From: an uncultured Mollicutes bacterium
Lineage (GTDB): Bacteria; Bacillota_I; Bacilli_A; RFN20; CAG-826
Length of the DNA: 64,000 bases
NCBI GenBank assembly: GCA_900545015.1
Contig: UQXJ01000003.1
Span: forward strand, 15,800 to 79,799
Direction: 5' to 3'
Shown here: positions 1 through 64,000 of the stretch, piece after piece
How positions within the stretch are numbered: the first letter of the stretch is position 1
Layout of the letters: each line of letters opens with the position of its first letter
The notes under the pieces: generated by a model
Told to the model about the DNA's origin: nothing
What the model saw: only the letters and a program-made list of their open reading frames with translations
Database searches by the model: none
Position numbers and translations under genes: made by a program

Positions 1-283
1 AAAAGCATTTTATTTTTAGGAATTTTAAGCCTATGGAATTTTATGAAAGTAATAAGAAGTAATAATTTTTCATATTACAACATTGTTATTTTAAGTAGGT
101 ATATTGTCAAAAAAAGAAAGTTTTCTATAAAAGTTCAATATTTAGATTATTAAATTTATCAATTTACTTACTTATCTGTTGAAAGATATAACGTCAAAGA
201 AATGAAAAATGTGCTGACAAAGGTTATAGCCTTAGCGGGTATATTAAACACAACTGTGATATGGTTATGAAAGGTAGAAGTTT

Positions 284-538
284 ATGAAAAGAAATTATAG
301 TGTTTTATGTAATACTCTTACTGATGGGATTAGGATTGCTTCAGTAAATGTAGTAGCAGAAAATGAAGACGAAGCTAAAAATTATGCATTACAAACGTTG
401 AAAAATGCTAATGGCATCAAGAATGCTCAAATTGCATTTGAACTTCCTGGAACAAAGGTTGTTTTGGACAATGGGCCAGCTTCACGAACAGATATCAATA
501 GTTTTAATTCTTTTTGCAAAAAATATAATATTAAGTAA
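284..538 (+). CDS. hypothetical small protein (84 aa)
   Basis: ATG ORF with a purine-rich aaaggtagaag just upstream and a hairpin at 580-608 downstream. No motif recognised. Confidence 0.4.
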   Translation: MKRNYSVLCNTLTDGIRIASVNVVAENEDEAKNYALQTLKNANGIKNAQIAFELPGTKVVLDNGPASRTDINSFNSFCKKYNIK

Positions 539-579
539 ACCTGGTGATTTGATACTGAAAAAAAGTTATATTGAGAATT

Positions 580-608
580 AAAAGCCAAGAGTGTTCTCTA
601 AGGCTTTT
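580..608 (+). terminator. stem-loop AAAAGCC/GGCTTTT
   Basis: 7-bp inverted repeat with a T-rich 3' side, downstream of the 284-538 ORF. Confidence 0.35.
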
Positions 609-893
609 AAATGGGAGCTTCTTTTTTTTGAAAACTTATTTGTTGCTAATCTTAAAATTTTACTTATAAAATTTCGTTTTTAAACCAATCAATTAATGAC
701 TATAAAATTTAAAATATGCTATTTTTGCATGGCTTTTGTGATGGATATGACGAATAATATTAAAAATGATAAAGCAATAATGTCTGTAAAAGCATCTAAA
801 ATAATCATTGAAATTTTCCATGTACTGATTGAATTATTAAGCTTTTGAGATTCTTATGTATGTCCATTCATAATAGAAGGATGTAAGTAGTTA

Positions 894-1481
894 TTAAGAA
901 ATTAATGAAAAATAATAAGAAGTAATAGTTTCTGGAGTTGCTACACAGTTATTTTTAAACCAATGTTTAACTAAAACAATGAAGTTTTCGTTTGCAATTT
1001 CAAGTAGTAATTTATAAGGAACAGTTTTATTTTTTGTGTTTCTTTCTTCGATAATGATTTCGTTAATTTTAATGATTCTTTTTCTCATTTCTTCAAAGAA
1101 AATTGATGAAGAAGAATTATTGATGATTGCTTCAATCATCTCTTTTTCATCATGCAAATGATAAAGAATATGAGTTATTAAATGTGAAAAATCTAGGATA
1201 GAATTTTTACTAAAATCGTGAGTTTCTTCAACTTCTAAAGTGTGAGAGAAGACGTGATCAAAAATATCATTAACAATTGATAATAAAACATCATCTTTAT
1301 TTTTATAATGACTATAAAAAGTTGAACGAGAAATCTTAGATTCATCAAGTAAATTTTGAATATTAATTTCACTATAATCCATCTTATTTAAAAGTGTTTT
1401 TAATGCTTTGTGCAAGCCTTGTTTTGTTTTAGTTATACGTTTATCCATAAGTTGTAATACCTTTTGTTTATTTAAACACAT
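894..1481 (-). CDS. TetR/AcrR-family transcriptional regulator
   Basis: N-terminal HTH signature (..IQNLLDESKISRSTFYSHYKNKDDVL..) followed by an all-helical C-terminal part. The start is uncertain: TTG 1493, ATG 1481 or ATG 1448, none with a clear SD. The stop at 894 is firm. Confidence 0.85.
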   Translation of the reverse strand: MCLNKQKVLQLMDKRITKTKQGLHKALKTLLNKMDYSEINIQNLLDESKISRSTFYSHYKNKDDVLLSIVNDIFDHVFSHTLEVEETHDFSKNSILDFSHLITHILYHLHDEKEMIEAIINNSSSSIFFEEMRKRIIKINEIIIEERNTKNKTVPYKLLLEIANENFIVLVKHWFKNNCVATPETITSYYFSLIS

Positions 1482-1578
1482 TATATCAAACAAAGTGTTC
1501 TATATCTATTAAAAGTTATCGAACAAAATTAAATTATTTGTTTTATATCTTGGTTATTTAGCATATAATATTGACGTT

Positions 1579-2637
1579 ATGACTCGTGAAATAAAAAGTG
1601 CTAATAAACGAAAAATTATTACTTTAATTGCTACAATAATCTTAACAATCATGTTGTTATTTATTGGAATTTTTGTTGGATCAAGCAACATGGGTTTTGT
1701 TGAGTCTTTTAAAGCGTTATTTAATGTGAGTACAAACGCAAATAATAATATTGTTTGGAACATTAGAATGCCTAGAGTTTTAGCAGCTTTAATTGCAGGA
1801 GGAGGACTTGCAGTTAGTGGTCTTATAATGCAAACAAGTTTAAAAAATGAAATGGCATCTCCTGCAACACTTGGTGTATCAAATGCAGCAGTTTTTGGAG
1901 CTAATTTATCTATTATTGCTTTAAGTGGTGGATTTTTATCAACTGGAAATAATTTAAATAATTTAACAAAAGGCTTTAATCCATTTGCAACTTCCTTAAT
2001 GGCATTTATTTTTTCAATAATTTCTATTTTTGTTGTTTTAGGATTATGCAAATTTAGAAAATTTTCACCTTCAACAATTGCTTTAGCTGGTATTGCAATT
2101 GGTTATATTTGGAATGCTGCAACAACAATTTTACAGTTTTATGCAACTGATGTTGGATTATCAGCAGCAGTAATTTGGAATTTTGGCGATTTAGGAAGAG
2201 CAACATATGAAACTGATTTAATTATGTTTATTGTTGTTTTAATTGGATTAATTTTCTTTATGTTAATGTCGTGGAGATACAACACTTTATTAAGTGGGGA
2301 AGACTCAGCAAAAGCTATGGGAATTAATGTTGAGTTGTTAAGATTTGTGTCTTTGTTAATTGCTTCTGTTATAACGGCCGTGTGTGTTTCGATGCTTGGA
2401 ATTATTGGTTTTGTTGGACTTATTTGTCCTCAAGTTATTAAAAGAATTATTGGTAGTGACCATAGATTTTATATTCCTACAACATTTTTTTCAGGAAGCG
2501 TTTTACTTTTATTCGCTGATATTTTATCAAGAACAATTGGAAACGGAAGTGCACTTCCAGTTGGTGCAATTACATCACTTTTAGGTGCACCATTCTTCTT
2601 AGTTTTAATTTTTTCATGGAGAAAGAATCATGCTTAA
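1579..2637 (+). CDS. FecCD/BtuC-family ABC permease (iron-siderophore/cobalamin type)
   Basis: Multi-TM protein with RMPRVLAALIAGGGLAVSGLIMQ and a C-terminal GAITSLLGAPFFL motif, both typical of the FecCD family. Confidence 0.9.
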   Translation: MTREIKSANKRKIITLIATIILTIMLLFIGIFVGSSNMGFVESFKALFNVSTNANNNIVWNIRMPRVLAALIAGGGLAVSGLIMQTSLKNEMASPATLGVSNAAVFGANLSIIALSGGFLSTGNNLNNLTKGFNPFATSLMAFIFSIISIFVVLGLCKFRKFSPSTIALAGIAIGYIWNAATTILQFYATDVGLSAAVIWNFGDLGRATYETDLIMFIVVLIGLIFFMLMSWRYNTLLSGEDSAKAMGINVELLRFVSLLIASVITAVCVSMLGIIGFVGLICPQVIKRIIGSDHRFYIPTTFFSGSVLLLFADILSRTIGNGSALPVGAITSLLGAPFFLVLIFSWRKNHA

Positions 2638-3406
2638 AATAGAGAATTTATCATTTAAATATCGTAAAAATTCTCCACTCATTTTGGATGATATTTCTTT
2701 GAGTTTAAACGATGGAGAAATTGGTATTATTCTAGGAAAAAATGGTGTTGGGAAATCAACTTTATTTAAGCTAATTGTCGGATTAATTAAACCAAAATCT
2801 GGAAATATTTTTGTTGATGAATTTAACTTAAATAACATGAAATCTAAAGATAGAGCAAAGCTTATTTCGTATGTACCACAAACTATTGAATTTGGCGACT
2901 TAAGTGTATATGAAACGATACTATCAGGAAGAGTATCTCATTATTCATTGTTCCCGTCCAAAAAAGATGAAGAAATAGTACAAAATGTCATAAAAGAAAT
3001 GCATTTAGAAGGATTTTTAAATAAAAATGTCAATGAATTAAGTGGTGGGGAAAGACAAAAAATAGCTATTGCTAGAGCACTTGTTCAAGAACCAAGAGTA
3101 TTAATTTTTGATGAGCCAACAGGCAATTTAGATATTGGAAATGAACAATTAATTTTAGATGAAGCACATAAGATTTGTAGAAATAAAAACATATCAATTT
3201 TGATTTCAATTCATGATATTTCTATAGCATCTTATTATGGTGATAAATTCTTTTTATTAAAGGATAACAAGATTAAGTATAGTGGTGATAAAGAGGTCAT
3301 AAACGAGACAAATATTTCAGATATTTTTGATGTTAAAGCAACTATTAAAGATATTGATAATAAAAAATTTATTTACATCGAAGGAGGTAAAATTGATGAA
3401 AAATAA
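2630..3406 (+). CDS. ABC transporter ATP-binding protein (FecE/BtuD type)
   Basis: Walker A GKNGVGKST, signature LSGGERQK, Walker B LIFDEP. Overlaps the permease stop by 8 nt. Confidence 0.92.
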   Translation: MLKIENLSFKYRKNSPLILDDISLSLNDGEIGIILGKNGVGKSTLFKLIVGLIKPKSGNIFVDEFNLNNMKSKDRAKLISYVPQTIEFGDLSVYETILSGRVSHYSLFPSKKDEEIVQNVIKEMHLEGFLNKNVNELSGGERQKIAIARALVQEPRVLIFDEPTGNLDIGNEQLILDEAHKICRNKNISILISIHDISIASYYGDKFFLLKDNKIKYSGDKEVINETNISDIFDVKATIKDIDNKKFIYIEGGKIDEK

Positions 3407-4541
3407 ACACGGATTAATTATGCTTGCTCTTGGTGCAATCTTATTAACTGGTTGTGGCACAAGCGAAGGCGGAAACGATGGACAAGTTACAACAATTACA
3501 GATATGGTAGGAAGAAACGTTGAAGTTAAACCAGGAAGCTATAAAAAAATAGTTTGTATTGGTGCAGGTGCTTTAAGACTTTATTCTTATATTGGTGATG
3601 TTAATTTATTAAGTGGAGTTGAAGATATTGATAACTATATATTAGAAAAAAGACCAAAAATGTTTGATACAAGTGCTAGACCATATTTTTTGGCTAATAA
3701 AGAAATCTTCAAAACACTACCATCATGTGGGGTAGGTGGACCAAATGCTCAAGCAGCTGAAGCAGAAAAGATTTTATCATGCGATCCAGATATCGTTATT
3801 TCTGAATATGAAGATGCTGATAAAGCAAATGCACTTCAAAAACAATTAGGAGTACCTGTTGTTACTGTAAAATATGGTTATAAAGGTGTTTTTGATGATG
3901 CAATTAAAAACAGTTTAAATTTACTTGGTAATATTTTTAAAGAAAAAGCAAAAGCAACTAAATTAAATAAATATATTGCTGATCAAAAAGAATTAATTTC
4001 TAAGATGACAAAAGATTTAAAATCTAAAGAATCAGTTTATATTTGTGGTTTAGGAAACTGGGGAACAACAGACCACTTAATGACTGTTCAAAATTATGAA
4101 CCATTTAATGTTGCTAATATTAATAATGTTGTTACTGATTTATCAAAAGATGGTATTCAAAAAATTGAAAAAGAAAAATTAGTATCTTTAGGCGATAAGA
4201 TCGATAAGATGATTATTGATGCTGCAGCTATTAAAAATATTAAAATGACTGACGATACTAAACTTGTTTTAAATTCAATTAAAGCTTGGAAAAATAACGA
4301 AGTTTATTTACAAATGCCATATAACGCATATTACACAAACGTTGAAACTGCATTAGCAAATACTTGGTATAATGCAAAAATTGTATATGCAGACGCCTTT
4401 AAAGATATCGATATGAAAGAAAAAGTAAATGAAATTACTAAAGCTTTTTTAAATAAAGAATTAGCAGATGAAATCTTTAGTTGCCCAACAAGTTTTGGTG
4501 GATATCAAAAAATTGATGTCGCAACTTTCTTTAATAAATAA
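3396..4541 (+). CDS. Fe-siderophore/B12-type substrate-binding lipoprotein (Peripla_BP_2-like)
   Basis: ATG at 3396 sits 8 nt after AAGGAGG (3381-3387). Signal peptide + lipobox LLTGC. KKIVCIGAGALRLYSYIG is typical of class III SBPs. The track's 3327 start is an upstream extension inside the ATPase gene. Confidence 0.85.
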   Translation: MKNKHGLIMLALGAILLTGCGTSEGGNDGQVTTITDMVGRNVEVKPGSYKKIVCIGAGALRLYSYIGDVNLLSGVEDIDNYILEKRPKMFDTSARPYFLANKEIFKTLPSCGVGGPNAQAAEAEKILSCDPDIVISEYEDADKANALQKQLGVPVVTVKYGYKGVFDDAIKNSLNLLGNIFKEKAKATKLNKYIADQKELISKMTKDLKSKESVYICGLGNWGTTDHLMTVQNYEPFNVANINNVVTDLSKDGIQKIEKEKLVSLGDKIDKMIIDAAAIKNIKMTDDTKLVLNSIKAWKNNEVYLQMPYNAYYTNVETALANTWYNAKIVYADAFKDIDMKEKVNEITKAFLNKELADEIFSCPTSFGGYQKIDVATFFNK

Positions 4542-4543
4542 AA

Positions 4544-5128
4544 ATGGAAAATGTAATTAAGAACTTTTTTGATAAAGTTGCTCCATCATGGGATGAGCGT
4601 GAAGCTTTATCAATTGAATATAAAGAAAAATTAATTGATGAATTAGATATTCATGAACATGATGATATTTTAGATGTTGCTTGTGGAACAGGAGTTGTTA
4701 CTAATTTATTACATAAACATTCTAAATCACCTGTAACAGCAATTGATATTTCATGTAACATGATTGAAATTGCTAAAGAAAAATATAAAGAAAATAAAGA
4801 TGGTTATATTTTTATTGCTGATGATTTTTTAACCCATAAATTCGATAAAAAATTTGATTATATAATCATTTATAATGCTTATCCTCATTTTAAAGATCCT
4901 GAAGCATTAAAACTAAAAATTAAATACTCTTTAAAAGAAAATGGTAGATTTGCAATTATGCATTCAATGTCTTTAGAAAAATTAAATGCTCATCATAAAA
5001 ATGTTGATTCTTCAATTTATAGAGAATTTCTCTCTTTTAAAGAAGAAGCAAAACGATATGAAGATTATTTCAATATAGAAAAGATTATTGATTCTGATCA
5101 TCTTTTATTAATAGGAAGATTAAAATAA
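4544..5128 (+). CDS. class I SAM-dependent methyltransferase
   Basis: Motif I ILDVACGTG, followed by an acidic-residue motif and the Methyltransf_11/25-like pattern. Starts 2 nt after the SBP stop. Confidence 0.85.
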   Translation: MENVIKNFFDKVAPSWDEREALSIEYKEKLIDELDIHEHDDILDVACGTGVVTNLLHKHSKSPVTAIDISCNMIEIAKEKYKENKDGYIFIADDFLTHKFDKKFDYIIIYNAYPHFKDPEALKLKIKYSLKENGRFAIMHSMSLEKLNAHHKNVDSSIYREFLSFKEEAKRYEDYFNIEKIIDSDHLLLIGRLK

Positions 5129-5150
5129 CTTAATTTTTTTCCTCTCCTCA

Positions 5151-5187
5151 ATCACTCTTATATCGGTTTTATAAGGGTGATTTTTTA
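5151..5187 (+). terminator. rho-independent terminator of the Fe/B12-type operon
   Basis: ATCACTCTTAT / ATAAGGGTGAT stem followed by TTTTTT. Confidence 0.7.
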
Positions 5188-5221
5188 TATAAACTTCAGG
5201 CTAAATCTATTTATAAGTAAG

Positions 5222-5242
5222 CATTAAGATAGTATTAAGAAA
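5222..5242 (+). promoter_or_regulatory. direct-repeat motif copy 1: CATTAAgatagTATTAAgaaa
   Basis: Two hexamers start 11 bp apart. Lies 71 nt upstream of the 5313 ATG. A TAAAAT -10 candidate is at 5257-5262. Confidence 0.55.
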
Positions 5243-5312
5243 TTTATTTATTTTTATAAAATTTCATTTTAAGTCAATAAAATATATCCAATGAAAAGAG
5301 GGATTTAACTAT

Positions 5313-8300
5313 ATGAAAAAGAAAATTATTCCGATGGTAGCATTGGCAGGTGTCTTAAGTTTTGGAGCAATCTCGTTAGCAAGTTGTAAAGAAGAAACAC
5401 CTGTAGAGCCAGTAGAATTAGAATATAAAGTCAACGTAGTAAGCGTTGAAGGAGCAACTGTTTCAACAAGCGTTGCAAAAGCTAAAAAAGGTGAAATTGT
5501 CACTGTTAATGTTAATGTTACAGATACAGATAAAACATGTTTTGGCATTTTATTAAATGATAATACAGAAGTTACTGAAGTCGAAAAAAGTAAAACTTAT
5601 TCATTTAAGATGCCTGAAAGTGACGTCAGCGTAAAAGCAAATCTTGAATTTGTTCAAAAATTCGGAGTTATGGCTAATGTTAAAGGCGATGTCGAAGGCG
5701 CAAGTATTAAAGTAGATAAAGAAGTCGCTAAAGCTGGCGAAGAAGTTGTCGTTACGGTTGAAAATACTAACGCTGAATTTAAATATTCATCAATTTCTGG
5801 ACTTCCAGAAGGATTTAAAGAAGTTGAAGCTGGCGTAAAATATTCATTTGCAATGCCAGCACATAATGTTTTCTTAACATTAGAACTTTCCAAAGTTGAA
5901 ATATTTGGTGTTACAGTTAACGCAAGTGAAGGTGGTGTAGCAAGTGTTGATAAAACTGCTTACCACGAAGGCGATGCAATTAAATTATCATTAACGGCAA
6001 ATGCACATTTTGAAGTTAAATCAGTTGTTTTTAATGGAACAAAAGTTGCTGACGATCAATTAGGCGATGAAATTAGTTTCGTTGCTGCTAAAGAAAATGT
6101 AATTGAAGTTGTATTTGAACAAACAGAATTTAAAGCAACAGTTGTTAAAGTTCTTGGCGATACAGCTTCCTTTGTTAAATCAATGAGTGGAATTGAAGAA
6201 GGAGTTTTCTATAAAGTTGGCACAAAGCAAAAAATTAGCGTTCAATTTGACTCATCATATTATGTTTCGATGTTTAAATTGCAATTTGGTGGAAAGATTT
6301 ATGCTTTTACAAAGAATGCTGATGATTCAAAAATTGGTGAATGCGAAGTAGAAATTCCTGAAAAAGATTTTTCAACATTTGTATTTAAAGATACTTACAT
6401 GTCGTTACCTGAAGAAGGGGATGAAAGTATTGTGGTAAATGTTGATGCTATGGAAGGTGTCGAAGTTGTTGGAATTATCAGTGGAACTGCTTATAAATAT
6501 AGTAGTTATTTTAGTGTTAATTTATATCTCTTTGGTGGAGATAATGGCGTAAAAGTTAAAAGTGTTACGTATTATGATGGAGATGCTGAAGTTGGAAATA
6601 AAGCCGCATTTAGAGAAATGTCAGGACAAGTCGGCGTTTCTAGCATGAAACTTACTTCAAAATCTTTGAGATTGCATTTTGATGTTGATGTTATGAGCAA
6701 GAAAACAATTTCATATGTCGGAACAGATGGTTTAGCAGAAGGATATGGACTTCCATTATCAGCATTACCAGGTGAAACAGTTAAATTAAAATATGAATTA
6801 AAAGATGGCAAAAATAAATATTTGTCACAACTTAAAGTCACTGTTAAAGGAACTGGTGAGGTAATCGACGTTACAGTTACTGGCATGAATAAAGAGTTTA
6901 TGATGCCTAATGCAGATGTTGTTGTTGAATTTGTTCTTGAAGATACACCAACAATTCAATTTGAAAAAGTAGTAGGCGTCAAGGAAGTGAAATTTTATTC
7001 AGAATCTTCTCGTAAACCTGAAGCTGAGATCTTAAAAGCAGCACCTGGAAAAACGGTTTATGGCCGTGTTGTATTAGAAGATGGATACCTTATTAATGCT
7101 GTAAAATTTGATGGTACAAATATTACAAGTAGCTGGGGCTCTAAAAACGATTTTAGCTTTAAAATGACGGCAACAGGAAAAGTCACCTTTGATGTGGAAG
7201 AAGGTGTTACTGTTAGCGTTGAAGAAGTTACTGGAGGCAAATTCCTTTTAGCAGAGGGTGAATACAATACAGCAAACTCAACAAAGTTGGTTGTTAAACA
7301 AGGCGCTACATTATATGCCAAAGTTACACCTGATACAGGTTATAAATTTGTCAAGGCTGTTGATCAAGATGGCAATGATGTTAAACTTATAGAACCTACA
7401 TCCTATTCTTACTATCATAATTACTCATTTGCGGTTGCTACAACAGCAGGAAGCAAAGCATTAACTATCACTCCAGTTTTTGAAGCATATGCTAAGTCAA
7501 CTGTTACATTAGAAGTTGATGAAAGCCTTAAAAATGATCTTAAAGCATTCAGTTTAACAGGCTCAGTAAGTAAAGCTTCATTAAGCCTTGATTCAAAAAC
7601 ATCAAGTGAGTTCTTCGTTGATGAAGAAGTTTATGGAAATATTTCATTATCAAGTGATGCTATTAAAAATAAGATTTTCAGCGTAAGTTATGTTGCTGGC
7701 GGAAAAGAAACACCATTAGAATTTAATGGTGAACAAGGCATTTATACGCCACTCAAAAACTTCAAGATTAAAGATGCAAATGTTATTTTAAAAGTAACTG
7801 CTGTAGAGAAAAAAGTTGTTGGCGTAACATGTGTGGCTCCTAAAGAAGGATTTACATTCAAATATGCAGCAGATAGAACAACTAGCGAAGAAAAATTTTT
7901 AGATAAATTGCCGGTTGTTAAAGCAGGCAATGTACTAAGAATTAAAGTTATAGGCACTGTTTCAGAAAATTGTAAATTAGCTTATAAGATTACTGATGCT
8001 AGCGATAAAGATATAACAGAAAGTTTGAGCACCTCATTTGATTCTAAATCAGGAATGTTAACAATTGATAACTTACCAAATGAAGATATAAAAGTTGTCT
8101 TTAGTGAAGTTGAAGCTGTATTTAAAACATTTAAATTAACAGACAACTTACCAGAATATTGTGAACTAGATTACGCTTTAGTTTTTGCAGGCGGTGTAAG
8201 TGTCAAAGATGGCGATAAATTCGAAGTCGCAGAAATGAATATTAGTGTAAATGCATATGATACTCGCGCAGATGGACAAGCAGCATTCACATTAACAGTT

Positions 8301-8420
8301 AAAATCGGTGGTGTTGAATATAAAACTGTACAACATGAAGAATTTGATGATAATGATGCAACAGTAAAAATTCCTGCAAAAGATATTACAGGAGATGTTG
8401 AACTTATCATTTCTAAATAA
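5313..8420 (+). CDS. large surface lipoprotein built of repeated about 80-aa beta-sandwich (InlB B-repeat-like) modules
   Basis: Signal peptide + lipobox SLASC. At least 8 internal modules follow the pattern V.V....G..V.....A..GE.V.V.V......F.....NG......F.M....V.V.. (for example aa 38-115, 117-195, 198-270). Confidence 0.85.
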   Translation: MKKKIIPMVALAGVLSFGAISLASCKEETPVEPVELEYKVNVVSVEGATVSTSVAKAKKGEIVTVNVNVTDTDKTCFGILLNDNTEVTEVEKSKTYSFKMPESDVSVKANLEFVQKFGVMANVKGDVEGASIKVDKEVAKAGEEVVVTVENTNAEFKYSSISGLPEGFKEVEAGVKYSFAMPAHNVFLTLELSKVEIFGVTVNASEGGVASVDKTAYHEGDAIKLSLTANAHFEVKSVVFNGTKVADDQLGDEISFVAAKENVIEVVFEQTEFKATVVKVLGDTASFVKSMSGIEEGVFYKVGTKQKISVQFDSSYYVSMFKLQFGGKIYAFTKNADDSKIGECEVEIPEKDFSTFVFKDTYMSLPEEGDESIVVNVDAMEGVEVVGIISGTAYKYSSYFSVNLYLFGGDNGVKVKSVTYYDGDAEVGNKAAFREMSGQVGVSSMKLTSKSLRLHFDVDVMSKKTISYVGTDGLAEGYGLPLSALPGETVKLKYELKDGKNKYLSQLKVTVKGTGEVIDVTVTGMNKEFMMPNADVVVEFVLEDTPTIQFEKVVGVKEVKFYSESSRKPEAEILKAAPGKTVYGRVVLEDGYLINAVKFDGTNITSSWGSKNDFSFKMTATGKVTFDVEEGVTVSVEEVTGGKFLLAEGEYNTANSTKLVVKQGATLYAKVTPDTGYKFVKAVDQDGNDVKLIEPTSYSYYHNYSFAVATTAGSKALTITPVFEAYAKSTVTLEVDESLKNDLKAFSLTGSVSKASLSLDSKTSSEFFVDEEVYGNISLSSDAIKNKIFSVSYVAGGKETPLEFNGEQGIYTPLKNFKIKDANVILKVTAVEKKVVGVTCVAPKEGFTFKYAADRTTSEEKFLDKLPVVKAGNVLRIKVIGTVSENCKLAYKITDASDKDITESLSTSFDSKSGMLTIDNLPNEDIKVVFSEVEAVFKTFKLTDNLPEYCELDYALVFAGGVSVKDGDKFEVAEMNISVNAYDTRADGQAAFTLTVKIGGVEYKTVQHEEFDDNDATVKIPAKDITGDVELIISK

Positions 8421-8436
8421 CGATTAATTATTAATT

Positions 8437-8462
8437 CATAAAGGCTCTTCGGAGCCTTTATG
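8437..8462 (+). terminator. hairpin CATAAAGGCTC-ttcg-GAGCCTTTATG
   Basis: Perfect 11-bp stem directly after the stop. There is no strong T-run. Confidence 0.55.
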
Positions 8463-8574
8463 ACTGCTTAAAACCCTTACATTTGAATAAATTTGAAATT
8501 TTTATTTTTGATAAAAATGTAGCACTTTTTAATATAATTTTTCCGTAAAATAGTGAAAAATTCATGAAAGGTGA

Positions 8575-8595
8575 TGTTAAGATAGTGTTAAGAAA
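8575..8595 (+). promoter_or_regulatory. direct-repeat motif copy 2: TGTTAAgatagTGTTAAgaaa
   Basis: Hexamers are 11 bp apart. Lies 66 nt upstream of the 8661 ATG. Confidence 0.55.
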
Positions 8596-8660
8596 AAGTA
8601 TATTTTTAGAGTTAATAATGTTTTATAAATTAAAATATTCTTATGGATTGAGGTTAAAAT

Positions 8661-10016
8661 ATGAAATTTAAAAAAATATTTTTATTTTTATCAGTTTTGG
8701 CTTTAACAGGTTGTAATAATGTTAGTGTTCCTGAAGAAGATAAGACTGAAATTAGTGATTTACAAAAGGCGATAATTAATTTACGAAGTGGTTTCCATAT
8801 GAGTGGAATCAAAGAACAAATTTGCTTATCAAGTGAAAATGAAGAGTTGTTTAGAAATAAGTTCAAATACGATTATTCGTTCGAAAATAGTAGTGAAGAA
8901 ATTGCAACAAATCAAAAATATACATTCACTTATGCAGGCAAAGAACAAGATATTGAGATTTCAGTTGTTCGTGATCCTGATGGATTTGCTGCTCAAAGAT
9001 ATGTTAATTATAAAAATGAAATAGGTTTTTATAGAATTAGTGATAATGGTTATTATTCGTATTATGATGACTATTTCATGAATCCATTTTTACTTATTGA
9101 AGAAACGGATTTAACAAAAACAAAAGAAGAAAATGGAGAAGTTGCTTATTCTTTATTTAAAGATAAGTTAGACCTTTTTGATTATTACTTAACAGGTAAT
9201 TCTTTTCCTCTTCAATCAGTTGAATTAACTTTTAAAAACAATGTTCTAATGAGCGCAAAAACTGTTTCATCTAAATTTACTGGAAGTACAAAAGATGCTT
9301 CAACAGGATTCTATATTCCTTGTTCATGGACTTATGTTGCAAATTTATCTTTCGAAAATATTGGTAAAACTGCGATTGAAGGGCCTAAAAAGAGTGAAGA
9401 TCCAAAAATAGAAAAACTCGATAAACTTTTTTCTAGTGTTAAAGATAATTTTACTCTAGAAGCGACAATGTCTTTAAAGGGTGAAAGTACACCATTAAAT
9501 TCAAAAACAAGTTATTTTGATGGTTCGTCTTATTACATTGAAATGGATAAAGAAGATAAAACGAAGGATTATTTATATCATGAAGATCCATTTAAAAAAG
9601 ATGGATTATTATATGAATATAAATTCAATTCTGATTCAAAGCTATGGGAAAAGAGTAGTAATTCTTCTTACTCAAGTTATAACATTGATCCTCACGATAA
9701 GAGTATCTTTGTACCTCATCTAAAAGATGTGTCTTCATCATTATTCTTTAAACAAGCGGATGAAGATGGCTATTTTTGGTGTAATAACGATTATGCACAA
9801 GCATTTATTGGTGAAGGTTTCTTCTCAGATGGCGAATTACTTTCTTATTTTAGCGAAGGATATGTAACTGAAGCAAAATTAAAAGAAGATAATGGAGATA
9901 TTATTGTTAGCCTTGATTTCTATTTTCCTTATGATTCATCAACAATAGTTGAAATGACATATACTGCAAAATATTCACATATTGGAACAACTAAGATTCC
10001 AGATGTTGATTTATAA
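8661..10016 (+). CDS. lipoprotein, two-lobe paralog family member (451 aa)
   Basis: Lipobox LALTGC. Alignable by eye with the next gene: YKNEIGFY/YKNEVFLT, FMNPF/FPNPF, YIPCSW../YIPVNV.., ENIGKT/DNVGSA, DNFTLEA/DNYTLII. Confidence 0.85.
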   Translation: MKFKKIFLFLSVLALTGCNNVSVPEEDKTEISDLQKAIINLRSGFHMSGIKEQICLSSENEELFRNKFKYDYSFENSSEEIATNQKYTFTYAGKEQDIEISVVRDPDGFAAQRYVNYKNEIGFYRISDNGYYSYYDDYFMNPFLLIEETDLTKTKEENGEVAYSLFKDKLDLFDYYLTGNSFPLQSVELTFKNNVLMSAKTVSSKFTGSTKDASTGFYIPCSWTYVANLSFENIGKTAIEGPKKSEDPKIEKLDKLFSSVKDNFTLEATMSLKGESTPLNSKTSYFDGSSYYIEMDKEDKTKDYLYHEDPFKKDGLLYEYKFNSDSKLWEKSSNSSYSSYNIDPHDKSIFVPHLKDVSSSLFFKQADEDGYFWCNNDYAQAFIGEGFFSDGELLSYFSEGYVTEAKLKEDNGDIIVSLDFYFPYDSSTIVEMTYTAKYSHIGTTKIPDVDL

Positions 10017-10029
10017 GGAGGTAAAGAAA

Positions 10030-11460
10030 ATGAAAAAGAATTTATTAATTAGTTTAGGTTTATTAGCTATCATTGCTTTACCAAGTTGCGCAAATGAAGG
10101 AACTGATAAAGATAATGTAAAACTTGATGTTCCTACATATGTTAATGATTTTTTAAAGGAAGCAAGCGCTTCATATAAACTTAAAGCATTAGAAAAAGAA
10201 ATAGTTAAAAAAACAGATGGAACAACTATGTTTACAAATGAATATAGTTATAACATCACTTCATTAAGAGGCGAAAGACCATCTATTAAAGAAACATTTT
10301 CTAAATCAACAACAGAAGGAACAAGTTCATCAACAATAAGATATGTTAAAAATGAGCGTGGTTATGTATCTGTTGAAGGAATTAATTATAAAAATGAAGT
10401 TTTCTTAACTGAAGCTACTGATGGTGATGGAAAGAAACTAATTTATGATAAAGAATTTCCTAATCCTTTTGAATATTTAACTATTAATGATTTTGAAGCC
10501 ATTGAAGTTAATGGAAAAAGTATTAAAAAAGCTATTGAAGCTAGACCTACAACATCAACATTATTATTAAATAAAGATAAACAAGCGTTCTTTGCTAAAT
10601 ATTTACTTGGTATAGATTATACGATAGATAACGTAAAATTTAATTTCGTTATGAATAAAATTGATAGCATTCAAATTGATTCAGTTGTATCCGAAACAAG
10701 ATATCAAGATGCTTATACAAGTATGTATATTCCTGTTAATGTTAATTATGAAACAACTGTTTTAATTGATAATGTTGGTAGCGCTGAATTCGATGGTGCT
10801 AAACCTCATACAAGTAAAAATAAAGAAAGAGAAGACGCTTTAAAGAATGCACTTACAAATCTTGGTGATAACTACACTTTAATTATTAATGAGCATTATC
10901 AAGGCGAAAAAGGTAATTCTGAATTTGATTCTTATTGGTATTTCAATGGAAAAGATGCAATTTATCATCAACAACATTTAGATGATACGTCTAGAAAATT
11001 TGATTTATATTATAAAAAAGATCCATCTAAAGCAGATGATTTAATGTATATATATGATTTAAATGAAACAACTAATAAATGGGTTTATATTGATCCAACA
11101 AATTCACAATCATATAACGTTAGACCTAAAACATATGCTGAATTAGATACTAAAGCTAGATTAGTTGATCCAACTTTATTTGAATATGATGAAACTGAAA
11201 ATAAATATGTTGTAACTGATGGTTATGTTAGTGCTTTTTTAGGCAATGCTTTCTTGCCAGGTTGCTATCAAATTAAAGATTTCACAATTGGTGGAGGAAA
11301 TAAAGCTGAAGTAGTTTTAACAAGTGATGGAAAGATTGATACAATCACTGTTGGATTCTTTGAAGTTGATTCTAATGGATATGACATTAGTAGAGAATAC
11401 ACAATGCGCTTTATTAATATTAATAAAACAACAATACCTAGTTGGGTAGAGGGAGAATAA
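10030..11460 (+). CDS. lipoprotein, two-lobe paralog family member (476 aa)
   Basis: ATG at 10030 follows AAGGAGGT (10015-10022). Lipobox ALPSC. Paralog of 8661-10016. The track's 9982 start lies inside the previous gene. Confidence 0.85.
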   Translation: MKKNLLISLGLLAIIALPSCANEGTDKDNVKLDVPTYVNDFLKEASASYKLKALEKEIVKKTDGTTMFTNEYSYNITSLRGERPSIKETFSKSTTEGTSSSTIRYVKNERGYVSVEGINYKNEVFLTEATDGDGKKLIYDKEFPNPFEYLTINDFEAIEVNGKSIKKAIEARPTTSTLLLNKDKQAFFAKYLLGIDYTIDNVKFNFVMNKIDSIQIDSVVSETRYQDAYTSMYIPVNVNYETTVLIDNVGSAEFDGAKPHTSKNKEREDALKNALTNLGDNYTLIINEHYQGEKGNSEFDSYWYFNGKDAIYHQQHLDDTSRKFDLYYKKDPSKADDLMYIYDLNETTNKWVYIDPTNSQSYNVRPKTYAELDTKARLVDPTLFEYDETENKYVVTDGYVSAFLGNAFLPGCYQIKDFTIGGGNKAEVVLTSDGKIDTITVGFFEVDSNGYDISREYTMRFININKTTIPSWVEGE

Positions 11461-11462
11461 TT

Positions 11463-14198
11463 ATGAAAAAAAGAAAAGTTTTCCTTAGTGTAATTGCTTT
11501 AAGTGCTCTTCTTGGTGGATCAGTAATTAGTTGCGGTCAAAAAGAAGATCACCCTAGCATCGAAGAAAAAAAGAAAGAATTATTAATCGAAGCACCTTCT
11601 AAAGCATCTTTAGAGATAGGTGAAAGTATAACGTTAAGTTTAAAAACATCTAATTTAGATGAAGGAGATATCGTTAATTGGTACTCTAGTGATACAAATG
11701 TTTTAAGCGTCACGCAAAACGGAAAAGTTATTGCTTTAAAAGCTGGTATGGCTGATATTTATGCTAAAACTAGTGATGTAGAAAGTAATAAAGTTTCACT
11801 TGTAGTTAACGAAAAGAAAGTTATAAAAGTTACACTTAGCGAACCAAGTGATGACGAAATTGAAGTTGATGAAGTTATTAAACTTGATGTAAAAGTCGAT
11901 AATGCAGATTTAAAAGATGTTGCATTTACTTTAAGTGATCCAAGTTTAGGAAGTATTGATAACGAATTTAATTTCAAAGCTTTAAAAGAAGGAACATGCG
12001 TAATTTTTGCTAAAGTTGGCGAAGTAAAAAGTAATGAAATTACGATTAAAATACTTAAAAAGTCTACAGAACTAAGTTTAAATGTTAATTGTGATGACCA
12101 AGTTGTATTATTGATTGGTACTGAATTAAATATTAAAGCAACTGTAAAAGGTAACGTTAATAATTATCCAGTTGTCTTTAAAAGCTTAGATGAAAATGTT
12201 TGTAGTGTTTCTAGTGAAGGTTTAGTAAAAGCTTTAAAAGAAGGAACAACAAGTGTAGAAGTTTTTGTCGGACATATTAAAAAAGTTATTGAAATTATTG
12301 TTTTAAAAGAATATACAAAAGCAACAAGCGTAAGTTATGAAGTGAAAGAGATTGATGTTGCTTTAGGTGAAAAATTCGAGATTAAAAATGTAGAAATTTT
12401 ACCTAATACTGCAAAGCAAGAATTTACACTTGAAAGTTCAAATGAAGTTTATGTTTCAACTGAAGGCCATTTTGTAGTAGGCAAAAAAATAACAACTGAT
12501 CCTATTACAGTTAGCATAAAAGCAGATGGAGCATTATTTGCTTTAAAAGTTAATGTCATTAAAGCACAAGAAAAATATGGTGCTTACTTAACTGAAAAGC
12601 TAGGAAAATCTAAAGAGCAAGAACTAGTCAAAGCAAATTCTGGCGAATTAACGGTTAAAACACTTGATAATACAGGTAAAGAAACTCAATCTGATAATTA
12701 TAAATTTACTTCTTATAATGATGATAGAACTTTGACAACGATTACCAAAACTAGAAATAGTTCATATAGTGGAACGACAACAACGATTGAAAATTATGAA
12801 ATTGCTAAATTTGATAATAAACAAATTAGAGGTATTTCAAAATATGGCGAACCTGATGTTTTAACTTATAATTCCTTTGAAATTGATGAAAGCGATAGTT
12901 CATTGAATTCTTCAACTATAAATGATGCATCTAAAATGGGCTATTTTGGTAATTATACATATTTTGGAATGTCTAATTACATTGCTAAAAGTTTCTTTTC
13001 GGCTTCTTCATTAGAAAGTAAAAATGTTAAAGATGGAAGTTATATTTTTAGCGAAGTTGATAATACCGTTAAAGTTGATGCAATAATTGAACAATCATAT
13101 GGCGACACTTATAAATATAGCTTAACAATGAATTTTGAAGATTCTTTAATTAACTCATTTAATGCAACAGTTAGTAGATATACAAGTGATGATTACGACA
13201 ACGATAATCCATCAAGTTATGTATTAAAAGATCAAAAAGTTTATGAAGGAACTTTAAATGTTGGTGAAAAGCAAGCACCAACAAGTGAAATGAAAAAGTA
13301 CGAATCTTTCTACGCAACTTCATTTGATGTAGTTACTAAAGCATATAGAGACAGAAAATATGTTGAAACCAATGAATTTTATGTTGGTGAAAGTGTAAAT
13401 ATTGAACTTACAAATGTTTTACCTGCAACTTTTGAAAAGAATGTTGATAAGATGAGCGTCGAAATTTTAAACAATGAAGATGCAGTAAGAAAAACAACTT
13501 ATGGTTTTAGTTTTATTAAGCCGGTAGATGAATTAAAAATCTCAGTTAAAACTAAAAATGTATCAAAAGAAGTTACATTAAAAGCAAGTTATCCTAAAGC
13601 AACAACACTTTCTTATACTGGTAGTGAATATTTATTAGCAGGCGATGCTTATACAAGCAAAGTAAGTTATTCATCTTCATCAGCAGTAGTTGATTTTGAA
13701 GCAACATTAAGTAACAACACAAGTAACGCCACAATTGATATGAAAGCAGATGGAAACTTCACAATTAATGCAAGTCAAGCTGGTTCTGTAGACGTATTAT
13801 TTAAAGAAAAGAAGAGTGGACTTACAATATCAAAGAAGTTCTATTCATTTGCTAATACTGATGATGGAATTTTAGATATGATATTTGGCTCGACAATTAG
13901 TGTTGAAAAAGGTTACACATCAGCAGTTTCTAACTTAGTATTTATTAAAGATGATGGTGCAAAGAGTGGCAAGATTTCATATTCTTATTGCGATAATGAT
14001 TACGAAGAAACTTATAACATTAGTGATACGTGGACATTTGAAAATAAGAAATTTGTAATTAAATCTGGCTCAACTGATAATTACACAATGTCTATTGATT
14101 TTGCTACAAGTGTTTCAAAGCATTATGATCTTTTAGCGGTAAAGGTTTCTTGCGGATACGATAACGCAACATTTAGACTTAGACTTACTCACAAATAA
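11463..14198 (+). CDS. lipoprotein with N-terminal Big_2 Ig-like repeats and a family-type C-terminal region (911 aa)
   Basis: ATG 11463 is 2 nt after the previous stop. Lipobox VISC. Three or four Big_2-like modules (..VLSVTQNGKVIALKAGMADIYA.., ..VCSVSSEGLVKALKEGTTSVEV..). Confidence 0.85.
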   Translation: MKKRKVFLSVIALSALLGGSVISCGQKEDHPSIEEKKKELLIEAPSKASLEIGESITLSLKTSNLDEGDIVNWYSSDTNVLSVTQNGKVIALKAGMADIYAKTSDVESNKVSLVVNEKKVIKVTLSEPSDDEIEVDEVIKLDVKVDNADLKDVAFTLSDPSLGSIDNEFNFKALKEGTCVIFAKVGEVKSNEITIKILKKSTELSLNVNCDDQVVLLIGTELNIKATVKGNVNNYPVVFKSLDENVCSVSSEGLVKALKEGTTSVEVFVGHIKKVIEIIVLKEYTKATSVSYEVKEIDVALGEKFEIKNVEILPNTAKQEFTLESSNEVYVSTEGHFVVGKKITTDPITVSIKADGALFALKVNVIKAQEKYGAYLTEKLGKSKEQELVKANSGELTVKTLDNTGKETQSDNYKFTSYNDDRTLTTITKTRNSSYSGTTTTIENYEIAKFDNKQIRGISKYGEPDVLTYNSFEIDESDSSLNSSTINDASKMGYFGNYTYFGMSNYIAKSFFSASSLESKNVKDGSYIFSEVDNTVKVDAIIEQSYGDTYKYSLTMNFEDSLINSFNATVSRYTSDDYDNDNPSSYVLKDQKVYEGTLNVGEKQAPTSEMKKYESFYATSFDVVTKAYRDRKYVETNEFYVGESVNIELTNVLPATFEKNVDKMSVEILNNEDAVRKTTYGFSFIKPVDELKISVKTKNVSKEVTLKASYPKATTLSYTGSEYLLAGDAYTSKVSYSSSSAVVDFEATLSNNTSNATIDMKADGNFTINASQAGSVDVLFKEKKSGLTISKKFYSFANTDDGILDMIFGSTISVEKGYTSAVSNLVFIKDDGAKSGKISYSYCDNDYEETYNISDTWTFENKKFVIKSGSTDNYTMSIDFATSVSKHYDLLAVKVSCGYDNATFRLRLTHK

Positions 14199-14213
14199 AA
14201 AAATATTAATCGT

Positions 14214-14247
14214 TAAGGTGGCTTATTAAAAAAAGGTCACCTTTTTT
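14214..14247 (+). terminator. rho-independent terminator
   Basis: AAGGTG...CACCTT stem followed by TTTTT. Confidence 0.6.
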
Positions 14248-14491
14248 GACACAAAAAATTATCATTTAATGACAAAAACCCTGTAAAAGCTAGATTTTTA
14301 GTGGATTATTAGTATAAAAATAGTTGATTTACAGTAGTTATAAAAATTAATTTTTTATTCTTAAAAACAGAACTTTAAAGTGCGTTTTTTTTAAAAAAAT
14401 ATGACCTTGAATTGTAATATGAATCGTAAAGAAAAAAACTTACAATTTTTTCAATCTTTTTTCTTTAGAAAAAGTGAATTTTTTAGTACAA

Positions 14492-14512
14492 TATTAAAAT
14501 TGTATTAAGAAA
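14492..14512 (+). promoter_or_regulatory. direct-repeat motif copy 3: TATTAAaattgTATTAAgaaa
   Basis: Hexamers are 11 bp apart. Lies 69 nt upstream of the 14581 ATG. Confidence 0.5.
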
Positions 14513-14580
14513 CTTATTTCTCTTTTGAACAATGCATATAAAGTAAGATAATAAGTCGTCTCAATAAGGAGGTTTATATT

Positions 14581-16647
14581 ATGAATATAAAGAAACACGC
14601 TAGATTACTCACTGTACTTACTGTATTCGGCTTAGGATTAGGCTCAATCGCATCATGTGGAACAGGAGCTAGTGCTAGTCCAATTACACTATCATGTGAT
14701 TCAAAAGAAATTAATTTAAATGAAACGTTCGAAGCTAAACTTGGTAAATACTATACATTCGAAGCAAGTATTGATACTGAAAAAAATCCTGAATTAAAGG
14801 ATGCTGAAATTGTATTTAGCAATGATGCTGAGTCTGCATTCGAATTTAGTGCTGACGGAAACTACTTAGAATTTGCAGCTATTAAAACTGGCTCATTCAC
14901 AATTTCTGCTTCAGTTAAAGGTGATGAAACAACAAAGGTAAACGTTAAATTACATGTTTCTGATGTTGCAACAAAAGAATACAAAGCAACCGTTGATACA
15001 ACTGCTGCAAAGTTAATTTTTAAACAAGGTGATGCTTTTACAAGTGAAGGTATTGTAGTTTATAAAACATTAGTTGTTGATGGTGAACCAAGTGCTGTTA
15101 GAAGTGTTTTAGATGCATCTGAATATACAGTATCTATTCCTGAAGGAAAAATATTAGAAAGCAAACAAAGTGCTTTAGAAGTTAAAATTACTCCTAACGA
15201 TACAAATTTAGAACCAGTAACTTACACAATTAAAGTTACTTCAAATCCTGCTTATAGAATTAATAGCTTCTTTAGTGGCTTAGCAGAAAATAATTATGGA
15301 ATTTATACTGTTAATCAAAATAGTAGTGGACAACTTTGTGTATACCCAACATTTGGTATTAATGAAAACTACATTGTAAATTATGATGGCTCAATGGCTT
15401 ATTCAGTTGTTCAAGATAAAGAAGGCGAAGCAGCAACATTACATAGATATGAAATGAACTTCACTGCAAATGACTATTCATTTAATAGAATTAGCGATTA
15501 TGAAGTTGGCGAAGTTGATGGAAATGCATTAACAATTAGAAAATCAAATAGCTTGTTTGATATTGTTGATAATTTACAATTCTCTTTAGGTGAAATTTGG
15601 CAAAATGTTGAAAATAGTTCTGTAACATATTCAACAGCAAATCAAACTTATACATTAAATGATGTTGATGCTATTACAAATCTTATTAAGATTAGTGGCT
15701 ACGGATTTACATTAAATAACTTTACTGTTAACGCTGGAGCTCAAATTCAATTCTCTGAATCAGATGATGGCGAAGTCGCACTTATCGTTGCAACGTTAAC
15801 TCAACAAGGTGCTGCTCAACCTGCTAATTTGCCAATCGTTATTGGAGATGTTGGAACATTTAAAGATGCTACATTTGAAAAATATTTAGAAACAGCACAT
15901 GAAGTCGGTGAATCAAGCGATACATTTTTCAAAACTGCATTAAATACAATTAGAGGAAATAACTTTAAAGGTATTTTTTCAGATATGAGAAACTCTACAC
16001 ATCAATTAGCTGGTACATATGCCACATATAGTGTAGATGGTAATTCTGTTGAATTGTTCCAACATTTTGTAAATAATGGAGTTGCTTCAGATAATGGATT
16101 TCTTGGATTAATTAAGATTCCTGAAGGATATGAAGAAACAGGATATAAAGCATATACATTTACTGGAACTGGTGAAAATCTTGATATTAAACAAGATGCT
16201 GAAAATTTAGGCGGAACAAACCAAACAACAATCAAAAATTTATATGATTCAGTGCTCGCTAGTAACTGGGCAGGATTTGCTGATGAAACATCAATTCAAA
16301 AGGTTGATTTCTCATCGATGTGGGATGTTGTTAGTGTGTATGAAGGTGAAGATCAAAGCTATACACGTTATAGATTAAATAATGGCATAATTGCTAACGA
16401 GTGGGGATTATGTGCAATGAATGTGGATGAATACAAAGAATATTCACCTAATTCACTCGGCTTATGGGTTGTTGATACCAATAAAGATGACAAACCTGAT
16501 GAAATATGGATTGATCTTGAAATTTCAGGTGGAGAAATTCAATATAGTGCTGTCTATGATCGTATGGTAATTGATTTAAGCACTGCTGGAACAACGGTAA
16601 ACGAAGCCGCTCAAGAAATAATTAAAGGATTTACAAAAGTTGCATAA
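14581..16647 (+). CDS. lipoprotein with Ig-like (Big_3-type) domains and two-lobe family core (688 aa)
   Basis: RBS AAGGAGG. Lipobox IASC. Big_3-like module (YKATVDTTAAKLIFKQGDAFTSEGIVVY...YTIKV), followed by the family landmarks (AENNYGIYTV.., ..IGDVGTF.., ..RGNNFKGIF..). Confidence 0.85.
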   Translation: MNIKKHARLLTVLTVFGLGLGSIASCGTGASASPITLSCDSKEINLNETFEAKLGKYYTFEASIDTEKNPELKDAEIVFSNDAESAFEFSADGNYLEFAAIKTGSFTISASVKGDETTKVNVKLHVSDVATKEYKATVDTTAAKLIFKQGDAFTSEGIVVYKTLVVDGEPSAVRSVLDASEYTVSIPEGKILESKQSALEVKITPNDTNLEPVTYTIKVTSNPAYRINSFFSGLAENNYGIYTVNQNSSGQLCVYPTFGINENYIVNYDGSMAYSVVQDKEGEAATLHRYEMNFTANDYSFNRISDYEVGEVDGNALTIRKSNSLFDIVDNLQFSLGEIWQNVENSSVTYSTANQTYTLNDVDAITNLIKISGYGFTLNNFTVNAGAQIQFSESDDGEVALIVATLTQQGAAQPANLPIVIGDVGTFKDATFEKYLETAHEVGESSDTFFKTALNTIRGNNFKGIFSDMRNSTHQLAGTYATYSVDGNSVELFQHFVNNGVASDNGFLGLIKIPEGYEETGYKAYTFTGTGENLDIKQDAENLGGTNQTTIKNLYDSVLASNWAGFADETSIQKVDFSSMWDVVSVYEGEDQSYTRYRLNNGIIANEWGLCAMNVDEYKEYSPNSLGLWVVDTNKDDKPDEIWIDLEISGGEIQYSAVYDRMVIDLSTAGTTVNEAAQEIIKGFTKVA

Positions 16648-16653
16648 TTTTAC

Positions 16654-16675
16654 AAAGCCACCTCGTGTGGCTTTT
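16654..16675 (+). terminator. intercistronic hairpin AAAGCCAC/GTGGCTTT
   Basis: 8-bp stem plus a TTT run, between two co-directional genes. Possibly a partial terminator or stabiliser. Confidence 0.5.
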
Positions 16676-16695
16676 GATGGATATAAGGAGAATAT

Positions 16696-18978
16696 ATGAG
16701 TAAAAAGAAAAAGGTAATTTATAGTTTACTTGGGTCACTTGTTCTTGGCTCATTTGTAGTAAACACACTTACTTCATGTAATGGAGGTGAAGTCTCAACT
16801 GAATTAAAAGTAGTTGTCACTGGTGCTAAAAACGGAAAAGTTGGTGAAACAGTACAATTAAGTGCTTTAGTTGTTGGTGACTCTTCAAATAGCGTTACTT
16901 GGTCTAGTAATGATGTTTCAATTGCTACAGTTTCTGAAAGTGGACTTGTAACACTTAATGGAGAAGGAACAGTCAGCATTACTGCAACAAGTACAAAAGA
17001 TACAACTAAAAAATCATCACCTGTTTACATTACTGTTTTTGGTGAAACGGAAGTAAGTAAGAAACTTGAAATTGTTTCTTTACCTGTTATTAAAAAATAT
17101 AAAAAGGGAAGTAACTTAAATTTAAGTGGATTATTAGTAAATGGCTTTACATATTATGATGGCGTTAAGGATGCTAATTCATGTAAGACATTTGATAACT
17201 TAAATGGTTTAAGTTTTTCAACTGCAGATGGTACAAAATTAGACAAAAAAGGTGATTTAACTATTACTATTACAGCAAGTGGTTATGAAGCAACTTCATT
17301 TACTGTAAATGTTAATGATAAATTAGTTGAAAATAAATTATTTATTACTAAAAACCCTTCAAAATCTCAATATATTTTAAAAAGTGACGAAAAAACAACA
17401 TTTGATTCTACTGGATTAAAAGTTGAAAAATATACATATACTGATGGAAAATTCACTTCTAAAAAAGCACTTAAAACTGGTGAATATTCATTAAGTATGG
17501 CTAATGGTACAGAACTTATAAGTGAAGGAAGCTATAATGTTGAAGTAACTGCTGATGATTCAGAAAGCGCAACATTTAGCTTTGCTGTATTTACTGAAAA
17601 TACATCTGTATATGAATTAATTAAGAATTTACAAACAGCAAAGAATTTCCAAGTTGAAATTATGAATAGTGTTGGTACAGTTAACGACTCATATGGTTTC
17701 CATTATTTAAGAACATATACTGAAAATTACTATGATGAAATTTCTTATCAAAACATCAATAATACATCAACAAATGAAATTGAATTTGATACAACTCATA
17801 CAAAATCTCACTTAGGATATACAACTTATAAAGATGGTGATAAATACGGCATCATGCAATATAAAGAAAATGGAATTGGTGAAATTGAAGGTTCAACAAT
17901 TATCAGTGAAAATAAGAAATCATGGTGGGATAAAGGTTCAACACTTGCTAATATGTTCACTACATTTAAATTAAGCAACTTACCAACTTATACATTAAAC
18001 GATAAGTTCTTAATTACTAATATTGAACAAGAAGTTGGCGATGATGAAGATGGAACAAAGACAATCGCTAAATATCCTTTAATTAAAGATTTCTTAGGAT
18101 ACTGTGGATGGTCATCAAGCTTAATTACTGTTATGTCAAGATTTACAGTCAGTTTGACTGATGATTATAAACTCTCAATGAAAGCATATTTTGGCCAATA
18201 TGGTATAACTGAAATGAAAATTAATGCAGTTGGAAATGCTAAAAACAATGATGTTGAAGAGGCAATTAAAAGTGGTTCATTAAAACCAAGCACAAAAATT
18301 GATACTCATGTTAATGATTTAAAAGATTTATTAGCAGGAAATAACTACACAAGATATACATATTCATCCACTGATGGAATCACAAGCGATGCTTTATATT
18401 ATTACACAGATACTTATTACTATAATGTTAGTAAGAAAACTGGGTATTTTGCTAAAAATGGTGCAATCTATAATTTCAAAGGAATTAAAGATAAAGCAAC
18501 AAAACAATTTAACTTTGAAGCTGGAGAAAAAGTTGAAGGTGCAATAAATCTTGTTGAATATGTAAATTCTGTAAATGCTTCACCAGCTACAGGATACGCT
18601 TCACTTGGTATGAAGAATATTCTTGGCGTTGATGGTGGAACAAATAGATTAAACACTTTTGCTAAATTTGATAATTTCTCATATGGAACAACAGTTTGTT
18701 ATCAATCATTTGATGAAAGTGCATTAGCTGAACTTGAATCATATTACACAGCAAAAGAAGTTAGCCCAGACGCTCTTTCAATTCCTGATGGACGTTTATG
18801 GATGCTTGCTCATTATAGCGATTCAACACTTGCTAAAGAAACAGTTCAATCTCTTGAAATTTGGGATATTGCTTTCACAGGCAGTGGTGGAAGCGGATTC
18901 GTTCTTGCTCTTGGAAGTTTCGGAACGACATCAGTTGATTGGATTGAAAATGGAATTAATGCTTTTGTAGCAAAATAA
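16696..18978 (+). CDS. lipoprotein with Big_2 + Big_3 Ig-like domains and two-lobe family core (760 aa)
   Basis: RBS AAGGAG. Lipobox LTSC. Big_2 (VSESGLVTLNGEGTVSITATS), two Big_3-like modules, and the family landmarks (TAKNFQVEI.., ..INAVGNA.., ..AGNNYTRYTY..). Confidence 0.85.
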   Translation: MSKKKKVIYSLLGSLVLGSFVVNTLTSCNGGEVSTELKVVVTGAKNGKVGETVQLSALVVGDSSNSVTWSSNDVSIATVSESGLVTLNGEGTVSITATSTKDTTKKSSPVYITVFGETEVSKKLEIVSLPVIKKYKKGSNLNLSGLLVNGFTYYDGVKDANSCKTFDNLNGLSFSTADGTKLDKKGDLTITITASGYEATSFTVNVNDKLVENKLFITKNPSKSQYILKSDEKTTFDSTGLKVEKYTYTDGKFTSKKALKTGEYSLSMANGTELISEGSYNVEVTADDSESATFSFAVFTENTSVYELIKNLQTAKNFQVEIMNSVGTVNDSYGFHYLRTYTENYYDEISYQNINNTSTNEIEFDTTHTKSHLGYTTYKDGDKYGIMQYKENGIGEIEGSTIISENKKSWWDKGSTLANMFTTFKLSNLPTYTLNDKFLITNIEQEVGDDEDGTKTIAKYPLIKDFLGYCGWSSSLITVMSRFTVSLTDDYKLSMKAYFGQYGITEMKINAVGNAKNNDVEEAIKSGSLKPSTKIDTHVNDLKDLLAGNNYTRYTYSSTDGITSDALYYYTDTYYYNVSKKTGYFAKNGAIYNFKGIKDKATKQFNFEAGEKVEGAINLVEYVNSVNASPATGYASLGMKNILGVDGGTNRLNTFAKFDNFSYGTTVCYQSFDESALAELESYYTAKEVSPDALSIPDGRLWMLAHYSDSTLAKETVQSLEIWDIAFTGSGGSGFVLALGSFGTTSVDWIENGINAFVAK

Positions 18979-18997
18979 AGAAAGGAGAAGTTAATAT

Positions 18998-21900
18998 ATG
19001 AAGAAAAATAAAATTGGATTATGTGCATTAGCTCTTGGTTCACTCGGATTTATTGCTTGCCTTTCTAATGGCGAAACAGGTGCTAATAATTCTAACTTAA
19101 TTAAAAAAGATACAACTTTCTTAGTTTCTTTAAAAGGAACTGAAAATAGTTTAGGAAAAGAAAAAGCAAAAGAAGTTAGAGATAATTTTATTAATGAATT
19201 AAGAAATGAAATTGGATTTAATTTTAAAGTTACAAATACATTTGAAGCTATTAATGCTTTAGAAATCAAAACAAATAAAGAATTTGAACCAGTATTAAAT
19301 AGCTTAAGTAATGTTTCAAAAGTCTCAATTAACCAAACATATAGATTTGGTGATACATATAGCGGTGAAAGAAATGCTGATGAAATTGCTGAAGGATTTG
19401 TACCTTTAACAAATACATCAACTGGTGGAAAATCTACTAAAGAAGATGATAAACAAGACGCTATTAAGAACAAAGACAACAACCAATCAAAAGAATCAAT
19501 GTTTGTTCCTGAAACAAACAATAAAGGTGCTGGATCATTTGTTGCTATCTTAGACTCAGGATTCTTTATGGATCACAGTGCCTTCACAAATTTAAGTGGA
19601 GAAGGCGCTGCTAAAGCTAAATTTAGATATAGCGATTTAGATAAAGCTAGTGGCGAATTAAAAGCTATTAGAAGCAAAAAACTTGAAAGCGTAACTGATA
19701 GTTATGTCGGAAATCTTGCTGATGGTAGTTTATATTATGATTTAAAGATTCCTTTCTATTTTGACTATGGCGGAAGTAGCGAAAATAGTTCAAATGACTT
19801 TGATGTTTATTCACCTTGGAGTGAACACGGAACTCACGTTGCTTCAATTGCAGGAGCAAATGGTTTATATAATGGTATTGCTCCAGATGCACAACTTGCA
19901 TTAATGAAAGTCTTCTATGAATCAATTCCTACAGATGATACAAGTGCTGGTGGAGTTTATGCTAAAGATGCTGATATTCTTGAAGCATTAAATGACTGTG
20001 TTGTTTTAGGCGTTGATGCATTAAATATGTCACTTGGTAGTGACCTTGATGACTTCTCAAATAAATCAACATCTATTGATATTATTTCAAAGCTTGAAGA
20101 TGATGGATGTTCATGTAACATTTCAGCTGGTAATGCTGGTAAAGCATTATTCAAATCAATGGCTACATATAAAGATTGGGCAACTGATCAAGTTGATACA
20201 GGTATTTTAGGAAGTTATGCTAACTCAACAAAAGCAAATATTATTGCAAGTAGCACAAACCCAACTCAATATTATGAATCAGCTTTAAAAATTAAAGATA
20301 AAGATGGCAAAGAATCAATCATCGGTTATAGCGATCAAGTCGATTATAGTAATGGTAGTGATGGTATCACTGAAGAAAAAGAAAGATTACTTTCAATGAT
20401 TGGTGATAACGTTGAAATTGTTACAGCTGGTGCTGCTGATAGTAATGGAAATTACTATGGAACTGATGCAGATTATACTAAAGTAACAGCTGCTAACCCT
20501 GATTATTACAAAGGCAAAGTTGCTATTTGTGATAGAGGTTCAACATCATTCGTTGATAAAGCAAAAGCTGCTGAAGATGCAGGATGTGCTGGATTAATCG
20601 TTGTAAACAACGACCCAACAGCTATTGAATTTACATTCGGTATGAGCTGGTCTAGCGGCAATGGAAACTATGATATTCCAAATATTCCAGTTGTCTTCGT
20701 ATTATTTAGAGATAGGGATACACTTTTAAATTCATTAACTAAAGGTGTTGATAAAAACGGAAAAGAAATCACAATTGATAGTAATACAGATAAATCATCC
20801 TTATTATGTATGAGTGGTCCAACAAGCTTAATTTCTAAAACTGAAGCTGAAAACCCAGATAAAGATCAATTAAGTGACTTCTCAAGTGATGGTGCAACTT
20901 CAACATTAGGTCTTGCTCCAACAATTGCTACTCCAGGTAGTTCAATTAGAGGCGCAACACTTGGAAAAGCTAATTCACAAGGTAAAGTTGACGAAAAGAA
21001 TGAATATTCTTATGAATATTTAAATGGTACATCAATGGCTGCTCCTAACTATACAGGTATTGTTGCTTTATTAGTTGGAGAAAAAGAATTTGCTAATGAC
21101 ACTGAAAGAAAAGAATACTTAAAGAGTATTACAATGAGAACAATGTCAACAGCTACTCAATATGAATATACTTCTACAAGTTATGGAAGAATTAAAACAA
21201 GTAAAGCTATGACTACTGGAGAAAATCCAAAAGAAGTTACAATTTATACTCCTGTTGCTGAAGACGTTAAAGATGAATTAAGTGCTTATTCACCACGTAA
21301 ACAAGGTGCTGGTGTTGTAAATGCATCAAAAGCAATTAATTCAAAAACATATCTTGAAGGATTAACAGTTAATAATGATGGTTCATTTACTAACGTCGGA
21401 AATAATTTCGCTAAAGTTGAACTTAAAAATAACGAATTGATTAAAAACGGTAAAATTAGTATCGGATTTAGAGTTCATAATGAAGATACAAGTGCAAAAA
21501 CTTATAAAGTAAGTATCTCAGTAATGGCTCCACAAATTAGTGGATATCATAATCACGATAACGAATTAGCAAACTATGTCACGAGTGATGCAAAATATGA
21601 GGGTGCTAAAGTACAAACTCCTTATGATAAAGCACTTGTAAAAGATGCTGAACTTGGAACAATTACAGTTAATGCTAGTGAAGTAAAAGACTTCACAAAC
21701 TTAAATACTTATTCAATTAGTGATGAAGTCAAAGCTTACCTTGAAAACTTTGAAAACGGAACATACCTTGAAGGTTATGTAAAACTTACACCAGTTGGTG
21801 TTACTCCAACTGATTCAAACCCAGTCTTAACAATGCCATATATGGGATTCTATAAAGACTATGGTGCAGCTGATGCAACAGAACCATTTGCTTTCGAAAA

Positions 21901-23338
21901 AGAAGAATCTTATTCATTAAATGGTGAAACTGGAGTTGGAACTGGTAAAGTTTACGGAAGTGATCTTGTTGATTATATTGGAAATAGATCTTATGCTCTT
22001 GACTTCATTAAACAAGGTTCAAATATTGCATTTGATAGTTTCGATAACTTCCAAAGCAATGATAGAAGAACAAGTGTCTTAAAGAATGTTAATAACTTAG
22101 ATAACTTCGCAAACAAACCAACAATTAAAAAGGAAAAAGACGGAACAGTCACAATTTATGCTGGTGGTGCTTCAACTGATGTACTTTATGTTCAAGAATT
22201 CATCTATAGATCAATTAATAGTGAAAAAGTTGAAATTAAAGATTTAGCAGGAAATGTTATTAGAAGTATTTATGTTACTGATAATATGGGTGGCTCAACA
22301 AATCTTTATAAATCACATATCTCAGCTGGATATATTTCAAGCAAAATTCTTAACCACAGAGGTTATGCTGAACTTCCACTTTACACTAATAGTGGATCAA
22401 GAATTCCAAATGGAACTTATAAATTAAAATTCACATATAACTTACTTTATGGTTCAACTCAAGTTAAAGAATATAACCTTGTAATTGATAATGTTGGTCC
22501 AAATCTAGTTTATAAAGCATTATTTGATAATAATGGTGTAAAAACATTAAGACTCAAATTCAGTGAAATTTATATTCCAGAAACAACAAAAGTTAGTGTT
22601 AATAGTGGTCTTGGAAACTTCACATTAACTAAAGTAAGTGATGGATATGTAGTTGATATTCCACTTGATGATAAAGCGTTTGATAATGGTAAATTATTTA
22701 TCAAAGTTCAAGATGCTTCATACACATATGGTTCATTTATGTTTAATGAAAATGAAATTGAAAAAGGATTAATGATTTCAAGTGATTCATTAACACCTGG
22801 TTCAACATATTCTTATACTGTTAATAGCATTAAAACAGCAAACGAAAACATTGCTGATGAATATGAAATTAACGCAACAGACTATACTGGTAAAAAACTT
22901 GACTTAAAAGAATACACAACTGTTATTACTTATGATAAGAAAATTAATAATGGTGTTAAGGTATATGGAATTAATGATAAAGGTGCAAGAGTATTAATTA
23001 AGGATGTAACTTTATTAGACTCAACAACTATTAAAATCGTTACAACATTTACTAAATTCCAAATTATTGATAACGGAACAGTAAACCAAGGTTTCAATAC
23101 TGAAGATAACGCAAGTGTTAAACTTCCTACTGAAGTAGCTGGTGGCAAAGTTTATGTCGATAAAGCTAGTGGAAGAAGTGGAGATACTGCAACAATCTAT
23201 GCTGTTGCTAATGCTGGATATAAAGTTGAAAGCGTTAAAGTAAACGGCGTAGAAATCGTGGCTGATGAAAACGGAAACTATGCATTTATTCTTCAAGCTG
23301 GAGAAAATGCTGTTGAAGTAACATTCATCAAAGCTTAA
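18998..23338 (+). CDS. lipid-anchored S8 subtilisin-family serine protease with PA domain (lactocepin/C5a-peptidase-like architecture), 1446 aa
   Basis: Lipobox FIAC. Catalytic Asp AILDSGF, His EHGTHVASIAG, oxyanion LNMSLGS, Ser LNGTSMAAPNYTG. PA insert KGKVAICDRGSTSFVDKAKAAEDAGCAGLIVVNN. C-terminal B-repeat-like module. Confidence 0.95.
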   Translation: MKKNKIGLCALALGSLGFIACLSNGETGANNSNLIKKDTTFLVSLKGTENSLGKEKAKEVRDNFINELRNEIGFNFKVTNTFEAINALEIKTNKEFEPVLNSLSNVSKVSINQTYRFGDTYSGERNADEIAEGFVPLTNTSTGGKSTKEDDKQDAIKNKDNNQSKESMFVPETNNKGAGSFVAILDSGFFMDHSAFTNLSGEGAAKAKFRYSDLDKASGELKAIRSKKLESVTDSYVGNLADGSLYYDLKIPFYFDYGGSSENSSNDFDVYSPWSEHGTHVASIAGANGLYNGIAPDAQLALMKVFYESIPTDDTSAGGVYAKDADILEALNDCVVLGVDALNMSLGSDLDDFSNKSTSIDIISKLEDDGCSCNISAGNAGKALFKSMATYKDWATDQVDTGILGSYANSTKANIIASSTNPTQYYESALKIKDKDGKESIIGYSDQVDYSNGSDGITEEKERLLSMIGDNVEIVTAGAADSNGNYYGTDADYTKVTAANPDYYKGKVAICDRGSTSFVDKAKAAEDAGCAGLIVVNNDPTAIEFTFGMSWSSGNGNYDIPNIPVVFVLFRDRDTLLNSLTKGVDKNGKEITIDSNTDKSSLLCMSGPTSLISKTEAENPDKDQLSDFSSDGATSTLGLAPTIATPGSSIRGATLGKANSQGKVDEKNEYSYEYLNGTSMAAPNYTGIVALLVGEKEFANDTERKEYLKSITMRTMSTATQYEYTSTSYGRIKTSKAMTTGENPKEVTIYTPVAEDVKDELSAYSPRKQGAGVVNASKAINSKTYLEGLTVNNDGSFTNVGNNFAKVELKNNELIKNGKISIGFRVHNEDTSAKTYKVSISVMAPQISGYHNHDNELANYVTSDAKYEGAKVQTPYDKALVKDAELGTITVNASEVKDFTNLNTYSISDEVKAYLENFENGTYLEGYVKLTPVGVTPTDSNPVLTMPYMGFYKDYGAADATEPFAFEKEESYSLNGETGVGTGKVYGSDLVDYIGNRSYALDFIKQGSNIAFDSFDNFQSNDRRTSVLKNVNNLDNFANKPTIKKEKDGTVTIYAGGASTDVLYVQEFIYRSINSEKVEIKDLAGNVIRSIYVTDNMGGSTNLYKSHISAGYISSKILNHRGYAELPLYTNSGSRIPNGTYKLKFTYNLLYGSTQVKEYNLVIDNVGPNLVYKALFDNNGVKTLRLKFSEIYIPETTKVSVNSGLGNFTLTKVSDGYVVDIPLDDKAFDNGKLFIKVQDASYTYGSFMFNENEIEKGLMISSDSLTPGSTYSYTVNSIKTANENIADEYEINATDYTGKKLDLKEYTTVITYDKKINNGVKVYGINDKGARVLIKDVTLLDSTTIKIVTTFTKFQIIDNGTVNQGFNTEDNASVKLPTEVAGGKVYVDKASGRSGDTATIYAVANAGYKVESVKVNGVEIVADENGNYAFILQAGENAVEVTFIKA

Positions 23339-23353
23339 AAATTTATATTAAGA

Positions 23354-23376
23354 GGGGCTAGCTTTTAACTAGCCCC
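23354..23376 (+). terminator. hairpin GGGGCTAG/CTAGCCCC
   Basis: Perfect 8-bp GC-rich stem 16 nt after the protease stop. There is no T-run. Confidence 0.45.
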
Positions 23377-23390
23377 TAAGTTGCTTAAAA

Positions 23391-23831
23391 ATGAATAAAG
23401 AAGACAAGAAAAAGAAGACAAGTAATTTTGATTTTAAAAGTTTTTATGAAATTTATATCACTAGATTCCTTTTAATCTTTGCTATAAGTTCTATATTTTT
23501 TATTGTTTATTTTGAAATGAAAGAAGAAACAATAATTGCTGCTCTTGATGGATTATTTTATGCATTTGTAATTTCGTTTGTTACTGGTGCATTTTCTTGG
23601 ATAACAAACTTAGGATTTTTCGATATTTTTGCTTATAACGCAATAAGATTAAAAGAATATTGGTTCAAAAATATCGAAAAAAGTCATTTTTATGGAACTT
23701 ATGATTATACAAAAAGCAAGAAGGATAAAAGGGAAGCACAAAAGTTTATTCCTTTATCATATATTGCTTCTAGTTTTATATTTTTAATTGGTACAATTGT
23801 TGTGTATATAATTTATAAAAGTTGTATTTGA
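23391..23831 (+). CDS. small multi-TM protein, DUF3899-like (146 aa)
   Basis: K-rich N-terminus, 3-4 TM helices, central GFFDIFAYNAIRL motif. Paralog of 34323-34739. Confidence 0.6.
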   Translation: MNKEDKKKKTSNFDFKSFYEIYITRFLLIFAISSIFFIVYFEMKEETIIAALDGLFYAFVISFVTGAFSWITNLGFFDIFAYNAIRLKEYWFKNIEKSHFYGTYDYTKSKKDKREAQKFIPLSYIASSFIFLIGTIVVYIIYKSCI

Positions 23832-23909
23832 CAAAAATTATTTAGCATTTATTATTTTAAATGGTTTACAAGAAAAGAATATTTAGAATCTAAGAAAGGG
23901 AGAATAAAT

Positions 23910-26903
23910 ATGAAGAAAAGAAAGTTTATATATGCCGTCAGTGCATTATTATTACTTGGTGCTCCACTCGCTCTAGCTAGCTGTGGTGGAAATACACCAA
24001 CTCCACAACCTACTCCAAATCCAAATCCAGGACCAAGCGAAGGCAAAGTTAAAGATTTTAGTGTAAGTCTAAGTAGTGAAAAAGCTATTTATACAGGTGA
24101 ACAAGTCACAATCGTTGCAACATCTTTAACAGAAGGCGTTACTGGTGAATTTATTTTTGATGTAACTAGCGGATCAGAATTTATTTCTGTTAACGATAAT
24201 GGTGTCGTTACTGGTTTAGCTAAAGGTAAAGGTGTTGTTACAGTAAAATGCAGAAATGGTGCTGATGATTTAAAAGACAAAACAGTTGAAATTGAATGTT
24301 TAGGTCAACCTGAAAATGCTGTAGGACCATATAACTATGTTGCTTCATCATATGAAGAAAAACTTCAAATTTTAGGAAAACTTGAAAAATATGCAGTTGA
24401 TAAACACTTAACTGGTATTACATTATTCCAAAATGGTGGTTATGTTGCTTATAGCAGTAGAGTTAAACTTCCAACAGCAAAATATATTACAGGCTATGGC
24501 CTTGGTGTTTTAAGTGAAGGTTCAATCACAACTCCATTAACTGCTGACCAAGAAAGCAATAGCTCATGGCAAATGTATTACCATGGTTATGGCGGAGCTT
24601 CAAATAAACAAAAATTCAACTATCTCGATGATACAGGTAGTGAATCAGCAGATCTTTATGGATATGTTTCATCTGGTTATTATTCAACAAAGATGAATTC
24701 AACTAAAGATGGCTATGAATGGTATCCTGTTTTAGCAAAAGCTAACCCAGTTACTGGTGATTTTAGACCACAAGCTTTAAATAAAAATGAAGCAACAGGA
24801 CTTGCAACTAAATATAAAGTTTATTTAAGAACTGGAAAAGATGGTTTAAAATACAACACATTAGGCAAATATAAAGATAAATATGCTGGTAGAGGTGTAG
24901 AACTTGAAGACTATGTAACTCCATATAGACTTTTACTTAATCAAAAAGTTGGTTTAGCTAGAAGTGCTGATATGATTAGCGATTCAAGCAATTCAACATT
25001 AAAAGGTGCTAAAGCATATTATTCACAAACTAAAGACAACTCAAATATCGAAGAAACAAAAGATGTTTTTGATAAATTAGTTGGTATTAAAACTAACGAA
25101 GAAGAAGGAAGCATTACATTTACATTTAATACTCCTGTCAACCAATTCTCAGCGATGAGAAATCTTTCAGGATCACTCTATTCACCAATTCCTGCTGAAT
25201 TTATTAAAGAAATTGGTAAAGGTTCAAAAGGTTGGACTGAAAAAGATGCTTATTATTATGGTATGAAGAGAACTTATGGTACTGTTAATTCAGACAATGG
25301 TTCAAAACCTGTTGATAACTTACTTTCAGTTGCTCCATATGTTCTTGAAACAAGTGATAATACTTATAACGTCTATAAAAGAAACCCATTATGGTATGAA
25401 TTCTCAAGTAGTGATGAATCAATCAAAAATAGATATTCAATTGAAGGTATTAAATTAGTATATATTCAAGGTGCTGCAAGTGATAAGAATGCTGCTTTTA
25501 AAGCTTACCAAAAAGGTGGTATTGATGCTTGTGCGATTCCAAAGGATTATATTGCTGAATATCAAAATAAAGAAGGAACAACAAAAACTGAAGGTGATTC
25601 AACTTTCAAACTTAATTTAAATACGTGTACACAAGAAGAATGGGAAGCAATCTTTGGTACTAAAGGAACAAATCCAAATGGTGGACAAACATGGAAGTGC
25701 AAACCATTAATGTCAAATGATAACTTCATCAATGCTTTGTCATTCTCAATTGATAGAGAAACATTCGCTTCAACTCGTGGAAATATTGCATCACAATCAT
25801 ATTTTGCTCCTGCTTATTTATGGGACCCAGAAAACGGTAAATCATATGATGAAACTGCAGAACATAAAGCAGCAATTGCTAATTATTCACCAGAAACAAC
25901 TGGATATAATGAAGAATTAGCTGTTCAATTATTTGATAAAGCAATCACAGAAGAAGTTAATGCTGGTAAATATCAAAAGAATGGTAGTGAAACAATCTAT
26001 ATGAAATGGATGAACACTACAGATAAAGATGATTTCGGTAACGAAATTGTTCAATATTTTAATAAAGCATTCGAAAAAACAAATGCATTTAAGAATGGTT
26101 TTAAGTTAACATTCGAACAAGATAAAGGTAACACAGACTATCAACAAGTTTATAACAAGATGAAAGCTGGTACATTCGATATTGGATTTGGTTCTATTAG
26201 TGGTATGCAAACTGATCCTCTTGGCTTCTTAGAAGTTATGAAGAGCAATAACTCAACTGGATTCACACTTAACTATGGATGTGATACATCAGTCGTTGAT
26301 GAAAGTGATAACAATTATATCTTATTTGATGGTAAAAAATGGAGTTTTGACTCACTTTGGACTGCAGCAAATAAAGGTGCTATTGTTGGAGGCGCTTCAA
26401 CAAAAGGTAAAGTTATTGAAAAGCCAGTCACATTAAAACAAAGTGGTAGCGGAAGTGCCAATGCAGAAGTTGATGGCGTTAAATATAGAAAACTTGCTAT
26501 TCAATTAGTTAAAGATACTGAAGCTGCAGCTACTGAAACTAAATTTAAAGTCGTTGCTTCTAAAGAAAAAGAAAGCGATGATTATATTACTGTAAATATT
26601 AACTATAACGAAGGTACAACACCTAAAGTTGCAGTTTATAACATTGCATATGGTTCAAACTTTATTCTATACGGAAAAGGTGTTGATAAGTCAACTGGTG
26701 AAATTACTGGTGACTATGGCACTGTTTATATCTTAATTCCAGAAACTATTAATAGTGCTACAACTGATGGACAAATTAATGAAACAATCTTATATAAGAA
26801 TATTAAGTCAATGAGCGTTTACGTCAGCTACTATATGGAAATTAATAATGTTCCAACATCTACAACATTAGATTTGACATTAAACGATAATACAATTAAA
26901 TAG
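23910..26903 (+). CDS. oppA: oligopeptide ABC substrate-binding lipoprotein (family 5 SBP) with N-terminal Big_2 domain and C-terminal extension, 997 aa
   Basis: RBS AAGGGAG. Lipobox LASC followed by a Pro/Thr linker. Big_2 (ISVNDNGVVTGLAKGKGVVTVKC). SBP_bac_5-like core. First gene of an oppBCDF cluster. Confidence 0.85.
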   Translation: MKKRKFIYAVSALLLLGAPLALASCGGNTPTPQPTPNPNPGPSEGKVKDFSVSLSSEKAIYTGEQVTIVATSLTEGVTGEFIFDVTSGSEFISVNDNGVVTGLAKGKGVVTVKCRNGADDLKDKTVEIECLGQPENAVGPYNYVASSYEEKLQILGKLEKYAVDKHLTGITLFQNGGYVAYSSRVKLPTAKYITGYGLGVLSEGSITTPLTADQESNSSWQMYYHGYGGASNKQKFNYLDDTGSESADLYGYVSSGYYSTKMNSTKDGYEWYPVLAKANPVTGDFRPQALNKNEATGLATKYKVYLRTGKDGLKYNTLGKYKDKYAGRGVELEDYVTPYRLLLNQKVGLARSADMISDSSNSTLKGAKAYYSQTKDNSNIEETKDVFDKLVGIKTNEEEGSITFTFNTPVNQFSAMRNLSGSLYSPIPAEFIKEIGKGSKGWTEKDAYYYGMKRTYGTVNSDNGSKPVDNLLSVAPYVLETSDNTYNVYKRNPLWYEFSSSDESIKNRYSIEGIKLVYIQGAASDKNAAFKAYQKGGIDACAIPKDYIAEYQNKEGTTKTEGDSTFKLNLNTCTQEEWEAIFGTKGTNPNGGQTWKCKPLMSNDNFINALSFSIDRETFASTRGNIASQSYFAPAYLWDPENGKSYDETAEHKAAIANYSPETTGYNEELAVQLFDKAITEEVNAGKYQKNGSETIYMKWMNTTDKDDFGNEIVQYFNKAFEKTNAFKNGFKLTFEQDKGNTDYQQVYNKMKAGTFDIGFGSISGMQTDPLGFLEVMKSNNSTGFTLNYGCDTSVVDESDNNYILFDGKKWSFDSLWTAANKGAIVGGASTKGKVIEKPVTLKQSGSGSANAEVDGVKYRKLAIQLVKDTEAAATETKFKVVASKEKESDDYITVNINYNEGTTPKVAVYNIAYGSNFILYGKGVDKSTGEITGDYGTVYILIPETINSATTDGQINETILYKNIKSMSVYVSYYMEINNVPTSTTLDLTLNDNTIK

Positions 26904-26932
26904 TTTTAAAAAATATACGAATTTACACAAAT

Positions 26933-26957
26933 AAGTGGTGCTTTTGCACCACTTTTC
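26933..26957 (+). terminator. post-oppA hairpin AAGTGGTGC-tttt-GCACCACTT + TT
   Basis: Perfect 9-bp stem between oppA and oppB. Probably a partial terminator. Confidence 0.6.
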
Positions 26958-27046
26958 ATTTATAATAAATTAGGTTTTTAGCGCAATTTTTTGTTGTCAA
27001 AAAGTTGGCTAATGCTAAAATATTCATTACGTTTAAGGAGAAAAGT

Positions 27047-28102
27047 ATGTGGAAATATGTACTTAAAAGAATCGCTTTAGCGTTTGCTACAGCTTTTATC
27101 ATTCTAAGTTTGACATTCATCTTAATGAAACTTTTACCTTTTTCTGAACCAGCTGGTATGGCGGTAGATAAATTTAGATATTATCAAGACCAAGTTGCTC
27201 AAGGATTTGTTATTAGTTTTTCAGAAGAACAATCTAATTTAGGAAAATACTTATGGACAACAAGTGGAACATCATTATTTAATGATGGAACTACATATTA
27301 TTACTATGTCCGCCCAGTATTTGAACAATATGGAAACTGGCTTAAAAATGTCTTTACAGAATGGGATTGGGGTGTTTCAACATACATTTTACCTAATGCA
27401 AGTGCTATGTCTATTATTGGAAATAGACTTCCTACAACAATTGGCGTAAATATTATTTCTGTTATTATTTCAGTTCCTCTTGGAATTTTATTAGGAATTT
27501 GGGCTGCTTTAAAGAAAAATAAACCTACAGATCACATTATTTCAACTGTAATTATGATTTTTATTAGCGTTCCATCGTTTATTATCATTTCTTTATTAAT
27601 GAAATGGCTCGCTTATGATACAGGTTTATTACCATGGCAGTGGCCAGATGCAACAAGTAGTGCTGGAACAAAAGCATTGGGATACATTATTCCTGTTACA
27701 GCTCTTTGCTTTGGATCTATTTGTGGATACTGTAGATTTACTCGTGCTGAACTTTGTGAAGTTATGAGCAGCGATTATCTTTTACTTGCTAGAACAAAAG
27801 GTTTAACAAAAAGACAATGTATCGTTCGTCATGCTTTAAGAAATGCAATGGTTCCTATTGTTCCATCTATTCTTGCTGAATTTATTGGTATTTTAAGTGG
27901 TTCAATGATTCTTGAAAACTTATACAATATTCCAGGAATTGGTAGCTTATTCGTTACTGCACTTAATTCAAAAGATTACAATGTTTTAATGGTTGATATG
28001 GCAATCTTTACTCTTGTTAGTTTAGTTGCTGGTGTCATTCTTGATATTTCATACGGCTTTATCGATCCACGTATTAGAATGGGAGCAAAGAACAATGGAT
28101 AA
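27047..28102 (+). CDS. oppB: oligopeptide ABC permease OppB
   Basis: ATG 27047 follows AAGGAG. N-terminus MWKYVLKRI, plus the family-typical ..YLLLARTKGL..R....HALRN.. and C-terminal DPRIRMG. Confidence 0.92.
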   Translation: MWKYVLKRIALAFATAFIILSLTFILMKLLPFSEPAGMAVDKFRYYQDQVAQGFVISFSEEQSNLGKYLWTTSGTSLFNDGTTYYYYVRPVFEQYGNWLKNVFTEWDWGVSTYILPNASAMSIIGNRLPTTIGVNIISVIISVPLGILLGIWAALKKNKPTDHIISTVIMIFISVPSFIIISLLMKWLAYDTGLLPWQWPDATSSAGTKALGYIIPVTALCFGSICGYCRFTRAELCEVMSSDYLLLARTKGLTKRQCIVRHALRNAMVPIVPSILAEFIGILSGSMILENLYNIPGIGSLFVTALNSKDYNVLMVDMAIFTLVSLVAGVILDISYGFIDPRIRMGAKNNG

Positions 28103-30359
28103 TAAAAAAGAATATGTTTATAGAGATAGTTCCCAAGTAGAACACAGCATTGAGATCTCCTCAAATGATTTTAATTTAGCTCAAAAAAGTGAAGGAATTC
28201 ACGATCAAAAATTTAAAACAAAGCCTACAACATTCTTAAAGGACGCTTTTAGAAGATTTAGAAAGAATAAAAGTAGTGTTGCTGGAGCAATTATTTTAGG
28301 TTCTTTATTACTTTTAAGTATTGTTTTGCCTTTAGCAATTCCTTATAACGTCGACGCTTCTAATCCACATCCTGAAGAAACATTATTAGCACCTAAATTG
28401 TTTAATACTGGTACAGGGTTTTGGGATGGAACCGAAAAGAAGACAAATATTCCAGTTGATCCAAGTAGAAAAGTAACATTTGAAGGTGTTGATTATTATT
28501 ATCCTTTTGAATCATCATACCCAAGTAGAGCAGTTAGTAATTTAACTCCTGCTAGAGGTGGCTATGTAAATATTTTTACTCAAAGTGCTACAGGTGGTTT
28601 CTTATCACTTGTTAATGATAAAATAGTTGAATCAAATGAAACTGAAAAGCTTGAAGAAAATGCTGCAATCTTTGGCTCACCATCATTTAATTATGCACTT
28701 AGACTAAATACATACGATTTAAGTTTTGCTGTTGCTAATGATGATTTTTCAAATGAATTACAACAAGGAAGTTCTAATGCTGATGGAAAAGGCTACTCAA
28801 AAGCTAAATTTAAAGTTTATTTTACATATAGTGTACCTTCAGTTAGCACAACAGAAACATTTGAATATGTTTTAAAAGATTATGAAGATGAAAATTTAAC
28901 TAACGCTACAACTGCTGAAGTTGAAGACAAATATGGTGAACAAGTTTTAAGCACAAATAGTATTACAACTTATAACTTTGAAAATGTATTTGAAGGTCTT
29001 AAAACAAAAGAAATTACTTATAAACACGAAGTAGAAGGTGTTGAAAAAGAGGAAACTTTTAAACCTTTTGAAAAGGGTATAAATGATCTTAATTTAAAAG
29101 TTAGTATTCTTCCAAATTCGAATAATTACACTTATTTAATGCTTAAAAATGTAACATTAACTTCTAGTGATAAAACTGAAAATAATAAACTTACTAAAAT
29201 TAGCTTTGCTGATGGTGTTAGTGATCTTAAAAAAGATTCTAGCCAAAAAGATTATTATTGGACATTTACAGGAAGAAGAGAATTATTCCATGGTATTGGC
29301 TTAGTTGCTGATTTTACATTTGATACATATGCAGTTCCTTATGGAATTCAAATTAAAAATGTTGGTTCAACATTAATTGAAACTTACATTAAAAACGGCT
29401 GGTTATCATTAACTAATAATCCAGAAATTACATCAGCTTCAACTGATGAAGATATTAAAAATGCAGTCGCAAAGACTTTAGATAAAGGTTATAAATTAAC
29501 TAGACAAAAAGAAATTAATGCTTTATTTAAAGTTGAAGAAAAATGTCCTATCTATCCTTATGCTGAAGGAAATGAACAAAGTGGTATTACTAAAATTAGT
29601 AGAAGTTCACACGATGATATTACAGTTTATAATTTAAGTTGTTATGTCTATGGATATAAATTCTTAGGCTATGATTCAATGCCATCATATTTTGTTGGCA
29701 CTGATGCTCAAGGATTTGATTTACTTAAATCTACATTCGTTGGTTTAAGAAATTCATTAATGCTTGGTCTTTTAACTTTCGCAATTTGCTTCTCATTCGG
29801 TCTTGTTTGGGGTGCTGTTAGTGGATACTTTGGTGGCGCAACAGATATTATCATGCAAAGATTTACTGATATTTTAAGTGGTGTTCCATGGATTGTTATC
29901 ATGACACTTTGTATTTTAAATATGGGAAGTGGATTTGGAACATTCATTCTTGCTATGTGTTTAACTGGCTGGATTGGTACAGCAAGTTTAACTCGTACAC
30001 AATTCTATAGATTTAGAGATAGAGAATATACTCTTGCTAGTAGAACACTTGGCGCAAGCGATTTCAGATTAATCTTTAAACATATTTTGCCTAACGCAAT
30101 GGGTACAATTATTACATCATCAGTTTTAATGATTCCTAGTGTTATTTTCTCAGAAGCAACAATTTCCTATTTAGGTCTTGGCTTCCAAAGTATGAAATCA
30201 TTAGGTGTTATCCTTTCTAAAAACCAAGGTTTCTTATCAACTTATCCATATTTAATCTTATTCCCTTCGATTATTATGGCTTTAATTATGATTAGTTTTA
30301 ACTTATTTGGTAACGGATTGAGAGATGCATTCAATCCATCATTAAAGGGGAGTGAATAA
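28095..30359 (+). CDS. oppC: oligopeptide ABC permease OppC with about 440-aa extracytoplasmic insert
   Basis: ATG 28095 overlaps the oppB stop. TM1 at aa about 65-85, a long non-TM segment, then the canonical core (GTDAQGFDLL...ASRTLGAS...LRDAFNP). Confidence 0.9.
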   Translation: MDNKKEYVYRDSSQVEHSIEISSNDFNLAQKSEGIHDQKFKTKPTTFLKDAFRRFRKNKSSVAGAIILGSLLLLSIVLPLAIPYNVDASNPHPEETLLAPKLFNTGTGFWDGTEKKTNIPVDPSRKVTFEGVDYYYPFESSYPSRAVSNLTPARGGYVNIFTQSATGGFLSLVNDKIVESNETEKLEENAAIFGSPSFNYALRLNTYDLSFAVANDDFSNELQQGSSNADGKGYSKAKFKVYFTYSVPSVSTTETFEYVLKDYEDENLTNATTAEVEDKYGEQVLSTNSITTYNFENVFEGLKTKEITYKHEVEGVEKEETFKPFEKGINDLNLKVSILPNSNNYTYLMLKNVTLTSSDKTENNKLTKISFADGVSDLKKDSSQKDYYWTFTGRRELFHGIGLVADFTFDTYAVPYGIQIKNVGSTLIETYIKNGWLSLTNNPEITSASTDEDIKNAVAKTLDKGYKLTRQKEINALFKVEEKCPIYPYAEGNEQSGITKISRSSHDDITVYNLSCYVYGYKFLGYDSMPSYFVGTDAQGFDLLKSTFVGLRNSLMLGLLTFAICFSFGLVWGAVSGYFGGATDIIMQRFTDILSGVPWIVIMTLCILNMGSGFGTFILAMCLTGWIGTASLTRTQFYRFRDREYTLASRTLGASDFRLIFKHILPNAMGTIITSSVLMIPSVIFSEATISYLGLGFQSMKSLGVILSKNQGFLSTYPYLILFPSIIMALIMISFNLFGNGLRDAFNPSLKGSE

Positions 30360-30360
30360 T

Positions 30361-33300
30361 ATGAAAGAAATGAAAACAAATATCGATTATACAAATACTC
30401 CTAAAGTTCTCGAAGTAAATAACTTAAGAGTTAACTTTAAAAGTGATAGTGGATTAGTTTATGCAGTTAGAGGAGTTTCCTTTGATTTATATAAAGGAGA
30501 AACTCTTTGTATTGTTGGTGAATCTGGTTCAGGTAAATCCGTTACTAGTAAAACAATTATGGGTATTTTAGCTAATAATGCTATTATCGAAAGTGGACAA
30601 ATTTTATACGAAGGTGAAGATTTAGTTAGAATCAGTGAAGAAGAATTCCATAGAATTAGAGGAAACAAAATTGGAATGATTTTCCAAGATCCTCTTTCTT
30701 CATTAAACCCAATTGTTAAAATTGGTAAACAAATTACCGAAGCTACATTAATCAACAAAAACATTTTGAAGAAACATTATAGTGATTTAATTTCTAAGCA
30801 ACTTGTTGCTTTAAGAAATAATGATGCTAATAAAATTTACGAATTTAATAAAATTAGTAATGAAATTGAAAAGATTGATTCATACATTAAAGATTTAAAT
30901 GATAAGAAGAATCCTGTTTCACTTGAAAAAAGAAGTGAAATTGATGAATTCATTCATTTATTTAAGAAAGAAAACGATGATAATCTTTCTAAACTTCATG
31001 AAGATGTTAGACTTGCTAATGAAGAAGATACTTTTGAAAACAAATATCAAGAAGTATTAATCAAAGAAAAGAAATTAAATTTATTAGTTCTTAAAGAAGA
31101 AATCTTTAATAAATTTAAAGTAGTAGTTGAAAATATTCCAGTTGATCAAGTTGAAGCTTTAAATAAACGTAAAGAATATCTTGCTGAATTTAAAAAATAT
31201 ATAGATAGAGAAAATAAAGAATTAAAACCTCTTTATAAAAAAGCATTAGCTTCTAGAAAGAAAGATGCTGCTGTTGAAAACAAAAAATATGCAGCTGAAT
31301 TAAAAGAAACTGCTGATAAAAAGTTAAGTGAACTTCAAGTTGAACTTGACAAAGTTAATTCTTTAATTTCAAACGTTTTACCTTCATTAAGTGAAGAAGA
31401 GAAGAAAAACTATGATGAAATTTTAGCAAGAATTGAACCTAAAAAAGTTAATCCAATTGTTAAATTCTTTAAAAAGGAAAAACAAGAAGAAATTAATATT
31501 TCTAAGATTAGTAAAAAAGATGAAATCGTTACTAAAACTGGAAATGAAAAAATGGATAAACTTCTTTCTAAAAAAGAAGAAATAGAAACTAAGATTGAAG
31601 AAGTAAAAGATGAATATATTAATTCAACTAAAGTAACTAAAAAAGAAGCTAGAAAAATGGCTCTTCAAGTTATGAAAGAAGTTGGTATTCCTCTTCCTGA
31701 AAAACGTTTTAAACAATATCCATTTGAATTTTCAGGTGGTATGAGACAACGTATCGTCATCGCAATTGCTTTAACTGCAAATCCAGACATTTTAATTTGC
31801 GATGAACCTACAACTGCACTTGATGTTACTATTCAAGCTCAAATTCTTGAATTAATTAATAAATTAAAACGTGAAAGAGGACTTTCATGTATCTTTATTA
31901 CTCACGATTTAGGTGTTGTTGCGAACATGGCTGATAGAGTTGCAGTTATGTATGCTGGTAAAATTGTTGAATATGGTACAAGTTATGAAATTTTCTATAA
32001 CCCAAAACATCCATATACTTGGGCACTTTTATCATCAATTCCTGATTTAGATAGTAAAGAAAAACTTGAAGCAATTCCTGGAACTCCACCAGATATGCGT
32101 TTCCCTCCTAAAGGTGATGCATTCGCTTTAAGAAGTAAATATGCTTTAGACATTGATTTTAAATATGAACCACCATACTTTAAAGTTAGTGATACACATT
32201 ATGCTGCAACTTGGTTACTCCATGAAGATGCACCAAAAGTTGACATGCCAAAAATTGTTAAAACACGTATTGCTAATTCAATTAAAGCATACGAAGATGG
32301 AAATCATGATGACAACCAATTAAAATCACTTCCTGAAGAATCATTCAATTTTGTTGAAGAAGTAATGAACGCAAACGCTAAAGAAGCTTTAATGAAAACA
32401 AGCATGAAAGCTTATCAAGATTATGAATCTGGAAATATTAGTGTTTCTAAAGATATTTTAAATACTGAAGTTCATAATAGTGATTTTAAAGATGAACTAG
32501 AATTTATTGATCAAGATAACGTTGAAGATGAAATTTCAAATATTAAATCAAAATGCAAATTCAAAGAAGAATATGCTGAAGAAAAAACAATTTTAAGTGT
32601 TAATCACCTTAAACAATACTTCTTCTTTGGAAAAGGACCAAATAGATATAAATTAAAAGCAGTCCATGATGTATCTTTTAAAGTCAAGGAAGGTGAATGC
32701 TTTGGTATCGTTGGTGAATCTGGCTGTGGTAAAACTACAACAGGTCGTTCAATTATTAGACTTTATCACATTACTAGTGGCTCTATTTACTATAAAGGTT
32801 ATAGAATTGGTGCTGGTAGTAGATGGAATGAAAAAGAAATTAAATATACTAAGATTAGATACAACGCTCTTGAAAAAGAATTAAAAGCAAAGCTTGCTAA
32901 AAACGAAATTACAAAAGAAGAATTTGCTACAAAGTTAGAAGAAGCTAGAGAACATAAAAACAATATTGTTAGTGTTCAAAAAGCTAAAATTAATCAAATT
33001 AAATATGATGACAAGCATGTTAATAAGAAATTATTAAGTGAAATTCAAATGATCTTCCAAGATCCAATTGATTCACTTGACCCTCGTATGACTGTTGAGG
33101 ACATTATTCAAGAGGGCTTAATTATTCAAGGCCATAAAAATAGAGCTGAAAACCATAAGAAGGTTGTCCAAGTTCTTGAAAAAGTTGGATTAATTGCAGA
33201 TTACTGTAACAGATATCCACATGAATTCTCTGGTGGACAAAGACAAAGAATTGGTATTGCTCGTGCTCTTGTCATGAATCCTAAATTATTAATTTGTGAT

Positions 33301-34227
33301 GAACCAATTTCTGCTCTTGATGTTTCTATTCGTGCTCAAATTATTAATTTACTTAATGATTTAAAAGAAGAAATGGGCTTAACAATTATGTTTATCGCTC
33401 ATGATTTATCAGTAGTTAAATATTTCTGCGATAGAATTGCTGTTATGTATTTTGGTGAAATTGTTGAACTTGCAACTGCTGATGAACTCTTCAGACATCC
33501 ACTTCACCCTTATACAAAATCACTTTTAAGTGCTATTCCAAAACCAAATCCTTTAACTGAAAAAGATAGAGTTAGAATTCCTTATAATCCACGTGAAGCA
33601 CATGATTATAGTGTTGATAAACCATCATTTGTTGAGATTGAACCAGGACACTTTGTATTAGCAAATAAAGCTGAAGTTGAGAAATATAAAGCTGAAATGG
33701 TTGAACTCGATAAGAAAGCTGAATACGAAAAAGAAGAATTATTCAAAGGCGATGAAACAATTAACGAAGTAACTGAAGAAACTAAAGTTGAAGAAGTTAT
33801 TAATGAAGAAAAAATTTCTGCAAAAGAAGTTGCTGAAGAAAAAACTTCTGATGAAAAAACAGCCGATGAAAAGACAAGTGAATCAACTGAGGAAAAAACT
33901 TCTGAAGAAACTTCAAAAGAAGAACCTAAAAATTCTATTGAAGAAGCTGAAGAAGAAAAAGAAGAAACACAAGATAGATCTTCTAAAAAAGAACCTTCTG
34001 AGACTTTATTAAAGCAAAGAAGTGGTGAAATTAAAAAAGTCTACCATCTTAAAAAAGTTGATGGCAGATGGGAATTAATTCTTAAAGAAGGAATGAAAGT
34101 TATAAAAACTTTCCCAACTAAACAAGAAGCTTTAGTTTATAGCAAGAAATTAGTTGAGTCTCAAAATGGAACACTTCTAGTTCATGCTTCAAAAGGCAAA
34201 AACAAAGGAAAATTCATTAAAGAATAA
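30361..34227 (+). CDS. oppDF: fused OppD-OppF double ATPase with acidic repeat tail and C-terminal DUF2188-like domain (about 1288 aa)
   Basis: Two complete NBDs in one frame. NBD1: GESGSGKS...FSGGMRQR...CDEPTTALD. NBD2: GESGCGKT...FSGGQRQR...CDEPISALD. These are collinear with the separate oppD and oppF of module 2. The tail is (D/E)EKT(S/A) repeats followed by KKVYHLKKVDGRWELILKEG..FPTKQEALVYSKKL..LLVHASKGK. Confidence 0.9.
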   Translation: MKEMKTNIDYTNTPKVLEVNNLRVNFKSDSGLVYAVRGVSFDLYKGETLCIVGESGSGKSVTSKTIMGILANNAIIESGQILYEGEDLVRISEEEFHRIRGNKIGMIFQDPLSSLNPIVKIGKQITEATLINKNILKKHYSDLISKQLVALRNNDANKIYEFNKISNEIEKIDSYIKDLNDKKNPVSLEKRSEIDEFIHLFKKENDDNLSKLHEDVRLANEEDTFENKYQEVLIKEKKLNLLVLKEEIFNKFKVVVENIPVDQVEALNKRKEYLAEFKKYIDRENKELKPLYKKALASRKKDAAVENKKYAAELKETADKKLSELQVELDKVNSLISNVLPSLSEEEKKNYDEILARIEPKKVNPIVKFFKKEKQEEINISKISKKDEIVTKTGNEKMDKLLSKKEEIETKIEEVKDEYINSTKVTKKEARKMALQVMKEVGIPLPEKRFKQYPFEFSGGMRQRIVIAIALTANPDILICDEPTTALDVTIQAQILELINKLKRERGLSCIFITHDLGVVANMADRVAVMYAGKIVEYGTSYEIFYNPKHPYTWALLSSIPDLDSKEKLEAIPGTPPDMRFPPKGDAFALRSKYALDIDFKYEPPYFKVSDTHYAATWLLHEDAPKVDMPKIVKTRIANSIKAYEDGNHDDNQLKSLPEESFNFVEEVMNANAKEALMKTSMKAYQDYESGNISVSKDILNTEVHNSDFKDELEFIDQDNVEDEISNIKSKCKFKEEYAEEKTILSVNHLKQYFFFGKGPNRYKLKAVHDVSFKVKEGECFGIVGESGCGKTTTGRSIIRLYHITSGSIYYKGYRIGAGSRWNEKEIKYTKIRYNALEKELKAKLAKNEITKEEFATKLEEAREHKNNIVSVQKAKINQIKYDDKHVNKKLLSEIQMIFQDPIDSLDPRMTVEDIIQEGLIIQGHKNRAENHKKVVQVLEKVGLIADYCNRYPHEFSGGQRQRIGIARALVMNPKLLICDEPISALDVSIRAQIINLLNDLKEEMGLTIMFIAHDLSVVKYFCDRIAVMYFGEIVELATADELFRHPLHPYTKSLLSAIPKPNPLTEKDRVRIPYNPREAHDYSVDKPSFVEIEPGHFVLANKAEVEKYKAEMVELDKKAEYEKEELFKGDETINEVTEETKVEEVINEEKISAKEVAEEKTSDEKTADEKTSESTEEKTSEETSKEEPKNSIEEAEEEKEETQDRSSKKEPSETLLKQRSGEIKKVYHLKKVDGRWELILKEGMKVIKTFPTKQEALVYSKKLVESQNGTLLVHASKGKNKGKFIKE

Positions 34228-34235
34228 ACAAAATT

Positions 34236-34266
34236 AAGGTGAGAACGAAAAACTCACCTTTTTTCT
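34236..34266 (+). terminator. rho-independent terminator of opp module 1
   Basis: AAGGTGAG-aacgaaaaa-CTCACCTT followed by TTTTT. Confidence 0.8.
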
Positions 34267-34322
34267 TACTTAAAAATAGATTGTTAATGTATTTTTTCTT
34301 ATTTAATGATAAATTAATACCC

Positions 34323-34739
34323 ATGGAAGAGAAAAAGAAGAAAAAAATAAAGTTAAAAGATATTTTTAATTTGTATTTTTGGATTAAATTTGCTGTTGGT
34401 ATTGGAAGCAGCGGATTATTATTTATTTTAATTTATGCGATTAATGGATTTACACCTATTTGGCTAATTAACAGTCTTTTTGTAGCGACAATTTTTTCTT
34501 TATCATTAGCAGCCCTTTCTTTTGCAACTAATGTAGGAACATTTGATGTTATTTCGCTTGGTTTTAAAAATATGTTCTTAATGGCTAAAAAGGAAGTAGA
34601 CGAGAAATACGACCTTTTTCAATACAGAGAAATGAAGTCTATGAAAAGAAAAGTGGAAAGATTTTCATTTTTAGGCTACTTATTTTCATTCTTAATTTTT
34701 CTAACTATCTATTTATCATTTTATTTTACTATTTATTGA
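34323..34739 (+). CDS. small multi-TM protein, DUF3899-like (138 aa)
   Basis: Start taken at ATG 34323 (MEEKKKKKIKL), because the track's 34239 start lies inside the terminator hairpin. Has the GTFDVISLGFKNMF motif. Paralog of 23391-23831. Confidence 0.6.
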   Translation: MEEKKKKKIKLKDIFNLYFWIKFAVGIGSSGLLFILIYAINGFTPIWLINSLFVATIFSLSLAALSFATNVGTFDVISLGFKNMFLMAKKEVDEKYDLFQYREMKSMKRKVERFSFLGYLFSFLIFLTIYLSFYFTIY

Positions 34740-34764
34740 TTTTAGTACATTATTTTCATGGCAA

Positions 34765-34785
34765 TATTAAGACAGTATTAAGAAA
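34765..34785 (+). promoter_or_regulatory. direct-repeat motif copy 4: TATTAAgacagTATTAAgaaa
   Basis: Hexamers are 11 bp apart. Lies 95 nt upstream of the oppA2 ATG. Confidence 0.5.
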
Positions 34786-34879
34786 AGTGCTTTTTTGTTT
34801 TTCATAAAATACTTTTATATTTAAATTAAAACCACAAAAGAAAGACCTAAATGTTTTTGCTTTTGGAGGAGGTTAATTT

Positions 34880-37800
34880 ATGAAACTAAACAAAAAGAAA
34901 TTATTATTAAACGTATTATCTCTTGCTTCATTAATTGCCGTTGTATCATCATGTGGAAATAAGAAACCAGACGGTCCTAGTGACGATAAAGATAACGATG
35001 TTGCTTTAGATAAACCAAATCAAACAATTACATTATCAAGTGAATTTACTAAAACAGCTGAAGATAGTACTTATTTCAGTGCACAATTAGTAAGAGATGG
35101 TGGAGAAAACCCAACATATGTTACTTCAAAGCAGACTGCTTTATTAAAAGCTGGTGAAAGTGTTCATTTATATGCTTTCGATATTCCTAAAGGCTATACA
35201 ACAGGTGTTACTGTACTTGATGCAGCAGGAGAACTTTCAAAAGATTTAGTTGTTAGTAGTGATGGAACTGTTACTGCTCCTAGTGTCACACAAAAAACTG
35301 AATTTACATTAATTTTGTTTGGCGTCTCTGCTGATGAAAAACAAGTAATTAAACAAGATATCGATGTTACTGTTGTACCTACTGAATCATTTGTTTCAGA
35401 TGGATATTTAGATCTTACTGGCGTAACAGGCACAGAAAAAACTAAGATGGCAGCATCAGTTGAAAGATACCTTTATAACAAAGGACTTGCTCCAATTACT
35501 TATATGAATGATGAATCTTATTCATTATATAACGAAAGATTAAGCACACCATTCTTAGATTCAGGTAATTATGTTGCTGGTTATGGCTATGGATTATTAG
35601 ATTATGGTTCAGTTACAGCTCCACTTGCTGGTGAAAAAACTGATAAATATAAAAATTATTTGCATGATCAAGTTGACGCAACATATGATGAAGGTAACTT
35701 TAACTATTTGAACTCAAATTCAAATTCAGTTTCTACATTCTATAGTTATGTATCTCAATATTATTTCTCAAATCTAGTTAATGAAACAAGTGATGGTTGG
35801 GAATATCAAGCACAATTATCAAGAAAGAAAGCTCCAGAAGCTGTAAATCCTGATGAAAATGGTGCTTCAGATACATGGAAAGTTTATTTAAGAGTTGGGG
35901 CTGATGTTGACAATGCAGTTGGTGGAACAAAAGGTTTAGCTTATAGAACTGCATCACAAACATTCAAATCTTTTGATAAACGTAATATTAAATTAGAAGA
36001 TTACCTTACTACATTTAAACTTTTAGCAACTCAATCAGTTGGCTGGTATAGAGGTGCTGAACAAGCAGGCGAAAAAACACAAAATAGACAAGTTAAAGGT
36101 TTTGCTGAATTCTATAACGCTTCAAAAGATGCAAAAACATTACCAAGCGATGAAGAATTTATGAAGCAAGTTGGAGTTAAAATTGATCCAAGTGATAACT
36201 CAATTTCTATTACATTTAATGGAAAAATCACACCTGATTATGCTGAATATCAACTTAACGGATTATGGTGTAACCCAATGTGCGAAGAATTCGTCAAACA
36301 ACTTGGCGAAGGCAATGTAATTAAAGGCGCTCAAGCTTATGGAACTAGCGCAACAGTTGCTGGAAAATCATTAACACCATTAGATACATTATTATCTGTT
36401 GGACCATACTATACAGCAACATATGAAAGTAAAAAGACTATCGCATTTGCTAAAAACGAAGATTGGCCAATTAGGAAAGATGATTCAGGAAGAGATTTAT
36501 TTAAACTTGAAGGTATCCACTTAAATGTTAACAGTGCATTAACTACAGATCCTAAAGAATTATTAAATAAATTCACACGTAACGAAACTGATACATCAAA
36601 TATTCCAGAAACTGAATGGGATAAATATGCTACAGATCCACGTAGAAAGAAAAATGGTGCTGAATCTAATTTCTGTTACTTTGTTAATACATGGGATAAA
36701 GCATTCTACGATCAACAATTTGGTGGTGAATGGGAAGTTAAACCAATGTTGTCAAATACAAACTTCTTCAAAGGATTAGAAGTTGGTATCAATAGAAAAG
36801 ATATTTCTGAAGCTTTCCACAAAGGTCCAGGATTTGAAATTCAAGAACCTGTTAATAAGATTTCTCCAAAATCAGATAAAGCATATAACGATACTGATGA
36901 ACACAAAGCAGTTATGAAAGAAGTATTCGGAAATGCATTTGATAGCGAACAATTAGCTAACTGGAAAACAAATGCAGCAGAATATTTCCAAGCAGCTATT
37001 AAAGAAGAACTTGATGCAGGTCACTATAAATTAGGTAAAAAAGGTGCTGCAACTGTAGTTTCAATGAAACTTGCAAGAATTCAAGGTGCTGAAACAGCTA
37101 ACAAACGTTTATCAATGGTTGCTGAAAGCTGGGAACAAGCATTTGATCTTGCTGTTAAATCATATGTTGATAAAGATGGCAAAACTCCTTGGGTAGCCGA
37201 AGATGGTAGTGCTTTAATTACATTTAAAGTTGAATATGAAGATATTGCTAATTCATCTAACCAACAAATGCAAGCTGACGTCTTATTTAATGGTGTTAAG
37301 GCTGGTAGATTTGATGGACAAACAATTTACTTTGTTAGTGGTAATGGACTTGATTCGTTAAATAACTTCGATAAATTTAAATCAAATGACTCAAGCGGAT
37401 TCACACTTAACTTTGGTGCAGATACTTCAATTCCTTCAGTTGATGTTGAATATGATGGAAAATACTATTCATTTGACTCGTTATGGGGCGCAGCAAATAC
37501 AACTGCATTCGTTGATAAAAATGGTATTCAAGTTTCAGAATTCAGTGTAAACGATGCTTATGTTGAGCCTACCTATAAAGATGGCAAATACACTGTCGAA
37601 TTAGAAGTAAGCTACTTAGAAAAATATATTAGTGATATTAAAGTTGCAGTTGATACAATTAATGCGAAAGGTGTTGAAGCTTATAAAGAACTTGATGCTA
37701 AAGTTGTTGATGGAAAGATTACTATCGTATTTGAAGGCGATGCTATCATTGACGGTGCGCTACTTGGACCAGATTACGCAAGTGCTAACTACCTTGACTT

Positions 37801-37891
37801 CCAATTTACATATAAAAAGACTGTAAATGGTGTTGAAAGTGAAGGAACATACGGTGGCTACTGGCTACTCGAGAAACCTAGTGCAAATTAA
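34880..37891 (+). CDS. oppA: oligopeptide ABC substrate-binding lipoprotein, second copy (1003 aa)
   Basis: RBS GGAGGAGG. Lipobox VSSC. N-terminal Ig-like segment. SBP core alignable to OppA1 (..LEDY.T...LL..Q.VG..R.A.., SLWGAAN/SLWTAAN). Confidence 0.85.
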   Translation: MKLNKKKLLLNVLSLASLIAVVSSCGNKKPDGPSDDKDNDVALDKPNQTITLSSEFTKTAEDSTYFSAQLVRDGGENPTYVTSKQTALLKAGESVHLYAFDIPKGYTTGVTVLDAAGELSKDLVVSSDGTVTAPSVTQKTEFTLILFGVSADEKQVIKQDIDVTVVPTESFVSDGYLDLTGVTGTEKTKMAASVERYLYNKGLAPITYMNDESYSLYNERLSTPFLDSGNYVAGYGYGLLDYGSVTAPLAGEKTDKYKNYLHDQVDATYDEGNFNYLNSNSNSVSTFYSYVSQYYFSNLVNETSDGWEYQAQLSRKKAPEAVNPDENGASDTWKVYLRVGADVDNAVGGTKGLAYRTASQTFKSFDKRNIKLEDYLTTFKLLATQSVGWYRGAEQAGEKTQNRQVKGFAEFYNASKDAKTLPSDEEFMKQVGVKIDPSDNSISITFNGKITPDYAEYQLNGLWCNPMCEEFVKQLGEGNVIKGAQAYGTSATVAGKSLTPLDTLLSVGPYYTATYESKKTIAFAKNEDWPIRKDDSGRDLFKLEGIHLNVNSALTTDPKELLNKFTRNETDTSNIPETEWDKYATDPRRKKNGAESNFCYFVNTWDKAFYDQQFGGEWEVKPMLSNTNFFKGLEVGINRKDISEAFHKGPGFEIQEPVNKISPKSDKAYNDTDEHKAVMKEVFGNAFDSEQLANWKTNAAEYFQAAIKEELDAGHYKLGKKGAATVVSMKLARIQGAETANKRLSMVAESWEQAFDLAVKSYVDKDGKTPWVAEDGSALITFKVEYEDIANSSNQQMQADVLFNGVKAGRFDGQTIYFVSGNGLDSLNNFDKFKSNDSSGFTLNFGADTSIPSVDVEYDGKYYSFDSLWGAANTTAFVDKNGIQVSEFSVNDAYVEPTYKDGKYTVELEVSYLEKYISDIKVAVDTINAKGVEAYKELDAKVVDGKITIVFEGDAIIDGALLGPDYASANYLDFQFTYKKTVNGVESEGTYGGYWLLEKPSAN

Positions 37892-37917
37892 TCATATTTA
37901 ATTTAAAATTGAAATAT

Positions 37918-37949
37918 ACCCTAGAAAATTAAACTTCTAGGGTTTATTT
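37918..37949 (+). terminator. post-oppA hairpin ACCCTAGAA/TTCTAGGGT + TTATTT
   Basis: Perfect 9-bp stem between oppA2 and oppB2. Confidence 0.6.
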
Positions 37950-37970
37950 CGCTATATAAAAGGAGGAATT

Positions 37971-39017
37971 ATGACTAAATATGTAATAAAAAGAATATTA
38001 TTAGTCTTTCTCACAGCATTTATAGTTTTATCATTAACTTATATTCTCTTGTGTTGTTTGAAAGTTGATCTTCCATTTTTTACATCAGAAGGTCAAAAAG
38101 TCGCTTATTTGACTAATCAATGGCAAAAAGGATTTTTAGTAAGAGAAACGATGCCAACTGAAAAGTATGGTGAATTATTTGGTTCTTATACTGTTGGAAG
38201 TGGCGTTAGCCAAGTAACTTATTACTACTATCAAAGACCTATCATGGATAGATATTTTAGTTTTCTCCAAGGTGTATTCACTCGTTGGGATTGGGGTACA
38301 TCAATTGGATTTGAAGTTGGGAGACCTACAATAGATATCCTTATGTCTCGTTTACCTACAACAATTTTAATTAATATTATAAGTGTTATATTTTCTGTTC
38401 CCTTAGGAATTGGCTTAGGCATATGGTGCGCTCTAAAAAAAGACTCAGTATTTGATAATGTCATGCAAGTCTTAATGATGGTTGTTATTTCAATTCCAAG
38501 CTTTGTTTTAATTAGCTATCTCATCATGATGGCAGCAAATATTTCTTGGATACCAACATTCTGGCCACAATCAACTGATCCATTATATTTAAGAGTTGGT
38601 GCCTTTGTTGTTCCAGTTTTGGCTTTATCACTTGGCTCAATATTTGGTTATGCTAGATTTGTTAGAGCAGAACTTTGTGAAGTTTTAGAAAGTGATTATT
38701 TATTACTTGCAAGAACAAAAGGCTTAACAAGACGTCAATCAATTTTACGTCACGCTTTAAGAAATTCAATGGTGCCTGTTTTGCCAATGGTTGTTAGTGA
38801 ATTTATTTCAATTCTTGGAGGAAGTATGATTCTTGAGAACTTATACCAAATTCCAGGTGTTGGACAACTTTATATGGCAGCATTTAATGCAAAAGACTAT
38901 TCATTACTTATGACAGATATGGCTTTTTACACATTAATTGGATTACTTGCTGCAATCGTCGTTGATTTATCATATGGATTTATCGATCCACGTATTAGAA
39001 TGGGGGCAAAGAAATAG
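37971..39017 (+). CDS. oppB: oligopeptide ABC permease OppB (copy 2)
   Basis: RBS AAAGGAGG. Paralog of 27047-28102 (YLLLARTKGLTRRQ.I.RHALRN.MVP, DPRIRMGAK). Confidence 0.92.
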   Translation: MTKYVIKRILLVFLTAFIVLSLTYILLCCLKVDLPFFTSEGQKVAYLTNQWQKGFLVRETMPTEKYGELFGSYTVGSGVSQVTYYYYQRPIMDRYFSFLQGVFTRWDWGTSIGFEVGRPTIDILMSRLPTTILINIISVIFSVPLGIGLGIWCALKKDSVFDNVMQVLMMVVISIPSFVLISYLIMMAANISWIPTFWPQSTDPLYLRVGAFVVPVLALSLGSIFGYARFVRAELCEVLESDYLLLARTKGLTRRQSILRHALRNSMVPVLPMVVSEFISILGGSMILENLYQIPGVGQLYMAAFNAKDYSLLMTDMAFYTLIGLLAAIVVDLSYGFIDPRIRMGAKK

Positions 39018-39019
39018 TT

Positions 39020-41014
39020 ATGGAAGAAAAAAATAAAATTAATGAAGTAATTATTGATGGCGAAGGTCATGAAATTACTTATAACGAAAATGACTTTGAC
39101 TTTGTCCAAAGTGACACATCAATTCACGATTTAAAACTTAAATCAAAACCAACAACTTTCTTAAAAGACGCAATTCGTAGGTTTTTTAAATCAAAATCTG
39201 CAATTGTTGGTTTTTCAATTGTTGGCATCTTATTCCTTGGTTCACTTATAATCCCGCTTTGTACTCCAGATCAAGGCGTCTTTAATGTTGATAAAGATGG
39301 TGGAGGATCAAGTAGCGAATTTAATCTTGTTCCTAAATTATTCAATGCGGGTTCAGGATTCTGGGATGGTACAGTTAAAAGAACAAAAATTCTTTACGAT
39401 AAAGAAAATGAAGTACCAGTTGGATATAGAGAAGGAACTTTCTTTAACTTAAAATCATATGAAGAAGAAGCAAGTGGCATTTTCAGTACATATGCTAGTG
39501 GTGGTTACTTAAATGTATATCAAACAAATAGCGAAAAAGATGCAAATTATTATTCACCTTTGATCGACTTTGATTTTACAAATAATTATTCATTAAGCTA
39601 CAACTTACTCGATGAAGCATATGGCAATTATGAATTTACAGGAATTAAAGTTTCATTATTTGATGGAAATAATCATTATTATCTTGTTGGTAAAAACAAC
39701 TTTTCAAAAGATTTAAATGTAAATATTAACATCAATGAAACTTTAACTAATAATGGTTATGATTTATCTACAATATCAAAAGCAAAAATCTATTTTGATA
39801 TTCAAAAATCAGATAATACAAAAACAGGGAATGTCTTTATTAAAGATTGCTTAATTTCAAGTAATAATAGTGAAGAAAAAGAAACTTTAGATGCTATCAG
39901 CTTTAAAGATGGCAATGAAGTTATGTGTAGAGAAGCTGGAACAAGCAACGCTTGGGCTGGTGATTTTGGTAAAACTACATACAAAATAACTGTTCCATAT
40001 TGCGATTTTACATTTGATATGTACGAATCAGTTTATGGACTTGTTGACAAAACATATGGTTATCTTGAACTTCAAGTTTTTGCTTCAAAAGGTGGTATGA
40101 AAATTAATTTTTCTTCTACGGATTATAAGGCAACAGCAGATAAAGAAGTTTTAAAGAATAGATTCCAAATTTTAGATGAAAATGAATGTCCAATCGCTGA
40201 AGTTGTAGAACAAGTTGGCGATGCAACATATAATTCATCAACAAAAAGATGGACTGGATATTCATTAAAAGTAAAAATCGAAAATTATAAAGTTCTTGGA
40301 TATTCATCAATGCCAAGATATATCTTTGGAACAAACGGCTCTGGTAAAGATTATCTTAAATTAATGTTTAAAGGATTAAGATTCTCATTACTTTTAGCAA
40401 TTGGTGTTAGCTTTGTTAATATTGTAATTGGTCTTATCTGGGGTTCAATTTCTGGATATTTTGGTGGATGGACAGATATTATTATGGAAAGAATCTGTGA
40501 TATTATCAGTGGCCTTCCAACAATGGTTATTATTACTTTATGTATTCTTTATGGTAGAGAATTAAACTGGGGTAGCTTAAGCGATGTCTTAGCTTTAATG
40601 ATTTCATTATTTATGACAGGATGGATGGGAGTTAGTGCTAGAACTAGAACTCAATTCTATCGTTATAAAGGAAGAGAATATATTTTAGCTAGTAGAACTT
40701 TAGGCGCAAAAGATGGTCGATTAATCTTCAAACATATTTTACCTAACTCAGCAGGAACAATTATTACTTCATCAGTCTTAATGATTCCTAGCGTAATTTA
40801 TACTGAAGCTAGTATTGCATATCTTGGATTAGGTTTACAAAATCAAGTATTATTTGGTGTCGTTTTAAGTGAAGCGAGCACATATTATAGTGGTGAAAAG
40901 AGCTATTTATTACTTATTCCTACCGTTGTTATGATGTTCTTACTTGTTTCATTTAACTTATTCGGAAACGGATTAAGAGATGCATTTAACCCACAACTTA
41001 AAGGAGGAGAATAA
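39020..41014 (+). CDS. oppC: oligopeptide ABC permease OppC (copy 2) with about 350-aa extracytoplasmic insert
   Basis: Same architecture as 28095-30359. Conserved LVPKLFNAGSGFWDGT at the start of the insert and a canonical C-terminal core. Confidence 0.9.
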   Translation: MEEKNKINEVIIDGEGHEITYNENDFDFVQSDTSIHDLKLKSKPTTFLKDAIRRFFKSKSAIVGFSIVGILFLGSLIIPLCTPDQGVFNVDKDGGGSSSEFNLVPKLFNAGSGFWDGTVKRTKILYDKENEVPVGYREGTFFNLKSYEEEASGIFSTYASGGYLNVYQTNSEKDANYYSPLIDFDFTNNYSLSYNLLDEAYGNYEFTGIKVSLFDGNNHYYLVGKNNFSKDLNVNININETLTNNGYDLSTISKAKIYFDIQKSDNTKTGNVFIKDCLISSNNSEEKETLDAISFKDGNEVMCREAGTSNAWAGDFGKTTYKITVPYCDFTFDMYESVYGLVDKTYGYLELQVFASKGGMKINFSSTDYKATADKEVLKNRFQILDENECPIAEVVEQVGDATYNSSTKRWTGYSLKVKIENYKVLGYSSMPRYIFGTNGSGKDYLKLMFKGLRFSLLLAIGVSFVNIVIGLIWGSISGYFGGWTDIIMERICDIISGLPTMVIITLCILYGRELNWGSLSDVLALMISLFMTGWMGVSARTRTQFYRYKGREYILASRTLGAKDGRLIFKHILPNSAGTIITSSVLMIPSVIYTEASIAYLGLGLQNQVLFGVVLSEASTYYSGEKSYLLLIPTVVMMFLLVSFNLFGNGLRDAFNPQLKGGE

Positions 41015-41016
41015 AA

Positions 41017-42999
41017 ATGGAAGAAAAAGTATTATCAGTAAATGATTTACATGTCTCCTTTAAGACAGATAGAGGAATTGTAAAAGCTGTTAGAGGAGTT
41101 TCATTTGATCTTTATAAAGGTGAAACTCTTTGTATTGTTGGCGAATCTGGTTCAGGAAAATCAGTTACTAACAAAGCAATCATGGGAATAAGTGCAAAAA
41201 ATGCAATTATTGAAAGCGGCTCAATTCTTTATGAAGGTGAAGATTTAACTAAAGTTAGTGAAGAAGAATTCCATCGTATTAGAGGACATAAAATTGGAAT
41301 GATTTTCCAAGACCCTTTAAGTGCTTTAAATCCTGTTATGAAAATAGGGAAGCAAATCACTGAAGCAACTCTTGTTAATAGAAATATTTTAAAGAGAAGA
41401 TATGAAGAATTAATCGCTAACGATTTAATTCGCTATAGAAATAATTTTTCAAACACTGAATTCAATATAAATAAGCTCGAATCCTATATTGAGCAAAACG
41501 AAAAAACTATTAAGAAATTTGGCGAATTAAGTAAAAAAGTTTCAAAAATTGATAAGAAATTAGCTAATCCTGATTTACAAGGTGAAAAATCAATTGAACT
41601 TAATGACTTAAAGGCTAATTTAGAAAATGAAATTGCTGACTTAGTTTCATCGAATGTTGATTTCTATGATTTCTTAATGAAAGACAAAACAAATGAAATC
41701 GATTCTTTAAAAGACAAGTTAGAAAAATTATCTAAGAAAACTTTTGACAACGAAGTTTATAAAAACATTAATGACGATGAAATTAAATTTATCAATGATC
41801 TTCTTGAATTCTATAAAAAAGATTTCGTTGTCTTTAAAAAAGATAATGTTTCTGACTCTTTAAAAGTTCAAAATGAAATTTTTAAAGAATTAATTAAGGT
41901 TTATAAACTTAGTTGTAAAGCTAAAAAACAAAATTTAAAGGTAGCTTTAAATAATAAGAAAAAAGAAGCAAAAGCTGAAGTTGATAAATATTATTTAGAA
42001 ATTAAAAAAGTTCATGATGACAAAATGACCGAATTAAATACTGAACTTTTAAAAATTGAAGAAAAAATGAAAAGCGTTTTATCTTCATTATCAGAAGATG
42101 AACGCAACGAACTTTTAAGTGATATCAAATTCAATAAAGTTTTAAAAGAAAAAGAGAAAAAGTTCAATAAAAAAACTAAAGAAATGAATCTTTCTAAAGT
42201 TACAAAAAGGGAAGTAAATTATAAAGAATTAAAAAATCATGAATATGCTGAACTTTTAAAAGAAAAAGAAGCACTTGAAATAAAAATAGAAGAAGAAAAA
42301 GCTGATTTTGTTAATAAAACTAAAGTAACAAAAGCAGAAGCTAAAAAGATGGCTTTAGAAGTTATGAAAGAAGTCGGCATTCCTCTTCCTGAAAAACGTT
42401 TTAAGCAATATCCATTTGAATTTTCAGGTGGTATGAGACAACGTATCGTCATTGCAATTGCTTTAACCGCAAATCCAGATATTTTAATTTGTGATGAACC
42501 TACAACTGCACTTGATGTTACAATTCAAGCTCAAATTCTTGATTTAATTAATAAATTAAAAGAAGAACGTCACTTAAGCTGTATCTTTATTACTCACGAT
42601 TTGGGCGTTGTTGCTCATATGGCTGATAGAGTTGCTGTAATGTATGCTGGAAGAATTGTAGAATATGGAAAAGTTGATGAAATATTCTATGAACCTAAAC
42701 ATCCATATACTTGGGCACTTTTATCATCAATTCCTGATATTAATAGTAAAGAAAAACTTGAAGCAATCCCTGGAACACCTCCAGATATGTTATTCCCTCC
42801 AAAAGGCGATGCGTTTGCTTTAAGAAGTAAATATGCAATGGCTATTGATTTTAAATATCAACCACCATTCTTTAATGTTAGCGATACTCACTATGCTGCA
42901 ACTTGGCTGTTAGCTAAAGGCGCACCAAGTGTAAAAATGCCAGCGATTGTTGAAAAGAGAATTGAAGAAGCTAAAAAGCGTATGAAGGAGGAAAAATAG
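41017..42999 (+). CDS. oppD: oligopeptide ABC ATPase OppD with about 300-aa K/E-rich insert (660 aa)
   Basis: Walker A GESGSGKS, Q-loop MIFQDP, signature FSGGMRQR, Walker B ICDEPTTALD. A charged heptad-like insert lies between the Q-loop region and the signature. Confidence 0.93.
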   Translation: MEEKVLSVNDLHVSFKTDRGIVKAVRGVSFDLYKGETLCIVGESGSGKSVTNKAIMGISAKNAIIESGSILYEGEDLTKVSEEEFHRIRGHKIGMIFQDPLSALNPVMKIGKQITEATLVNRNILKRRYEELIANDLIRYRNNFSNTEFNINKLESYIEQNEKTIKKFGELSKKVSKIDKKLANPDLQGEKSIELNDLKANLENEIADLVSSNVDFYDFLMKDKTNEIDSLKDKLEKLSKKTFDNEVYKNINDDEIKFINDLLEFYKKDFVVFKKDNVSDSLKVQNEIFKELIKVYKLSCKAKKQNLKVALNNKKKEAKAEVDKYYLEIKKVHDDKMTELNTELLKIEEKMKSVLSSLSEDERNELLSDIKFNKVLKEKEKKFNKKTKEMNLSKVTKREVNYKELKNHEYAELLKEKEALEIKIEEEKADFVNKTKVTKAEAKKMALEVMKEVGIPLPEKRFKQYPFEFSGGMRQRIVIAIALTANPDILICDEPTTALDVTIQAQILDLINKLKEERHLSCIFITHDLGVVAHMADRVAVMYAGRIVEYGKVDEIFYEPKHPYTWALLSSIPDINSKEKLEAIPGTPPDMLFPPKGDAFALRSKYAMAIDFKYQPPFFNVSDTHYAATWLLAKGAPSVKMPAIVEKRIEEAKKRMKEEK

Positions 43000-43000
43000 T

Positions 43001-44365
43001 ATGAAAGAAAACAATAAAAAAGATGAAAAAATATTTTTCCAAGATGATAAGACTTATGTAGCTCAAGATGCAAATCTCTTTAAAGGTGATGAAAACGATT
43101 CTGTTGAACATCCTGTAACAAGCGCTGATGAAATCGCAAAAGAAGAAAAAGCCACTGAAGAGGAAGCTTTAGAATCTATTCGTCATAAATGCAAATTTAA
43201 AGAAGAATATGTTCAAGAAAAAGCAATTTTAAGTGTCAATCACTTAAAACAATATTTCTTCTTTGGAAAAGGACCAACAAAATATAAATTAAAAGCTGTT
43301 CATGATGTTTCATTTAAAGTTTATGAAGGTGAAACATTTGGTATTGTTGGAGAATCTGGTTGTGGTAAAACAACAACTGGACGTTCAATTATTAGATTAT
43401 ATGACATCACAAGTGGTTCAATTTATTATAAAGGCCAAAGAATTGCTGCTGGTAGTAGATGGAATGAAAAAGAAATTAAATACACTTTAATTCGTAAGAA
43501 TAAAATTTTAAAAGAATTAAAAGAATCTTTTAAAAAAGGTGAAATTGATGAAGCAACATATAATGCTAAAAAAGAAGAAGCAATTAAACATGCTAATGAA
43601 ATTGTTAAAGTTCAAAAAGAAAAAATTAAGCAAATTAAGCATGATGATAAACATGTCGATCCTAAATTATTAAGAGAAATTCAAATGATCTTCCAAGATC
43701 CAATTGATTCTCTTGATCCTAGAATGACTGTTGAAAGTATTATTAGTGAAGGATTGCAAATTCAAGGCTTTAAAAATAAAAAAGAAAATCATAAGAAAGT
43801 AGTTGAAGCTTTAGAAAGAGTTGGCTTAATTGAAGATTATGCTAATCGTTATCCACATGAATTCTCTGGTGGACAAAGACAAAGAATTGGCATTGCTCGT
43901 GCACTAATTATGAATCCTAAATTATTGATTTGTGATGAACCAATTTCTGCACTTGATGTCTCGATTCGTGCTCAAATTATTAATTTACTTGATGATTTAA
44001 AGAAAGAAATTGGCCTTTCAATTATATTTATTGCTCATGACCTTTCTGTTGTTAAATATTTCTGCGATAGAATTGCTGTTATGTATTTTGGTGAAATTGT
44101 TGAGCTTGCAACAAGTGATGAATTATTTAAGCATCCACTTCACCCTTATACAAAATCACTTCTGAGTGCAATTCCTCTTCCAAATCCAGAACTTGAAAAG
44201 AAGAGAAAGAGAATTATTTATAATCCAGAAGAAGCACATGACTATAGTAAAGAAAAACCAAGAATGGTTGAAATCTTGCCTGGCCATTTCATCTTAGCAA
44301 ATACTGAAGAAATTGCTAAATATAAGGAAGAAATTAAAGAATTAGACCTTACTAATGTAAAATAG
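43001..44365 (+). CDS. oppF: oligopeptide ABC ATPase OppF (454 aa)
   Basis: GESGCGKTT, QMIFQDP, FSGGQRQR, ICDEPISALD. About 90-aa N-terminal extension and about 65-aa insert after Walker A. Confidence 0.93.
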   Translation: MKENNKKDEKIFFQDDKTYVAQDANLFKGDENDSVEHPVTSADEIAKEEKATEEEALESIRHKCKFKEEYVQEKAILSVNHLKQYFFFGKGPTKYKLKAVHDVSFKVYEGETFGIVGESGCGKTTTGRSIIRLYDITSGSIYYKGQRIAAGSRWNEKEIKYTLIRKNKILKELKESFKKGEIDEATYNAKKEEAIKHANEIVKVQKEKIKQIKHDDKHVDPKLLREIQMIFQDPIDSLDPRMTVESIISEGLQIQGFKNKKENHKKVVEALERVGLIEDYANRYPHEFSGGQRQRIGIARALIMNPKLLICDEPISALDVSIRAQIINLLDDLKKEIGLSIIFIAHDLSVVKYFCDRIAVMYFGEIVELATSDELFKHPLHPYTKSLLSAIPLPNPELEKKRKRIIYNPEEAHDYSKEKPRMVEILPGHFILANTEEIAKYKEEIKELDLTNVK

Positions 44366-44402
44366 TGAAAATTTTTCAATAAAAAGTATAAAATTTTCAA
44401 AA

Positions 44403-44423
44403 AGTTAAGAAATTGTTAAAAAA
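44403..44423 (+). promoter_or_regulatory. direct-repeat motif copy 5: AGTTAAgaaatTGTTAAaaaa
   Basis: Hexamers are 11 bp apart. The second hexamer starts 24 bp upstream of the TTGACA -35 of the L-box promoter. Confidence 0.4.
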
Positions 44424-44437
44424 ATAACAATTATTAA

Positions 44438-44465
44438 TTGACATAATATTTATTAGGTATAGACT
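44438..44465 (+). promoter_or_regulatory. sigma-70-type promoter (TTGACA -16- TAGACT)
   Basis: Perfect -35 at 44438-44443, a plausible -10 at 44460-44465, and the riboswitch starts about 15 nt downstream. Confidence 0.55.
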
Positions 44466-44480
44466 TTACACGTAAAGATT

Positions 44481-44633
44481 GATAGAGGCGCGATTTAAAA
44501 GAGTAGTTAGCGGAGGAGACATCCTATGAAACTAATGAAAGGTATGATCGCCGAAACAAATTTAAGGTATTAAATTTGATTGGTTTATGGGAGAACATCC
44601 CTATAAACTCCTAGAATTTCTAGAGGCGCTATC
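44481..44633 (+). promoter_or_regulatory. lysine riboswitch (L-box) aptamer
   Basis: Collinear match to the conserved L-box blocks as I remember them from B. subtilis lysC: GATAGAGGCGCGA..AAGAGTAG, TGAAAGG...ATCGCCGAAACAAAT, ATTTGATTGG, two further hairpins, and a P1-closing CGCTATC complementary to the 5' GATAG..CG. Confidence 0.85.
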
Positions 44634-44656
44634 GGTGTAAATCCTTGTTTAATTTG

Positions 44657-44685
44657 AGATTGCATCGAGCGATGCAATCTTTTTG
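44657..44685 (+). terminator. riboswitch expression-platform terminator
   Basis: AGATTGCATC-gagc-GATGCAATCT followed by TTTT, 17 nt before the RBS/ATG of the transporter operon. Confidence 0.85.
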
Positions 44686-44702
44686 TTAAAAAGGAGATTT
44701 AT

Positions 44703-45593
44703 ATGAAAAAGAGTATTTTAAAAGGTGCGTTACTTTCTTTAGCATTATGTTCATTAGGAACTGTTGTTTCATGTGGCGCAACAAGTGTTGATAATTCTAG
44801 ATTAGTTATTGGAATGGAATGCAATTATCAACCATTCAATTGGACAGAACAAAAATCAAATGAATTTACATTAAAAATTGATGGAACAAATGATTTTGCT
44901 GATGGTTATGATATCGCAGTTGCTAAATATTTAAGTGAAGACTTAAATAAAGAAGTAGTTATTAAAAGACTTGAATGGGGTTCACTTATTCCTAGTTTAA
45001 ATAGTGGTGAAATCAATATGGTTTTAGCTGGTATGACAAACACTGAAGAAAGAAGACAAGCAATCGACTTCACAAATCCATATTTATCAAGTGAATTAGC
45101 ATTTTTAGTAAGAACATCTGATGTTGATTCTTCTATTGGCACAAAGGAAAATCCAGCTAGTTATAGTGAATTATTAAATATTTTTAATGGTAAAAGTCTT
45201 GTTTGCCAAGCAAATGTTGTTGGCGATGATTTTATTGAAACTTATTTTGTAAATAATAACGAAGGAAAAACAATTAGACATTCAGCTGCTCAAAATTCTT
45301 ATCCTCTTGCAGCAAATGATGTTTTAGGTGGAATTAGTTTTGCAATGCCAGCAGAACTTCCTGTTATTGAAGCAATGACAAATTTAAATAAAGATAAATT
45401 AAGAGTTTTATATTGTGTTTATACAAAATTCTTAAGCGCCGATGATATAAACGGATTAAGTGTTTCTATTGGAATTAAAAAAGGAAATGAAGAATTAAAA
45501 GAAGAACTTAATACTTCGTTAAGTAAACTCTCTAATGAAAAAAGAGGTGTAATGATGGGGGCAGCAGCTAAAAGATCTGCTAATAACGCTTAA
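44703..45593 (+). CDS. polar amino-acid ABC substrate-binding lipoprotein (family 3 SBP); predicted lysine-related
   Basis: RBS AAGGAG. Lipobox VVSC. SBP_bac_3 landmarks (FDIAVAKYL.., ..INMVLAGMT.T.ERR..IDFT.PY). The substrate is inferred from the L-box. Confidence 0.85.
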   Translation: MKKSILKGALLSLALCSLGTVVSCGATSVDNSRLVIGMECNYQPFNWTEQKSNEFTLKIDGTNDFADGYDIAVAKYLSEDLNKEVVIKRLEWGSLIPSLNSGEINMVLAGMTNTEERRQAIDFTNPYLSSELAFLVRTSDVDSSIGTKENPASYSELLNIFNGKSLVCQANVVGDDFIETYFVNNNEGKTIRHSAAQNSYPLAANDVLGGISFAMPAELPVIEAMTNLNKDKLRVLYCVYTKFLSADDINGLSVSIGIKKGNEELKEELNTSLSKLSNEKRGVMMGAAAKRSANNA

Positions 45594-46375
45594 TGATAGA
45601 CTTTGGTAAATTATTTAATCTTTGGGGCGAGAATGCTGCAGTTATTGGTTATGGTGTTTTAAGTACCATAATCTTATCTGTAGTTGGTACTTTAGTTGGC
45701 TTAGTTTTAGGTATTTTTCTTGCTTATGGAAAAAATATAAAAATTAAAGGAACGGATAACTGGGCAATTAAAGGACTTAAAGGACTTTGCTTAGGAGTAT
45801 GTAATATTTATTCAACAGTTTTAAGAGGAACTCCAATGATGGTCCAAGCTCTTATATTTAAGTTTGGATGCTCAGCGATTGGATTAAATTGGTCAAATAT
45901 CTATTTCCAAGGTGAAATCAATAACGTAATTAATGGTTGGCTCTTTGCTGGCTTGATTGTAATTACATTCAATACAGCAGCTTATATGGGTGAAATTGTT
46001 AAGAGTGGATTAAATGGCGTTGATAAAGGGCAAATTGAAGGTGCTAGAAGTTTAGGAATGTCTAGTGCAAGAACTAGTATTTCAATTATCCTTCCTCAAG
46101 CATTAAGAAATGCTCTTCCAACAATTGGAAATGAATTAATTGTAAATATTAAGGATTCAAGCGTTTTAAACGTAATATCTGTTACAGAATTATTCTATCG
46201 TTTGAATTTAGTTGCTGGTAAATCATATGCTTATATGGAATCTTATATCATTCTTGCTGTAATTTATTTAGCATTAACACTCGTTGCTTCATTAATTTTA
46301 AAATTAATTGAAAAGAAAATGGATGGAGTTAAATTCTCGTTGAATCCATTTAGATTTAATAGGAACAAATTATAA
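45593..46375 (+). CDS. polar amino-acid ABC permease (HisM/GlnP type)
   Basis: TAATG overlap with the SBP gene. Has the EAA-like loop ..QIEGARSLGMS....ISIILPQALRNALP. Confidence 0.9.
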   Translation: MIDFGKLFNLWGENAAVIGYGVLSTIILSVVGTLVGLVLGIFLAYGKNIKIKGTDNWAIKGLKGLCLGVCNIYSTVLRGTPMMVQALIFKFGCSAIGLNWSNIYFQGEINNVINGWLFAGLIVITFNTAAYMGEIVKSGLNGVDKGQIEGARSLGMSSARTSISIILPQALRNALPTIGNELIVNIKDSSVLNVISVTELFYRLNLVAGKSYAYMESYIILAVIYLALTLVASLILKLIEKKMDGVKFSLNPFRFNRNKL

Positions 46376-47385
46376 TGGAAAATTCAAATAAAGAAGTAAT
46401 ATTAAGTATTAAAAATATAGCTAAATTCTTTGATACAACTAAAGTATTAAAAGATATCTCTCTTGATGTTTATAGAGGAGATGTTATTGCTATTATTGGT
46501 CCAAGTGGAAGTGGAAAATCAACATTCTTAAGATGCTTAAATTTACTTGAAGAACCTACTAGAGGTACTTTAAGTTATAAAGATAATACTTATTTTAATA
46601 TTACGAAATGTAAAGATGATTTTGTTGATTACCCTTCATATAGAGCAGCTAAAGCAGCCTATAAAGAGAAATTAATTGAAACAGAAGATAACTTAGCTAT
46701 CTATCAAAACAAATATATTGAAGATAAAAGCAATAAAGAATTATTAAAAAAGATTAAAGAAGCTAAAAAAGAATTTAAAGAAGTTAGAAAACATCCAATT
46801 TTAAAAAGAGATTATTTTGATAGCGAAGCTTATAAAGAAGCAATAAAAGAATCTCCTAGTTTCTCTATTTCAAACAAAGAAATAAATGAAATGAGAACAA
46901 AGGTTACAATGGTTTTCCAATCATTTAATTTATTCAATAATATGAATGTATTAGAAAATTGTATTTTAGCACAAACTGTTGTGTTGAAAAGAAGTAGAGA
47001 AGAAGCTAAAGAAAAGGCTATTAAACATTTAACTAGCGTTAATATGCAAGATAGAATGAATTATCGCATTAGTGAACTTAGCGGTGGCCAAAAACAACGT
47101 GTAGCTATTGCTAGAGCTCTTTGTATGGATCCAGATATTATTTTATTTGATGAACCAACAAGTGCTCTTGATCCTGAAATGGTTGATGAAGTTCTTAACG
47201 TTATGAAAAAACTTGCTAGTGAAGGCATGACAATGCTAGTTGTAACTCATGAAATGAACTTTGCTATGAATGTTGCAAATAAAGTAGTATTTATGGATAA
47301 AGGATTAGTAGTAGAAAGTGGAGATCCTAAAGAAGTATTAACAAATCCACAAACTGATAGATTAAAAGAGTTCTTAAATAAGTAA
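46375..47385 (+). CDS. polar amino-acid ABC ATPase with about 95-aa charged insert (336 aa)
   Basis: GPSGSGKST, MVFQSFNLF, LSGGQKQR, ILFDEPTSALD. An extra K/E-rich segment lies between the strand after Walker A and the Q-loop. Confidence 0.92.
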   Translation: MENSNKEVILSIKNIAKFFDTTKVLKDISLDVYRGDVIAIIGPSGSGKSTFLRCLNLLEEPTRGTLSYKDNTYFNITKCKDDFVDYPSYRAAKAAYKEKLIETEDNLAIYQNKYIEDKSNKELLKKIKEAKKEFKEVRKHPILKRDYFDSEAYKEAIKESPSFSISNKEINEMRTKVTMVFQSFNLFNNMNVLENCILAQTVVLKRSREEAKEKAIKHLTSVNMQDRMNYRISELSGGQKQRVAIARALCMDPDIILFDEPTSALDPEMVDEVLNVMKKLASEGMTMLVVTHEMNFAMNVANKVVFMDKGLVVESGDPKEVLTNPQTDRLKEFLNK

Positions 47386-47400
47386 TTTCTTTATATGAAT

Positions 47401-47455
47401 GTACTAAAAAAGTACTAATAATCTACTAATAAACTACTAGATATGTACTAAAATT
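47401..47455. repeat. 5 x 11-bp phased tandem repeat, core (G/C)TACTA(A/G)
   Basis: Cores start at 47401, 47412, 47423, 47434 and 47445, exactly 11 bp apart. Lies in the gap between convergent genes. Confidence 0.9.
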
Positions 47456-48185
47456 ATTTCAATTGGCGAAAAACTTCGCCAATTTTTTCATTTATTTCTA
47501 ATTTAATTTCTCTTGAAATTGGAAGGTGGTCTTTATTTATTACTACTATATTTCCACCATAGAAATAGTCAATTAATCCTGCTGCAGGATAAACATTTAA
47601 TGAAGTCCCTGCAACTATTAAAAGGTCTGCTTCTTGAAGAGCAATAACGGATCTAGCAATTATGTATTCGTTTAAAGGCTCTTCATATAAAACTACATTA
47701 GGCTTTATGACTCCACCGCATTTTGGGCAAATAGGAATGAAATCCTTTGAATTTTCTATAAAATCAAGTGGATAAGATCGACCACATTTTTCACAAAAAT
47801 TTCTATGAATAGAACCATGAAGTTCGATAACATTTTTACTTCCGGCCATTTGATGTAAGCCATCAATGTTTTGTGTAATGATAGTAATCTTTTTTCCTTC
47901 TTTTTCCTTCTTACTTAAATAGTTATGACAATCATTAGGCTTAGCATCTTTATTTATCATAAATTCTTTATAAAATTTAAAGAAATTTTCTGTATTATTT
48001 TCAAAATATGAGTGTGAAAGCATGACTTCATAAGGCACATCAAACTTTGATTTTAAAGAATATAATCCATCTTTGCTTCTAAAATCTTTTATGCCACTTT
48101 CGGTTGATACACCAGCTCCACCAAAGAAAACTATCTTCTTTGCATTGTCTATGAGCTCTTGGAGTTTTTCAATTTTATTTTCCAT
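47454..48185 (-). CDS. cobB: NAD-dependent protein deacylase, Sir2 family
   Basis: GAGVSTESGIKDFRS, QNIDGLH, Zn ribbon CEKCG...CPKCGG, HG.. Confidence 0.93.
   Translation of the reverse strand: MENKIEKLQELIDNAKKIVFFGGAGVSTESGIKDFRSKDGLYSLKSKFDVPYEVMLSHSYFENNTENFFKFYKEFMINKDAKPNDCHNYLSKKEKEGKKITIITQNIDGLHQMAGSKNVIELHGSIHRNFCEKCGRSYPLDFIENSKDFIPICPKCGGVIKPNVVLYEEPLNEYIIARSVIALQEADLLIVAGTSLNVYPAAGLIDYFYGGNIVVINKDHLPISREIKLEINEKIGEVFRQLK
47461..47488 (+). terminator. terminator of the amino-acid ABC operon, embedded in the 3' end of the convergent cobB CDS
   Basis: AATTGGCGAA-aaac-TTCGCCAATT followed by TTTTTT on the + strand. The same bases encode ..KIGEVFRQLK* on the - strand. Confidence 0.7.
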
Positions 48186-48269
48186 GGCAAATATTATAAA
48201 ACTTCAAAAATAAAATAAGCATATTTCTTTGTTTATAGATTAAAAAAATAATGCCATAATAATACGGAT

Positions 48270-48353
48270 GAATCAGTGGCGGAATGGTAGACGCGTTAGT
48301 TTCAGAAGCTAATGAAGAAATTCATGCAAGTTCAAGTCTTGTCTGGTTCACCA
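48270..48353 (+). tRNA. tRNA-Leu (anticodon CAG), class II with long variable arm, CCA encoded
   Basis: Acceptor GAATCAG/CTGGTTC. D arm GTGGCGGAATGGTAGACGC. Anticodon stem TTAGT/GCTAA with loop TTCAGAA. Variable arm TGAAGAAATTCATG. T arm GCAAG-TTCAAGT-CTTGT. Ends ACCA. Confidence 0.9.
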
Positions 48354-48367
48354 ACCTTATTAGAATC

Positions 48368-48395
48368 AATCCTGCGATAAAATGTAGGATTTTTT
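48368..48395 (+). terminator. tRNA terminator AATCCT/AGGATT + TTTTT
   Basis: 6-bp stem followed by a T-run, 15 nt after the CCA. Confidence 0.55.
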
Positions 48396-48450
48396 ATTTT
48401 TTACAAGAATTTAACATTACAAGTAGATTAAATATAGAATTTTCTATTAT

Positions 48451-48488
48451 AAAAATAAAACTATTATAAAAACTATCTTTATAATTTA
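48451..48488. repeat. direct repeat DR-L (aaaaataaaactattataaaaactatctttataattta)
   Basis: Identical to 49045-49083 apart from one extra A. Confidence 0.9.
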
Positions 48489-48490
48489 AG

Positions 48491-48540
48491 AAGTTAAGGG
48501 GGTATTTTTTGAAAAAATGAAAAATATACCCCCTTAACTT
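48491..48540. repeat. perfect 15-bp inverted repeat AAGTTAAGGGGGTAT / ATACCCCCTTAACTT (20-nt loop)
   Basis: Read directly from the sequence. Starts 2 nt after DR-L. Confidence 0.9.
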
Positions 48541-48613
48541 GATAAATACCCATTTAAAATGATGGTCAATTCCAATCCAGCAGAAATTACAAAAAATAAA
48601 TTATTAAAATCTC

Positions 48614-48630
48614 TTTTTGCAGTTACGTGG
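48614..48630. repeat. left arm of 17-bp long-range inverted repeat TTTTTGCAGTTACGTGG
   Basis: Perfect reverse complement of 49020-49036. Confidence 0.9.
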
Positions 48631-48910
48631 CGAAATTATTTAATTAAGCCCTATTTTTTACCATAAAATCCCTATATTGTAGCTTTTTATGTGTAGATAA
48701 TGCTCTTTCGATAAAAAGTGGGCTTTTTATTGATCTTCATCGAAGGTTGAAGAATAAACCAAGTAAGATTTAACTGATCTTGCAATTTCCCTACGTTGAA
48801 GTTCTTATGCCTTTTTAAAAACTCTCTAATTAAGCTGTGCATTTTATTAGTGATTCTTCACAATCGTAAAAATTATGATATTTTCTATCATTGTTGTCTT
48901 TCTTTTTCAT

Positions 48911-48973
48911 AGCGGTTGGGTATTCTGTTGAAGCCTACCACCCAACCGCTAAGAAAGATTAGTAGGCTTCAAC
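48911..48973. other. two mutually exclusive hairpins (A: 48911-48921/48940-48950; B: 48927-48938/48962-48973)
   Basis: AGCGGTTGGGT/ACCCAACCGCT and GTTGAAGCCTAC/GTAGGCTTCAAC. The 5' arm of B lies inside the loop of A. Confidence 0.8.
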
Positions 48974-49019
48974 AAAAATCTCACACTAATTATATCAGCA
49001 AGTTACTCAACTGCAATCA

Positions 49020-49036
49020 CCACGTAACTGCAAAAA
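49020..49036. repeat. right arm of 17-bp inverted repeat CCACGTAACTGCAAAAA
   Basis: Perfect reverse complement of 48614-48630. Confidence 0.9.
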
Positions 49037-49044
49037 AGGATATT

Positions 49045-49083
49045 AAAAATAAAACTATTATAAAAAACTATCTTTATAATTTA
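49045..49083. repeat. direct repeat DR-R
   Basis: Copy of 48451-48488 with a 1-nt insertion. Confidence 0.9.
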
Positions 49084-49241
49084 TGATTTGAAAAAATAAG
49101 TGAAACCATGGATATTTTAAATTTACAAGATCGCATTAATCTAAAAAATGACAAAGATATTATCATTAGTAAACTTTGGGATACTTTTTAATTTTTCCTT
49201 TACTTAAAAATATAAATAAAACCTCTAAGTAAAATTTTTAA

Positions 49242-49271
49242 TTACAAATTTAACTTAAAGCAATTTATAAT
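49242..49271 (+). promoter_or_regulatory. candidate promoter TTACAA -18- TATAAT for fic
   Basis: Hexamers read directly. The RBS AAAGGAG lies 11 nt before ATG 49300. Confidence 0.5.
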
Positions 49272-49299
49272 ATGTTTAAGTAAAGGAGAAATACATATT

Positions 49300-50454
49300 A
49301 TGATGAGATTATATTCCGATAGAGCTGGCTTTATCTATCATGTTCAATCAGATTATGATTGCTTTGTTCCAAAACCATTAGATGAAATTACTCTGAATTA
49401 CGATAAGGAGTTAATAAATTTATTAAGTGAAGCAAATAATCTAATTGGAAAATTAGATGGAATTGCTATTAATTTACCAGACAGGGATATTTTTATCTCT
49501 AAATATGTTGAGAAAGAAGCTGTTTTGTCTTCACAAATCGAAGGAACGCAAGCTTCATTATCTGATGTATTTCAATTCAATAAAATTAATGGAGAAAAAA
49601 GAAAAGAGACAGAAGAAATAGTAAATTATACGCGCGCATTAAATTACGGAATAAAACTTTTAGGAAAATTACCTATTTCAATAAGATATTTTAAGGAACT
49701 TCATAATATATTATTAGAAGGAGTTAGGGGTGAAAATAAAAATTCAGGTGAAATAAGACATTCACAAAATTGGATTGGACCGAAAGGGTGCACATTAGCT
49801 AATGCTTCGTTTGTACCACCGTCAGTTGATCTAATGAACCAAGCTTTGTATAAACTCGAAAAATATATGAATGAAGATTGTAATGTTGATGCATTACTAC
49901 GAATTGGCTTGATACATTATCAATTTGAAACTATTCATCCTTTTTTAGATGGGAATGGTAGACTTGGTAGATTATTAATTTCACTTTGGTTATACAATTT
50001 TAATTATTTAAAATACCCTTTACTCTATTTAAGCTTATATTTTAAGCAAAATAGAACCGAATATTATGGATTACTGATGGACGTTCGATTTAAAGGAAAA
50101 TATGAAGAATGGCTTAAATTTTTCTTAAGAGGCATTATTGAAATGGCTAATAACTCTATTCTTACAATAAAAAGAATTACTTCACTTAAAAAGAAAATCG
50201 AATATAGCATTTATGAATTAAAAGCAAAAAATAAAGACAATTTAATTTCTTCAATTAATTTTATTTTTAAACATCCATATTTTGATTCAAATGATTTAAG
50301 AGAATATTTAAATATTTCTAAACCTACAGTTTCTAATATTATTGGAACTCTATGTAAATTAAACGTTGTTTCTCCGACATCAAATAAGCAAAGATACATT
50401 ACATATAAATTTGATGAGTATATTACAATTTTAGAAGAAGGAACTGAAATTTAA
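49300..50454 (+). CDS. fic: Fic-family protein (AMPylase-type) with N-terminal inhibitory-helix motif and C-terminal wHTH-like region
   Basis: Fic motif HPFLDGNGRLGR. Upstream SSQIEG fits the [ST]xxxE[GN] inhibitory motif. Confidence 0.92.
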   Translation: MMRLYSDRAGFIYHVQSDYDCFVPKPLDEITLNYDKELINLLSEANNLIGKLDGIAINLPDRDIFISKYVEKEAVLSSQIEGTQASLSDVFQFNKINGEKRKETEEIVNYTRALNYGIKLLGKLPISIRYFKELHNILLEGVRGENKNSGEIRHSQNWIGPKGCTLANASFVPPSVDLMNQALYKLEKYMNEDCNVDALLRIGLIHYQFETIHPFLDGNGRLGRLLISLWLYNFNYLKYPLLYLSLYFKQNRTEYYGLLMDVRFKGKYEEWLKFFLRGIIEMANNSILTIKRITSLKKKIEYSIYELKAKNKDNLISSINFIFKHPYFDSNDLREYLNISKPTVSNIIGTLCKLNVVSPTSNKQRYITYKFDEYITILEEGTEI

Positions 50455-50605
50455 TAAGAGCGAAAATTAGCTTTAGGTTGTTTTATTTTGAGATTTTGAT
50501 AAAAACAATAATTTGGTTTCAATTAGAATTTTATTTTTATGTTAAAGAGGGATTTAAATTAAAGTAAGTCTTTAATTTTTCGTTTCAATTACGTATGAAT
50601 TTTTT

Positions 50606-50690
50606 AAAATCTCACTGAATGAAAATACAAAATCTCACTGAATAAAAATACAAAATCTCACTGAATAAAAATACAAAATCTCACTGAATG
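50606..50690. repeat. 4 x 23-bp tandem direct repeat (AAAATCTCACTGAAT[G/A]AAAATAC)
   Basis: Core AAAATCTCACTGAAT recurs with an exact 23-bp period (T of ATCTC at 50610, 50633, 50656, 50679). The array ends 4 bp before the -35. Confidence 0.92.
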
Positions 50691-50693
50691 TAA

Positions 50694-50722
50694 TTGAAGT
50701 TGTTATATCTTTTCTTTATAAT
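50694..50722 (+). promoter_or_regulatory. promoter TTGAAG -17- TATAAT
   Basis: Near-consensus hexamers with 17-bp spacing, 18 nt upstream of ATG 50740. Confidence 0.65.
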
Positions 50723-50739
50723 AAATACGAGGGAAAAGC

Positions 50740-52014
50740 ATGAATAATAAAGACTATAAAAAAAGAATAATCGACGAGACTTTAAAAAAGTATTTAGAAA
50801 CCTTTGGTGCATTATTGATTGAAGGACCAAAATGGTGTGGTAAAACCTGGACAGGCAGCAATGCATCTAACAGTGTATTTCTGTTGGCTGACCCTAAAAA
50901 TAATTTCAACAATAAGCAAATTGCTCTTCTTAATCCTGATATAGTTTTAAATGGTGACAACCCTAGATTAATTGATGAATGGCAAGAAGTGCCATCTTTA
51001 TGGGATGCTGTTAGAGGAAGAGTAGACGAAAGCGCAAAAAAAGGCCAATTTATTCTTACTGGTTCATCAGCTGTTGATAAAAGCAAATATATCCATTCAG
51101 GAACTGGAAGAATAGCTCATTTAAAGATGAGGACAATGTCTTTATATGAAAGTGGCTTTTCTGATGGTGTTATTTCTTTAAAAGATATCTGCTATGGAAC
51201 AGCAATTGATTGCTTAACACAAAATGCTTCATTAGATAAACTTATCGACTGTGTCTTGATTGGAGGCTGGCCATCTACTATTGGGATGAGCGTTGATCAA
51301 TCAATTATAGTAGCAAAAGAATACATTAAATCTGTTTTAAATGAAGATATCTATAAGGTTGACAATATTAAGAGAGATAAACACAAGGTTGAATTATTAT
51401 TAAAATCATTAGCGAGAAATGAAGCAACAACTGTAACAAATAAAACCTTAAAAAATGATATTAAAGAAAAAGATTATGACGATGTAGACGCTAATACTAT
51501 TACGAATTATTTAAATTTATTAAACGATTTATATTTAGTTGAAAATATACCTCCATATTCTTCAAGAATTCGTTCATCTTTAAGAGTTAAACAAAGTGAA
51601 AAAAGACATTTTGTGGATCCTTCTTTACCTTGTGCAATTTTGCATTTAACAAAAGATAAATTATTAAATGACTTAAATTATTTTGGTTTTCTTTTTGAAT
51701 CTATGGTTGAAAGAGACTTATTGACTTATGTCGATTCTTTTAATGCAAAGTTATATCACTATCAAGACTATGCAAATAACGAAATTGACGCTGTTATTGA
51801 ATTAGAAGATTCTTCATGGTGTGGATTTGAAATAAAATTAGGTGCCAATCAAATTGATGAAGCAGCTAAAAATCTTGTTAGAATCAACAATAAGATAATT
51901 GAAGATGGTGGGAAACCAGCAAAATCACTATGTGTTATTTGTGGTTTAGTTAATGCTGCCTATAGGCGTCCAGATGGAGTTTACGTTGTTCCTTTCATGT
52001 CTTTAAAAAACTAA
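50740..52014 (+). CDS. AAA+ ATPase (AAA_14/DUF4143 type, COG1373-like) with C-terminal PD-(D/E)xK-like motif
   Basis: Walker A GPKWCGKT, Walker B LIDEWQ. C-terminal ..NEIDAVIEL...GFEIKLG (D..ExK pattern). Confidence 0.85.
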   Translation: MNNKDYKKRIIDETLKKYLETFGALLIEGPKWCGKTWTGSNASNSVFLLADPKNNFNNKQIALLNPDIVLNGDNPRLIDEWQEVPSLWDAVRGRVDESAKKGQFILTGSSAVDKSKYIHSGTGRIAHLKMRTMSLYESGFSDGVISLKDICYGTAIDCLTQNASLDKLIDCVLIGGWPSTIGMSVDQSIIVAKEYIKSVLNEDIYKVDNIKRDKHKVELLLKSLARNEATTVTNKTLKNDIKEKDYDDVDANTITNYLNLLNDLYLVENIPPYSSRIRSSLRVKQSEKRHFVDPSLPCAILHLTKDKLLNDLNYFGFLFESMVERDLLTYVDSFNAKLYHYQDYANNEIDAVIELEDSSWCGFEIKLGANQIDEAAKNLVRINNKIIEDGGKPAKSLCVICGLVNAAYRRPDGVYVVPFMSLKN

Positions 52015-52202
52015 TATTTCGAAATGACGAAACTTATTTTTTAGGTAAAAATTGTCAACAATTAAAAGAAACTAGGAAATTATTTTGCAATTTTAGACTA
52101 AAATCAGTATTTCGACTTACAAATTGAAAAATAAAAAAATATATTAAGAGGCATTAATTAATAATTGTCTGATTTTTTAGTTTTTAATAAAATATATTCA
52201 AG

Positions 52203-54359
52203 ATGAGGGGTGAGAGAGAAAACGAAATTTATTCATCTAATGAAGACAATAAGTACGAAGAGTATTCTCTTTTTCCTGCGGAAGATTATAAAGTAAAAGA
52301 AATATTAAAAGAAGATAAAGAAAATTTTAAAGTTGATGAATTTTCTTTAGGAGAAGCACCTAAAAAAGAAGAAAAAGAGAGAATTAGTAATTTTGATAAA
52401 TTAAAAGATAATATTATTTCTCACACACCTGTAGTCGCAACAACTACATTAATTGGCGTTGTTGGAGCTTCAGTTCTTGGGTTTGTGCCTGGTGTAAGTG
52501 AAGAAATTAATTCAAAAAATCCATTTGGTACTGTAATTACTGATTCACTTGTTGATAATTCTTCATTTCACGAAATCTCCATTGAAGGAGATATGGAAGT
52601 TAGTAAAGATGTTTTACGTTATTATGCTTTAATAGAAGAATACGATGAAGAAGATAAAAAAGAAGAGTATTATGCTGAATTAAATTTTGAGAATAATCAT
52701 TTTTCATTTAGCACTGGAGCATTTTATGGCATTAAATCATATAGCTATAAAATCCTTGCTTTTAATGGAAGTGAAGCAGAAAATGCTATTTATTTTTCTT
52801 CAATAATTCCTTTTTCTTTCGACCAAAGCTATCGAGGAGATTATAAAAAATTAAAACCAACTGAAGCAAAAATCACATTTAGTGATAGTGATTCTTATAA
52901 AGTTGAAATTGATACTGAATTTCAAAGTCCTTACCCTGATATTTTTCAATATGAAGTTTCTGCTGTAACTAGAAATGGAGAAATTCTTGATAAATATGTT
53001 GGAGCTGATTCTTTAGTAACACTTAATGTTCCTTATGGAGAAGATCTTTATTTTTTATATAAAGATGTTTCTTATTTTGCTAATGATGAAATTATAAGCG
53101 ATCAATATATGACTTCTGATTATAGTGTCGTTTCTCTTCCTAATTTTTATTTTGATAATGAATTTGGATTTGATGGAACAAATTTCACGTTGTCATATCA
53201 TTTTGATACGGTTTATGAAAAAAATAACTTTAAATTAAATCTTCATTTAGATAATGAAAACGTAATTAAAGAGAAGACACTTGAAAAAATAAATAACGAA
53301 GGAACGATTGTTCTTAATGATTATAATGAGGAAATAGGAGATTTATCCGTATCAGGTGAACTTGAATTTAAAGACGATAAATTAGATAACTATGTTCACA
53401 AAGTTCCAATTATTAATAATAATTACGATATGAGATATCGACTTGAAGTGACATCATTAAGAGCAAATCTTATTGATGTAACAGATTACATTCCTTTAAA
53501 TTTTGAATTTAATTATCTTCTTCCTAATGATTATTCAATTGCTATTTATAATGAAGATAGGTCTATTGATGAAAAAATAGCATTAAAAGATTCATATTCT
53601 TTAAAAAAGATTACTTCTTTAGACGGGGGAACTATAAGTGTTTCTATTCTTAAGCCTGATGGCACAGAATTAAGAAAAGTAGGAGATTACATAATTCATA
53701 GTTTAGCTGAAGTAAAAAGTACATTTGTAGAACCAACAATTACTAATTATGTTAATCCAGGCGATTCAGTTGTAACTTATAATGAAGATAATACAGTTAA
53801 TATTTATCGAAAAGTAGGATTTTCTTCAGGTGATTCTAATATTTATTTAGATACAATGATTTATGAAACTATGTATGAAAACCCTTCAACTGGTGAAATT
53901 CGATATTTAAATGCAAAGCATAGCAAAACAACTGGCACATATTCAATTATGGAAAATCTAACTGCATTTGATTATCGCTTTATCTATTTTATTGATTATG
54001 AAAAGGACGGCGTAATTTATGAAATGAATAAAGAAGAGCCTTCTGGAACTTTAAATTTGAGTAATAGAGCGCCTGTTAGACTTGAAGTAGGGTATGATGA
54101 AACAAGCGATTCAACAAAAATTATTGTCTATAATGATTCGTATTTTAATATTATAAATTCAATTATAATTGACAGAAATTATTATTATTTTACTGATTAT
54201 ACAAAAAAAGCTAATTCTTATATTGCTTTAATTCCAGGTAATGTCAAAAATAAAATTATTGAATTAAGCATGACATTGTACGATGACAACTATGATTCTT
54301 ATTCTATCGACTGCAACCTAAAAGGTGATCGATATAAAACATATTCTTTTAATATTTAA
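52203..54359 (+). CDS. hypothetical single-pass membrane protein, large beta-rich ectodomain (718 aa)
   Basis: Acidic, K-rich N-terminal 75 aa, one TM (TPVVATTTLIGVVGASVLGFVPGV), then about 620 aa rich in Y/N/D/F with no recognised motif. There is no clear SD, so the start is uncertain. Confidence 0.6.
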   Translation: MRGERENEIYSSNEDNKYEEYSLFPAEDYKVKEILKEDKENFKVDEFSLGEAPKKEEKERISNFDKLKDNIISHTPVVATTTLIGVVGASVLGFVPGVSEEINSKNPFGTVITDSLVDNSSFHEISIEGDMEVSKDVLRYYALIEEYDEEDKKEEYYAELNFENNHFSFSTGAFYGIKSYSYKILAFNGSEAENAIYFSSIIPFSFDQSYRGDYKKLKPTEAKITFSDSDSYKVEIDTEFQSPYPDIFQYEVSAVTRNGEILDKYVGADSLVTLNVPYGEDLYFLYKDVSYFANDEIISDQYMTSDYSVVSLPNFYFDNEFGFDGTNFTLSYHFDTVYEKNNFKLNLHLDNENVIKEKTLEKINNEGTIVLNDYNEEIGDLSVSGELEFKDDKLDNYVHKVPIINNNYDMRYRLEVTSLRANLIDVTDYIPLNFEFNYLLPNDYSIAIYNEDRSIDEKIALKDSYSLKKITSLDGGTISVSILKPDGTELRKVGDYIIHSLAEVKSTFVEPTITNYVNPGDSVVTYNEDNTVNIYRKVGFSSGDSNIYLDTMIYETMYENPSTGEIRYLNAKHSKTTGTYSIMENLTAFDYRFIYFIDYEKDGVIYEMNKEEPSGTLNLSNRAPVRLEVGYDETSDSTKIIVYNDSYFNIINSIIIDRNYYYFTDYTKKANSYIALIPGNVKNKIIELSMTLYDDNYDSYSIDCNLKGDRYKTYSFNI

Positions 54360-54378
54360 ATTAAGGAGGAAAAGAATT

Positions 54379-55422
54379 ATGGAAAAGAAAAAAATGAAAG
54401 TGAGCACGTTAATTTCAACAATTTTGCTTAGCTTAGTTTTCTTTATGTTTCTTTTGACCTGCATTTTACAATTAGCTCTTCCAGAAACGAATGCTTTTGT
54501 AATTTGGTCAAAAGAAAATGTCGTTGATTTAAGTTTGATTCCAGGTATGCTTCAAGAAAACTACAAAGTTTTTATTCATTGCTTAATCTTGATTGCGTTA
54601 GTCCTTGCTTTATCAAAATTAGCAAGATTAATCTTTAAAAACATCATGCAACGTTCAAATCGAGCAAAAACAGTTATTACATTACTTGATGGACTTGTAA
54701 AATACGGAAGTGCAATTGCTTTATTTTTCCTTGTTTTAAATGCGTTTGGTGTGAACACAAAAGCTATTTGGGAATCAGTTGGAGTTATAACTCTTATTAT
54801 TGGACTTGGTGCACAATCTCTTATTGCTGATATTATCGCTGGTGTCTTTATTATTTTTGAAAATGAATATGATGTTGGCGAAATTGTTTCAATTGATGGC
54901 TTTAGAGGAACAATATCAGAAATCGGAATCAGAGCAACAAAGATTACTGATGCTGCTGGAAACATCAAAATTATTAACAATTCAGATATTAAAAATGTTG
55001 TTAATCTTTCTCGTGAATTATCATTAGCGGTCGTTGATTGTGAAGTAAGTTATGATGTTCCTATTGAACTCGTAGAAAAAATATTAAAAGATAACCTCCC
55101 TGCTATGAAAGAAAAGATTCCTCAAATCATTGAAGGCCCTTTTTATAAAGGTGTTTCTGAATATGGAACAAGCAATGTTGTTTTAAAGCTTTTTGCTAAA
55201 TGTAAAGAAGAAGATCGCTTCCAAGTTCAAAGAGATATTTTAAGAGAATATCATCGTGTCTTCTTAGAAAATGGTATTGATTTTGACTATGAACGTTTTG
55301 TAATTGAAAAGAAAGAGAAAAAAGAATATCACGTTCCTGAAAGTACAAAAGAACAAGCTGAAAGCTTTGTAGAAGAACAAAAAACTGCATCTTCAGGACT
55401 GGAAGAACAAGAGAAAAATTAA
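54379..55422 (+). CDS. mechanosensitive channel, MscS family
   Basis: ATG 54379 follows AAGGAGG. TM helices followed by LIADIIAGVFIIFENEYDVGEIVSIDGFRGTISEIGIRATKI, typical of the MscS pore/beta domain. Confidence 0.9.
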   Translation: MEKKKMKVSTLISTILLSLVFFMFLLTCILQLALPETNAFVIWSKENVVDLSLIPGMLQENYKVFIHCLILIALVLALSKLARLIFKNIMQRSNRAKTVITLLDGLVKYGSAIALFFLVLNAFGVNTKAIWESVGVITLIIGLGAQSLIADIIAGVFIIFENEYDVGEIVSIDGFRGTISEIGIRATKITDAAGNIKIINNSDIKNVVNLSRELSLAVVDCEVSYDVPIELVEKILKDNLPAMKEKIPQIIEGPFYKGVSEYGTSNVVLKLFAKCKEEDRFQVQRDILREYHRVFLENGIDFDYERFVIEKKEKKEYHVPESTKEQAESFVEEQKTASSGLEEQEKN

Positions 55423-55463
55423 TTTTTGTACGATGATAATCGTGTAATTTAATTTATTAAAAT

Positions 55464-55497
55464 TAGAGTAGGATTAAAAATGTTCTACTCTATTTTT
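55464..55497 (+). terminator. rho-independent terminator
   Basis: TAGAGTAG...CTACTCTA followed by TTTTT. Confidence 0.7.
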
Positions 55498-55665
55498 GTA
55501 GTTTGGCTGTTTTAGGTGTTTCAAAGTGAAAACTTTTATATTGAAAAGCCACTTTAATAAAAGAACAACTTTATTTAAACTTAAATTATCAATAAGCGGA
55601 GTAATCCTCAAATATTCAAAATATTTTGAACACTTTTAGGTAAAATCACTTTTTTACTCAACAAT

Positions 55666-55747
55666 TTGCGATTTTCGGCATTTCGGCTATTTCAAAAATT
55701 GCGATTTTCGGCATTTTAGTCGTTTTAAAAATTGCGATTTTCGGCAT
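55666..55747. repeat. 3 x 33-bp tandem direct repeat, core TTGCGATTTTCGGCAT
   Basis: Cores at 55666, 55699 and 55732, an exact 33-bp period. The third copy supplies the -35 hexamer. Confidence 0.92.
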
Positions 55748-55760
55748 AAAGCGTTATAAT
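55732..55760 (+). promoter_or_regulatory. promoter TTGCGA -17- TATAAT
   Basis: The hexamers and 17-bp spacing were read directly. The GGAGG RBS is at 55772-55776. Confidence 0.6.
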
Positions 55761-55784
55761 CAAGAAAAAATGGAGGTTTTATCA

Positions 55785-57125
55785 ATGGCTGAAAGAATCT
55801 TTGAACGTAAAATATATCAAAAAATGCTCAATTGGAAAAACGAATTTAATGGAAAAACTGCTCTATTAATTAAAGGAGCTAGACGTGTAGGAAAATCAAC
55901 TGTTGCAAAAGAATTTGCCGAAAAAGAGTATTCCAGTTACATTTTAATTGATTTTTCAATTGCTCCTAAAGAAGTACATAATTTATTTAGTGATATATCG
56001 AATTTAAATTATTTATTTTTAAGACTTCAACTTATATATCATGTAAATTTAGAGAATAGAAAATCTGTTATTATTTTTGATGAAGTTCAAAGAGAACCTC
56101 TTGCTAGACAAGCAATAAAACATTTGGTTAAAGATGGAAGGTACGATTATATTGAAACAGGATCTTTATTATCAATCAAAAAGAATGTAGAAAATATAGT
56201 AATTCCTAGCGAAGAAACTAGAATTGAAATGACCCCTATGGATTATGAAGAGTTTCGTTGGGCATTAGGAGATAAGGTGACAATTCCTATGTTAAAAATG
56301 GCTTTTGAAAATAAAATTCCTTTGGGTGATGATGTAAATCGCAGAATGATGAGAGATTTTAGATTATATATGCTTGTTGGAGGAATGCCACAAGTAGTAA
56401 AAGAATACATTGATACAAATAATTTTAATAAAGTTGACCAAGTTAAACGTTCTATATTAGAACTTTATGAAGATGATTTTAGAAAAATAGATTCAACAGG
56501 CAAAGCATCGTTAATGTTTTTAGCTATTCCTTCGGAGCTAGCTAAAAATACATCAAGATATCAAGTTTCAAGTGTTATTCCAGGAGAAAAGCAAGATAGA
56601 GTACTTGGAATTATTTCCGAAATGAAGGATTCTTTAACGGTTAATGTTGCATATCACGCAAATGATCCGAGTGTTGGTATGTCTTTGCATGAAGATATTA
56701 GTAAATATAAATTGTTTTTGAGTGATACAGGTTTATTTACTACGCTTGCCTTTATGGATAAAGATTTTACTGAAAATATAATATATGAAAAACTTTTAAG
56801 TGATAAATTAGATACTGACTTAGGCTACCTCTATGAAAACATGGTTGCTCAAACACTTTACGCATCAGGAAATAAATTATTTTATTACACATTCCCTAAA
56901 GACGAGTCAAAACATAATTACGAGATAGATTTTATGATTTCTAAAAAAGATAAAATTTGTCCAATAGAAGTTAAATCTTCAGGATATAAAACTCATGCAT
57001 CAATTGATGCATTTGCGACTAAATTTTCAAGTAAAATTGGTCAAAAATATCTTGTATACACTAAAGATTTAAGAAAAGATGGAGATCTTCTTTGTATCCC
57101 TATTTACATGACTATGTTTTTATAA
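55785..57125 (+). CDS. AAA+ ATPase (AAA_14/DUF4143 type) with C-terminal PD-(D/E)xK-like motif, second paralog
   Basis: Start chosen at ATG 55785 (MAERIF), 8 nt after GGAGG. Walker A GARRVGKST, Walker B IIFDEVQ. C-terminal YEIDFMI...CPIEVKSS. Confidence 0.85.
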   Translation: MAERIFERKIYQKMLNWKNEFNGKTALLIKGARRVGKSTVAKEFAEKEYSSYILIDFSIAPKEVHNLFSDISNLNYLFLRLQLIYHVNLENRKSVIIFDEVQREPLARQAIKHLVKDGRYDYIETGSLLSIKKNVENIVIPSEETRIEMTPMDYEEFRWALGDKVTIPMLKMAFENKIPLGDDVNRRMMRDFRLYMLVGGMPQVVKEYIDTNNFNKVDQVKRSILELYEDDFRKIDSTGKASLMFLAIPSELAKNTSRYQVSSVIPGEKQDRVLGIISEMKDSLTVNVAYHANDPSVGMSLHEDISKYKLFLSDTGLFTTLAFMDKDFTENIIYEKLLSDKLDTDLGYLYENMVAQTLYASGNKLFYYTFPKDESKHNYEIDFMISKKDKICPIEVKSSGYKTHASIDAFATKFSSKIGQKYLVYTKDLRKDGDLLCIPIYMTMFL

Positions 57126-57280
57126 GAATATGCTTAAACATTCTTATTGGCAAAGATACAATTTCTTCGACAATATAAATAATGTTTAACGCAATTTCTT
57201 TTTTTAACAATAACTGTAAAAAAATATAAAATACCTTTAAGAAGATCAATTAATGCTTCCTTATGAAAAAATGGCAAAAA

Positions 57281-59359
57281 TTATCTCTTAATTTTCTTTT
57301 TCATAGAAAAGAAAATTAAATAAGAAATGCAAGATAAAACTATAAATATTGAGGAAACAATCGAAATTATAAGTGCTAAATTTGAATCTTCGGCAGGATT
57401 CGAAGAATCATTTTCAATTTCTTCATAAACTGCTATCAATTTTAAATCATCGTATGCGACAAATGTGTATTCTTCGTTCGTGCTTAAAATATTTTCGTTT
57501 TCATCTTTCCAACACACAAATTTAGTACCTTCTTTTGGACTATCTGCTTTTATAGTAACGGAAGTTCCGGGTTTAACTTTTTGAGTCTTTATAGAACCGT
57601 TAATAACTGAAATAGTAACAATTTTTTCAAGTTTTGTTATATTCAATTCAAGAATTTCGTTATCTTTTTCATCAAAATTTTTATGACAAATAGTGCATTC
57701 TTTATGCGCTTTTATTCCATATTCATCATAAGTTGGTTCTTTTTCCTTAATCCATGAACTAAAAACATGATTTCCATAACCTAAATCAATTTGTATGCTT
57801 TGAATTTTAAAATTCTCATTTTTAAAATTCTCAGTTTTTATAATTTTTTCACCTTTTTCTATACATGATGGATTTTTAATAATTTCTTCATATGTATTTA
57901 CGGTCTCTTCTTCAAAATGAGAAGAGTCTAATTTACAAATTCTTTTTGCTGTTACTTTTGTGTTGTCTTCATTCCGAAAATAAGTTGGTTCATTCCATTC
58001 GTGAATATGAATATTTGTTTTACATTTTGTATAAGCTTTAATTCGAGCAACATACCCACCATTAAGAATGTAATCGTAACCATAAGAACTTTTAGAAAAC
58101 GAAGGCTTTTTAGAATCAGATTGAACAACACTAATATAAGCGTTGCTATTTGGATTACTAACTTCAATAATTATTGAAAAATAAGAACCACGATTTATTA
58201 ATATCGGAGAGTCTAATTTAATAGTTTGATAACCACCATATTTAAATTTTTGAGTTTTTGAAGCTTTTAAAGTACCATTTTCTATAGAAGTTTGACCCCA
58301 ACCAGGTAAATCAGTATAAATTTTAACGTTTACATCAACATCATTTCCATAAAATCCAACATTTATAGCTTCAATATATTCATTTTTATTATCTATGCCT
58401 TTCTTTGCTTCATAGACATTTGCACAACTTTTTAATTTTAAAATTCCAAAATCATTTACATTGTTGTCGTAATAGTAGTTATAATCGTAAGTTTCTTTTG
58501 AAGCATAAGAAAAAGTCCACGAAGTTGAATCAGAGATTTTACTTTCGTATGTAAGATAAAAATAACTATTATCATTATAGCTATTTTTTACTAGCCAACC
58601 GCCATTTCTATTTACGTTTCCTGGTTTAAATAATGATTTATCTATTGTGTCATCCCATCCGATTAATGTGATTGCGTGAGGAATAACATTATTAGCAGCT
58701 AAATCATTGTAATATAATTTTGTTCCACCATCATATGAACAAGAAGCAGTGATGGCACCATATCTAGCAATTGCTTTTTTAATTTCTAGAATTCTATCTT
58801 CGCCATTTATACCTGAAGAAATTAAATTAGCACTTTCAAGTCGATATAACGAATTTTCATAAACATCTAAAGCAGGTTTATTGCCTTCAACAGGTCCTTG
58901 CCACATGCTTAAAAGTGGCGCAGTTAATTGAATTGAACCTGAGTTAGTGGCCCATGAATCAGCGCTTTTATCATGATACGAATAATTATTATTTAAAGGA
59001 TCTGAATTTCTAACATATCTTCTATAAGCTAAAGCTTGAGGATTTAATCTTAAGGTGTCTTTATTACTAATTTTATTTTTTAATATCGATGCTTCAGATG
59101 CATTTATTGCACTATATGCCCAGCATAAATTTGTCGACCCCTGATCTTTAATAGGTGTTAATTCATCACGACAATCAAATTTTGATGCTTTAATAATTTC
59201 ATCTTCTGAGTCGTAAAAACTCGTAACGGAGTTAACTTTTTTAATTGAATTTTCTATAACACAATGGTTTTGATTATTAAAATTTATAGAAAAATTCATT
59301 GATAAAGAAGTGATAAACGTTAAAAATAGAGCGTTAATTAATTTAATTTCATGAATCAT
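57281..59359 (-). CDS. papain-like (C1 family) cysteine protease with Cys/His-rich repeats, B-repeat-like module and C-terminal TM anchor (692 aa)
   Basis: N-terminal signal/TM. Catalytic Cys DQGSTNLCWAYSA, His PHAITLIGWDD, then GGWLVKNSY. Two H.W..EPTY...C..C-type segments. C-terminal LALIISIVSSIFIVLSCISYLIFF + KKKIKR. Confidence 0.85.
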   Translation of the reverse strand: MIHEIKLINALFLTFITSLSMNFSINFNNQNHCVIENSIKKVNSVTSFYDSEDEIIKASKFDCRDELTPIKDQGSTNLCWAYSAINASEASILKNKISNKDTLRLNPQALAYRRYVRNSDPLNNNYSYHDKSADSWATNSGSIQLTAPLLSMWQGPVEGNKPALDVYENSLYRLESANLISSGINGEDRILEIKKAIARYGAITASCSYDGGTKLYYNDLAANNVIPHAITLIGWDDTIDKSLFKPGNVNRNGGWLVKNSYNDNSYFYLTYESKISDSTSWTFSYASKETYDYNYYYDNNVNDFGILKLKSCANVYEAKKGIDNKNEYIEAINVGFYGNDVDVNVKIYTDLPGWGQTSIENGTLKASKTQKFKYGGYQTIKLDSPILINRGSYFSIIIEVSNPNSNAYISVVQSDSKKPSFSKSSYGYDYILNGGYVARIKAYTKCKTNIHIHEWNEPTYFRNEDNTKVTAKRICKLDSSHFEEETVNTYEEIIKNPSCIEKGEKIIKTENFKNENFKIQSIQIDLGYGNHVFSSWIKEKEPTYDEYGIKAHKECTICHKNFDEKDNEILELNITKLEKIVTISVINGSIKTQKVKPGTSVTIKADSPKEGTKFVCWKDENENILSTNEEYTFVAYDDLKLIAVYEEIENDSSNPAEDSNLALIISIVSSIFIVLSCISYLIFFSMKKKIKR

Positions 59360-59387
59360 TTACTTAATTGCACCTCGTAGAAATTAT

Positions 59388-59417
59388 AAAATTATACGAC
59401 TATAATCGTATAATTTT
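59388..59417. promoter_or_regulatory. perfect 12-bp palindrome AAAATTATACGA-n6-TCGTATAATTTT
   Basis: Lies 29-58 nt upstream of the protease start codon (RBS GAGGTG at 59371-59376 on the - strand) and downstream of the 59530 stop. May be an operator, a terminator or both. Confidence 0.5.
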
Positions 59418-59529
59418 AAAAATAAGTTTGATAGTTAGATATTAAAGTTTATAAATGTGAAGGAAAGCAGTGCTATAGTTCTCGTCTTCACCGTTTCCTA
59501 CTATAACTATTTTTAAAGTATTATCTGAA

Positions 59530-61722
59530 TTAAAGAATGATTTTATCATCACTTGATGTAAATTCAAAACTTTTGATGTAATTCTTATATCCTTCAACGT
59601 ATGCTGCATCATATGAGCTTGCAAAATAAATTACAAAGAATGGATTGCTTTCGTCTGTAAAATCATCATAATCGCCATCGAAATCGTTATTAAACTTAGT
59701 TGCATCTGCTACTGGATAATATGGAACTTTTTTAGCAAATTCTTCTCCATAATGTTCAACTAATCCTTTATATGAATTTTTTGAAAATGAAGATGAAACT
59801 TGATCCCAAGTTTTAAATGTTCCAGTTTCTCCAGCAGAATCTTTAATTGCTTTTTCTAGATTAGCTTTTAAAGTTTCATTAATTGCAGTTGATTCATAAC
59901 TAAATGAAATTTCTTCAGTTGATAAACCATAAGAATAAGTAATGTTGCTGATTTTATTATCACTAATTTTCATTTCAAAAGTAGAAGGATCAATTGTTAA
60001 TGGATTGAGTGAAAAACCAATAGTTGAACCAATATTTATAATATCGTTATATGTAGCAAGAGTGTTTTCATCTTTTTTAAATAAAACTTCGCTAGAAATA
60101 TCAAAATTAATAAAATCTTTAAGAGTTTTATCTTTAATTGGCTCGCCAATTAGTTGAACACTGTTATCTTCTTTGTAATTGAATTTATAAATTGTGCCAT
60201 CTTTTTGATAAAAACCTTCATATTCTGATTTTTCAAAAGTCTTGTTTTCTCCTGAAATGACATAAGTTGGTTTAAGAATGTAATTTGAACCTTTGATAAA
60301 ATAAGTTTCACGTGTTCCACCCCATGCTGCATCAATTGTTTTAGCGACAAATGTGCTATCATCATTTTTGATGATATTAAGCATATCTTTAATTTCTTTA
60401 TCATCTTTAGAAGCAGACTTTTTAGTGTTTTCTTCAATAATATTAGGTTCTTTTAAAACTTTTGTATTAATCCATCTATAGAAATAATCGTTTGTATCTT
60501 TATCAAGTAAAATTCCTGTATAGAAATTCATTTCACTAACGCTACCTGATTCATCTAAAGTAACTTTAATTTCTTGACATTTCCAACTATAGATTTTTGA
60601 ATCTTGAGTGATTGAATAAGCTAAGCGTGATGCATCTTCACCAACATAAGTGTAAGAAGTGTCAGTATCATAAAGTTTTACAAATTTATCTAATTCAAAA
60701 TCGTTTTTAGAAACGAATCCAAATTCACTATAATTTTTGGTTGTTTCTTCTTCAATTAACTCGTTTTTAGCATTAACACCAACCTTCTTTAAAGTACCTG
60801 TTTCATCAACTCTTTTATAAGTTAAACTTGAAGTTTTAGTGCCATCTTCAAAGTCTTCAACTGAGATATAATTATTATAAATATCAAGGTTAGTTTTCTT
60901 GACTTCTAAAGCGGTTAAATTACCACCACCTGCTAAAGTAACGTCCGAAATTGTTGAAACAAATGAAACGTTATTAAATAGGTTGTTTGCTTTATTTAAT
61001 AAGCTTTCTGCAGGCTTTTTGAATGAATTTACGTAATTTTCAACGATATCAATCTTTGAATTACCGATATTTTTAACTGTAACTTTACCACCAACATCGA
61101 TAGTATAATAGTCATCAATTTCTTTATCATAGTCTTGGAATTCAAGTACTAAATCTTTGTCACTATTTAAAGAAATTTTGACTCTTTTTATGCCATAAAA
61201 ATCTAATTGAGCTGAGAAAATATTGATGATATTTTCGTCACTAATTATGAATTCACTATCGATATTTTCTTCTGAATTTAAAACATTAGTTGAAGTAAAT
61301 TTTGGTAAATTTCTTAAAGCATTTCCTTTATTTAAATCAGTAACTTTTTGACTTGTATATTCTTCATTAAAGGATTGCCCTTTAATATTTACTTTATTAT
61401 TTGCGATTTCAAAATCATATGAATAAGTATTTTCACCGTATGTATTTAATAAAATTGATCCTAAATTTAAATATGAAACGTAATAATATTTGCTTGTGAC
61501 AACATCTTCATATTTAATTGAACTGATTTCGTAACTTAATGTAAAATTACCATTTTTAAGATCGTTTAAATGTTTAAAAATTAGTTCTTTTGTAGTTAAT
61601 TCTGGAGTTGGTTCAGGGTTTGGTTTTGGGTCTGGAGTAACTATATCATCTCCTTTTGAACCACAGCTAATTGATGAGAAAGTAATTGCGGATAAAATTA
61701 ATAATGCTGCTAATTTTTTCAT
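59530..61722 (-). CDS. lipoprotein, two-lobe paralog family member (730 aa)
   Basis: Lipobox SISC followed by a Pro-rich linker. Family landmarks NDLKNGNFTLSYEI.., ..VKNIGNSKI.., ..NNLFNNVSFVSTI. Confidence 0.8.
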   Translation of the reverse strand: MKKLAALLILSAITFSSISCGSKGDDIVTPDPKPNPEPTPELTTKELIFKHLNDLKNGNFTLSYEISSIKYEDVVTSKYYYVSYLNLGSILLNTYGENTYSYDFEIANNKVNIKGQSFNEEYTSQKVTDLNKGNALRNLPKFTSTNVLNSEENIDSEFIISDENIINIFSAQLDFYGIKRVKISLNSDKDLVLEFQDYDKEIDDYYTIDVGGKVTVKNIGNSKIDIVENYVNSFKKPAESLLNKANNLFNNVSFVSTISDVTLAGGGNLTALEVKKTNLDIYNNYISVEDFEDGTKTSSLTYKRVDETGTLKKVGVNAKNELIEEETTKNYSEFGFVSKNDFELDKFVKLYDTDTSYTYVGEDASRLAYSITQDSKIYSWKCQEIKVTLDESGSVSEMNFYTGILLDKDTNDYFYRWINTKVLKEPNIIEENTKKSASKDDKEIKDMLNIIKNDDSTFVAKTIDAAWGGTRETYFIKGSNYILKPTYVISGENKTFEKSEYEGFYQKDGTIYKFNYKEDNSVQLIGEPIKDKTLKDFINFDISSEVLFKKDENTLATYNDIINIGSTIGFSLNPLTIDPSTFEMKISDNKISNITYSYGLSTEEISFSYESTAINETLKANLEKAIKDSAGETGTFKTWDQVSSSFSKNSYKGLVEHYGEEFAKKVPYYPVADATKFNNDFDGDYDDFTDESNPFFVIYFASSYDAAYVEGYKNYIKSFEFTSSDDKIIL

Positions 61723-61997
61723 AAGTAAAAATCTCTCTTTCTTTTTTGCTTAGAAATTATAACCTAAATGAGGAAGTCTTACATTAAAATTAATTTACTA
61801 TTATCGTATTGTTTTGAATAAGATTCTTTAAAATAATTTTCTGCAACTTATTTATATTATTGGTATTTTAGTAATGAGCTTGGTAAGCGGCCATTAATAT
61901 TTATAAAAGATATTTTAGCCATCATTGCTTGCCAAAAAATACATTAAATTGCATAGATAAAAGGATAGTTAATTGACTGTTTTATAAAACCATCTAA

Positions 61998-62486
61998 TCA
62001 TTTGGCTTTTTTCCTTTTAATAAAAATAATTAGTGAAAAAATATTAACAAACAACGAGAGAACAACCAATAAACGGAACCATATTCCTGATAAATTAAAA
62101 ATTTGAATATACCACCAAATAAAGGAATATGTTTGATTCCGATATAAAGGGTTTATTAATGTATAAATAAATAATCCAATGAAAGCTAAAAGAGAGATTA
62201 AAATTGCTATTAAAAGAATAAGGTCTTTTTTATCAACTAACAAGTTTTGATGCTTGCTAATTAAATTTGATTTTTGACATTCTTCTGAAATATCACCTTT
62301 AAGTAAATAATCTAAAGAGACACCAAATAGGCTTGCCATAGTAGTTAAACTTTCAATATTGGGCTCACATACATTTTTCTCCCGTTTAGCTACCGCTTGA
62401 CGAGACAAAGATAAACACTCAGCTAACTTTTCTTGAGAATACCCTTTTTCTTTACGTAGCTTTTTTATTCTTTCTCCTGTTGTCAT
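61998..62486 (-). CDS. XRE-family HTH regulator with C-terminal transmembrane segments
   Basis: N-terminal RIKKLRKEKGYSQEKLAECLSLSRQAVAKREKN, then SLDYLL, then 2-3 hydrophobic helices. Confidence 0.85.
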   Translation of the reverse strand: MTTGERIKKLRKEKGYSQEKLAECLSLSRQAVAKREKNVCEPNIESLTTMASLFGVSLDYLLKGDISEECQKSNLISKHQNLLVDKKDLILLIAILISLLAFIGLFIYTLINPLYRNQTYSFIWWYIQIFNLSGIWFRLLVVLSLFVNIFSLIIFIKRKKAK

Positions 62487-63019
62487 TTAATTTAACTCTC
62501 TTTCTTTTCCCTAATACTCCGTAATTTTAATAAAAGGATAATCAAATATCAATCAACCTGAAGTTGCGAATTGTATAAATTTTGTAGCAACCAGTAAAAT
62601 TATTATCAACAAATATGATTTTTTTTAAAAATACATTTATTATTTTGCTTGAGATTATTCATAAAAATCATTAAACATAGAAACTTTTATATCCCTATTA
62701 TATATGAGCATTTTTTTAATTAATTTAACTGATTTTTAACATAAAGTTTTTTGCAATAATAAAAGTTTGATTTTTCATAAAGATAAAAAAGTCTAAAAGA
62801 ACCAATTCTTTTAGACATAAATTAGGAAACTAATTTTGTAGTTTTTAAAGCAACTAAAATACTTTATAATAAAGGTGGGAACAGAAGTGTACAAAAAAGT
62901 ATAAATAAAATTATTTTATACGATGCTTACTCACTCAAGTAAATTTATCTATAATTATTTCGTGAAGTTCTGTAGTCTAAAATTTGAGAACACTTCGTTC
63001 CTTTTTATATACTTAAAAA

Positions 63020-63232
63020 TTATTTTCCTTTTTTAGATGCTAGAATAACAAAACTAATATAAAAACCTAGAAATGCTATAAAAGCAATGATACTTATAGT
63101 TCCAAAAGTAAGAGACATTGAACGTGAAACGTTGTCTGCAAATTTCAAGAGGTATACAGAAGTACCAACAAAGAACAAACAAAGTACTAATGAAATTATT
63201 GAAGTAATGAAACAAATTTTTCCTTTTTCCAT
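63020..63232 (-). CDS. small two-TM membrane protein (70 aa)
   Basis: ATG 63232 is 8 nt after AAGGAGA (- strand). Two hydrophobic helices. The track's 63268 start lacks an SD. Confidence 0.5.
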   Translation of the reverse strand: MEKGKICFITSIISLVLCLFFVGTSVYLLKFADNVSRSMSLTFGTISIIAFIAFLGFYISFVILASKKGK

Positions 63233-63316
63233 AAAAAATTTCTCCTTGATAAAATTATAAAAATGCATAAAAAATATGTAAATTATTTTTACATTAAGGA
63301 TTTTATGAATAGTTAG

Positions 63317-64000
63317 CTATAAAGGAGCTTTAAAGAAGTGCCCGTGGGTATTATTTGAGCTATCAAAAGATGGAGATTCTAAATTACCTTCAAGTTTAGC
63401 TTTTGCTAATTTAATAATTCTAGAAGTTTCTTCTTTTGATTCAGTTGTAAATACAAGTCTAAAAGCATTTACACCTTTAATTTTGTCGATTTCATCGATA
63501 TTATTTGTAATTTTTGAATTTAAAATTTTAATAGTGCAGTCATCATTAAATAAAATAGGGAAAGAAGTGAAACGATCTTTTAAAGAATAAGATCCTTTTT
63601 TACACATTCCACACATTCCAAGTCGTTTTAAAGGACAATATTTAGTGTGCATCAAGGTAGAAGAACCATAAATTATAAGTTCTAAATTAGGATTTTTATG
63701 ATATGCGTTATTGTAATTTGTAATTAAAGTGTTAATTTTTTCTTTATTAATTTCTAAAGATAATGTAATTCTTGTTGCACCTAAAGAAGATAAAATTGCA
63801 GCAGTTTCATAATTAGTAACATTTAAAGAATAATCAGTTACTAAATTTACATTTTTATTTTTGTAATATGATAAAGCTCCTAATCCTCCAACTAAAATTT
63901 CGTTAGCTTCATCAACATAATGTTCATTGTTTCTTCTAACAATATTTTTAAAATAGATGTGTTCAATACCAAGTTCTTTAGCAACGTTATATTGCTCTTC
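63317..64000 (-). CDS. peptidase U32 family protein, C-terminal part (gene continues beyond the window edge)
   Basis: The frame is open from 64000 with no stop. It reads ..LVTDYSLNVTNYETAAILSSLGATRITLSLE..LELIIYGSSTLMHTKYCPL..MCGMC... The track's Met at 63655 is internal. Confidence 0.8.
   Translation of the reverse strand, partial: EEQYNVAKELGIEHIYFKNIVRRNNEHYVDEANEILVGGLGALSYYKNKNVNLVTDYSLNVTNYETAAILSSLGATRITLSLEINKEKINTLITNYNNAYHKNPNLELIIYGSSTLMHTKYCPLKRLGMCGMCKKGSYSLKDRFTSFPILFNDDCTIKILNSKITNNIDEIDKIKGVNAFRLVFTTESKEETSRIIKLAKAKLEGNLESPSFDSSNNTHGHFFKAPL

Follow-up and report, generated by a model that had tools for sequence, protein, structure and literature searches.

A phased tandem octamer as the probable activator site of a surface-proteolysis and peptide-uptake regulon in an uncultured gut Mollicutes bacterium

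The closest described counterparts of the repeat examined here belong to regulators of several families. In streptococci, CiaR controls the surface protease gene htrA, and its boxes lie ~10 bp upstream of the -10 element, where they replace the -35. In Bacillus subtilis, tandem AT-rich repeats upstream of the promoter serve the NarL-type DegU in regulating the subtilisin-type protease gene aprE, and the MarR-type ScoC controls both proteases and opp. The CodY system of Lactococcus places a lactocepin-like S8 protease (prtP) and the opp permease under one regulator, a repressor overlapping promoters that acts through a 15-bp palindromic box, AATTTTCWGAAAATT. By consensus, the boxes of SaeR, WalR and CiaR appear nearest to the present motif. 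SaeR, an OmpR-family regulator of Staphylococcus aureus, binds GTTAA-N6-GTTAA, in which the TTAA is essential and the leading G dispensable (PMC5083920). The WalR/VicR box reads TGTWAH-N5-TGTWAH, and its footprinted bmsH site has TATTAA as one half-site (PMC4168254). CiaR binds TTTAAG-N5-TTTAAG (PMC9603419).

The repeat compared with these lies in the window, by which we mean the whole 64,000-nt stretch analysed, from an uncultured Mollicutes bacterium. Its DNA is AT-rich (29% G+C). An earlier note, made from the sequence alone, had reported five copies of one motif upstream of surface-lipoprotein and transporter operons, together with a weaker variant at 52142-52157. All are present as reported, the five copies being:

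5222-5242, plus strand: copy 1, CATTAAGAtagTATTAAGAaa, intergenic, upstream of the B-repeat lipoprotein gene 5313-8420
8575-8595, plus strand: copy 2, TGTTAAGAtagTGTTAAGAaa, upstream of the lipoprotein triplet 8661-14198
14492-14512, plus strand: copy 3, TATTAAAAttgTATTAAGAaa, upstream of the lipoprotein-lipoprotein-S8 protease operon 14581-23338
34765-34785, plus strand: copy 4, TATTAAGAcagTATTAAGAaa, upstream of the oppA2-oppBCDF module 2, 34880-44365
44403-44423, plus strand: copy 5, AGTTAAGAaatTGTTAAAAaa, before the L-box promoter, unsupported as a functional copy

In all five the hexamer starts are 11 bp apart and the orientation is that of the downstream operon, just as first described. 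Copies 1-4 end 65-94 nt 5' of the first start codon, and the first product of each of their operons has a lipobox. The transcript of the S8 protease operon possibly reads on into DUF3899-opp module 1. Copy 1 is identical in sequence in two other strains.

The exact pattern TRTTAA-N5-TRTTAA-RAAA, to which copies 1 and 5 are one-mismatch matches, occurs three times in the window against 0.02 expected. The earlier note had named a similar density in shuffled sequence as the outcome that would overturn it; none of 100 shuffles reached three exact matches. The core hexamer pattern alone is weakly enriched (three matches vs. 0.51 expected; 2 of 100 shuffles reach three). A matrix of 22 nt, trained solely on oppA2-upstream sites of 14 other species and hence independent of the window, scores copies 1, 2, 3 and 4 at 15.2, 15.1, 14.1 and 21.4 bits, respectively, and copy 5 at ~1 bit, so that four of the five reported copies hold as one motif and the fifth does not. 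Five window matches reach at least 12 bits, against 0.66-0.92 expected from Markov simulations of order 1, 3 and 5. Four of them, intergenic and co-oriented, are copies 1-4; the fifth lies at 57872 on the minus strand, within a coding region. In the same scan oppA1, the TetR/iron-transport operon and the island genes had no copy in front of them, in agreement with the earlier note, and the 52142 variant dropped out, having a 10-bp period and no score with the independent matrix.

Beyond the window, the oppA2 orthologue is preceded by the repeat in 14 other GTDB species representatives, whose OppB identity is 61-73%. These relatives belong to the same uncultured gut Bacilli clade, which is Candidatus Onthovivens-like. 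The DNA flanking the oppA2-upstream repeat is unalignable between species. Information content falls to near zero in the flanks and peaks solely at both units and at the -10, at offsets 39-45. The repeat is thus kept in at least 15 species with randomised flanks, although such orthologous sites are not statistically independent, unalignable as their flanks are. Across ~430 kb of related loci, no match other than these sites reaches 18 bits, and every one of the sites is intergenic and on the plus strand. Even in a distant relative (L109) the repeat stands upstream of an SBP_bac_5 oppA gene. Copy 4 is the core, clade-wide member. Strong sites also occur at positional orthologues of the S8 operon of copy 3 (L149, 25.8 bits; L157, 30.2 bits; L158, 26.6 bits), and one relative, L150, has no site before its S8 operon. 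The oppA1 orthologues of L149, L150 and L151 are without the repeat. This distribution of sites supports a link, conserved across species, between surface proteolysis (the S8 operon) and peptide uptake (opp module 2). Conservation of copies 1 and 2 ends with close relatives; the copy 2 orthologue is a degenerate site in L159 and absent in L160 and L161, and copy 2 is therefore lineage-specific.

The conserved unit is an 8-mer, TATTAAGA, present twice as a tandem pair, and the element can be written (A)TATTAAGA-N3-TATTAAGA. The units occupy positions 0-7 and 11-18 of the aligned sites, the junction at positions 8-10 being variable, and the 11-bp period, one helical turn, is unchanged in 18 of 18 sites. 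The TTAA core is invariant in both units (18/18), and the G of the unit is nearly so (17/18 and 16/18 for the two units). These guanines, G7 and G18, lie on one strand without a mirrored C, which makes the element a direct repeat rather than a palindrome. Position 2 of each half-site is A in 17 of 18 sites, giving a clade consensus of TATTAA; the oppA2-upstream form of the 14 other species is ATATTAAGA-yrr-TATTAAGAtt. Conserved sites always have exactly two units, never an array, and some orthologues (L009, L017, L025, L027) carry 1.5 sites, that is, three half-sites. A T-rich tract follows the repeat at offsets 11-16. As read from the sequence, two identical tandem units one helical turn apart are the architecture of sites for OmpR/PhoB-type winged-helix regulators, as had been proposed: the half-sites are similar, of 6-8 bp, head-to-tail and 10-11 bp apart from centre to centre, and they lie in or just upstream of the target promoters in fixed helical phase to the predicted transcription starts. 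The family of the regulator is a more tentative assignment, possible but somewhat short of even odds.

The motif cannot name its regulator, since direct repeats of AT-rich hexamers come close to the consensus of several response regulators at the same time. With SaeR it shares direct repeats of 11-bp period, and the TTAA essential to SaeR is invariant here; the leading G is A in the clade and G solely in copies 2 and 5, the resemblance being one of sequence only. In placement too the two agree: the sites precede promoters of genes for proteases and for secreted or surface proteins, which SaeR mostly activates, and some SaeR targets likewise have 1.5 sites. Unlike the SaeR box, the conserved unit here runs on to AAGA (TATTAAGA), and the genes downstream are those of a peptide permease and of lipoprotein/protease operons, in a non-pathogenic gut bacterium with a reduced genome. 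No saeRS-like genes were seen in the sequence searched. The WalR/VicR box is likewise a hexamer pair with a 5-nt spacer. Copy 2 fits TGTWAH exactly, as the earlier note had remarked, but it is the only copy that does: the strict consensus fails against a clade form with A at position 2 of either half-site, and WalR targets cell-wall hydrolases, the targets here being opp, lipoprotein and S8 protease operons. For CiaR, an OmpR-type activator that binds a direct repeat, the motif contains ATTAAG-N5-ATTAAG, one position off and with the same spacing (PMC9603419). The strict CiaR consensus failed as well: where CiaR has T as the first base, the hexamer of the motif has A (17 of 18 sites), and the repeat ends 39 nt before the -10 instead of ~10.

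In grouping a lactocepin-like protease with the permease, the locus recalls the CodY system. Genomes of the RFN20 type lack several amino-acid pathways and depend on oligopeptide uptake (PMC7301438), so that the grouping suits an organism obliged to import peptides. The boxes differ, palindromic in CodY and a direct repeat here, and the CodY box is not enriched in the window (26 matches with at most three mismatches vs. 35 expected); the ~120 nt preceding each of the four operons hold a single three-mismatch match in all, at 5249-5263, downstream of copy 1. DegU and ScoC offer a similar parallel, the one with an extracellular subtilisin-type protease under tandem repeats, the other with one regulator on proteases and opp, but they belong to other regulator families, and neither consensus is conserved here.

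What sets the element apart from a loosely placed box is its promoter geometry. The predicted boxes, with the motif-less oppA1 promoter as a contrast case, are:

5278-5283, plus strand: TAAAAT, -10-like hexamer of copy 1, offset 40
8631-8636, plus strand: TAAAAT, -10-like hexamer of copy 2, offset 40
14547-14552, plus strand: GATAAT, -10-like hexamer of copy 3, offset 39
14525-14552, plus strand: TTGAAC-16-GATAAT, promoter of copy 3
34822-34827, plus strand: TAAATT, -10-like hexamer of copy 4
34795-34827, plus strand: predicted weak oppA2 core promoter, with a -35-like TTGTTT/TTTTCA at ~34795-34804 and a second -10 candidate, TATATT, at 34816-34821
23828-23855, plus strand: TTGACA-16-TATTAT, oppA1 promoter, without the motif

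The distance to the -10 had been thought to vary between 22 and 44 nt. This was wrong: the -10-like hexamer of copies 1-4, and of most orthologues, begins 39-41 nt past the second hexamer of the repeat. With the threshold set to 4.5 bits, it is found at offsets 39-40 in 11 of 20 sites; the other 1360 site-offset positions hold ~6 such matches, which corresponds to ~0.18 expected at offsets 39-40. Across 18-20 sites the signal is position-specific at offsets 39-45. Because the spacing is fixed, the element is a positioned upstream activator-type site, and the same distance would place the repeat at about -67 to -49, a range derived from -10 boxes that are predicted, and in AT-rich DNA. Some 13 nt separate the end of the repeat from the -35, a weak one that has at most four of six matches at all 23 motif-bearing promoters. 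TTGACA or TTTACA is found instead at motif-less promoters, namely those of oppA1, of S8 in one-module relatives and of the copy 2 orthologues in L160 and L161.

The sites themselves are genuine: selection has conserved them, they keep phase with the -10, and they are restricted to these promoters. From them we infer that a regulator binds, to which family it belongs, that it activates and where transcription starts. With a probability of roughly 60%, we read the repeat as the upstream activator site of a tandem-binding factor, probably of OmpR/PhoB type, that serves a proteolysis and peptide-uptake regulon. Its parts differ in strength: that the repeat is a functional cis-regulatory site bound by protein is very probable, and that the effect is activation is the likelier of the two signs. 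The factor would bind as a pair, head to tail and on the same helical face, its sites adjoining from upstream sigma-70-type promoters with a recognisable -10 and a poor -35, and once bound would activate by recruiting RNA polymerase. The most probable candidate is a winged-helix response regulator of the OmpR/PhoB family, which would have its gene in another part of the genome. The conserved core of the regulon would be the oppA2-oppBCDF oligopeptide permease, to which a subset of species, including this one, would add the operon of two surface lipoproteins and a lactocepin-like S8 protease; this species would further have recruited two lipoprotein operons through copies 1 and 2.

Of the competing explanations, the one that survives best, though unlikely, is a real protein-binding site for another type of factor or with the opposite sign, be it NarL/LuxR-type, AraC-type, MarR/ScoC-type, a receiver-less membrane-bound winged-helix protein (ToxR/CadC-like), or a repressor or anti-activator upstream of the promoter. 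Searches with OmpR and PhoB (tblastn) and Pfam found no response-regulator gene in the window, as had been noted before, nor in ~17 kb of adjoining contig or ~35 related loci, which favours another factor. So does a palindromic core, AATATT, that occurs twice in the motif, with the reverse strand of the sites scoring 7-10 bits, and so does the junction of the commonest variant, GATAATATT, which fits the B. subtilis consensus RATANTATY of ScoC, a regulator of just such genes. Against this, what is invariant is a pair of identical units on the same strand, copies 2, 3 and 4 break RATANTATY, and the junction varies. For a simple repressor, a site ending where this one does would be unusual, and the weak -35 of every motif-bearing promoter, set against the consensus boxes of motif-less ones, speaks for activation. 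For the main reading there is anecdotal support from unrelated metagenome contigs, in which a repeat of this type precedes one gene for an OmpR-type regulator (L029) and several for KdpD-like kinases (L078, L089, L104, L116), cases too few for enrichment.

A bolder version, which we consider rather improbable, makes the TATTAAGA repeat the operator of a lineage-specific master activator, a functional replacement of CodY and not a classical two-component regulator. If true, such an activator would govern the whole of extracellular peptide acquisition (surface protease, lipoproteins and Opp) in these reduced-genome, Mollicutes-like gut Bacilli. The factor might be a winged-helix protein, orphan or anchored in the membrane, or might belong to a new family of DNA-binding proteins able to sense the supply of peptides or amino acids directly, and its regulon would grow by de novo gain of sites, as with copies 1 and 2.

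It is very unlikely that the repeat is part of the core promoter, whether an UP element, an extended -35 or the promoter of an alternative sigma factor. Its fixed distance to the -10, the T-rich tract, and the overlap of about -67 to -49 with the classical UP-element zone would suit such a role. UP elements, though, are A/T-only tracts at -57 to -38 with no invariant G, whereas identical 8-mers with a near-invariant G are found here; two identical boxes 11 bp apart fit no -35/-10 sigma architecture; and the repeat is limited to a handful of operons with related functions, the strong oppA1 and L-box promoters close by having none. Absence of function, be it chance in DNA of this composition, the remnant of a duplicated promoter cassette or an 11-bp microsatellite, draws on the weak enrichment of the core pattern, the AT-rich genome and the true 11-bp tandem arrays of TTATTAAGATA that a metagenome scan found in other organisms, but is largely refuted already by the cross-species footprint and hardly credible given the excess of exact matches, the recovery of copies 1-4 by the independent matrix, the constant two units, orientation and -10 phasing, and the flanks of the four window copies, which share no extended homology. 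Repeated short leader motifs are known for TRAP and HutP, and action at the RNA level, in which an RNA-binding protein would recognise tandem sites within a long 5' leader starting further upstream, is equally far-fetched in view of the phased -10 downstream of the repeat, which leaves 14-45 nt between the inferred start and the start codons, the terminator hairpins upstream of copies 1-3 (5150-5182, ~8441-8460 and ~14226-14246), and the lack of a conserved promoter or an Rfam match 5' of the repeat.

Returning to the activator site, the repeat is most likely a docking site that adds a new example to a familiar kind of switch; its value lies in annotation and comparative regulation, the mechanistic design being familiar and the principle not new. 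The bacteria that carry it are uncultured and have small genomes; they are common in the guts of humans and of animals, and are thought to depend on imported oligopeptides (PMC7301438). An operator common to a peptide permease and a lactocepin-like surface protease is a first handle on the regulation of nutrient acquisition in such an organism, and the matrix is ready for regulon prediction in hundreds of metagenome-assembled genomes. The sites also make a clear example of regulon turnover, in which a core opp target is joined by species-specific recruitment of lipoprotein operons.

The earlier note had drawn amino-acid uptake into the same regulon through copy 5. The coupling of surface proteolysis with peptide uptake is supported; this third arm is not. 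Besides its negligible score, copy 5 differs between strains in its first G, the L-box promoter downstream of it has a consensus TTGACA (44438-44443), and one relative with the same L-box operon (L016) has no repeat at the orthologous promoter. The element that does act there is the following:

44475-44639, plus strand: lysine riboswitch (L-box), Rfam RF00168, 79.8 bits

With its terminator hairpin at 44656-44681, the L-box controls the amino-acid ABC transporter operon 44703-47385 on its own.

The tandem repeat upstream of the lipoprotein and transporter operons is a real, conserved and precisely positioned putative upstream operator, which on comparative sequence evidence would define, in an uncultured lineage of gut bacteria, a regulon for proteolysis and peptide uptake. 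The element type itself is already well known. An earlier note on this DNA was largely right in its observation and in the kind of element proposed; its promoter geometry, its WalR match and the amino-acid-uptake arm of its regulon did not hold. All five repeat sequences that it reported are present in the window, in the following gene order, with predicted −10 boxes for copies 1 to 4.

Segment 1: TetR and iron ABC transporter, methyltransferase
Segment 2: copy 1 (5222–5242, + strand; −10 box TAAAAT, 5278–5283), then the B-repeat lipoprotein
Segment 3: copy 2 (8575–8595, + strand; −10 box TAAAAT, 8631–8636), then three lipoproteins
Segment 4: copy 3 (14492–14512, + strand; −10 box GATAAT, 14547–14552, with TTGAAC at 14525), then two lipoproteins, the S8/PA-domain protease (1446 aa), DUF3899 and opp module 1
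Segment 5: a second DUF3899 gene, copy 4 (34765–34785, + strand; −10 box TAAATT, 34822–34827), then opp module 2
Segment 6: copy 5 (44403–44423, + strand), then the L-box and an amino-acid ABC transporter
Segment 7: Sir2, tRNA-Leu and the island

The window has a G+C content of about 29%, and its ORFs read well with genetic code 11. Human-gut metagenome contigs carry proteins identical to its products, and the nearest GTDB species representatives, with OppB identities of 61–73%, are MAGs that bear the label Candidatus Onthovivens or uncultured Bacilli. We take the lineage to be one of RFN20-type, Mollicutes-like gut bacteria. Members of the RFN20-type lineage are reported to have small genomes and few amino-acid biosynthesis pathways, and to rely on oligopeptide uptake (PMC7301438).

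Within the window, the full pattern matches three times versus 0.02 expected; the bare hexamer pair is weakly enriched (3 vs. 0.51 expected). Because the full pattern had been set after the sites had been seen, an independent test was sought. Loci around OppB2 relatives were fetched, one genome per species, and in 14 species ATATTAAGA-(T/C)NN-TATTAAGATT lies upstream of the oppA2 orthologue, 60–112 nt from the start codon, in surrounding intergenic DNA that cannot be aligned. The anchored profile confines its information to two identical 8-mers 11 bp apart, a T-rich patch and a −10-like box; the true unit is thus TATTAAGA, and not the TRTTAA plus trailing RAAA first described. A more distant relative, L109 (Sir2 69%, OppD 60% identity), has the repeat upstream of a canonical oppA of the SBP_bac_5 family; relatives of the L020/L021 type lack the oppA2 site. 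A third repeat unit was rejected, the extra half-site of some orthologues showing no conservation, and so was a ScoC-like RATANTATY element at the unit junction, whose positions vary. No Rfam family covers the repeat sites, only the L-box and tRNA being matched.

A 22-nt matrix, trained on the 14 foreign sites only and on none from the window, gives copies 1, 2, 3 and 4 scores of 15.2, 15.1, 14.1 and 21.4 bits. Five window matches reach at least 12 bits, versus 0.66–0.92 in Markov simulations; the fifth (57872) lies inside the coding region of a minus-strand surface-protease operon and is the sole match there. Across some 430 kb of related loci, all matches of at least 18 bits are oppA2 sites, intergenic and co-oriented.

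The distance from repeat to −10 box had been thought variable. Anchoring on the second hexamer reveals a fixed spacing: in 11 of 20 sequences a −10-like hexamer scoring 4.5 bits or more starts 39 or 40 nt after it, and the other 1360 site-offset positions hold about six. The remaining sites mostly bear, in that position, a weaker TAnnnT. With the predicted −10 box set as −12 to −7, the repeat spans approximately −67 to −49 relative to the predicted transcription start. All motif-bearing promoters match the −35 consensus at no more than four of six positions, versus TTGACA-16-TATTAT at the motif-less oppA1 promoter, TTTACA-type promoters at motif-less S8 genes of one-module relatives, and TTGACA at the motif-less copy-2 orthologues of L160 and L161. 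A weak −35 with the repeat, set against consensus boxes without it, would be the signature of activator-dependent promoters; repression rather than activation is the competing reading. Site score and −35 quality do not correlate (Spearman ~0), and the categorical contrast between motif-bearing and motif-less promoters is the sole −35 relation that holds.

For copy 4, the gene order S8 protease–DUF3899–repeat–oppA is widespread among relatives. For copy 3, the comparison set comprised species with an S8 protease 50–54% identical to that of the window: positional orthologues before the lipoprotein–lipoprotein–S8 operon score 25.8 (L149), 30.2 (L157) and 26.6 bits (L158), in L151 a moderate site lies one more gene upstream, the S8 operon of L150 has no site before it, and L156 is truncated. 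Copy 2 is lineage-specific, with a decayed site and a consensus −35 at the 60%-identical orthologue in L159, no conservation past it, and no repeat at the orthologues in L160 and L161. The copy 1 sequence is identical in other strains. Copy 5, on which amino-acid uptake had been added to the regulon, is rejected as a member: it scores about 1 bit, its L-box promoter has a perfect TTGACA, and the L-box orthologue in L016 has a TTGACA-N17-TATAAT promoter and lacks the repeat. Its operon is already under a lysine riboswitch. The weaker variant at 52142–52157, also rejected, has no matrix score, lies inside the tRNA-Leu island and does not look functional. A second short motif, ATAGTGAA(AA) at 8549–8560 and 44361–44372 and AAGTGAA near copy 3 (14471–14477), precedes copies 2, 3 and 5 by 20–45 nt and recurs upstream of the L016 L-box promoter (about 17208–17217); either a further operator or a chance occurrence would explain it.

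Two identical same-strand units one helical turn apart point to a head-to-tail pair of DNA-binding domains, the arrangement of OmpR/PhoB-type regulators. Among published consensuses, the closest are those of SaeR (GTTAA-N6-GTTAA, its TTAA essential and its G dispensable; PMC5083920), WalR/VicR (TGTWAH-N5-TGTWAH; PMC4168254) and CiaR (TTTAAG-N5-TTTAAG; PMC9603419). The clade consensus departs at one invariant position from the strict WalR consensus and at one from that of CiaR, so the repeat is filed under neither, and the WalR match once proposed lapses. A tblastn search of the window and every locus, with OmpR and PhoB of E. coli as queries, returned noise only, and the contig extended by about 8–9 kb on each side holds no regulator genes beyond the TetR and XRE genes of the window. 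Since the window, its flanks and the related loci contain no candidate regulator gene, we infer the family from site architecture, and put binding by an OmpR/PhoB-type factor at slightly under even odds; a NarL-, AraC- or MarR-type factor is the alternative. In lactic acid bacteria, systems that pair a protease with opp are usually regulated by CodY; here the CodY box shows no enrichment as a shared element, and CodY control is not indicated.

A pattern scan across metagenomes matched at least 120 contigs. Most of those listed come from unrelated organisms or are 11-bp tandem arrays, with L109 the sole clear relative, and among them repeats before two-component genes (L029, KdpD-like kinases) are too few for enrichment. 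In unrelated contigs L078 (6119), L089, L104 and L116, a repeat of the same type, ATGTTAAGAcaATGTTAAGA, precedes a gene for a KdpD-like histidine kinase by 40–53 nt. In L029, TTGTTAAGAtgtTATTAAGA (1088–1107, minus strand) stands some 140 nt upstream of a gene for an OmpR-type response regulator, and this gene has its own TTGACA-N17-TATAAT promoter. A possible reading of these loci is autoregulation of two-component operons that carry a related box. In six contigs from other organisms (L033, L051, L055, L119, L129, L145), an 11-bp unit, TTATTAAGATA / TTATTAAGATC, forms true tandem arrays with up to about 10 copies; the exact-pattern search thus also catches microsatellite-like repeats.

A DUF3899 gene, encoding a small multi-pass membrane protein, precedes each opp module (23391–23831 and 34323–34739). 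The order S8 protease–DUF3899–oppA is kept in more than 10 species (related loci L007–L027), and this conservation suggests that DUF3899 is functionally part of the peptide-uptake system. Directly 3′ of the S8 protease stop codon lies a single perfect half-site ATATTAAGA, then a G+C hairpin (GGGGCTAG...CTAGCCCC) without a T-run (23345–23379). G+C-rich hairpins directly 3′ of oppA1 (26933–26954) and oppA2 (37918–37943) are probably partial terminators or stabilisers, yielding more binding protein than permease. In the 5′ leaders of four oppA2 orthologues (L008, L010, L012, L025), an inverted repeat TTAGAAGA-N(12–15)-TCTTCTAA is conserved between the predicted −10 box and the ribosome-binding site; the window species lacks it. 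The oppD and oppF ATPases of module 1 are fused in one 1291-aa ORF (30352–34227), a fusion also present in relatives, and those of module 2 are separate (41017–42999 and 43001–44365). The second surface-protease operon (57281–62486, minus strand) lacks the repeat. Its gene order is XRE-type HTH, then a lipoprotein-like protein of 730 aa and a papain-family (C1) peptidase that bears lectin and B-repeat domains. The region 48270–57125, in which tRNA-Leu(CAG) precedes a Fic-domain gene, two AAA_14/DUF4143 ATPases, a 718-aa familyless protein and an MscS-like channel, looks like an island integrated at a tRNA gene.

Follow-up and report, generated by a model that had tools for sequence, protein, structure and literature searches.

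Relationship to known importer ATPases

GsiA (E. coli glutathione importer ATPase) and YejF (microcin C importer ATPase) each combine two Opp-type NBDs with oligo_HPY in one chain of 530-620 aa and serve an OppB/OppC-type permease pair. The OppD and OppF proteins of Mollicutes (NF043079 MMSYN1_0167 and NF043078 MMSYN1_0168) have charged insertions in the NBDs, an N-terminal extension on OppF and a large lipoprotein OppA in the operon. Extra cytoplasmic domains C-terminal to the importer NBD are found in MalK (regulatory domain), MetN (C2/ACT), ModC (TOBE) and OpuAA (tandem CBS). The gene examined here lies in a 64,000-nucleotide stretch of metagenome-derived DNA (the window) from an uncultured gut bacterium and has likenesses to each of these systems. 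Its parts are as follows:

30361..34227, + strand: whole gene, 1288 aa and a TAA stop; OppD and OppF ATPases in one chain, followed by the acidic linker and the DUF2188 tail (ORF list, Pfam, homologues of the same architecture)
30345..30352, + strand: Shine-Dalgarno-like AAGGGGAG within the end of oppC1, 8 nt upstream of the ATG (direct sequence reading)
30361..32271, + strand: OppD-like NBD1 with oligo_HPY C-terminal region; Walker A GESGSGKS, signature FSGGMRQR, Walker B ILICDEPTTALD
30772..31641, + strand: charged insertion of ~290 aa that separates the Q-loop region from the signature motif in NBD1 (alignment of homologues)
32272..32562, + strand: inter-NBD linker, 97 aa (aa 641-737), identity 0.46
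32563..33711, + strand: OppF-like NBD2 with oligo_HPY; Walker A GESGCGKT, signature FSGGQRQR, Walker B LLICDEPISALD (Pfam)
32857..33036, + strand: helical insertion in NBD2 (alignment columns 875-1010, identity 0.38)
33712..34035, + strand: acidic low-complexity linker, 108 aa, net charge -18, EEKT/DEKT repeats (composition, tandem repeats)
34036..34224, + strand: DUF2188 (PF09954), 63 aa, net charge +9, at the extreme C-terminus (Pfam, AF2)
34236..34267, + strand: terminator-like hairpin, AAGGTGAG / 9-nt loop / CTCACCTT, then TTTTCTT, 9 nt past the stop codon (sequence reading, RNA fold)

We regard this anatomy and its conservation as practically certain. The D-F fusion alone is unremarkable and not novel; the tail is the new part, and no paper describing the architecture of a fused OppDF with acidic linker and DUF2188 was found in the literature. 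The architecture is thereby a lead to the function of the orphan DUF2188 domain.

Gene boundaries and operon context

A single open frame was found at 30352..34227 (+), corresponding to 1291 codons when counted from GTG (ORF list, translation). The true start is the ATG at 30361, giving 1288 aa, with the RBS-like AAGGGGAG 8 nt upstream; this start and the single frame of about 1290 aa had both been anticipated by the original prediction. The P0001 homologue likewise begins, with MKEMKTN, at the ATG equivalent to 30361 (alignment). TGA ends 4 of the 39 long ORFs of the window and is therefore a stop, such that table 11 is the right code and the organism is not a Mycoplasma. The hairpin beyond the stop codon (dG -10.1 kcal/mol, z -3.2 by RNA fold) marks the end of operon 1; it was missed by the consensus terminator scan because its loop exceeds 8 nt. 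The surrounding genes form two modules:

23910..30359, + strand: rest of module 1, oppA1, oppB1 and oppC1 (Pfam BPD_transp_1 and OppC_N; lipobox)
23910-26903, + strand: oppA1, 997-aa lipoprotein, lipobox LALASC
27005-28102, + strand: oppB1, module 1
28026-30359, + strand: oppC1, module 1
34880..44365, + strand: module 2, paralogous operon taken as comparator, oppA2, oppB2, oppC2, oppD2 and oppF2 (ORFs, translations, Pfam)
41017-42999, + strand: oppD2, separate gene, module 2
43001-44365, + strand: oppF2, separate gene, module 2

The gene order of module 1 is repeated in three other loci (L088, L089, and L090). ORFs and translations agree with the earlier statement that oppD and oppF of module 2 are separate genes, and the DUF2188 tail is absent from OppF2 (translation, Pfam).

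ATPase halves and inter-NBD linker

Both motif sets of the predicted OppD-OppF fusion were found to be intact, with GESGSGKS, FSGGMRQR, ILICDEPTTALD and THD in the first half and GESGCGKT, FSGGQRQR, LLICDEPISALD and AHD in the second; Pfam detected ABC_tran in four stretches (E 8.6e-56) and oligo_HPY in two, that of NBD1 at 539-599. The gene is thus shown to encode, in a single chain, the entire ATPase unit that drives the oligopeptide ABC importer of module 1, OppA1-B1-C1. The best-scoring NCBIfam models of the halves are the Mollicutes OppD (MMSYN1_0167, 666.9 bits) and OppF (MMSYN1_0168, 578.1 bits, with PRK15079 OppF also matching NBD2), both below the equivalog cutoffs of 740 and 800, respectively. 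The GsiA and YejF models align along the window protein at 532.8 and 474 bits, with equivalog cutoffs far above (1077 and 834). Unlike the Mollicutes proteins, the window protein is fused and DUF2188-tailed and belongs to an organism in which TGA is a stop; unlike GsiA and YejF, it is ~1290 aa long with large Mollicutes-type insertions in both NBDs and bears an IDR-tethered C-terminal domain.

Within the window, the NBD1 region is 58% identical to OppD2 and NBD2 is 80% identical to the OppF2 core. The NBD1 insertion (mean pairwise identity 0.45 vs 0.90-0.94 in the flanking core) is typical of Mollicutes-type OppD, and a comparable one is present in OppD2. The NBD2 insertion, a helical hairpin by AF2 prediction (pLDDT ~90), differs in length among homologues, some of which have ~70 extra residues. 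A linker of ~95 aa between the NBDs had been described previously; it is present (+, 97 aa) but is not new sequence, as it consists of the former OppD C-terminus and the native ~75-aa N-terminal extension of OppF. The split relatives L002 and L006 align with it colinearly, and OppF2 carries the same extension.

Acidic linker and DUF2188 tail

TRF placed the acidic segment with (D/E)EKT(S/A)-type repeats, as recognized in the original prediction, at 33766-33974, including (i) a 15-nt unit present three times at 33832-33876 (ADEKT-type); and (ii) short arrays with periods of 9 and 12 nt within 33766-33974. The acidic linker is hypervariable among homologues, ranging from ~30 to 200 aa with a mean pairwise identity of 0.20. 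It is predicted to be disordered, with AF2 assigning no secondary structure to aa 1127-1215 of the linker (pLDDT 22-31), in a 559-aa model that is poor overall (pLDDT 50.8) and in which low linker confidence alone is weak evidence of disorder. The last ~10 residues of the linker, SETLLKQRSGE, are conserved and predicted to be helical, and the codon changes within SETLLKQR are synonymous, leaving the motif unaltered.

The DUF2188-like C-terminus, which had been suggested earlier, was confirmed by profile search: PF09954 matched the 88-aa tail alone at 30.0 bits (E 5.8e-7) and the full protein at 22.2 bits, with a Pfam cutoff of 22 bits. AF2 modeled the tail alone as beta-beta-beta-alpha-beta-beta (pLDDT 86.9; 64-86 within the 559-aa model), and the HASKGKNKGKF loop shows little or no variation. 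This predicted fold matches the three-strand-plus-helix core described for DUF2188 (PMC13621843). Structure searches with the tail gave no significant match; the best PDB matches were mostly RNase H-like folds, with the HicB-like antitoxin 3k6q at rank 39.

Origin and conservation of the fusion

A survey of relatives revealed that oppD and oppF are split in 79 of 80 species-representative genomes, six of which have both ORFs in the same frame with one stop codon between them. In the two junctions that were translated (L002 and L006), the oppF ATG directly follows the oppD stop and the flanks are colinear with the window linker. The fusion is thus shown to have arisen by stop-codon loss at an in-frame oppD-stop/oppF-ATG junction. 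It is recent and independent of GsiA/YejF, since in the closest relatives oppD and oppF are separate, with an in-frame stop between them. The same fused architecture was found in about 48 clusters (1249-1382 aa, 61-98% identity, many assemblies); PF09954 was recorded for all but three of these, and the tail sequence is visible in the alignment for two of the three (P0001 and P0043). Among the fused homologues, mean pairwise identity reaches 0.90-0.94 in the NBD cores and 0.76 in the tail but falls to 0.20 in the acidic linker. The tail also occurs on unfused OppF (P0172 by Pfam, L093, L101, and the second module of L090) and therefore is not tied to the fusion. Fused homologues that have no tail (P0049-P0060) indicate that it is dispensable for transport as such.

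As the data are metagenome-derived and a single stop codon parts oppD and oppF in relatives, a one-base error could mimic the fusion; more broadly, a missed stop, frameshift or chimeric assembly could lie behind the fusion or tail, or the architecture could be a functionless recent accident. However, no stop or frameshift was detected between the NBDs: the frame is open in the window, in a 26-member cluster at 98% identity (P0001) with members on up to four contigs each, and in dozens of more distant homologues. The open frame is likewise repeated across the about 48 clusters, down to 61% identity and from many samples, and in L001, L090, and L094. The conservation of the tail (76%) compared with the linker (20%), the retention of the pre-domain motif despite synonymous codon changes and the terminator-like hairpin after the stop codon also argue against an artefact or accident, which is extremely improbable and effectively refuted already.

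Stand-alone and membrane-anchored relatives of the tail

An exhaustive phmmer search with the tail returned 320 matches, and the protein forms were classified in the best 150. Among these best 150 of 320, 79 proteins have 1-10 predicted TM segments (most at least 3) with DUF2188 at the extreme C-terminus, and 51 are stand-alone DUF2188 proteins. The linkers of the membrane relatives have a median length of 92.5 aa and a median charge of -12.5 (negative in 68 of 78), and their DUF2188 domains have a median charge of +10. The polytopic members (e.g., P0173, P0174, and P0182) seem, by their sequences, to share with the window protein a membrane-associated anchor, a ~90-aa mostly acidic linker and a terminal basic DUF2188, although their anchor is an integral membrane domain instead of an ABC ATPase. 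This anchor domain had no Pfam match, and no description of membrane proteins ending in a charged linker and DUF2188 was found in the literature.

The stand-alone relatives are basic proteins of 70-100 aa, and those of related bacteria share the invariant residues of the tail, to which they are 71-81% identical. Homologues at 60-75% identity lie ~27 nt downstream of yebC/TACO1, with yqeY next in five such loci, and a second group (~50% identity) lies 15 nt downstream of frr in the order tsf-pyrH-frr-X-uppS-cdsA. YebC is a translation factor associated with ribosomes (PMC12234827, PMC11990639). By Pfam threshold, the stand-alone proteins MMSYN1_0080 of JCVI-syn3.0 and RPA3313 (PDB 5JN6) belong to the same family as the tail; such free proteins (72-100 aa) have a basic N-terminal extension where the tail has an acidic linker and a covalent tether to the ATPase. 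The 5JN6 structure, which we take to be the one solved for DUF2188, was not recovered by sequence profile, and ribosomal proteins reportedly co-purified in its study.

Proposed role of the tail

The ATPases of ABC importers are located at the cytoplasmic side of the membrane, which places the tail module in the cytoplasm close to the membrane. The original prediction had offered a regulatory or docking domain; this is not contradicted, and the hypervariable, disordered-predicted linker and the same design on unrelated membrane proteins lean toward docking or tethering. We somewhat favor a tethered adaptor over a rigid MalK/MetN-type regulatory domain, and tentatively propose, as the best explanation of the whole, a tethered DUF2188 adaptor on the Opp importer motor. 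The flexible acidic leash would hold the tail near the membrane, with the transporter serving at least partly as its membrane anchor and the linker as a spacer or possibly an intramolecular competitor for the basic surface. The tail would bind a polyanionic cytoplasmic partner, considered most likely because the subfamily occurs free after yebC/frr, on OppF/OppDF and on unrelated membrane proteins behind acidic linkers. Ribosomes or RNA would be the favored candidates, but this assignment is rather doubtful, with the gene neighborhood (yebC, frr) as circumstantial evidence. Binding would either keep the partner at the membrane or allow partner occupancy to feed back on peptide import.

Alternatively, the tail may act as a regulatory sensor: on binding a signaling protein or a small molecule (an amino acid, a peptide or a nucleotide second messenger), it would switch the OppDF ATPase in the manner of the accessory domains of MalK, MetN, ModC or OpuA, only flexibly linked. 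C-terminal accessory domains are an established theme in importer ATPases, and from such a position the tail could link transport to the state of the cell. It is OppF specifically that carries the tail, in fused and unfused genes of several lineages, and the (near-)invariant HASKGKNKGKF loop of the tail could bind phosphate; furthermore, some operons place DUF2188 genes beside those for nucleotide cyclases and proteins that bind cNMP (bioRxiv 10.1101/2022.04.27.489752). However, the known regulatory domains differ in fold from the tail, abut the NBD and dimerise below it, whereas the tail is set off by a variable, probably disordered linker (~108 aa here, 30-200 aa overall). Its presence with the linker on many unrelated membrane proteins, and also free, suggests a general function that is not Opp-specific, and both module 2, the paralogue, and closely related fused proteins do without it. 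We consider a sensor unlikely.

DUF2188 has also been reported in defence islands (bioRxiv 10.1101/2022.04.27.489752; 10.64898/2025.12.03.692087), and a HicB-antitoxin-like fold has been argued for it, with MMSYN1_0080 tied to HicB N-terminal domains by an HHpred network and fold (PMC13621843). The tail could accordingly be an immunity or antitoxin-like module (HicB-N-like, defence-candidate) against a toxin or phage factor, merely parked at the membrane by the transporter. A weak match to the candidate PADLOC PDC-S16 (E 1.9e-6 to 2.9e-9), the likeness in sequence or fold to phrog_3220 and small uncharacterised phage proteins, and the presence of 3k6q among the nonsignificant PDB matches are consistent with such a module. 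Yet the structural and PADLOC likenesses are weak or to putative systems, the tail lacks the DNA-binding C-terminal domain of HicB, the scanned window ORFs of at least 100 aa included no HicA-like or other toxin gene, and the stand-alone copies sit in housekeeping operons with no toxin gene beside them. We consider this role quite improbable. The defence-island reports, the HicB-like fold proposal and the PDC-S16 match were nonetheless counted against a tethered adaptor, as were the lack of a significant structure match, the absence of 5JN6 from the sequence-profile results, the low overall confidence of the 559-aa AF2 model and the tailless fused homologues. Counted likewise were other stand-alone copies, which adjoin a membrane-anchored Endonuclease_1 protein or a DtxR-like repressor.

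Architecture of the oppDF~DUF2188 gene

The sequence analyses show that the product of the gene examined here is an OppDF motor in a single chain, whose C-terminus carries a conserved, leashed, and basic DUF2188 domain on the cytoplasmic side. By ORF listing, the open reading frame was found to be uninterrupted at window positions 30352-34227 of the + strand. The likely start of oppDF~DUF2188 is the ATG at 30361, which lies 8 nt past AAGGGGAG, agrees with the start of the original prediction, and gives a product of 1288 residues. Pfam analysis of the whole protein identified ABC_tran over four stretches (E-value 8.6e-56), oligo_HPY over two stretches, and DUF2188 (PF09954) at residues 1236-1284. 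The acidic DEKT/EEKT repeats that had been predicted ahead of the tail were traced to three copies of a 15-nt unit at 33832-33876, with shorter arrays within 33766-33974. In module 2, the paralogous opp operon of the window in which the tail is missing, the ORFs bore out the expectation that oppD2 (41017-42999) and oppF2 (43001-44365) are separate genes. Nine bases past the TAA stop codon of oppDF~DUF2188, a hairpin was detected (AAGGTGAG-N9-CTCACCTT, followed by TTTTCTT; dG -10.1 kcal/mol, z-score -3.2); therefore, the gene closes operon 1 (module 1). The G+C content of the window is about 29%, and TGA is used as a stop codon. Table-4 (Mycoplasma) decoding was ruled out, as TGA ends 4 of 39 long ORFs and read-through is needed by no long ORF.

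Gene order around oppDF~DUF2188 in the window
18998-23338: Peptidase_S8+PA protein, first in the gene order
23391-23831: DUF3899 protein, next after the Peptidase_S8+PA gene
After DUF3899 and ahead of oppDF~DUF2188: oppA1 (lipoprotein of about 1000 aa), oppB1, and oppC1
30361-34227, + strand: oppDF~DUF2188
34239-34739: second DUF3899 protein
After the second DUF3899 gene: oppA2-B2-C2-D2-F2
After module 2: amino-acid ABC transporter

Family assignment of the ATPase halves

The ATPase motifs were found to be intact in both halves of the protein, including: (i) GESGSGKS (Walker A), FSGGMRQR (signature), ILICDEPTTALD (Walker B), and THD (H-loop) in the first half; and (ii) GESGCGKT (Walker A), FSGGQRQR (signature), LLICDEPISALD (Walker B), and AHD (H-loop) in the second. 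When 17 homologues were aligned, these motifs were invariant. Behind each NBD an oligo_HPY region (PF08352) was detected (87.7 bits over two stretches), and upstream of the gene are the BPD_transp_1 and OppC_N permeases and an OppA1 with a lipobox, as an Opp/Dpp operon requires. The opp gene order of module 1 is kept in three homologous loci of other genomes (L088-L090). By its motifs, oligo_HPY regions, and operon, the predicted product fits an Opp/Dpp-type ABC importer ATPase (PF00005 plus PF08352). The Mollicutes OppD and OppF models were best-scoring for the two halves, yet the scores fell below the equivalog cutoffs (666.9 versus 740 for NF043079 and 578.1 versus 800 for NF043078); the organism also reads TGA as stop. 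GsiA and YejF resemble the window protein in having two NBDs in one polypeptide, and the protein aligns with them along its length but under their cutoffs (532.8 versus 1077 for GsiA and 474 versus 834 for YejF). Between modules 1 and 2, the OppF cores are 80% identical and the OppD parts 58% identical.

Both NBDs carry Mollicutes-type insertions. AF2 modeled that of the OppF NBD (window 32857-33036, aa 836-895) as a long helical hairpin, with higher confidence than any other part (pLDDT of about 90); in the homologues P0041, P0042, P0045, and P0046 it is longer by about 70 residues. The insertion that occupies the equivalent position in the OppD NBD is charged and about 290 aa long.

Conservation and origin of the fusion

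A search of 5.8 billion proteins identified about 48 clusters of 1249-1382 aa and 61-98% identity with the same domain order as the window protein, as well as about a dozen shorter fused homologues (1045-1192 aa) that lack the tail. Of the 48 tail-bearing clusters listed, only three have no PF09954 record, and in two of these three (P0001 and P0043) the tail was seen by alignment. The closest cluster, at 98% identity, has 26 members, with single members found on up to four contigs. An assembly or frameshift artefact is ruled out, as the frame is common to many independent assemblies, and an artefactual origin of the fusion or the tail is effectively excluded. When the regions of the protein were compared, the tail domain was found to be conserved behind a free-running linker, which indicates selection on the tail and is unlike what a read-through accident would give.

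Regional conservation among 13 aligned proteins with the tail (mean pairwise identity)
NBD cores: 0.90-0.94
OppD insertion: 0.45
Inter-NBD linker: 0.46
OppF insertion: 0.38
Acidic linker: 0.20
DUF2188 tail: 0.76

The origin of the fusion was surveyed with our own ORF/BLAST analysis of 80 loci, taking one genome per species. In 79 of the 80, oppD and oppF are separate and no DUF2188 is encoded within 10 kb; these loci derive from uncultured gut/rumen Bacilli, 'Mollicutes', Acholeplasmatales, Anaeroplasmataceae, Erysipelotrichaceae, and Izemoplasma MAGs. The fused, tailed form was found only in L001 (uncultured Bacilli bacterium BRZ_SL__bin15). In six species, a single stop codon splits oppD and oppF that are otherwise in the same frame (L002, at 11993-11998, and L003, L004, L005, L006, and L007). 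The two junctions that were translated, L002 and L006, have the oppF ATG directly past the stop (e.g., '...SKEEE*MSEKKK...') and flanks that are colinear with the window linker. Because of this colinearity, the 95-aa linker of the original prediction is present but is no new sequence, being composed of the OppD C-terminus and an N-terminal extension already found on unfused OppF. Losing one stop codon would be enough to obtain the fusion. Since in the closest relatives the two genes are still split by an in-frame stop, and the GsiA and YejF scores are far under the cutoffs, the fusion arose independently of these two; as judged from sequence comparison, it is an independent event of an already known kind, with GsiA and YejF as precedents. 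In the six species with same-frame split genes, a single substitution would produce the fusion, and stop-codon read-through could already yield some fused protein.

Two other accounts of the tail were considered. That an ancestral downstream DUF2188 gene was swallowed by oppF was rejected, as fused but tailless relatives have nothing DUF2188-like downstream and split relatives do not have the domain within 10 kb. An internal translation start that frees DUF2188 was likewise rejected: the 75 nt ahead of the domain contain neither an in-frame start codon (ATG, GTG, or TTG) nor a consistent SD, and the segment SETLLKQRSGE is conserved as protein via synonymous codons.

Fold and charge of the DUF2188 tail

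DUF2188, an orphan domain family, has one solved structure and a member retained in the minimal cell JCVI-syn3.0. The proposed identity of the C-terminal domain was upheld when the 88-residue tail was searched alone (30.0 bits, E-value 5.8e-7, Pfam cutoff 22), with the full-length protein scoring 22.2 bits against the same cutoff. AF2 modeling of the tail with 17 sequences predicted the order beta-beta-beta-alpha-beta-beta at a pLDDT of 86.9 (E7-13, E16-21, E26-31, H34-47, E51-55, and E65-67). This predicted fold agrees with the DUF2188 core described in PMC13621843, where the DUF2188/MMSYN1_0080 core is likened to HicB N-domains and called a simplified RNase H-like fold. Foldseek of the tail model against the PDB gave nothing significant, the top hits all being of E-value at least 0.1 and mostly RNase H-like folds, and against BFVD it gave only unnamed small phage proteins. 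Likewise, phmmer and two profiles reached no solved structure among PDB sequences, with chance-level matches only. The solved DUF2188 member 5JN6 was absent from the phmmer, two-profile, and top-50 Foldseek PDB matches, which are below HHpred level in sensitivity.

The tail domain carries a net charge of +9 in 63 residues, and the 108-residue linker that precedes it a net charge of -18. In an AF2 model of the OppF half plus tail, the linker had a pLDDT of 22-31 and no secondary structure, and the tail a pLDDT of 64-86; the model is poor overall (50.8) and was used solely for this contrast in confidence, not for docking. The regulatory domains of MalK, MetN, ModC, and OpuAA are folded, contiguous with the NBD, and part of the ATPase dimer. 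The window tail differs from this type in being set off by the 108-aa acidic linker, which is of variable length, 20% identity, and low predicted order, such that it is not contiguous with the NBD.

Relatives of the tail

Stand-alone proteins of 72-100 aa were found to be 71-81% identical to the tail, with the invariant residues and the HASKGKNKGKF loop in common and with Lys-rich N-termini; they are encoded away from opp. In the closest stand-alone group, the gene lies about 27 nt past yebC/TACO1 at nine metagenome loci (L095-L100, L102, L106, and L107), with yqeY next in five, and contigs matched by the exact protein also show the yebC-DUF2188-yqeY order. A second group is of about 50% identity; here the gene lies 15 nt past frr at nine loci (L143, L144, L148, L154, L157, L161 [e.g., 655-1446], L165, L168, and L169) within tsf-pyrH-frr-X-uppS-cdsA-dxr, as an insertion in the otherwise classic tsf-pyrH-frr-uppS-cdsA-dxr cluster. 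RRF, the frr product, recycles ribosomes. YebC is an established ribosome-associated translation factor (PMC12234827, PMC11990639). Other stand-alone groups adjoin the gene of a membrane-anchored Endonuclease_1 protein or a DtxR-like repressor. At L109, L111, L112, L115, L119, L128, L150, L153, L156, and L158, the DUF2188 gene is about 130 nt downstream of a membrane-anchored Endonuclease_1 plus Big_2 gene, a separate association that is nucleic-acid related.

The tail also occurs on unfused OppF, as in P0172 (685 aa, by Pfam), L093, and L101; in L090, the first opp module is fused and tailed, and the second has an unfused OppF with the tail. A phmmer search with the tail, exhaustive over 1.84 billion representatives, gave 320 hits, of which the best 150 were classified. 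Among these 150, 79 have 1-10 predicted TM segments (most at least 3) and end in DUF2188, 51 are stand-alone, and one is an OppF. The linkers of the TM~DUF2188 proteins among the best 150 of 320 have a median length of 92.5 aa and a median net charge of -12.5 (68 of 78 negative), and their DUF2188 domains have a median charge of +10 with a median of zero residues past the domain. Examples include P0173, P0174, and P0182, with about 76 more representatives, and L108, L152, L167, L170, and L172. The acidic linker begins right after the last TM segment; the positive-inside rule gives no clear orientation, and the membrane part had no Pfam match. This census and the Opp forms together place the window protein as one variant of a recurrent design, in which, from these predictions, an acidic leash joins an anchor associated with the membrane to a basic DUF2188 at the extreme end. 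We found no literature description of membrane-anchored DUF2188 proteins, which apparently form a large, undescribed class; similarly, the papers found to mention DUF2188 held nothing on transporters, and no description of an Opp ATPase with DUF2188 was found. ABC importer ATPases with an accessory domain and NBD fusions of this type are known, and what is new is the DUF2188 accessory architecture on an importer motor.

Possible function of the tail

The anatomy of oppDF~DUF2188 is solid; as to its function, we infer that the tail is an adaptor held near the membrane rather than a rigid regulatory domain. The partner of the tail is probably polyanionic, and ribosomes or RNA would be candidates, as the two translation-factor neighborhoods (yebC and frr) point there. 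The structure paper on RPA3313 (5JN6) reportedly notes co-purification with ribosomal proteins, in the same direction; the supplementary lists of the YebC RNA-interactome study do not include DUF2188. As for the acidic leash, it may act as a spacer, compete intramolecularly for the basic surface, or do both. Transport as such does not require the tail, since OppF2 and some of the fused homologues lack it. A rival to the adaptor reading is that the tail serves as a flexible regulatory sensor of Opp.

Another rival, in which the tail is a defence or antitoxin-like module, draws on reports of DUF2188 in defence islands (bioRxiv 10.1101/2022.04.27.489752; 10.64898/2025.12.03.692087) and on weak matches to phrog_3220 and to PDC-S16, a PADLOC candidate defence system (E-value 1.9e-6 with the tail and 2.9e-9 with the homologue P0153). 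The context in the window is a nutrient-uptake operon; a scan of the window ORFs of 100 aa or more revealed no HicA toxin gene, nor was one seen beside the stand-alone homologues, and a HicB-type C-terminal DNA-binding domain (RHH/HTH) is absent, the protein ending 3-4 residues past the last strand.

Returning to the adaptor reading, relatives set side by side reveal three contexts of DUF2188: free by translation-factor genes, leashed to Opp, and leashed to other membrane proteins. This 'Rosetta-stone' pattern leads to the testable hypothesis that DUF2188 is a basic ribosome/nucleic-acid-binding adaptor that can be parked at the membrane; even if this is wrong, the fusion marks OppF as a functional partner of DUF2188. 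A fuller model, to which we assign a low probability, is that DUF2188 of this subfamily would be a ribosome/rRNA-binding module that bacteria of this gut Bacilli/Mollicutes-like lineage employ both free (with frr or yebC) and membrane-leashed (on OppF/OppDF and polytopic membrane proteins), with the leashed forms acting as membrane docking sites for ribosomes that, on Opp, couple import to the translation machinery. Opp importers supply amino acids to reduced, auxotrophic gut Bacilli, and to our knowledge, outside model organisms little has been worked out about how Opp ATPases are wired to the physiology of the cell. If the model were true, (i) peptide import, on which an auxotroph relies for its amino acids, would be coupled physically or regulatorily to the translation machinery; (ii) this would be a transporter-ribosome link of a kind not described before; and (iii) a function would be assigned to a DUF kept in JCVI-syn3.0.

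Genomic neighborhood

The subtilase directly upstream of the opp modules is about 1450 aa and consists of Peptidase_S8, PA, and an InlB B-repeat. Its synteny with opp is conserved (window 18998-23338, L088 1-2723, and L090 1-2978), and the S8-DUF3899-oppABC(DF) order is kept in L088 and L090. The S8 and opp genes look like a proteinase-plus-peptide-uptake system and, by analogy, appear comparable to lactococcal PrtP/Opp as a cell-envelope proteinase with peptide uptake. A small DUF3899 membrane-protein gene stands ahead of each oppA (window 23391-23831 and 34239-34739), so the duplicated unit is DUF3899-oppA-B-C-D-F; the DUF3899-oppA pairing was also found in the relative L090 (3073-3522). As the listed GTG start of the second DUF3899 gene overlaps the terminator hairpin, translation probably begins instead with the ATG at about 34320 (MEEKKKKK).

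Lipoboxes were detected in OppA1 (23910-26903; LALASC) and OppA2 (34880-37891; VVSSC), both of about 1000 aa. Neither had a significant Pfam or NCBIfam substrate-binding-protein match, and on sequence grounds they may represent a very divergent or novel substrate-binding protein family; the OppA of the second L090 module matches SBP_bac_5. Between oppA1 and oppB1, a perfect 9-bp hairpin (AAGTGGTGC-TTTT-GCACCACTT, 26933-26954) could terminate transcription in part and so give OppA higher expression than the remaining genes of the operon. Past the transporters, the genes at 47454-57125 encode SIR2, Fic/DOC, two AAA_14+DUF4143 ATPases, and an MscS channel, a patch that might be a defence or mobile island. 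The cumulative GC skew peaks at about 56000-58000, where gene orientation flips from + to -. An iron-siderophore-type ABC system (FecCD, ATPase, and Peripla_BP_2) with a methyltransferase is near opp in both the window (1579-5128) and L088 (13544-17208), and its differing position and orientation in the two point to local rearrangement.

Follow-up and report, generated by a model that had tools for sequence, protein, structure and literature searches.

The window, a 64,000-nt stretch of DNA from an uncultured Mollicutes bacterium, holds two genes for predicted ATPase-nucleases, each of which directly follows a short array of tandem repeats. This association of array and gene is real and general, extending clade-wide among the relatives of both genes, and the repeat period is conserved within each clade. 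The array is probably read by the protein that is encoded just downstream of it.

Two arrays and their genes

The features of the region are as follows.

49300..50454, + strand: Fic-domain gene, context only (PADLOC SoFic, 2.5e-112); outside the conserved module
50606..50689, + strand: array 1, four 15-nt cores AAAATCTCACTGAAT starting at 50606, 50629, 50652 and 50675
50694..50722, + strand: promoter-like site TTGAAG-17-TATAAT (consensus scan, 10/12 matches; rests on its position)
50740..52014, + strand: gene 1, 424 aa; predicted AAA+ domain (Walker A G29-K35-T36, Walker B D79-E80), helical lid, winged helix (~214-292, third helix 251-263) and PD-(D/E)xK nuclease (E320, D350, E364, K366)
55464..55492, + strand: terminator-like hairpin 3' of the MscS gene (consensus scan)
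55663..55747, + strand: array 2, three 16-19-nt cores TTGCGATTTTCGGCAT starting at 55666, 55699 and 55732; also direct-repeat family D4
55732..55760, + strand: promoter-like site TTGCGA-17-TATAAT (consensus scan, 10/12 matches)
55785..57125, + strand: gene 2, 446 aa, distant clade of the gene-1 family (Walker A G31-K37-S38, Walker B D99-E100, nuclease motif E351, D382, E395, K397)

That the two genes each have their own promoter-proximal array, as a first-pass annotation of this DNA had described, was confirmed by TRF and by the exact cores. Array 1 has a pitch of exactly 23 bp with 8-nt spacers between cores (TRF: 3.7 × 23 bp, 50606-50689, 98% matches, score 161), and array 2 a pitch of 33 bp with dissimilar spacers (TRF: 2.7 × 33 bp, 55658-55747, score 122). 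These were the top two scores among the 71 TRF rows for the 64-kb window, in which neither AAAATCTCACTGAAT nor TTGCGATTTTCGGCAT has an exact copy outside its own array. The consensus scan also returned both promoter-like sites where the annotation had placed them, at 50694-50722 and 55732-55760. Core 4 of array 1 ends 4 bp before the former, and core 3 of array 2 begins with the -35 hexamer of the latter, TTGCGA. Since promoter consensus matches were not enriched across the region (36 found versus 42.5 expected), these sites count by position only. The hairpin that follows the MscS gene suggests that gene 2 is its own transcription unit, and the gene 2 start at 55785 fits the 446-aa length of database homologs.

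Other elements of the annotation were not upheld. The supposed inverted extra copy at 50489 is at chance level, since five occurrences of the 9-mer AAAATCTCA were counted elsewhere in the window where 3.5 would be expected, and it also lies outside the conserved module. The motif AAAATC(T/G)CA, taken to be shared between the arrays, is unsupported given that cores differ freely among relatives, and the proposed island has no compositional sign, with GC flat at 25-33%. The suggested defence-candidate context fared better, as PADLOC lists the family as candidate PDC-S01 and the neighbouring Fic protein matches SoFic; the Fic gene itself falls outside the module because a relative whose genomic context differs is homologous at the DNA level only from 50606 onwards.

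Both proteins contain AAA_14 (PF13173) followed by DUF4143 (PF13635), with scores above the Pfam gathering cut-offs of 27 and 28.1, respectively (gene 1: 1.8e-13, 51.1 bits and 4e-34, 118.1 bits; gene 2: 1.7e-21, 77 bits and 1.2e-15, 58 bits). Among the PADLOC models for PDC-S01, gene 1 matches PDLC04790 (2.8e-60) and gene 2 matches PDLC04786 (6.4e-96) and PDLC04792 (2.2e-95). DUF4143 has been included in a survey of the PD-(D/E)xK superfamily (PMC3424549), and PDC-S01 has been described as a fusion of an ATPase with a PD-(D/E)xK domain, highly abundant in both bacteria and archaea and transferred between the two (PMC12988326). One survey, with ~39,000 instances, ranked it fourth in frequency among defence candidates over all prokaryotes (PMC12988326), and in rumen genomes it was the individual defence locus encountered most often (PMC13356809). 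PDCs are defence candidates for most of which validation is pending (PMC12988326; 10.1101/2024.01.29.577857).

Walker A, Walker B and the four nuclease residues E320/D350/E364/K366 are invariant in 33 gene-1-type sequences of 40-67% identity, and the latter align to E351/D382/E395/K397 of gene 2. The annotation's reading of an ATPase and PD-(D/E)xK layout is thus supported by Pfam, invariant motifs, Foldseek and the clade alignment, and its C-terminal motif is invariant in family alignments. Its use of the term paralogs is loose; the two proteins share a family but are distant relatives (BLASTP E=0.001; hhalign of the two clades, 96.8% probability across 360 columns), and fall into separate clades with separate array periods. 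A PDB sequence search gave no match for either protein.

The AF2 model of gene 1 (pTM 0.81; residues 130-424 confident) places a winged helix between lid and nuclease, with helices at 214-226, 234-245 and 251-263, then strands (pLDDT ~85-95). In Foldseek searches, this winged helix resembled the regulators Fur, PerR, CzrA and PadR (probability 0.93-1.0), and the nuclease part resembled the nucleases Card1 and Can2. Gene 1 also retrieved the archaeal AAA+ protein SSO1545 and Orc1/Cdc6 on origin DNA (2qby, 2v1u). Its AAA+ part retrieved 2fna, 2qen, 2qby and NB-ARC/STAND proteins, but residues 33-123 have pLDDT <50. By both motif and fold, gene 1 belongs to the PD-(D/E)xK superfamily, with catalysis as a prediction, and the model shows a winged helix whose third helix would contact DNA. 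The AF2 model of gene 2, built from an alignment of 86-98% identical sequences, had a pLDDT of 34 and was discarded.

Arrays at relatives and the extent of the module

Enrichment of upstream repeats in other genomes, the lack of which the first-pass annotation had named as a refutation, was found in both clades. Gene-1 relatives (n=82; 34-71% identity; six bacterial phyla and archaea) carried an upstream array with a best autocorrelation lag of 23 or 46 in 68 cases, with a lineage-specific core, while 61 of the 77 gene-2 relatives (25-67% identity) had a best lag of 32-34 bp and unrelated spacers. By comparison, just 42 of 554 control upstream regions passed the score threshold, and these did not cluster at 23 or 33. 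Upstream of gene-1-type genes, 30.5 kb of DNA contained 64 tandem repeats with a period of 23, 46 or 69, whereas the remaining 733 kb of these loci had four of period 23, a contrast of roughly 400-fold. Other repeats with periods of 22-24 (L036, L030 and others) were treated as background, as they lie beside CstA, PI-PLC or unknown proteins, with no family gene adjacent.

Carriers of gene-1-type arrays include Firmicutes, Bacteroidota, Spirochaetota, Actinomycetota, Fibrobacterota and Succinatimonas, always at 23 bp, and five archaeal MAG contigs also have 23-bp arrays (L047, L053, L057, L068 and L069). The sole factor common to all array-bearing hosts is the encoded protein. Arrays consist of 2-6 units with 12-19-nt cores, the last core starting a median of 56-58 nt ahead of the start codon. 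Core identity inside one array is ~0.9, and spacers of the 33-bp arrays fall to ~0.3, which we estimate to be about as expected for unrelated sequence; this points to selection acting on the cores and on their spacing. Cores vary by lineage, with the copies in one array changing together; AAAATCTCACTGAAT in the window corresponds to six copies of AAAATCATACGGAAT at locus L162, where the proteins are 83% identical. Paralogs with different cores occur at the same locus (L001, L045, L079), and array copy number varies between strains with identical protein.

Arrays mark some PDC-S01 clades only. In the few lineages covered, there was no array at PDLC04787-type relatives nor at one canonical PDLC04790-type relative. 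A scan of viral contigs seeded by the canonical PDLC04790-type protein of L040 gave no relatives, and a scan for the PDLC04787-type gave one close lineage only, without an array. The 'viral' origin of loci L081-L158 is doubtful, and no phage link can be claimed because the phage collection consists of unannotated metagenomic fragments. As the first-pass annotation had supposed, our literature search found no description of repeat arrays upstream of AAA_14/DUF4143 genes, nor did the PDC-S01 papers found mention a cis element, winged helix or autoregulation.

The array, promoter and gene constitute a single module bounded by the first array base and the stop codon. DNA homology between the window and L162 covers 50606-52012 only, with different neighbouring genes. 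Among 156 gene-1-type pairs, no alignment extends >50 nt past the far array edge, and 96 stop ≤10 nt from the stop codon.

Repeat-helix covariation and possible roles of the array

The repeat sequence co-varies with one specific element of the winged helix, its third helix. When the window protein is compared with its relative at L162, eight of ten winged-helix substitutions fall within residues 249-262. In a sliding-window partial correlation with repeat similarity across 60 proteins, the best 10 of 411 windows start at 239-249 (permutation p~0.001); the effect is small (r ~0.15-0.17) and the permutation test removes shared ancestry incompletely. Region-level covariation was weakly informative and the per-column scan noisy, the signal being localised by the sliding-window scan only. 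The top windows of the gene-2 clade likewise include the homologous segment 260-275; this clade has a second, equal-sized peak in the lid (161-180) that a binding platform does not account for.

Taken with the modelled winged helix and the overlap of array and promoter, this covariation leads us to favour, with some reserve, the reading that the array is a cognate, head-to-tail binding platform of fixed spacing through which the protein autoregulates its gene, probably by repression. Each array would act in cis for the protein encoded just downstream, with one core read by the winged-helix domain of one protomer, via the third (recognition) helix. Protomers would assemble head to tail in AAA+ fashion, and the geometry of the oligomer would dictate how far apart the core centres lie, 23 bp for gene-1-type and ~33 bp for gene-2-type proteins. 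With the array next to the promoter or overlapping it, occupancy of the array would feed back on transcription, most likely as repression. Such a module would be self-contained and functional after transfer to any host.

The placement of arrays relative to promoters is varied. The last core falls in the interval from -35 to -10 at many Firmicutes loci; at L085 the first core is inside the promoter spacer and the remaining cores are downstream; at loci that are apparently Bacteroidota, arrays stop just before a TAnnTTTG box; and at L072 the last core extends to the start codon. Array 1 of the window lies entirely upstream of the -35, a placement more typical of activators, and thus the direction of regulation may differ between loci. 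The pitches of 23 and 33 bp equal 2.19 and 3.14 helical turns, so the bound sites would lie off one face of relaxed B-DNA, contrary to the alignment on one DNA face that the annotation proposed. In straight DNA they span 78 and 112 Å, long for adjacent AAA+ protomers, which counts against a binding platform; the DNA would need to bend or wrap.

The array might instead be mainly an assembly or parking site, at which the ATPase-nuclease is held inactive or licensed until it is released or activated on infection, with any transcriptional effect secondary. This would suit a putative binder that is itself the presumed effector, with invariant catalytic residues, rather than a dedicated regulator, and an array whose position relative to the promoter varies (upstream, overlapping or downstream) at constant spacing; the exactness of that spacing across domains of life further suggests a defined higher-order complex. 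However, all arrays are promoter-close, which a pure docking site does not require, and one site per genome holds just 2-6 protomers. We consider this unlikely, and equally unlikely a broader version in which an immune sensor uses the array both as a molecular ruler and as a resting dock: the sequence-specific protein would assemble head to tail on its own promoter at the spacing of its clade (23 or 33 bp), would be repressed and inactive while docked, and would be displaced by infection or loss of the locus, raising expression and freeing the nuclease simultaneously, and the module would be host-indifferent and possibly self-mobilising. If true, this would explain the spread of array and gene over bacteria and archaea.

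A role in mobility or replication would account for some of the same observations. Homology that runs across unrelated contexts from first array base to stop codon, differing copy number among strains with identical protein, wide horizontal transfer of the family (PMC12988326), and the 95-bp array of L001, duplicated on either side of a segment with another paralog and its own array, could all reflect a recombination or insertion site, with array and gene moving as a cassette with the help of its own nuclease/ATPase. Yet sharp edges are equally expected where selection acts on array and gene only and the neutral flanks have drifted apart, L001 is the one example of its kind, the genes have no second end, inverted repeat or target-site duplication downstream, and no empty sites were recovered (an exact MscS protein look-up gave the same context only), making this reading quite improbable. 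Very improbable, in our view, are iterons of a replication origin, with the AAA+/winged-helix protein as initiator of an integrated or defunct replicon. A layout of three to four direct repeats of ~22 bp followed by a promoter and the gene does recall minimal iteron replicons of theta plasmids, as does the Foldseek similarity to Orc1/Cdc6 initiators on origin DNA; but gene-1 and gene-2 types occur on just 10 and 36 of 72,556 plasmids, all of at least 23 kb with no small replicon among them, several paralogs sit side by side in one chromosome (L001), neither a conserved unwinding element nor a DnaA box accompanies the array (homology begins at the first core), and the proteins match no Rep family and conserve a nuclease domain. 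Neutral slippage, sites for unrelated host regulators or a structured leader RNA are already largely refuted and scarcely credible. Tandem repeats do form easily in AT-rich intergenic DNA and copy number varies, but the period is identical in many phyla and archaea with different cores, the 33-bp spacers are dissimilar, control regions have no such repeats, the repeats co-vary with a helix of the encoded protein, and RNA folding was no better than shuffled (z = +1.49 and -0.61), with no Rfam match at the arrays. CRISPR arrays have 23-47 nt repeats, unique spacers, many units, and cas genes or a leader. The present arrays do not fit this description, given the 2-6 units, the 12-19-nt cores and the same Rfam result; no cas-like domains were found among nine neighbouring proteins scanned.

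If the binding platform is the correct reading, the protein should be a sequence-specific DNA binder that assembles on DNA at fixed spacing, with residues 249-262 of gene 1 setting specificity. The conserved, clade-specific cis element is the first concrete handle on the PDC-S01 family, and the plasmid of Collinsella aerofaciens ATCC 25986 offers a culturable carrier for simple assays. Candidate genes cloned with or without their arrays may behave differently in defence screens, a point that matters for annotation too. An operator whose spacing is constant over two domains while its sequence drifts would also be a clean natural case of protein-DNA co-evolution.

Comparison with known systems

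Both window proteins match the models of PDC-S01, which is itself defined by protein models only. The arrangement resembles plasmid iterons and Rep, where 3-6 direct repeats of ~20-23 bp likewise lie directly upstream of the gene for the putative binder. In theta replicons, ~22-bp iterons are found upstream of rep, promoter overlap gives autoregulation, and repeat and protein co-evolve. Unlike rep, the window genes are non-Rep, chromosomal, often multi-copy and rare on plasmids, with no conserved unwinding region flanking the array. Archaeal Orc1/Cdc6 proteins share the AAA+ module, lid and winged helix, and have repeated DNA elements by their own gene. These ORB elements lie on either side of an unwinding element, commonly in inverted orientation, whereas the window has direct repeats packed closely at a promoter, and a protein with an extra C-terminal nuclease.

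Activators of the MalT-type STAND class are ATP-dependent oligomerising NTPases that bind cooperatively to directly repeated boxes near the -35. MalT controls other operons and is without a nuclease domain; in contrast, the only putative target of the window proteins is their own promoter, and most configurations suggest repression. BrxR/CapW and the controller C proteins of restriction-modification systems are small separate regulators, often acting on palindromic sites. Both, and RptR as far as it is described as a dedicated regulator of a defence system (PMC12255303), are alike in having operators at a defence-locus promoter that restrain expression. In the system described here, however, it is the putative effector that would carry the DNA-binding domain, and its sites are asymmetric direct repeats with fixed, long spacing.

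Two ATPase-nuclease genes and their repeat arrays

Gene 1 and gene 2, the two AAA_14/DUF4143 genes of the window, are preceded by array 1 and array 2 respectively.

Features of the window (for arrays, the starts of the repeat cores are given)
49300-50454: Fic gene, adjoining gene 1 on its upstream side (PADLOC SoFic, 2.5e-112)
50606, 50629, 50652, 50675: array 1, four exact copies of AAAATCTCACTGAAT, period 23 bp, spacers of 8 nt
50694-50722: promoter-like match TTGAAG-17-TATAAT, beginning 4 bp past the end of array 1
50740-52014: gene 1, 424 aa, Pfam AAA_14 and DUF4143 matches
55464-55492: terminator-like hairpin between the upstream MscS gene and gene 2
55666, 55699, 55732: array 2, three exact copies of TTGCGATTTTCGGCAT, period 33 bp, spacers dissimilar
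Ending at 55760: TATAAT of a promoter-like match whose -35, TTGCGA, is supplied by the third core of array 2
55785-57125: gene 2, 446 aa, Pfam AAA_14 and DUF4143 matches

The arrays have the two highest scores (161 and 122) among the 71 TRF rows for the 64-kb window, in which no further close copies of either core occur above chance level. The first-pass annotation had set array 1 directly before its promoter and had drawn the second -35 from the last copy of array 2, and both placements were reproduced. The 9-mer TGAGATTTT, reported there as an inverted extra copy at 50489, was found at five sites outside the array where 3.5 would be expected, and the motif said to be common to both arrays has neither statistical nor comparative support. 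The proposal that bound sites would line up on one DNA face also fails, as steps of 23 bp and 33 bp amount to 2.19 and 3.14 B-DNA turns, which rotates each site against the previous one by about 69 and 51 degrees. The third-best tandem repeat (47398-47453; TRF score 77; period 11/22; units like GTACTAAAAAA / CTACTAATAAA) lies where ABC-transporter and Sir2 genes converge, in the 68 bp that separate them, and has no evident function.

Both genes match the PADLOC models of PDC-S01, a single-gene candidate defence system. Their proteins are only distant relatives, with a BLASTP E-value of 0.001 across 83 residues and a profile-comparison probability of 96.8% over 360 columns. The ATPase and C-terminal nuclease motifs that had been read from the sequence were borne out in 33 gene-1 relatives (40-67% identity), where Walker A G29, G34, K35 and T36, Walker B D79 and E80, and nuclease residues E320, D350, E364 and K366 are invariant; the last four align with gene-2 E351, D382, E395 and K397 in the profile comparison. 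An AlphaFold2 model of the gene-1 protein (41 sequences; pTM 0.81) is confident for residues 130-424 and weak in the N-terminal ATPase part. Foldseek matched it in the PDB to the archaeal AAA+ proteins SSO1545 and PAB2304, Orc1/Cdc6 on origin DNA, NB-ARC/STAND proteins, the PD-(D/E)xK effectors Card1 and Can2 and, over ~85-128 residues, the winged-helix regulators Fur, PerR, CzrA and PadR. Model and matches together give a predicted layout of AAA+ domain, lid, winged helix and nuclease, with the winged helix modelled as helices 214-226, 234-245 and 251-263 followed by a wing that bears a conserved basic stretch (278-289).

The Fic gene, whose C-terminus has a weak MarR-like winged-helix match, forms with the two PDC-S01 genes a group of three defence-type genes in 8 kb, downstream of tRNA-Leu (48270-48353). 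This region had been called an island; GC content is flat across the window and a compositional sign is absent. Two large ORFs, at 52203-54359 (718 aa) and 59530-61722 (730 aa), have no match in Pfam or PADLOC, and the former follows gene 1 and precedes the MscS gene, with which it is apparently co-transcribed.

Conservation of spacing and repetition

Both clades have upstream arrays as a conserved feature. A scan with one genome per species gave 80 loci with gene-1 relatives at 41-71% identity, a range that extra paralogs within these loci take down to 34%. The bacterial hosts comprise Firmicutes, Bacteroidota, Spirochaetota, Actinomycetota, Fibrobacterota, Succinatimonas and Acholeplasma- and Izemoplasma-like organisms, and the archaeal hosts Methanomethylophilus/Methanomassiliicoccales. 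For 63 of the 82 gene-1-type genes, TRF detected a tandem repeat in the 350 nt upstream, nearly always with a period of exactly 23, or 46 or 69; there were 64 such repeats in 30.5 kb of upstream windows, whereas the other 733 kb of the loci had four of period 23. By autocorrelation, which is more sensitive than TRF, the best lag was 23 or 46 in 68/82 loci. The gene-2 clade was sampled as 78 loci (25-67% identity) from a viral-contig collection, whose "viral" label we do not trust, plus three paralogs from the first set, and here the best lag was 32-34 in 61/77. As controls, 554 other upstream regions were taken from these loci; only 42 reached the threshold score, whatever the lag, and individual lags recurred at most five times. 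The search for such repeats elsewhere in the family, proposed in the first-pass annotation, thus succeeded for both gene types. Arrays typically hold three to four cores (range 2-6), the last starting a median of 56-58 nt ahead of the start codon.

In other clades no periodic upstream array was found: this holds for two lineages of the PDLC04787 type and for one canonical gene of the PDLC04790 type (L040:235-1395, L023:967-2196, L064:3676-4956 and L164-L183), which come from those loci or from viral contigs. Arrays are therefore restricted to certain clades of the family. A gene-1-type gene (41% identity) also occurs on plasmid NZ_CP048434.1 of the type strain Collinsella aerofaciens ATCC 25986, a convenient experimental organism; in its array (L184:4180-4295) three AATCTGGTTAA-like cores are spaced at 23 bp and a fourth is at 27 bp, and a small HTH regulator gene lies immediately upstream.

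What is conserved is spacing and repetition, not sequence. Cores are lineage-specific (e.g., AATCTCACCGAA, AAATATGGGTCA and TTGCATTCTGCA, or AAATTTGCCCTA in an archaeon), and copies inside one array change in concert. The relative in L162, with 83% protein identity and another genomic context, has six AAAATCATACGGAAT against the four AAAATCTCACTGAAT of the window, and neighbouring paralogs in L001, L045 and L079 each have a separate core. Within an array the cores (12-16 nt) are ~0.9 identical, whereas spacer identity is ~0.6 in 23-bp arrays and ~0.3 in 33-bp arrays, the latter being, by estimate and not from a computed baseline, about the level of unrelated sequences. Recent slippage therefore cannot account for the 33-bp arrays; selection keeps the short cores a fixed distance apart.

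Copy number may also differ between strains with an identical protein. A contig with an identical gene-1 protein (L161; Logan SRR18498617; 1662-1700, 6676-6725) has 2 + 2 cores against the 4 + 3 of the window, and its junction sequences are incompatible with simple k-mer collapse of the longer form. In ten other contigs array 2 has three cores, and in three of these contigs (L190, L192, L193) one 33-bp interval is replaced by one of 34 bp. These differences reflect either strain polymorphism in copy number and spacing or assembly artefacts.

Proposed recognition and autoregulation, and rival readings

Array and gene are almost certainly functionally linked, and we consider cognate binding of the array by the encoded protein, with autoregulation, to be reasonably probable. 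One protomer would read one asymmetric core via its winged helix, and protomers would polymerise head to tail, like AAA+ proteins, which matches direct rather than inverted repeats; oligomer geometry would then fix the spacing at 23 bp or ~33 bp. In most loci the array and promoter elements overlap, so that occupancy should repress transcription: in many Firmicutes loci the last core falls between -35 and -10, in array 2 of the window it contains the -35 and in L072 it reaches the start codon, while in L085 the first core is inside the promoter spacer and the remaining cores are downstream. Array 1 of the window, just upstream of the -35, would also suit activation. In L082-L114 (gene-2-type, probably Bacteroidota) the 33-bp arrays end ~10-15 nt before TAnnTTTG (e.g., TATCTTTG), the Bacteroides-type -7 promoter box, so that the promoter-proximal position is kept under a different promoter architecture.

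Covariation of repeat and protein points to the predicted recognition helix. Eight of the ten winged-helix (214-292) substitutions between the window and L162 proteins fall in 249-262 (loop and third helix), and residues 214-248 are identical. We scanned 14-residue windows for partial correlation of local protein identity with repeat-unit similarity, controlling for overall identity. Among 60 gene-1-type proteins, the ten best of 411 windows all begin at residues 239-249, and window 249-262 gave r = 0.153 (permutation p ~0.001). In the gene-2 clade, represented by 41 proteins, the top windows include 260-275, which profile alignment equates with the third helix. The gene-2 lid segment 161-180 (KVTIPMLKMAFENKIP, window 56265-56324) covaries with the core to the same degree as the predicted recognition helix does, a result that a single-helix recognition model leaves unexplained. 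All these effects are small, and common descent is controlled only in part; the localisation, however, was unbiased and fits the structural prediction.

The array and gene also share boundaries. When the window is aligned with L162, nucleotide homology is confined to 50606-52012: it sets in at the array's first base and ceases at the stop codon. None of 156 alignable gene-1-type pairs aligns more than 50 nt past the far edge of the array, and 96 of these alignments stop within 10 nt of the stop codon; the gene-2 clade has the same two boundary clusters, plus some syntenic pairs. Transfer of a minimal cassette and selection limited to array and gene fit these data equally. In Hallerella sp. CAVJFO010000019.1 (L001; region 3963-5932) three gene-1-type paralogs occur within 6 kb, and every readable one has a 23-bp array to itself. 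A near-exact duplicate of the 95-bp array that belongs to paralog 2 (4005-4097) lies at 5833-5932, where it faces no gene; between the two copies are a short stretch lacking annotation, a different array and paralog 3. The module boundaries, and this duplication either side of another paralog, suggest a recombination or cassette site, a reading that we nevertheless consider quite improbable. No second gene travels with the module, leaving the encoded protein as the only conserved candidate for a trans-acting factor. The arrays could instead be a platform for docking or licensing whose effects on transcription are only secondary, but this seems unlikely.

An iteron origin with its initiator is a very doubtful reading, given that the genes are rare on plasmids, the proteins have no Rep domain and a conserved unwinding element is absent. 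Neutral repeats, host-factor sites or an RNA element are scarcely credible: the divergent spacers of the 33-bp arrays count against neutral repeats, and the presence of arrays in archaea, probable Bacteroidota and Firmicutes alike argues against a host factor.

Relation to known systems

DUF4143 is listed among the PD-(D/E)xK families of unknown function (PMC3424549). PDC-S01 is described as the fourth commonest defence candidate in prokaryotes and not yet validated, as abundant in archaea and as having moved between domains (PMC12988326, PMC13356809). The main text of the preprint introducing the candidates does not discuss it individually (10.1101/2024.01.29.577857), and in a full-text search of the literature on AAA_14/DUF4143/COG1373/PDC-S01 neither upstream repeats nor a winged helix nor autoregulation came up. 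The interest of the arrays is that the family is abundant yet obscure and that the prediction is directly testable.

We class the arrays with direct-repeat operators or iteron-like arrays. The presumed mode of action would resemble that of plasmid iterons with Rep, Orc1/Cdc6 with origin boxes, MalT-type STAND regulators on direct repeats and operator control of defence loci. It would differ from all four in that the presumed effector itself bears the DNA-binding domain, the direct repeats are asymmetric and stand at a long, exact spacing specific to each clade, and the gene's own promoter is the only target known.
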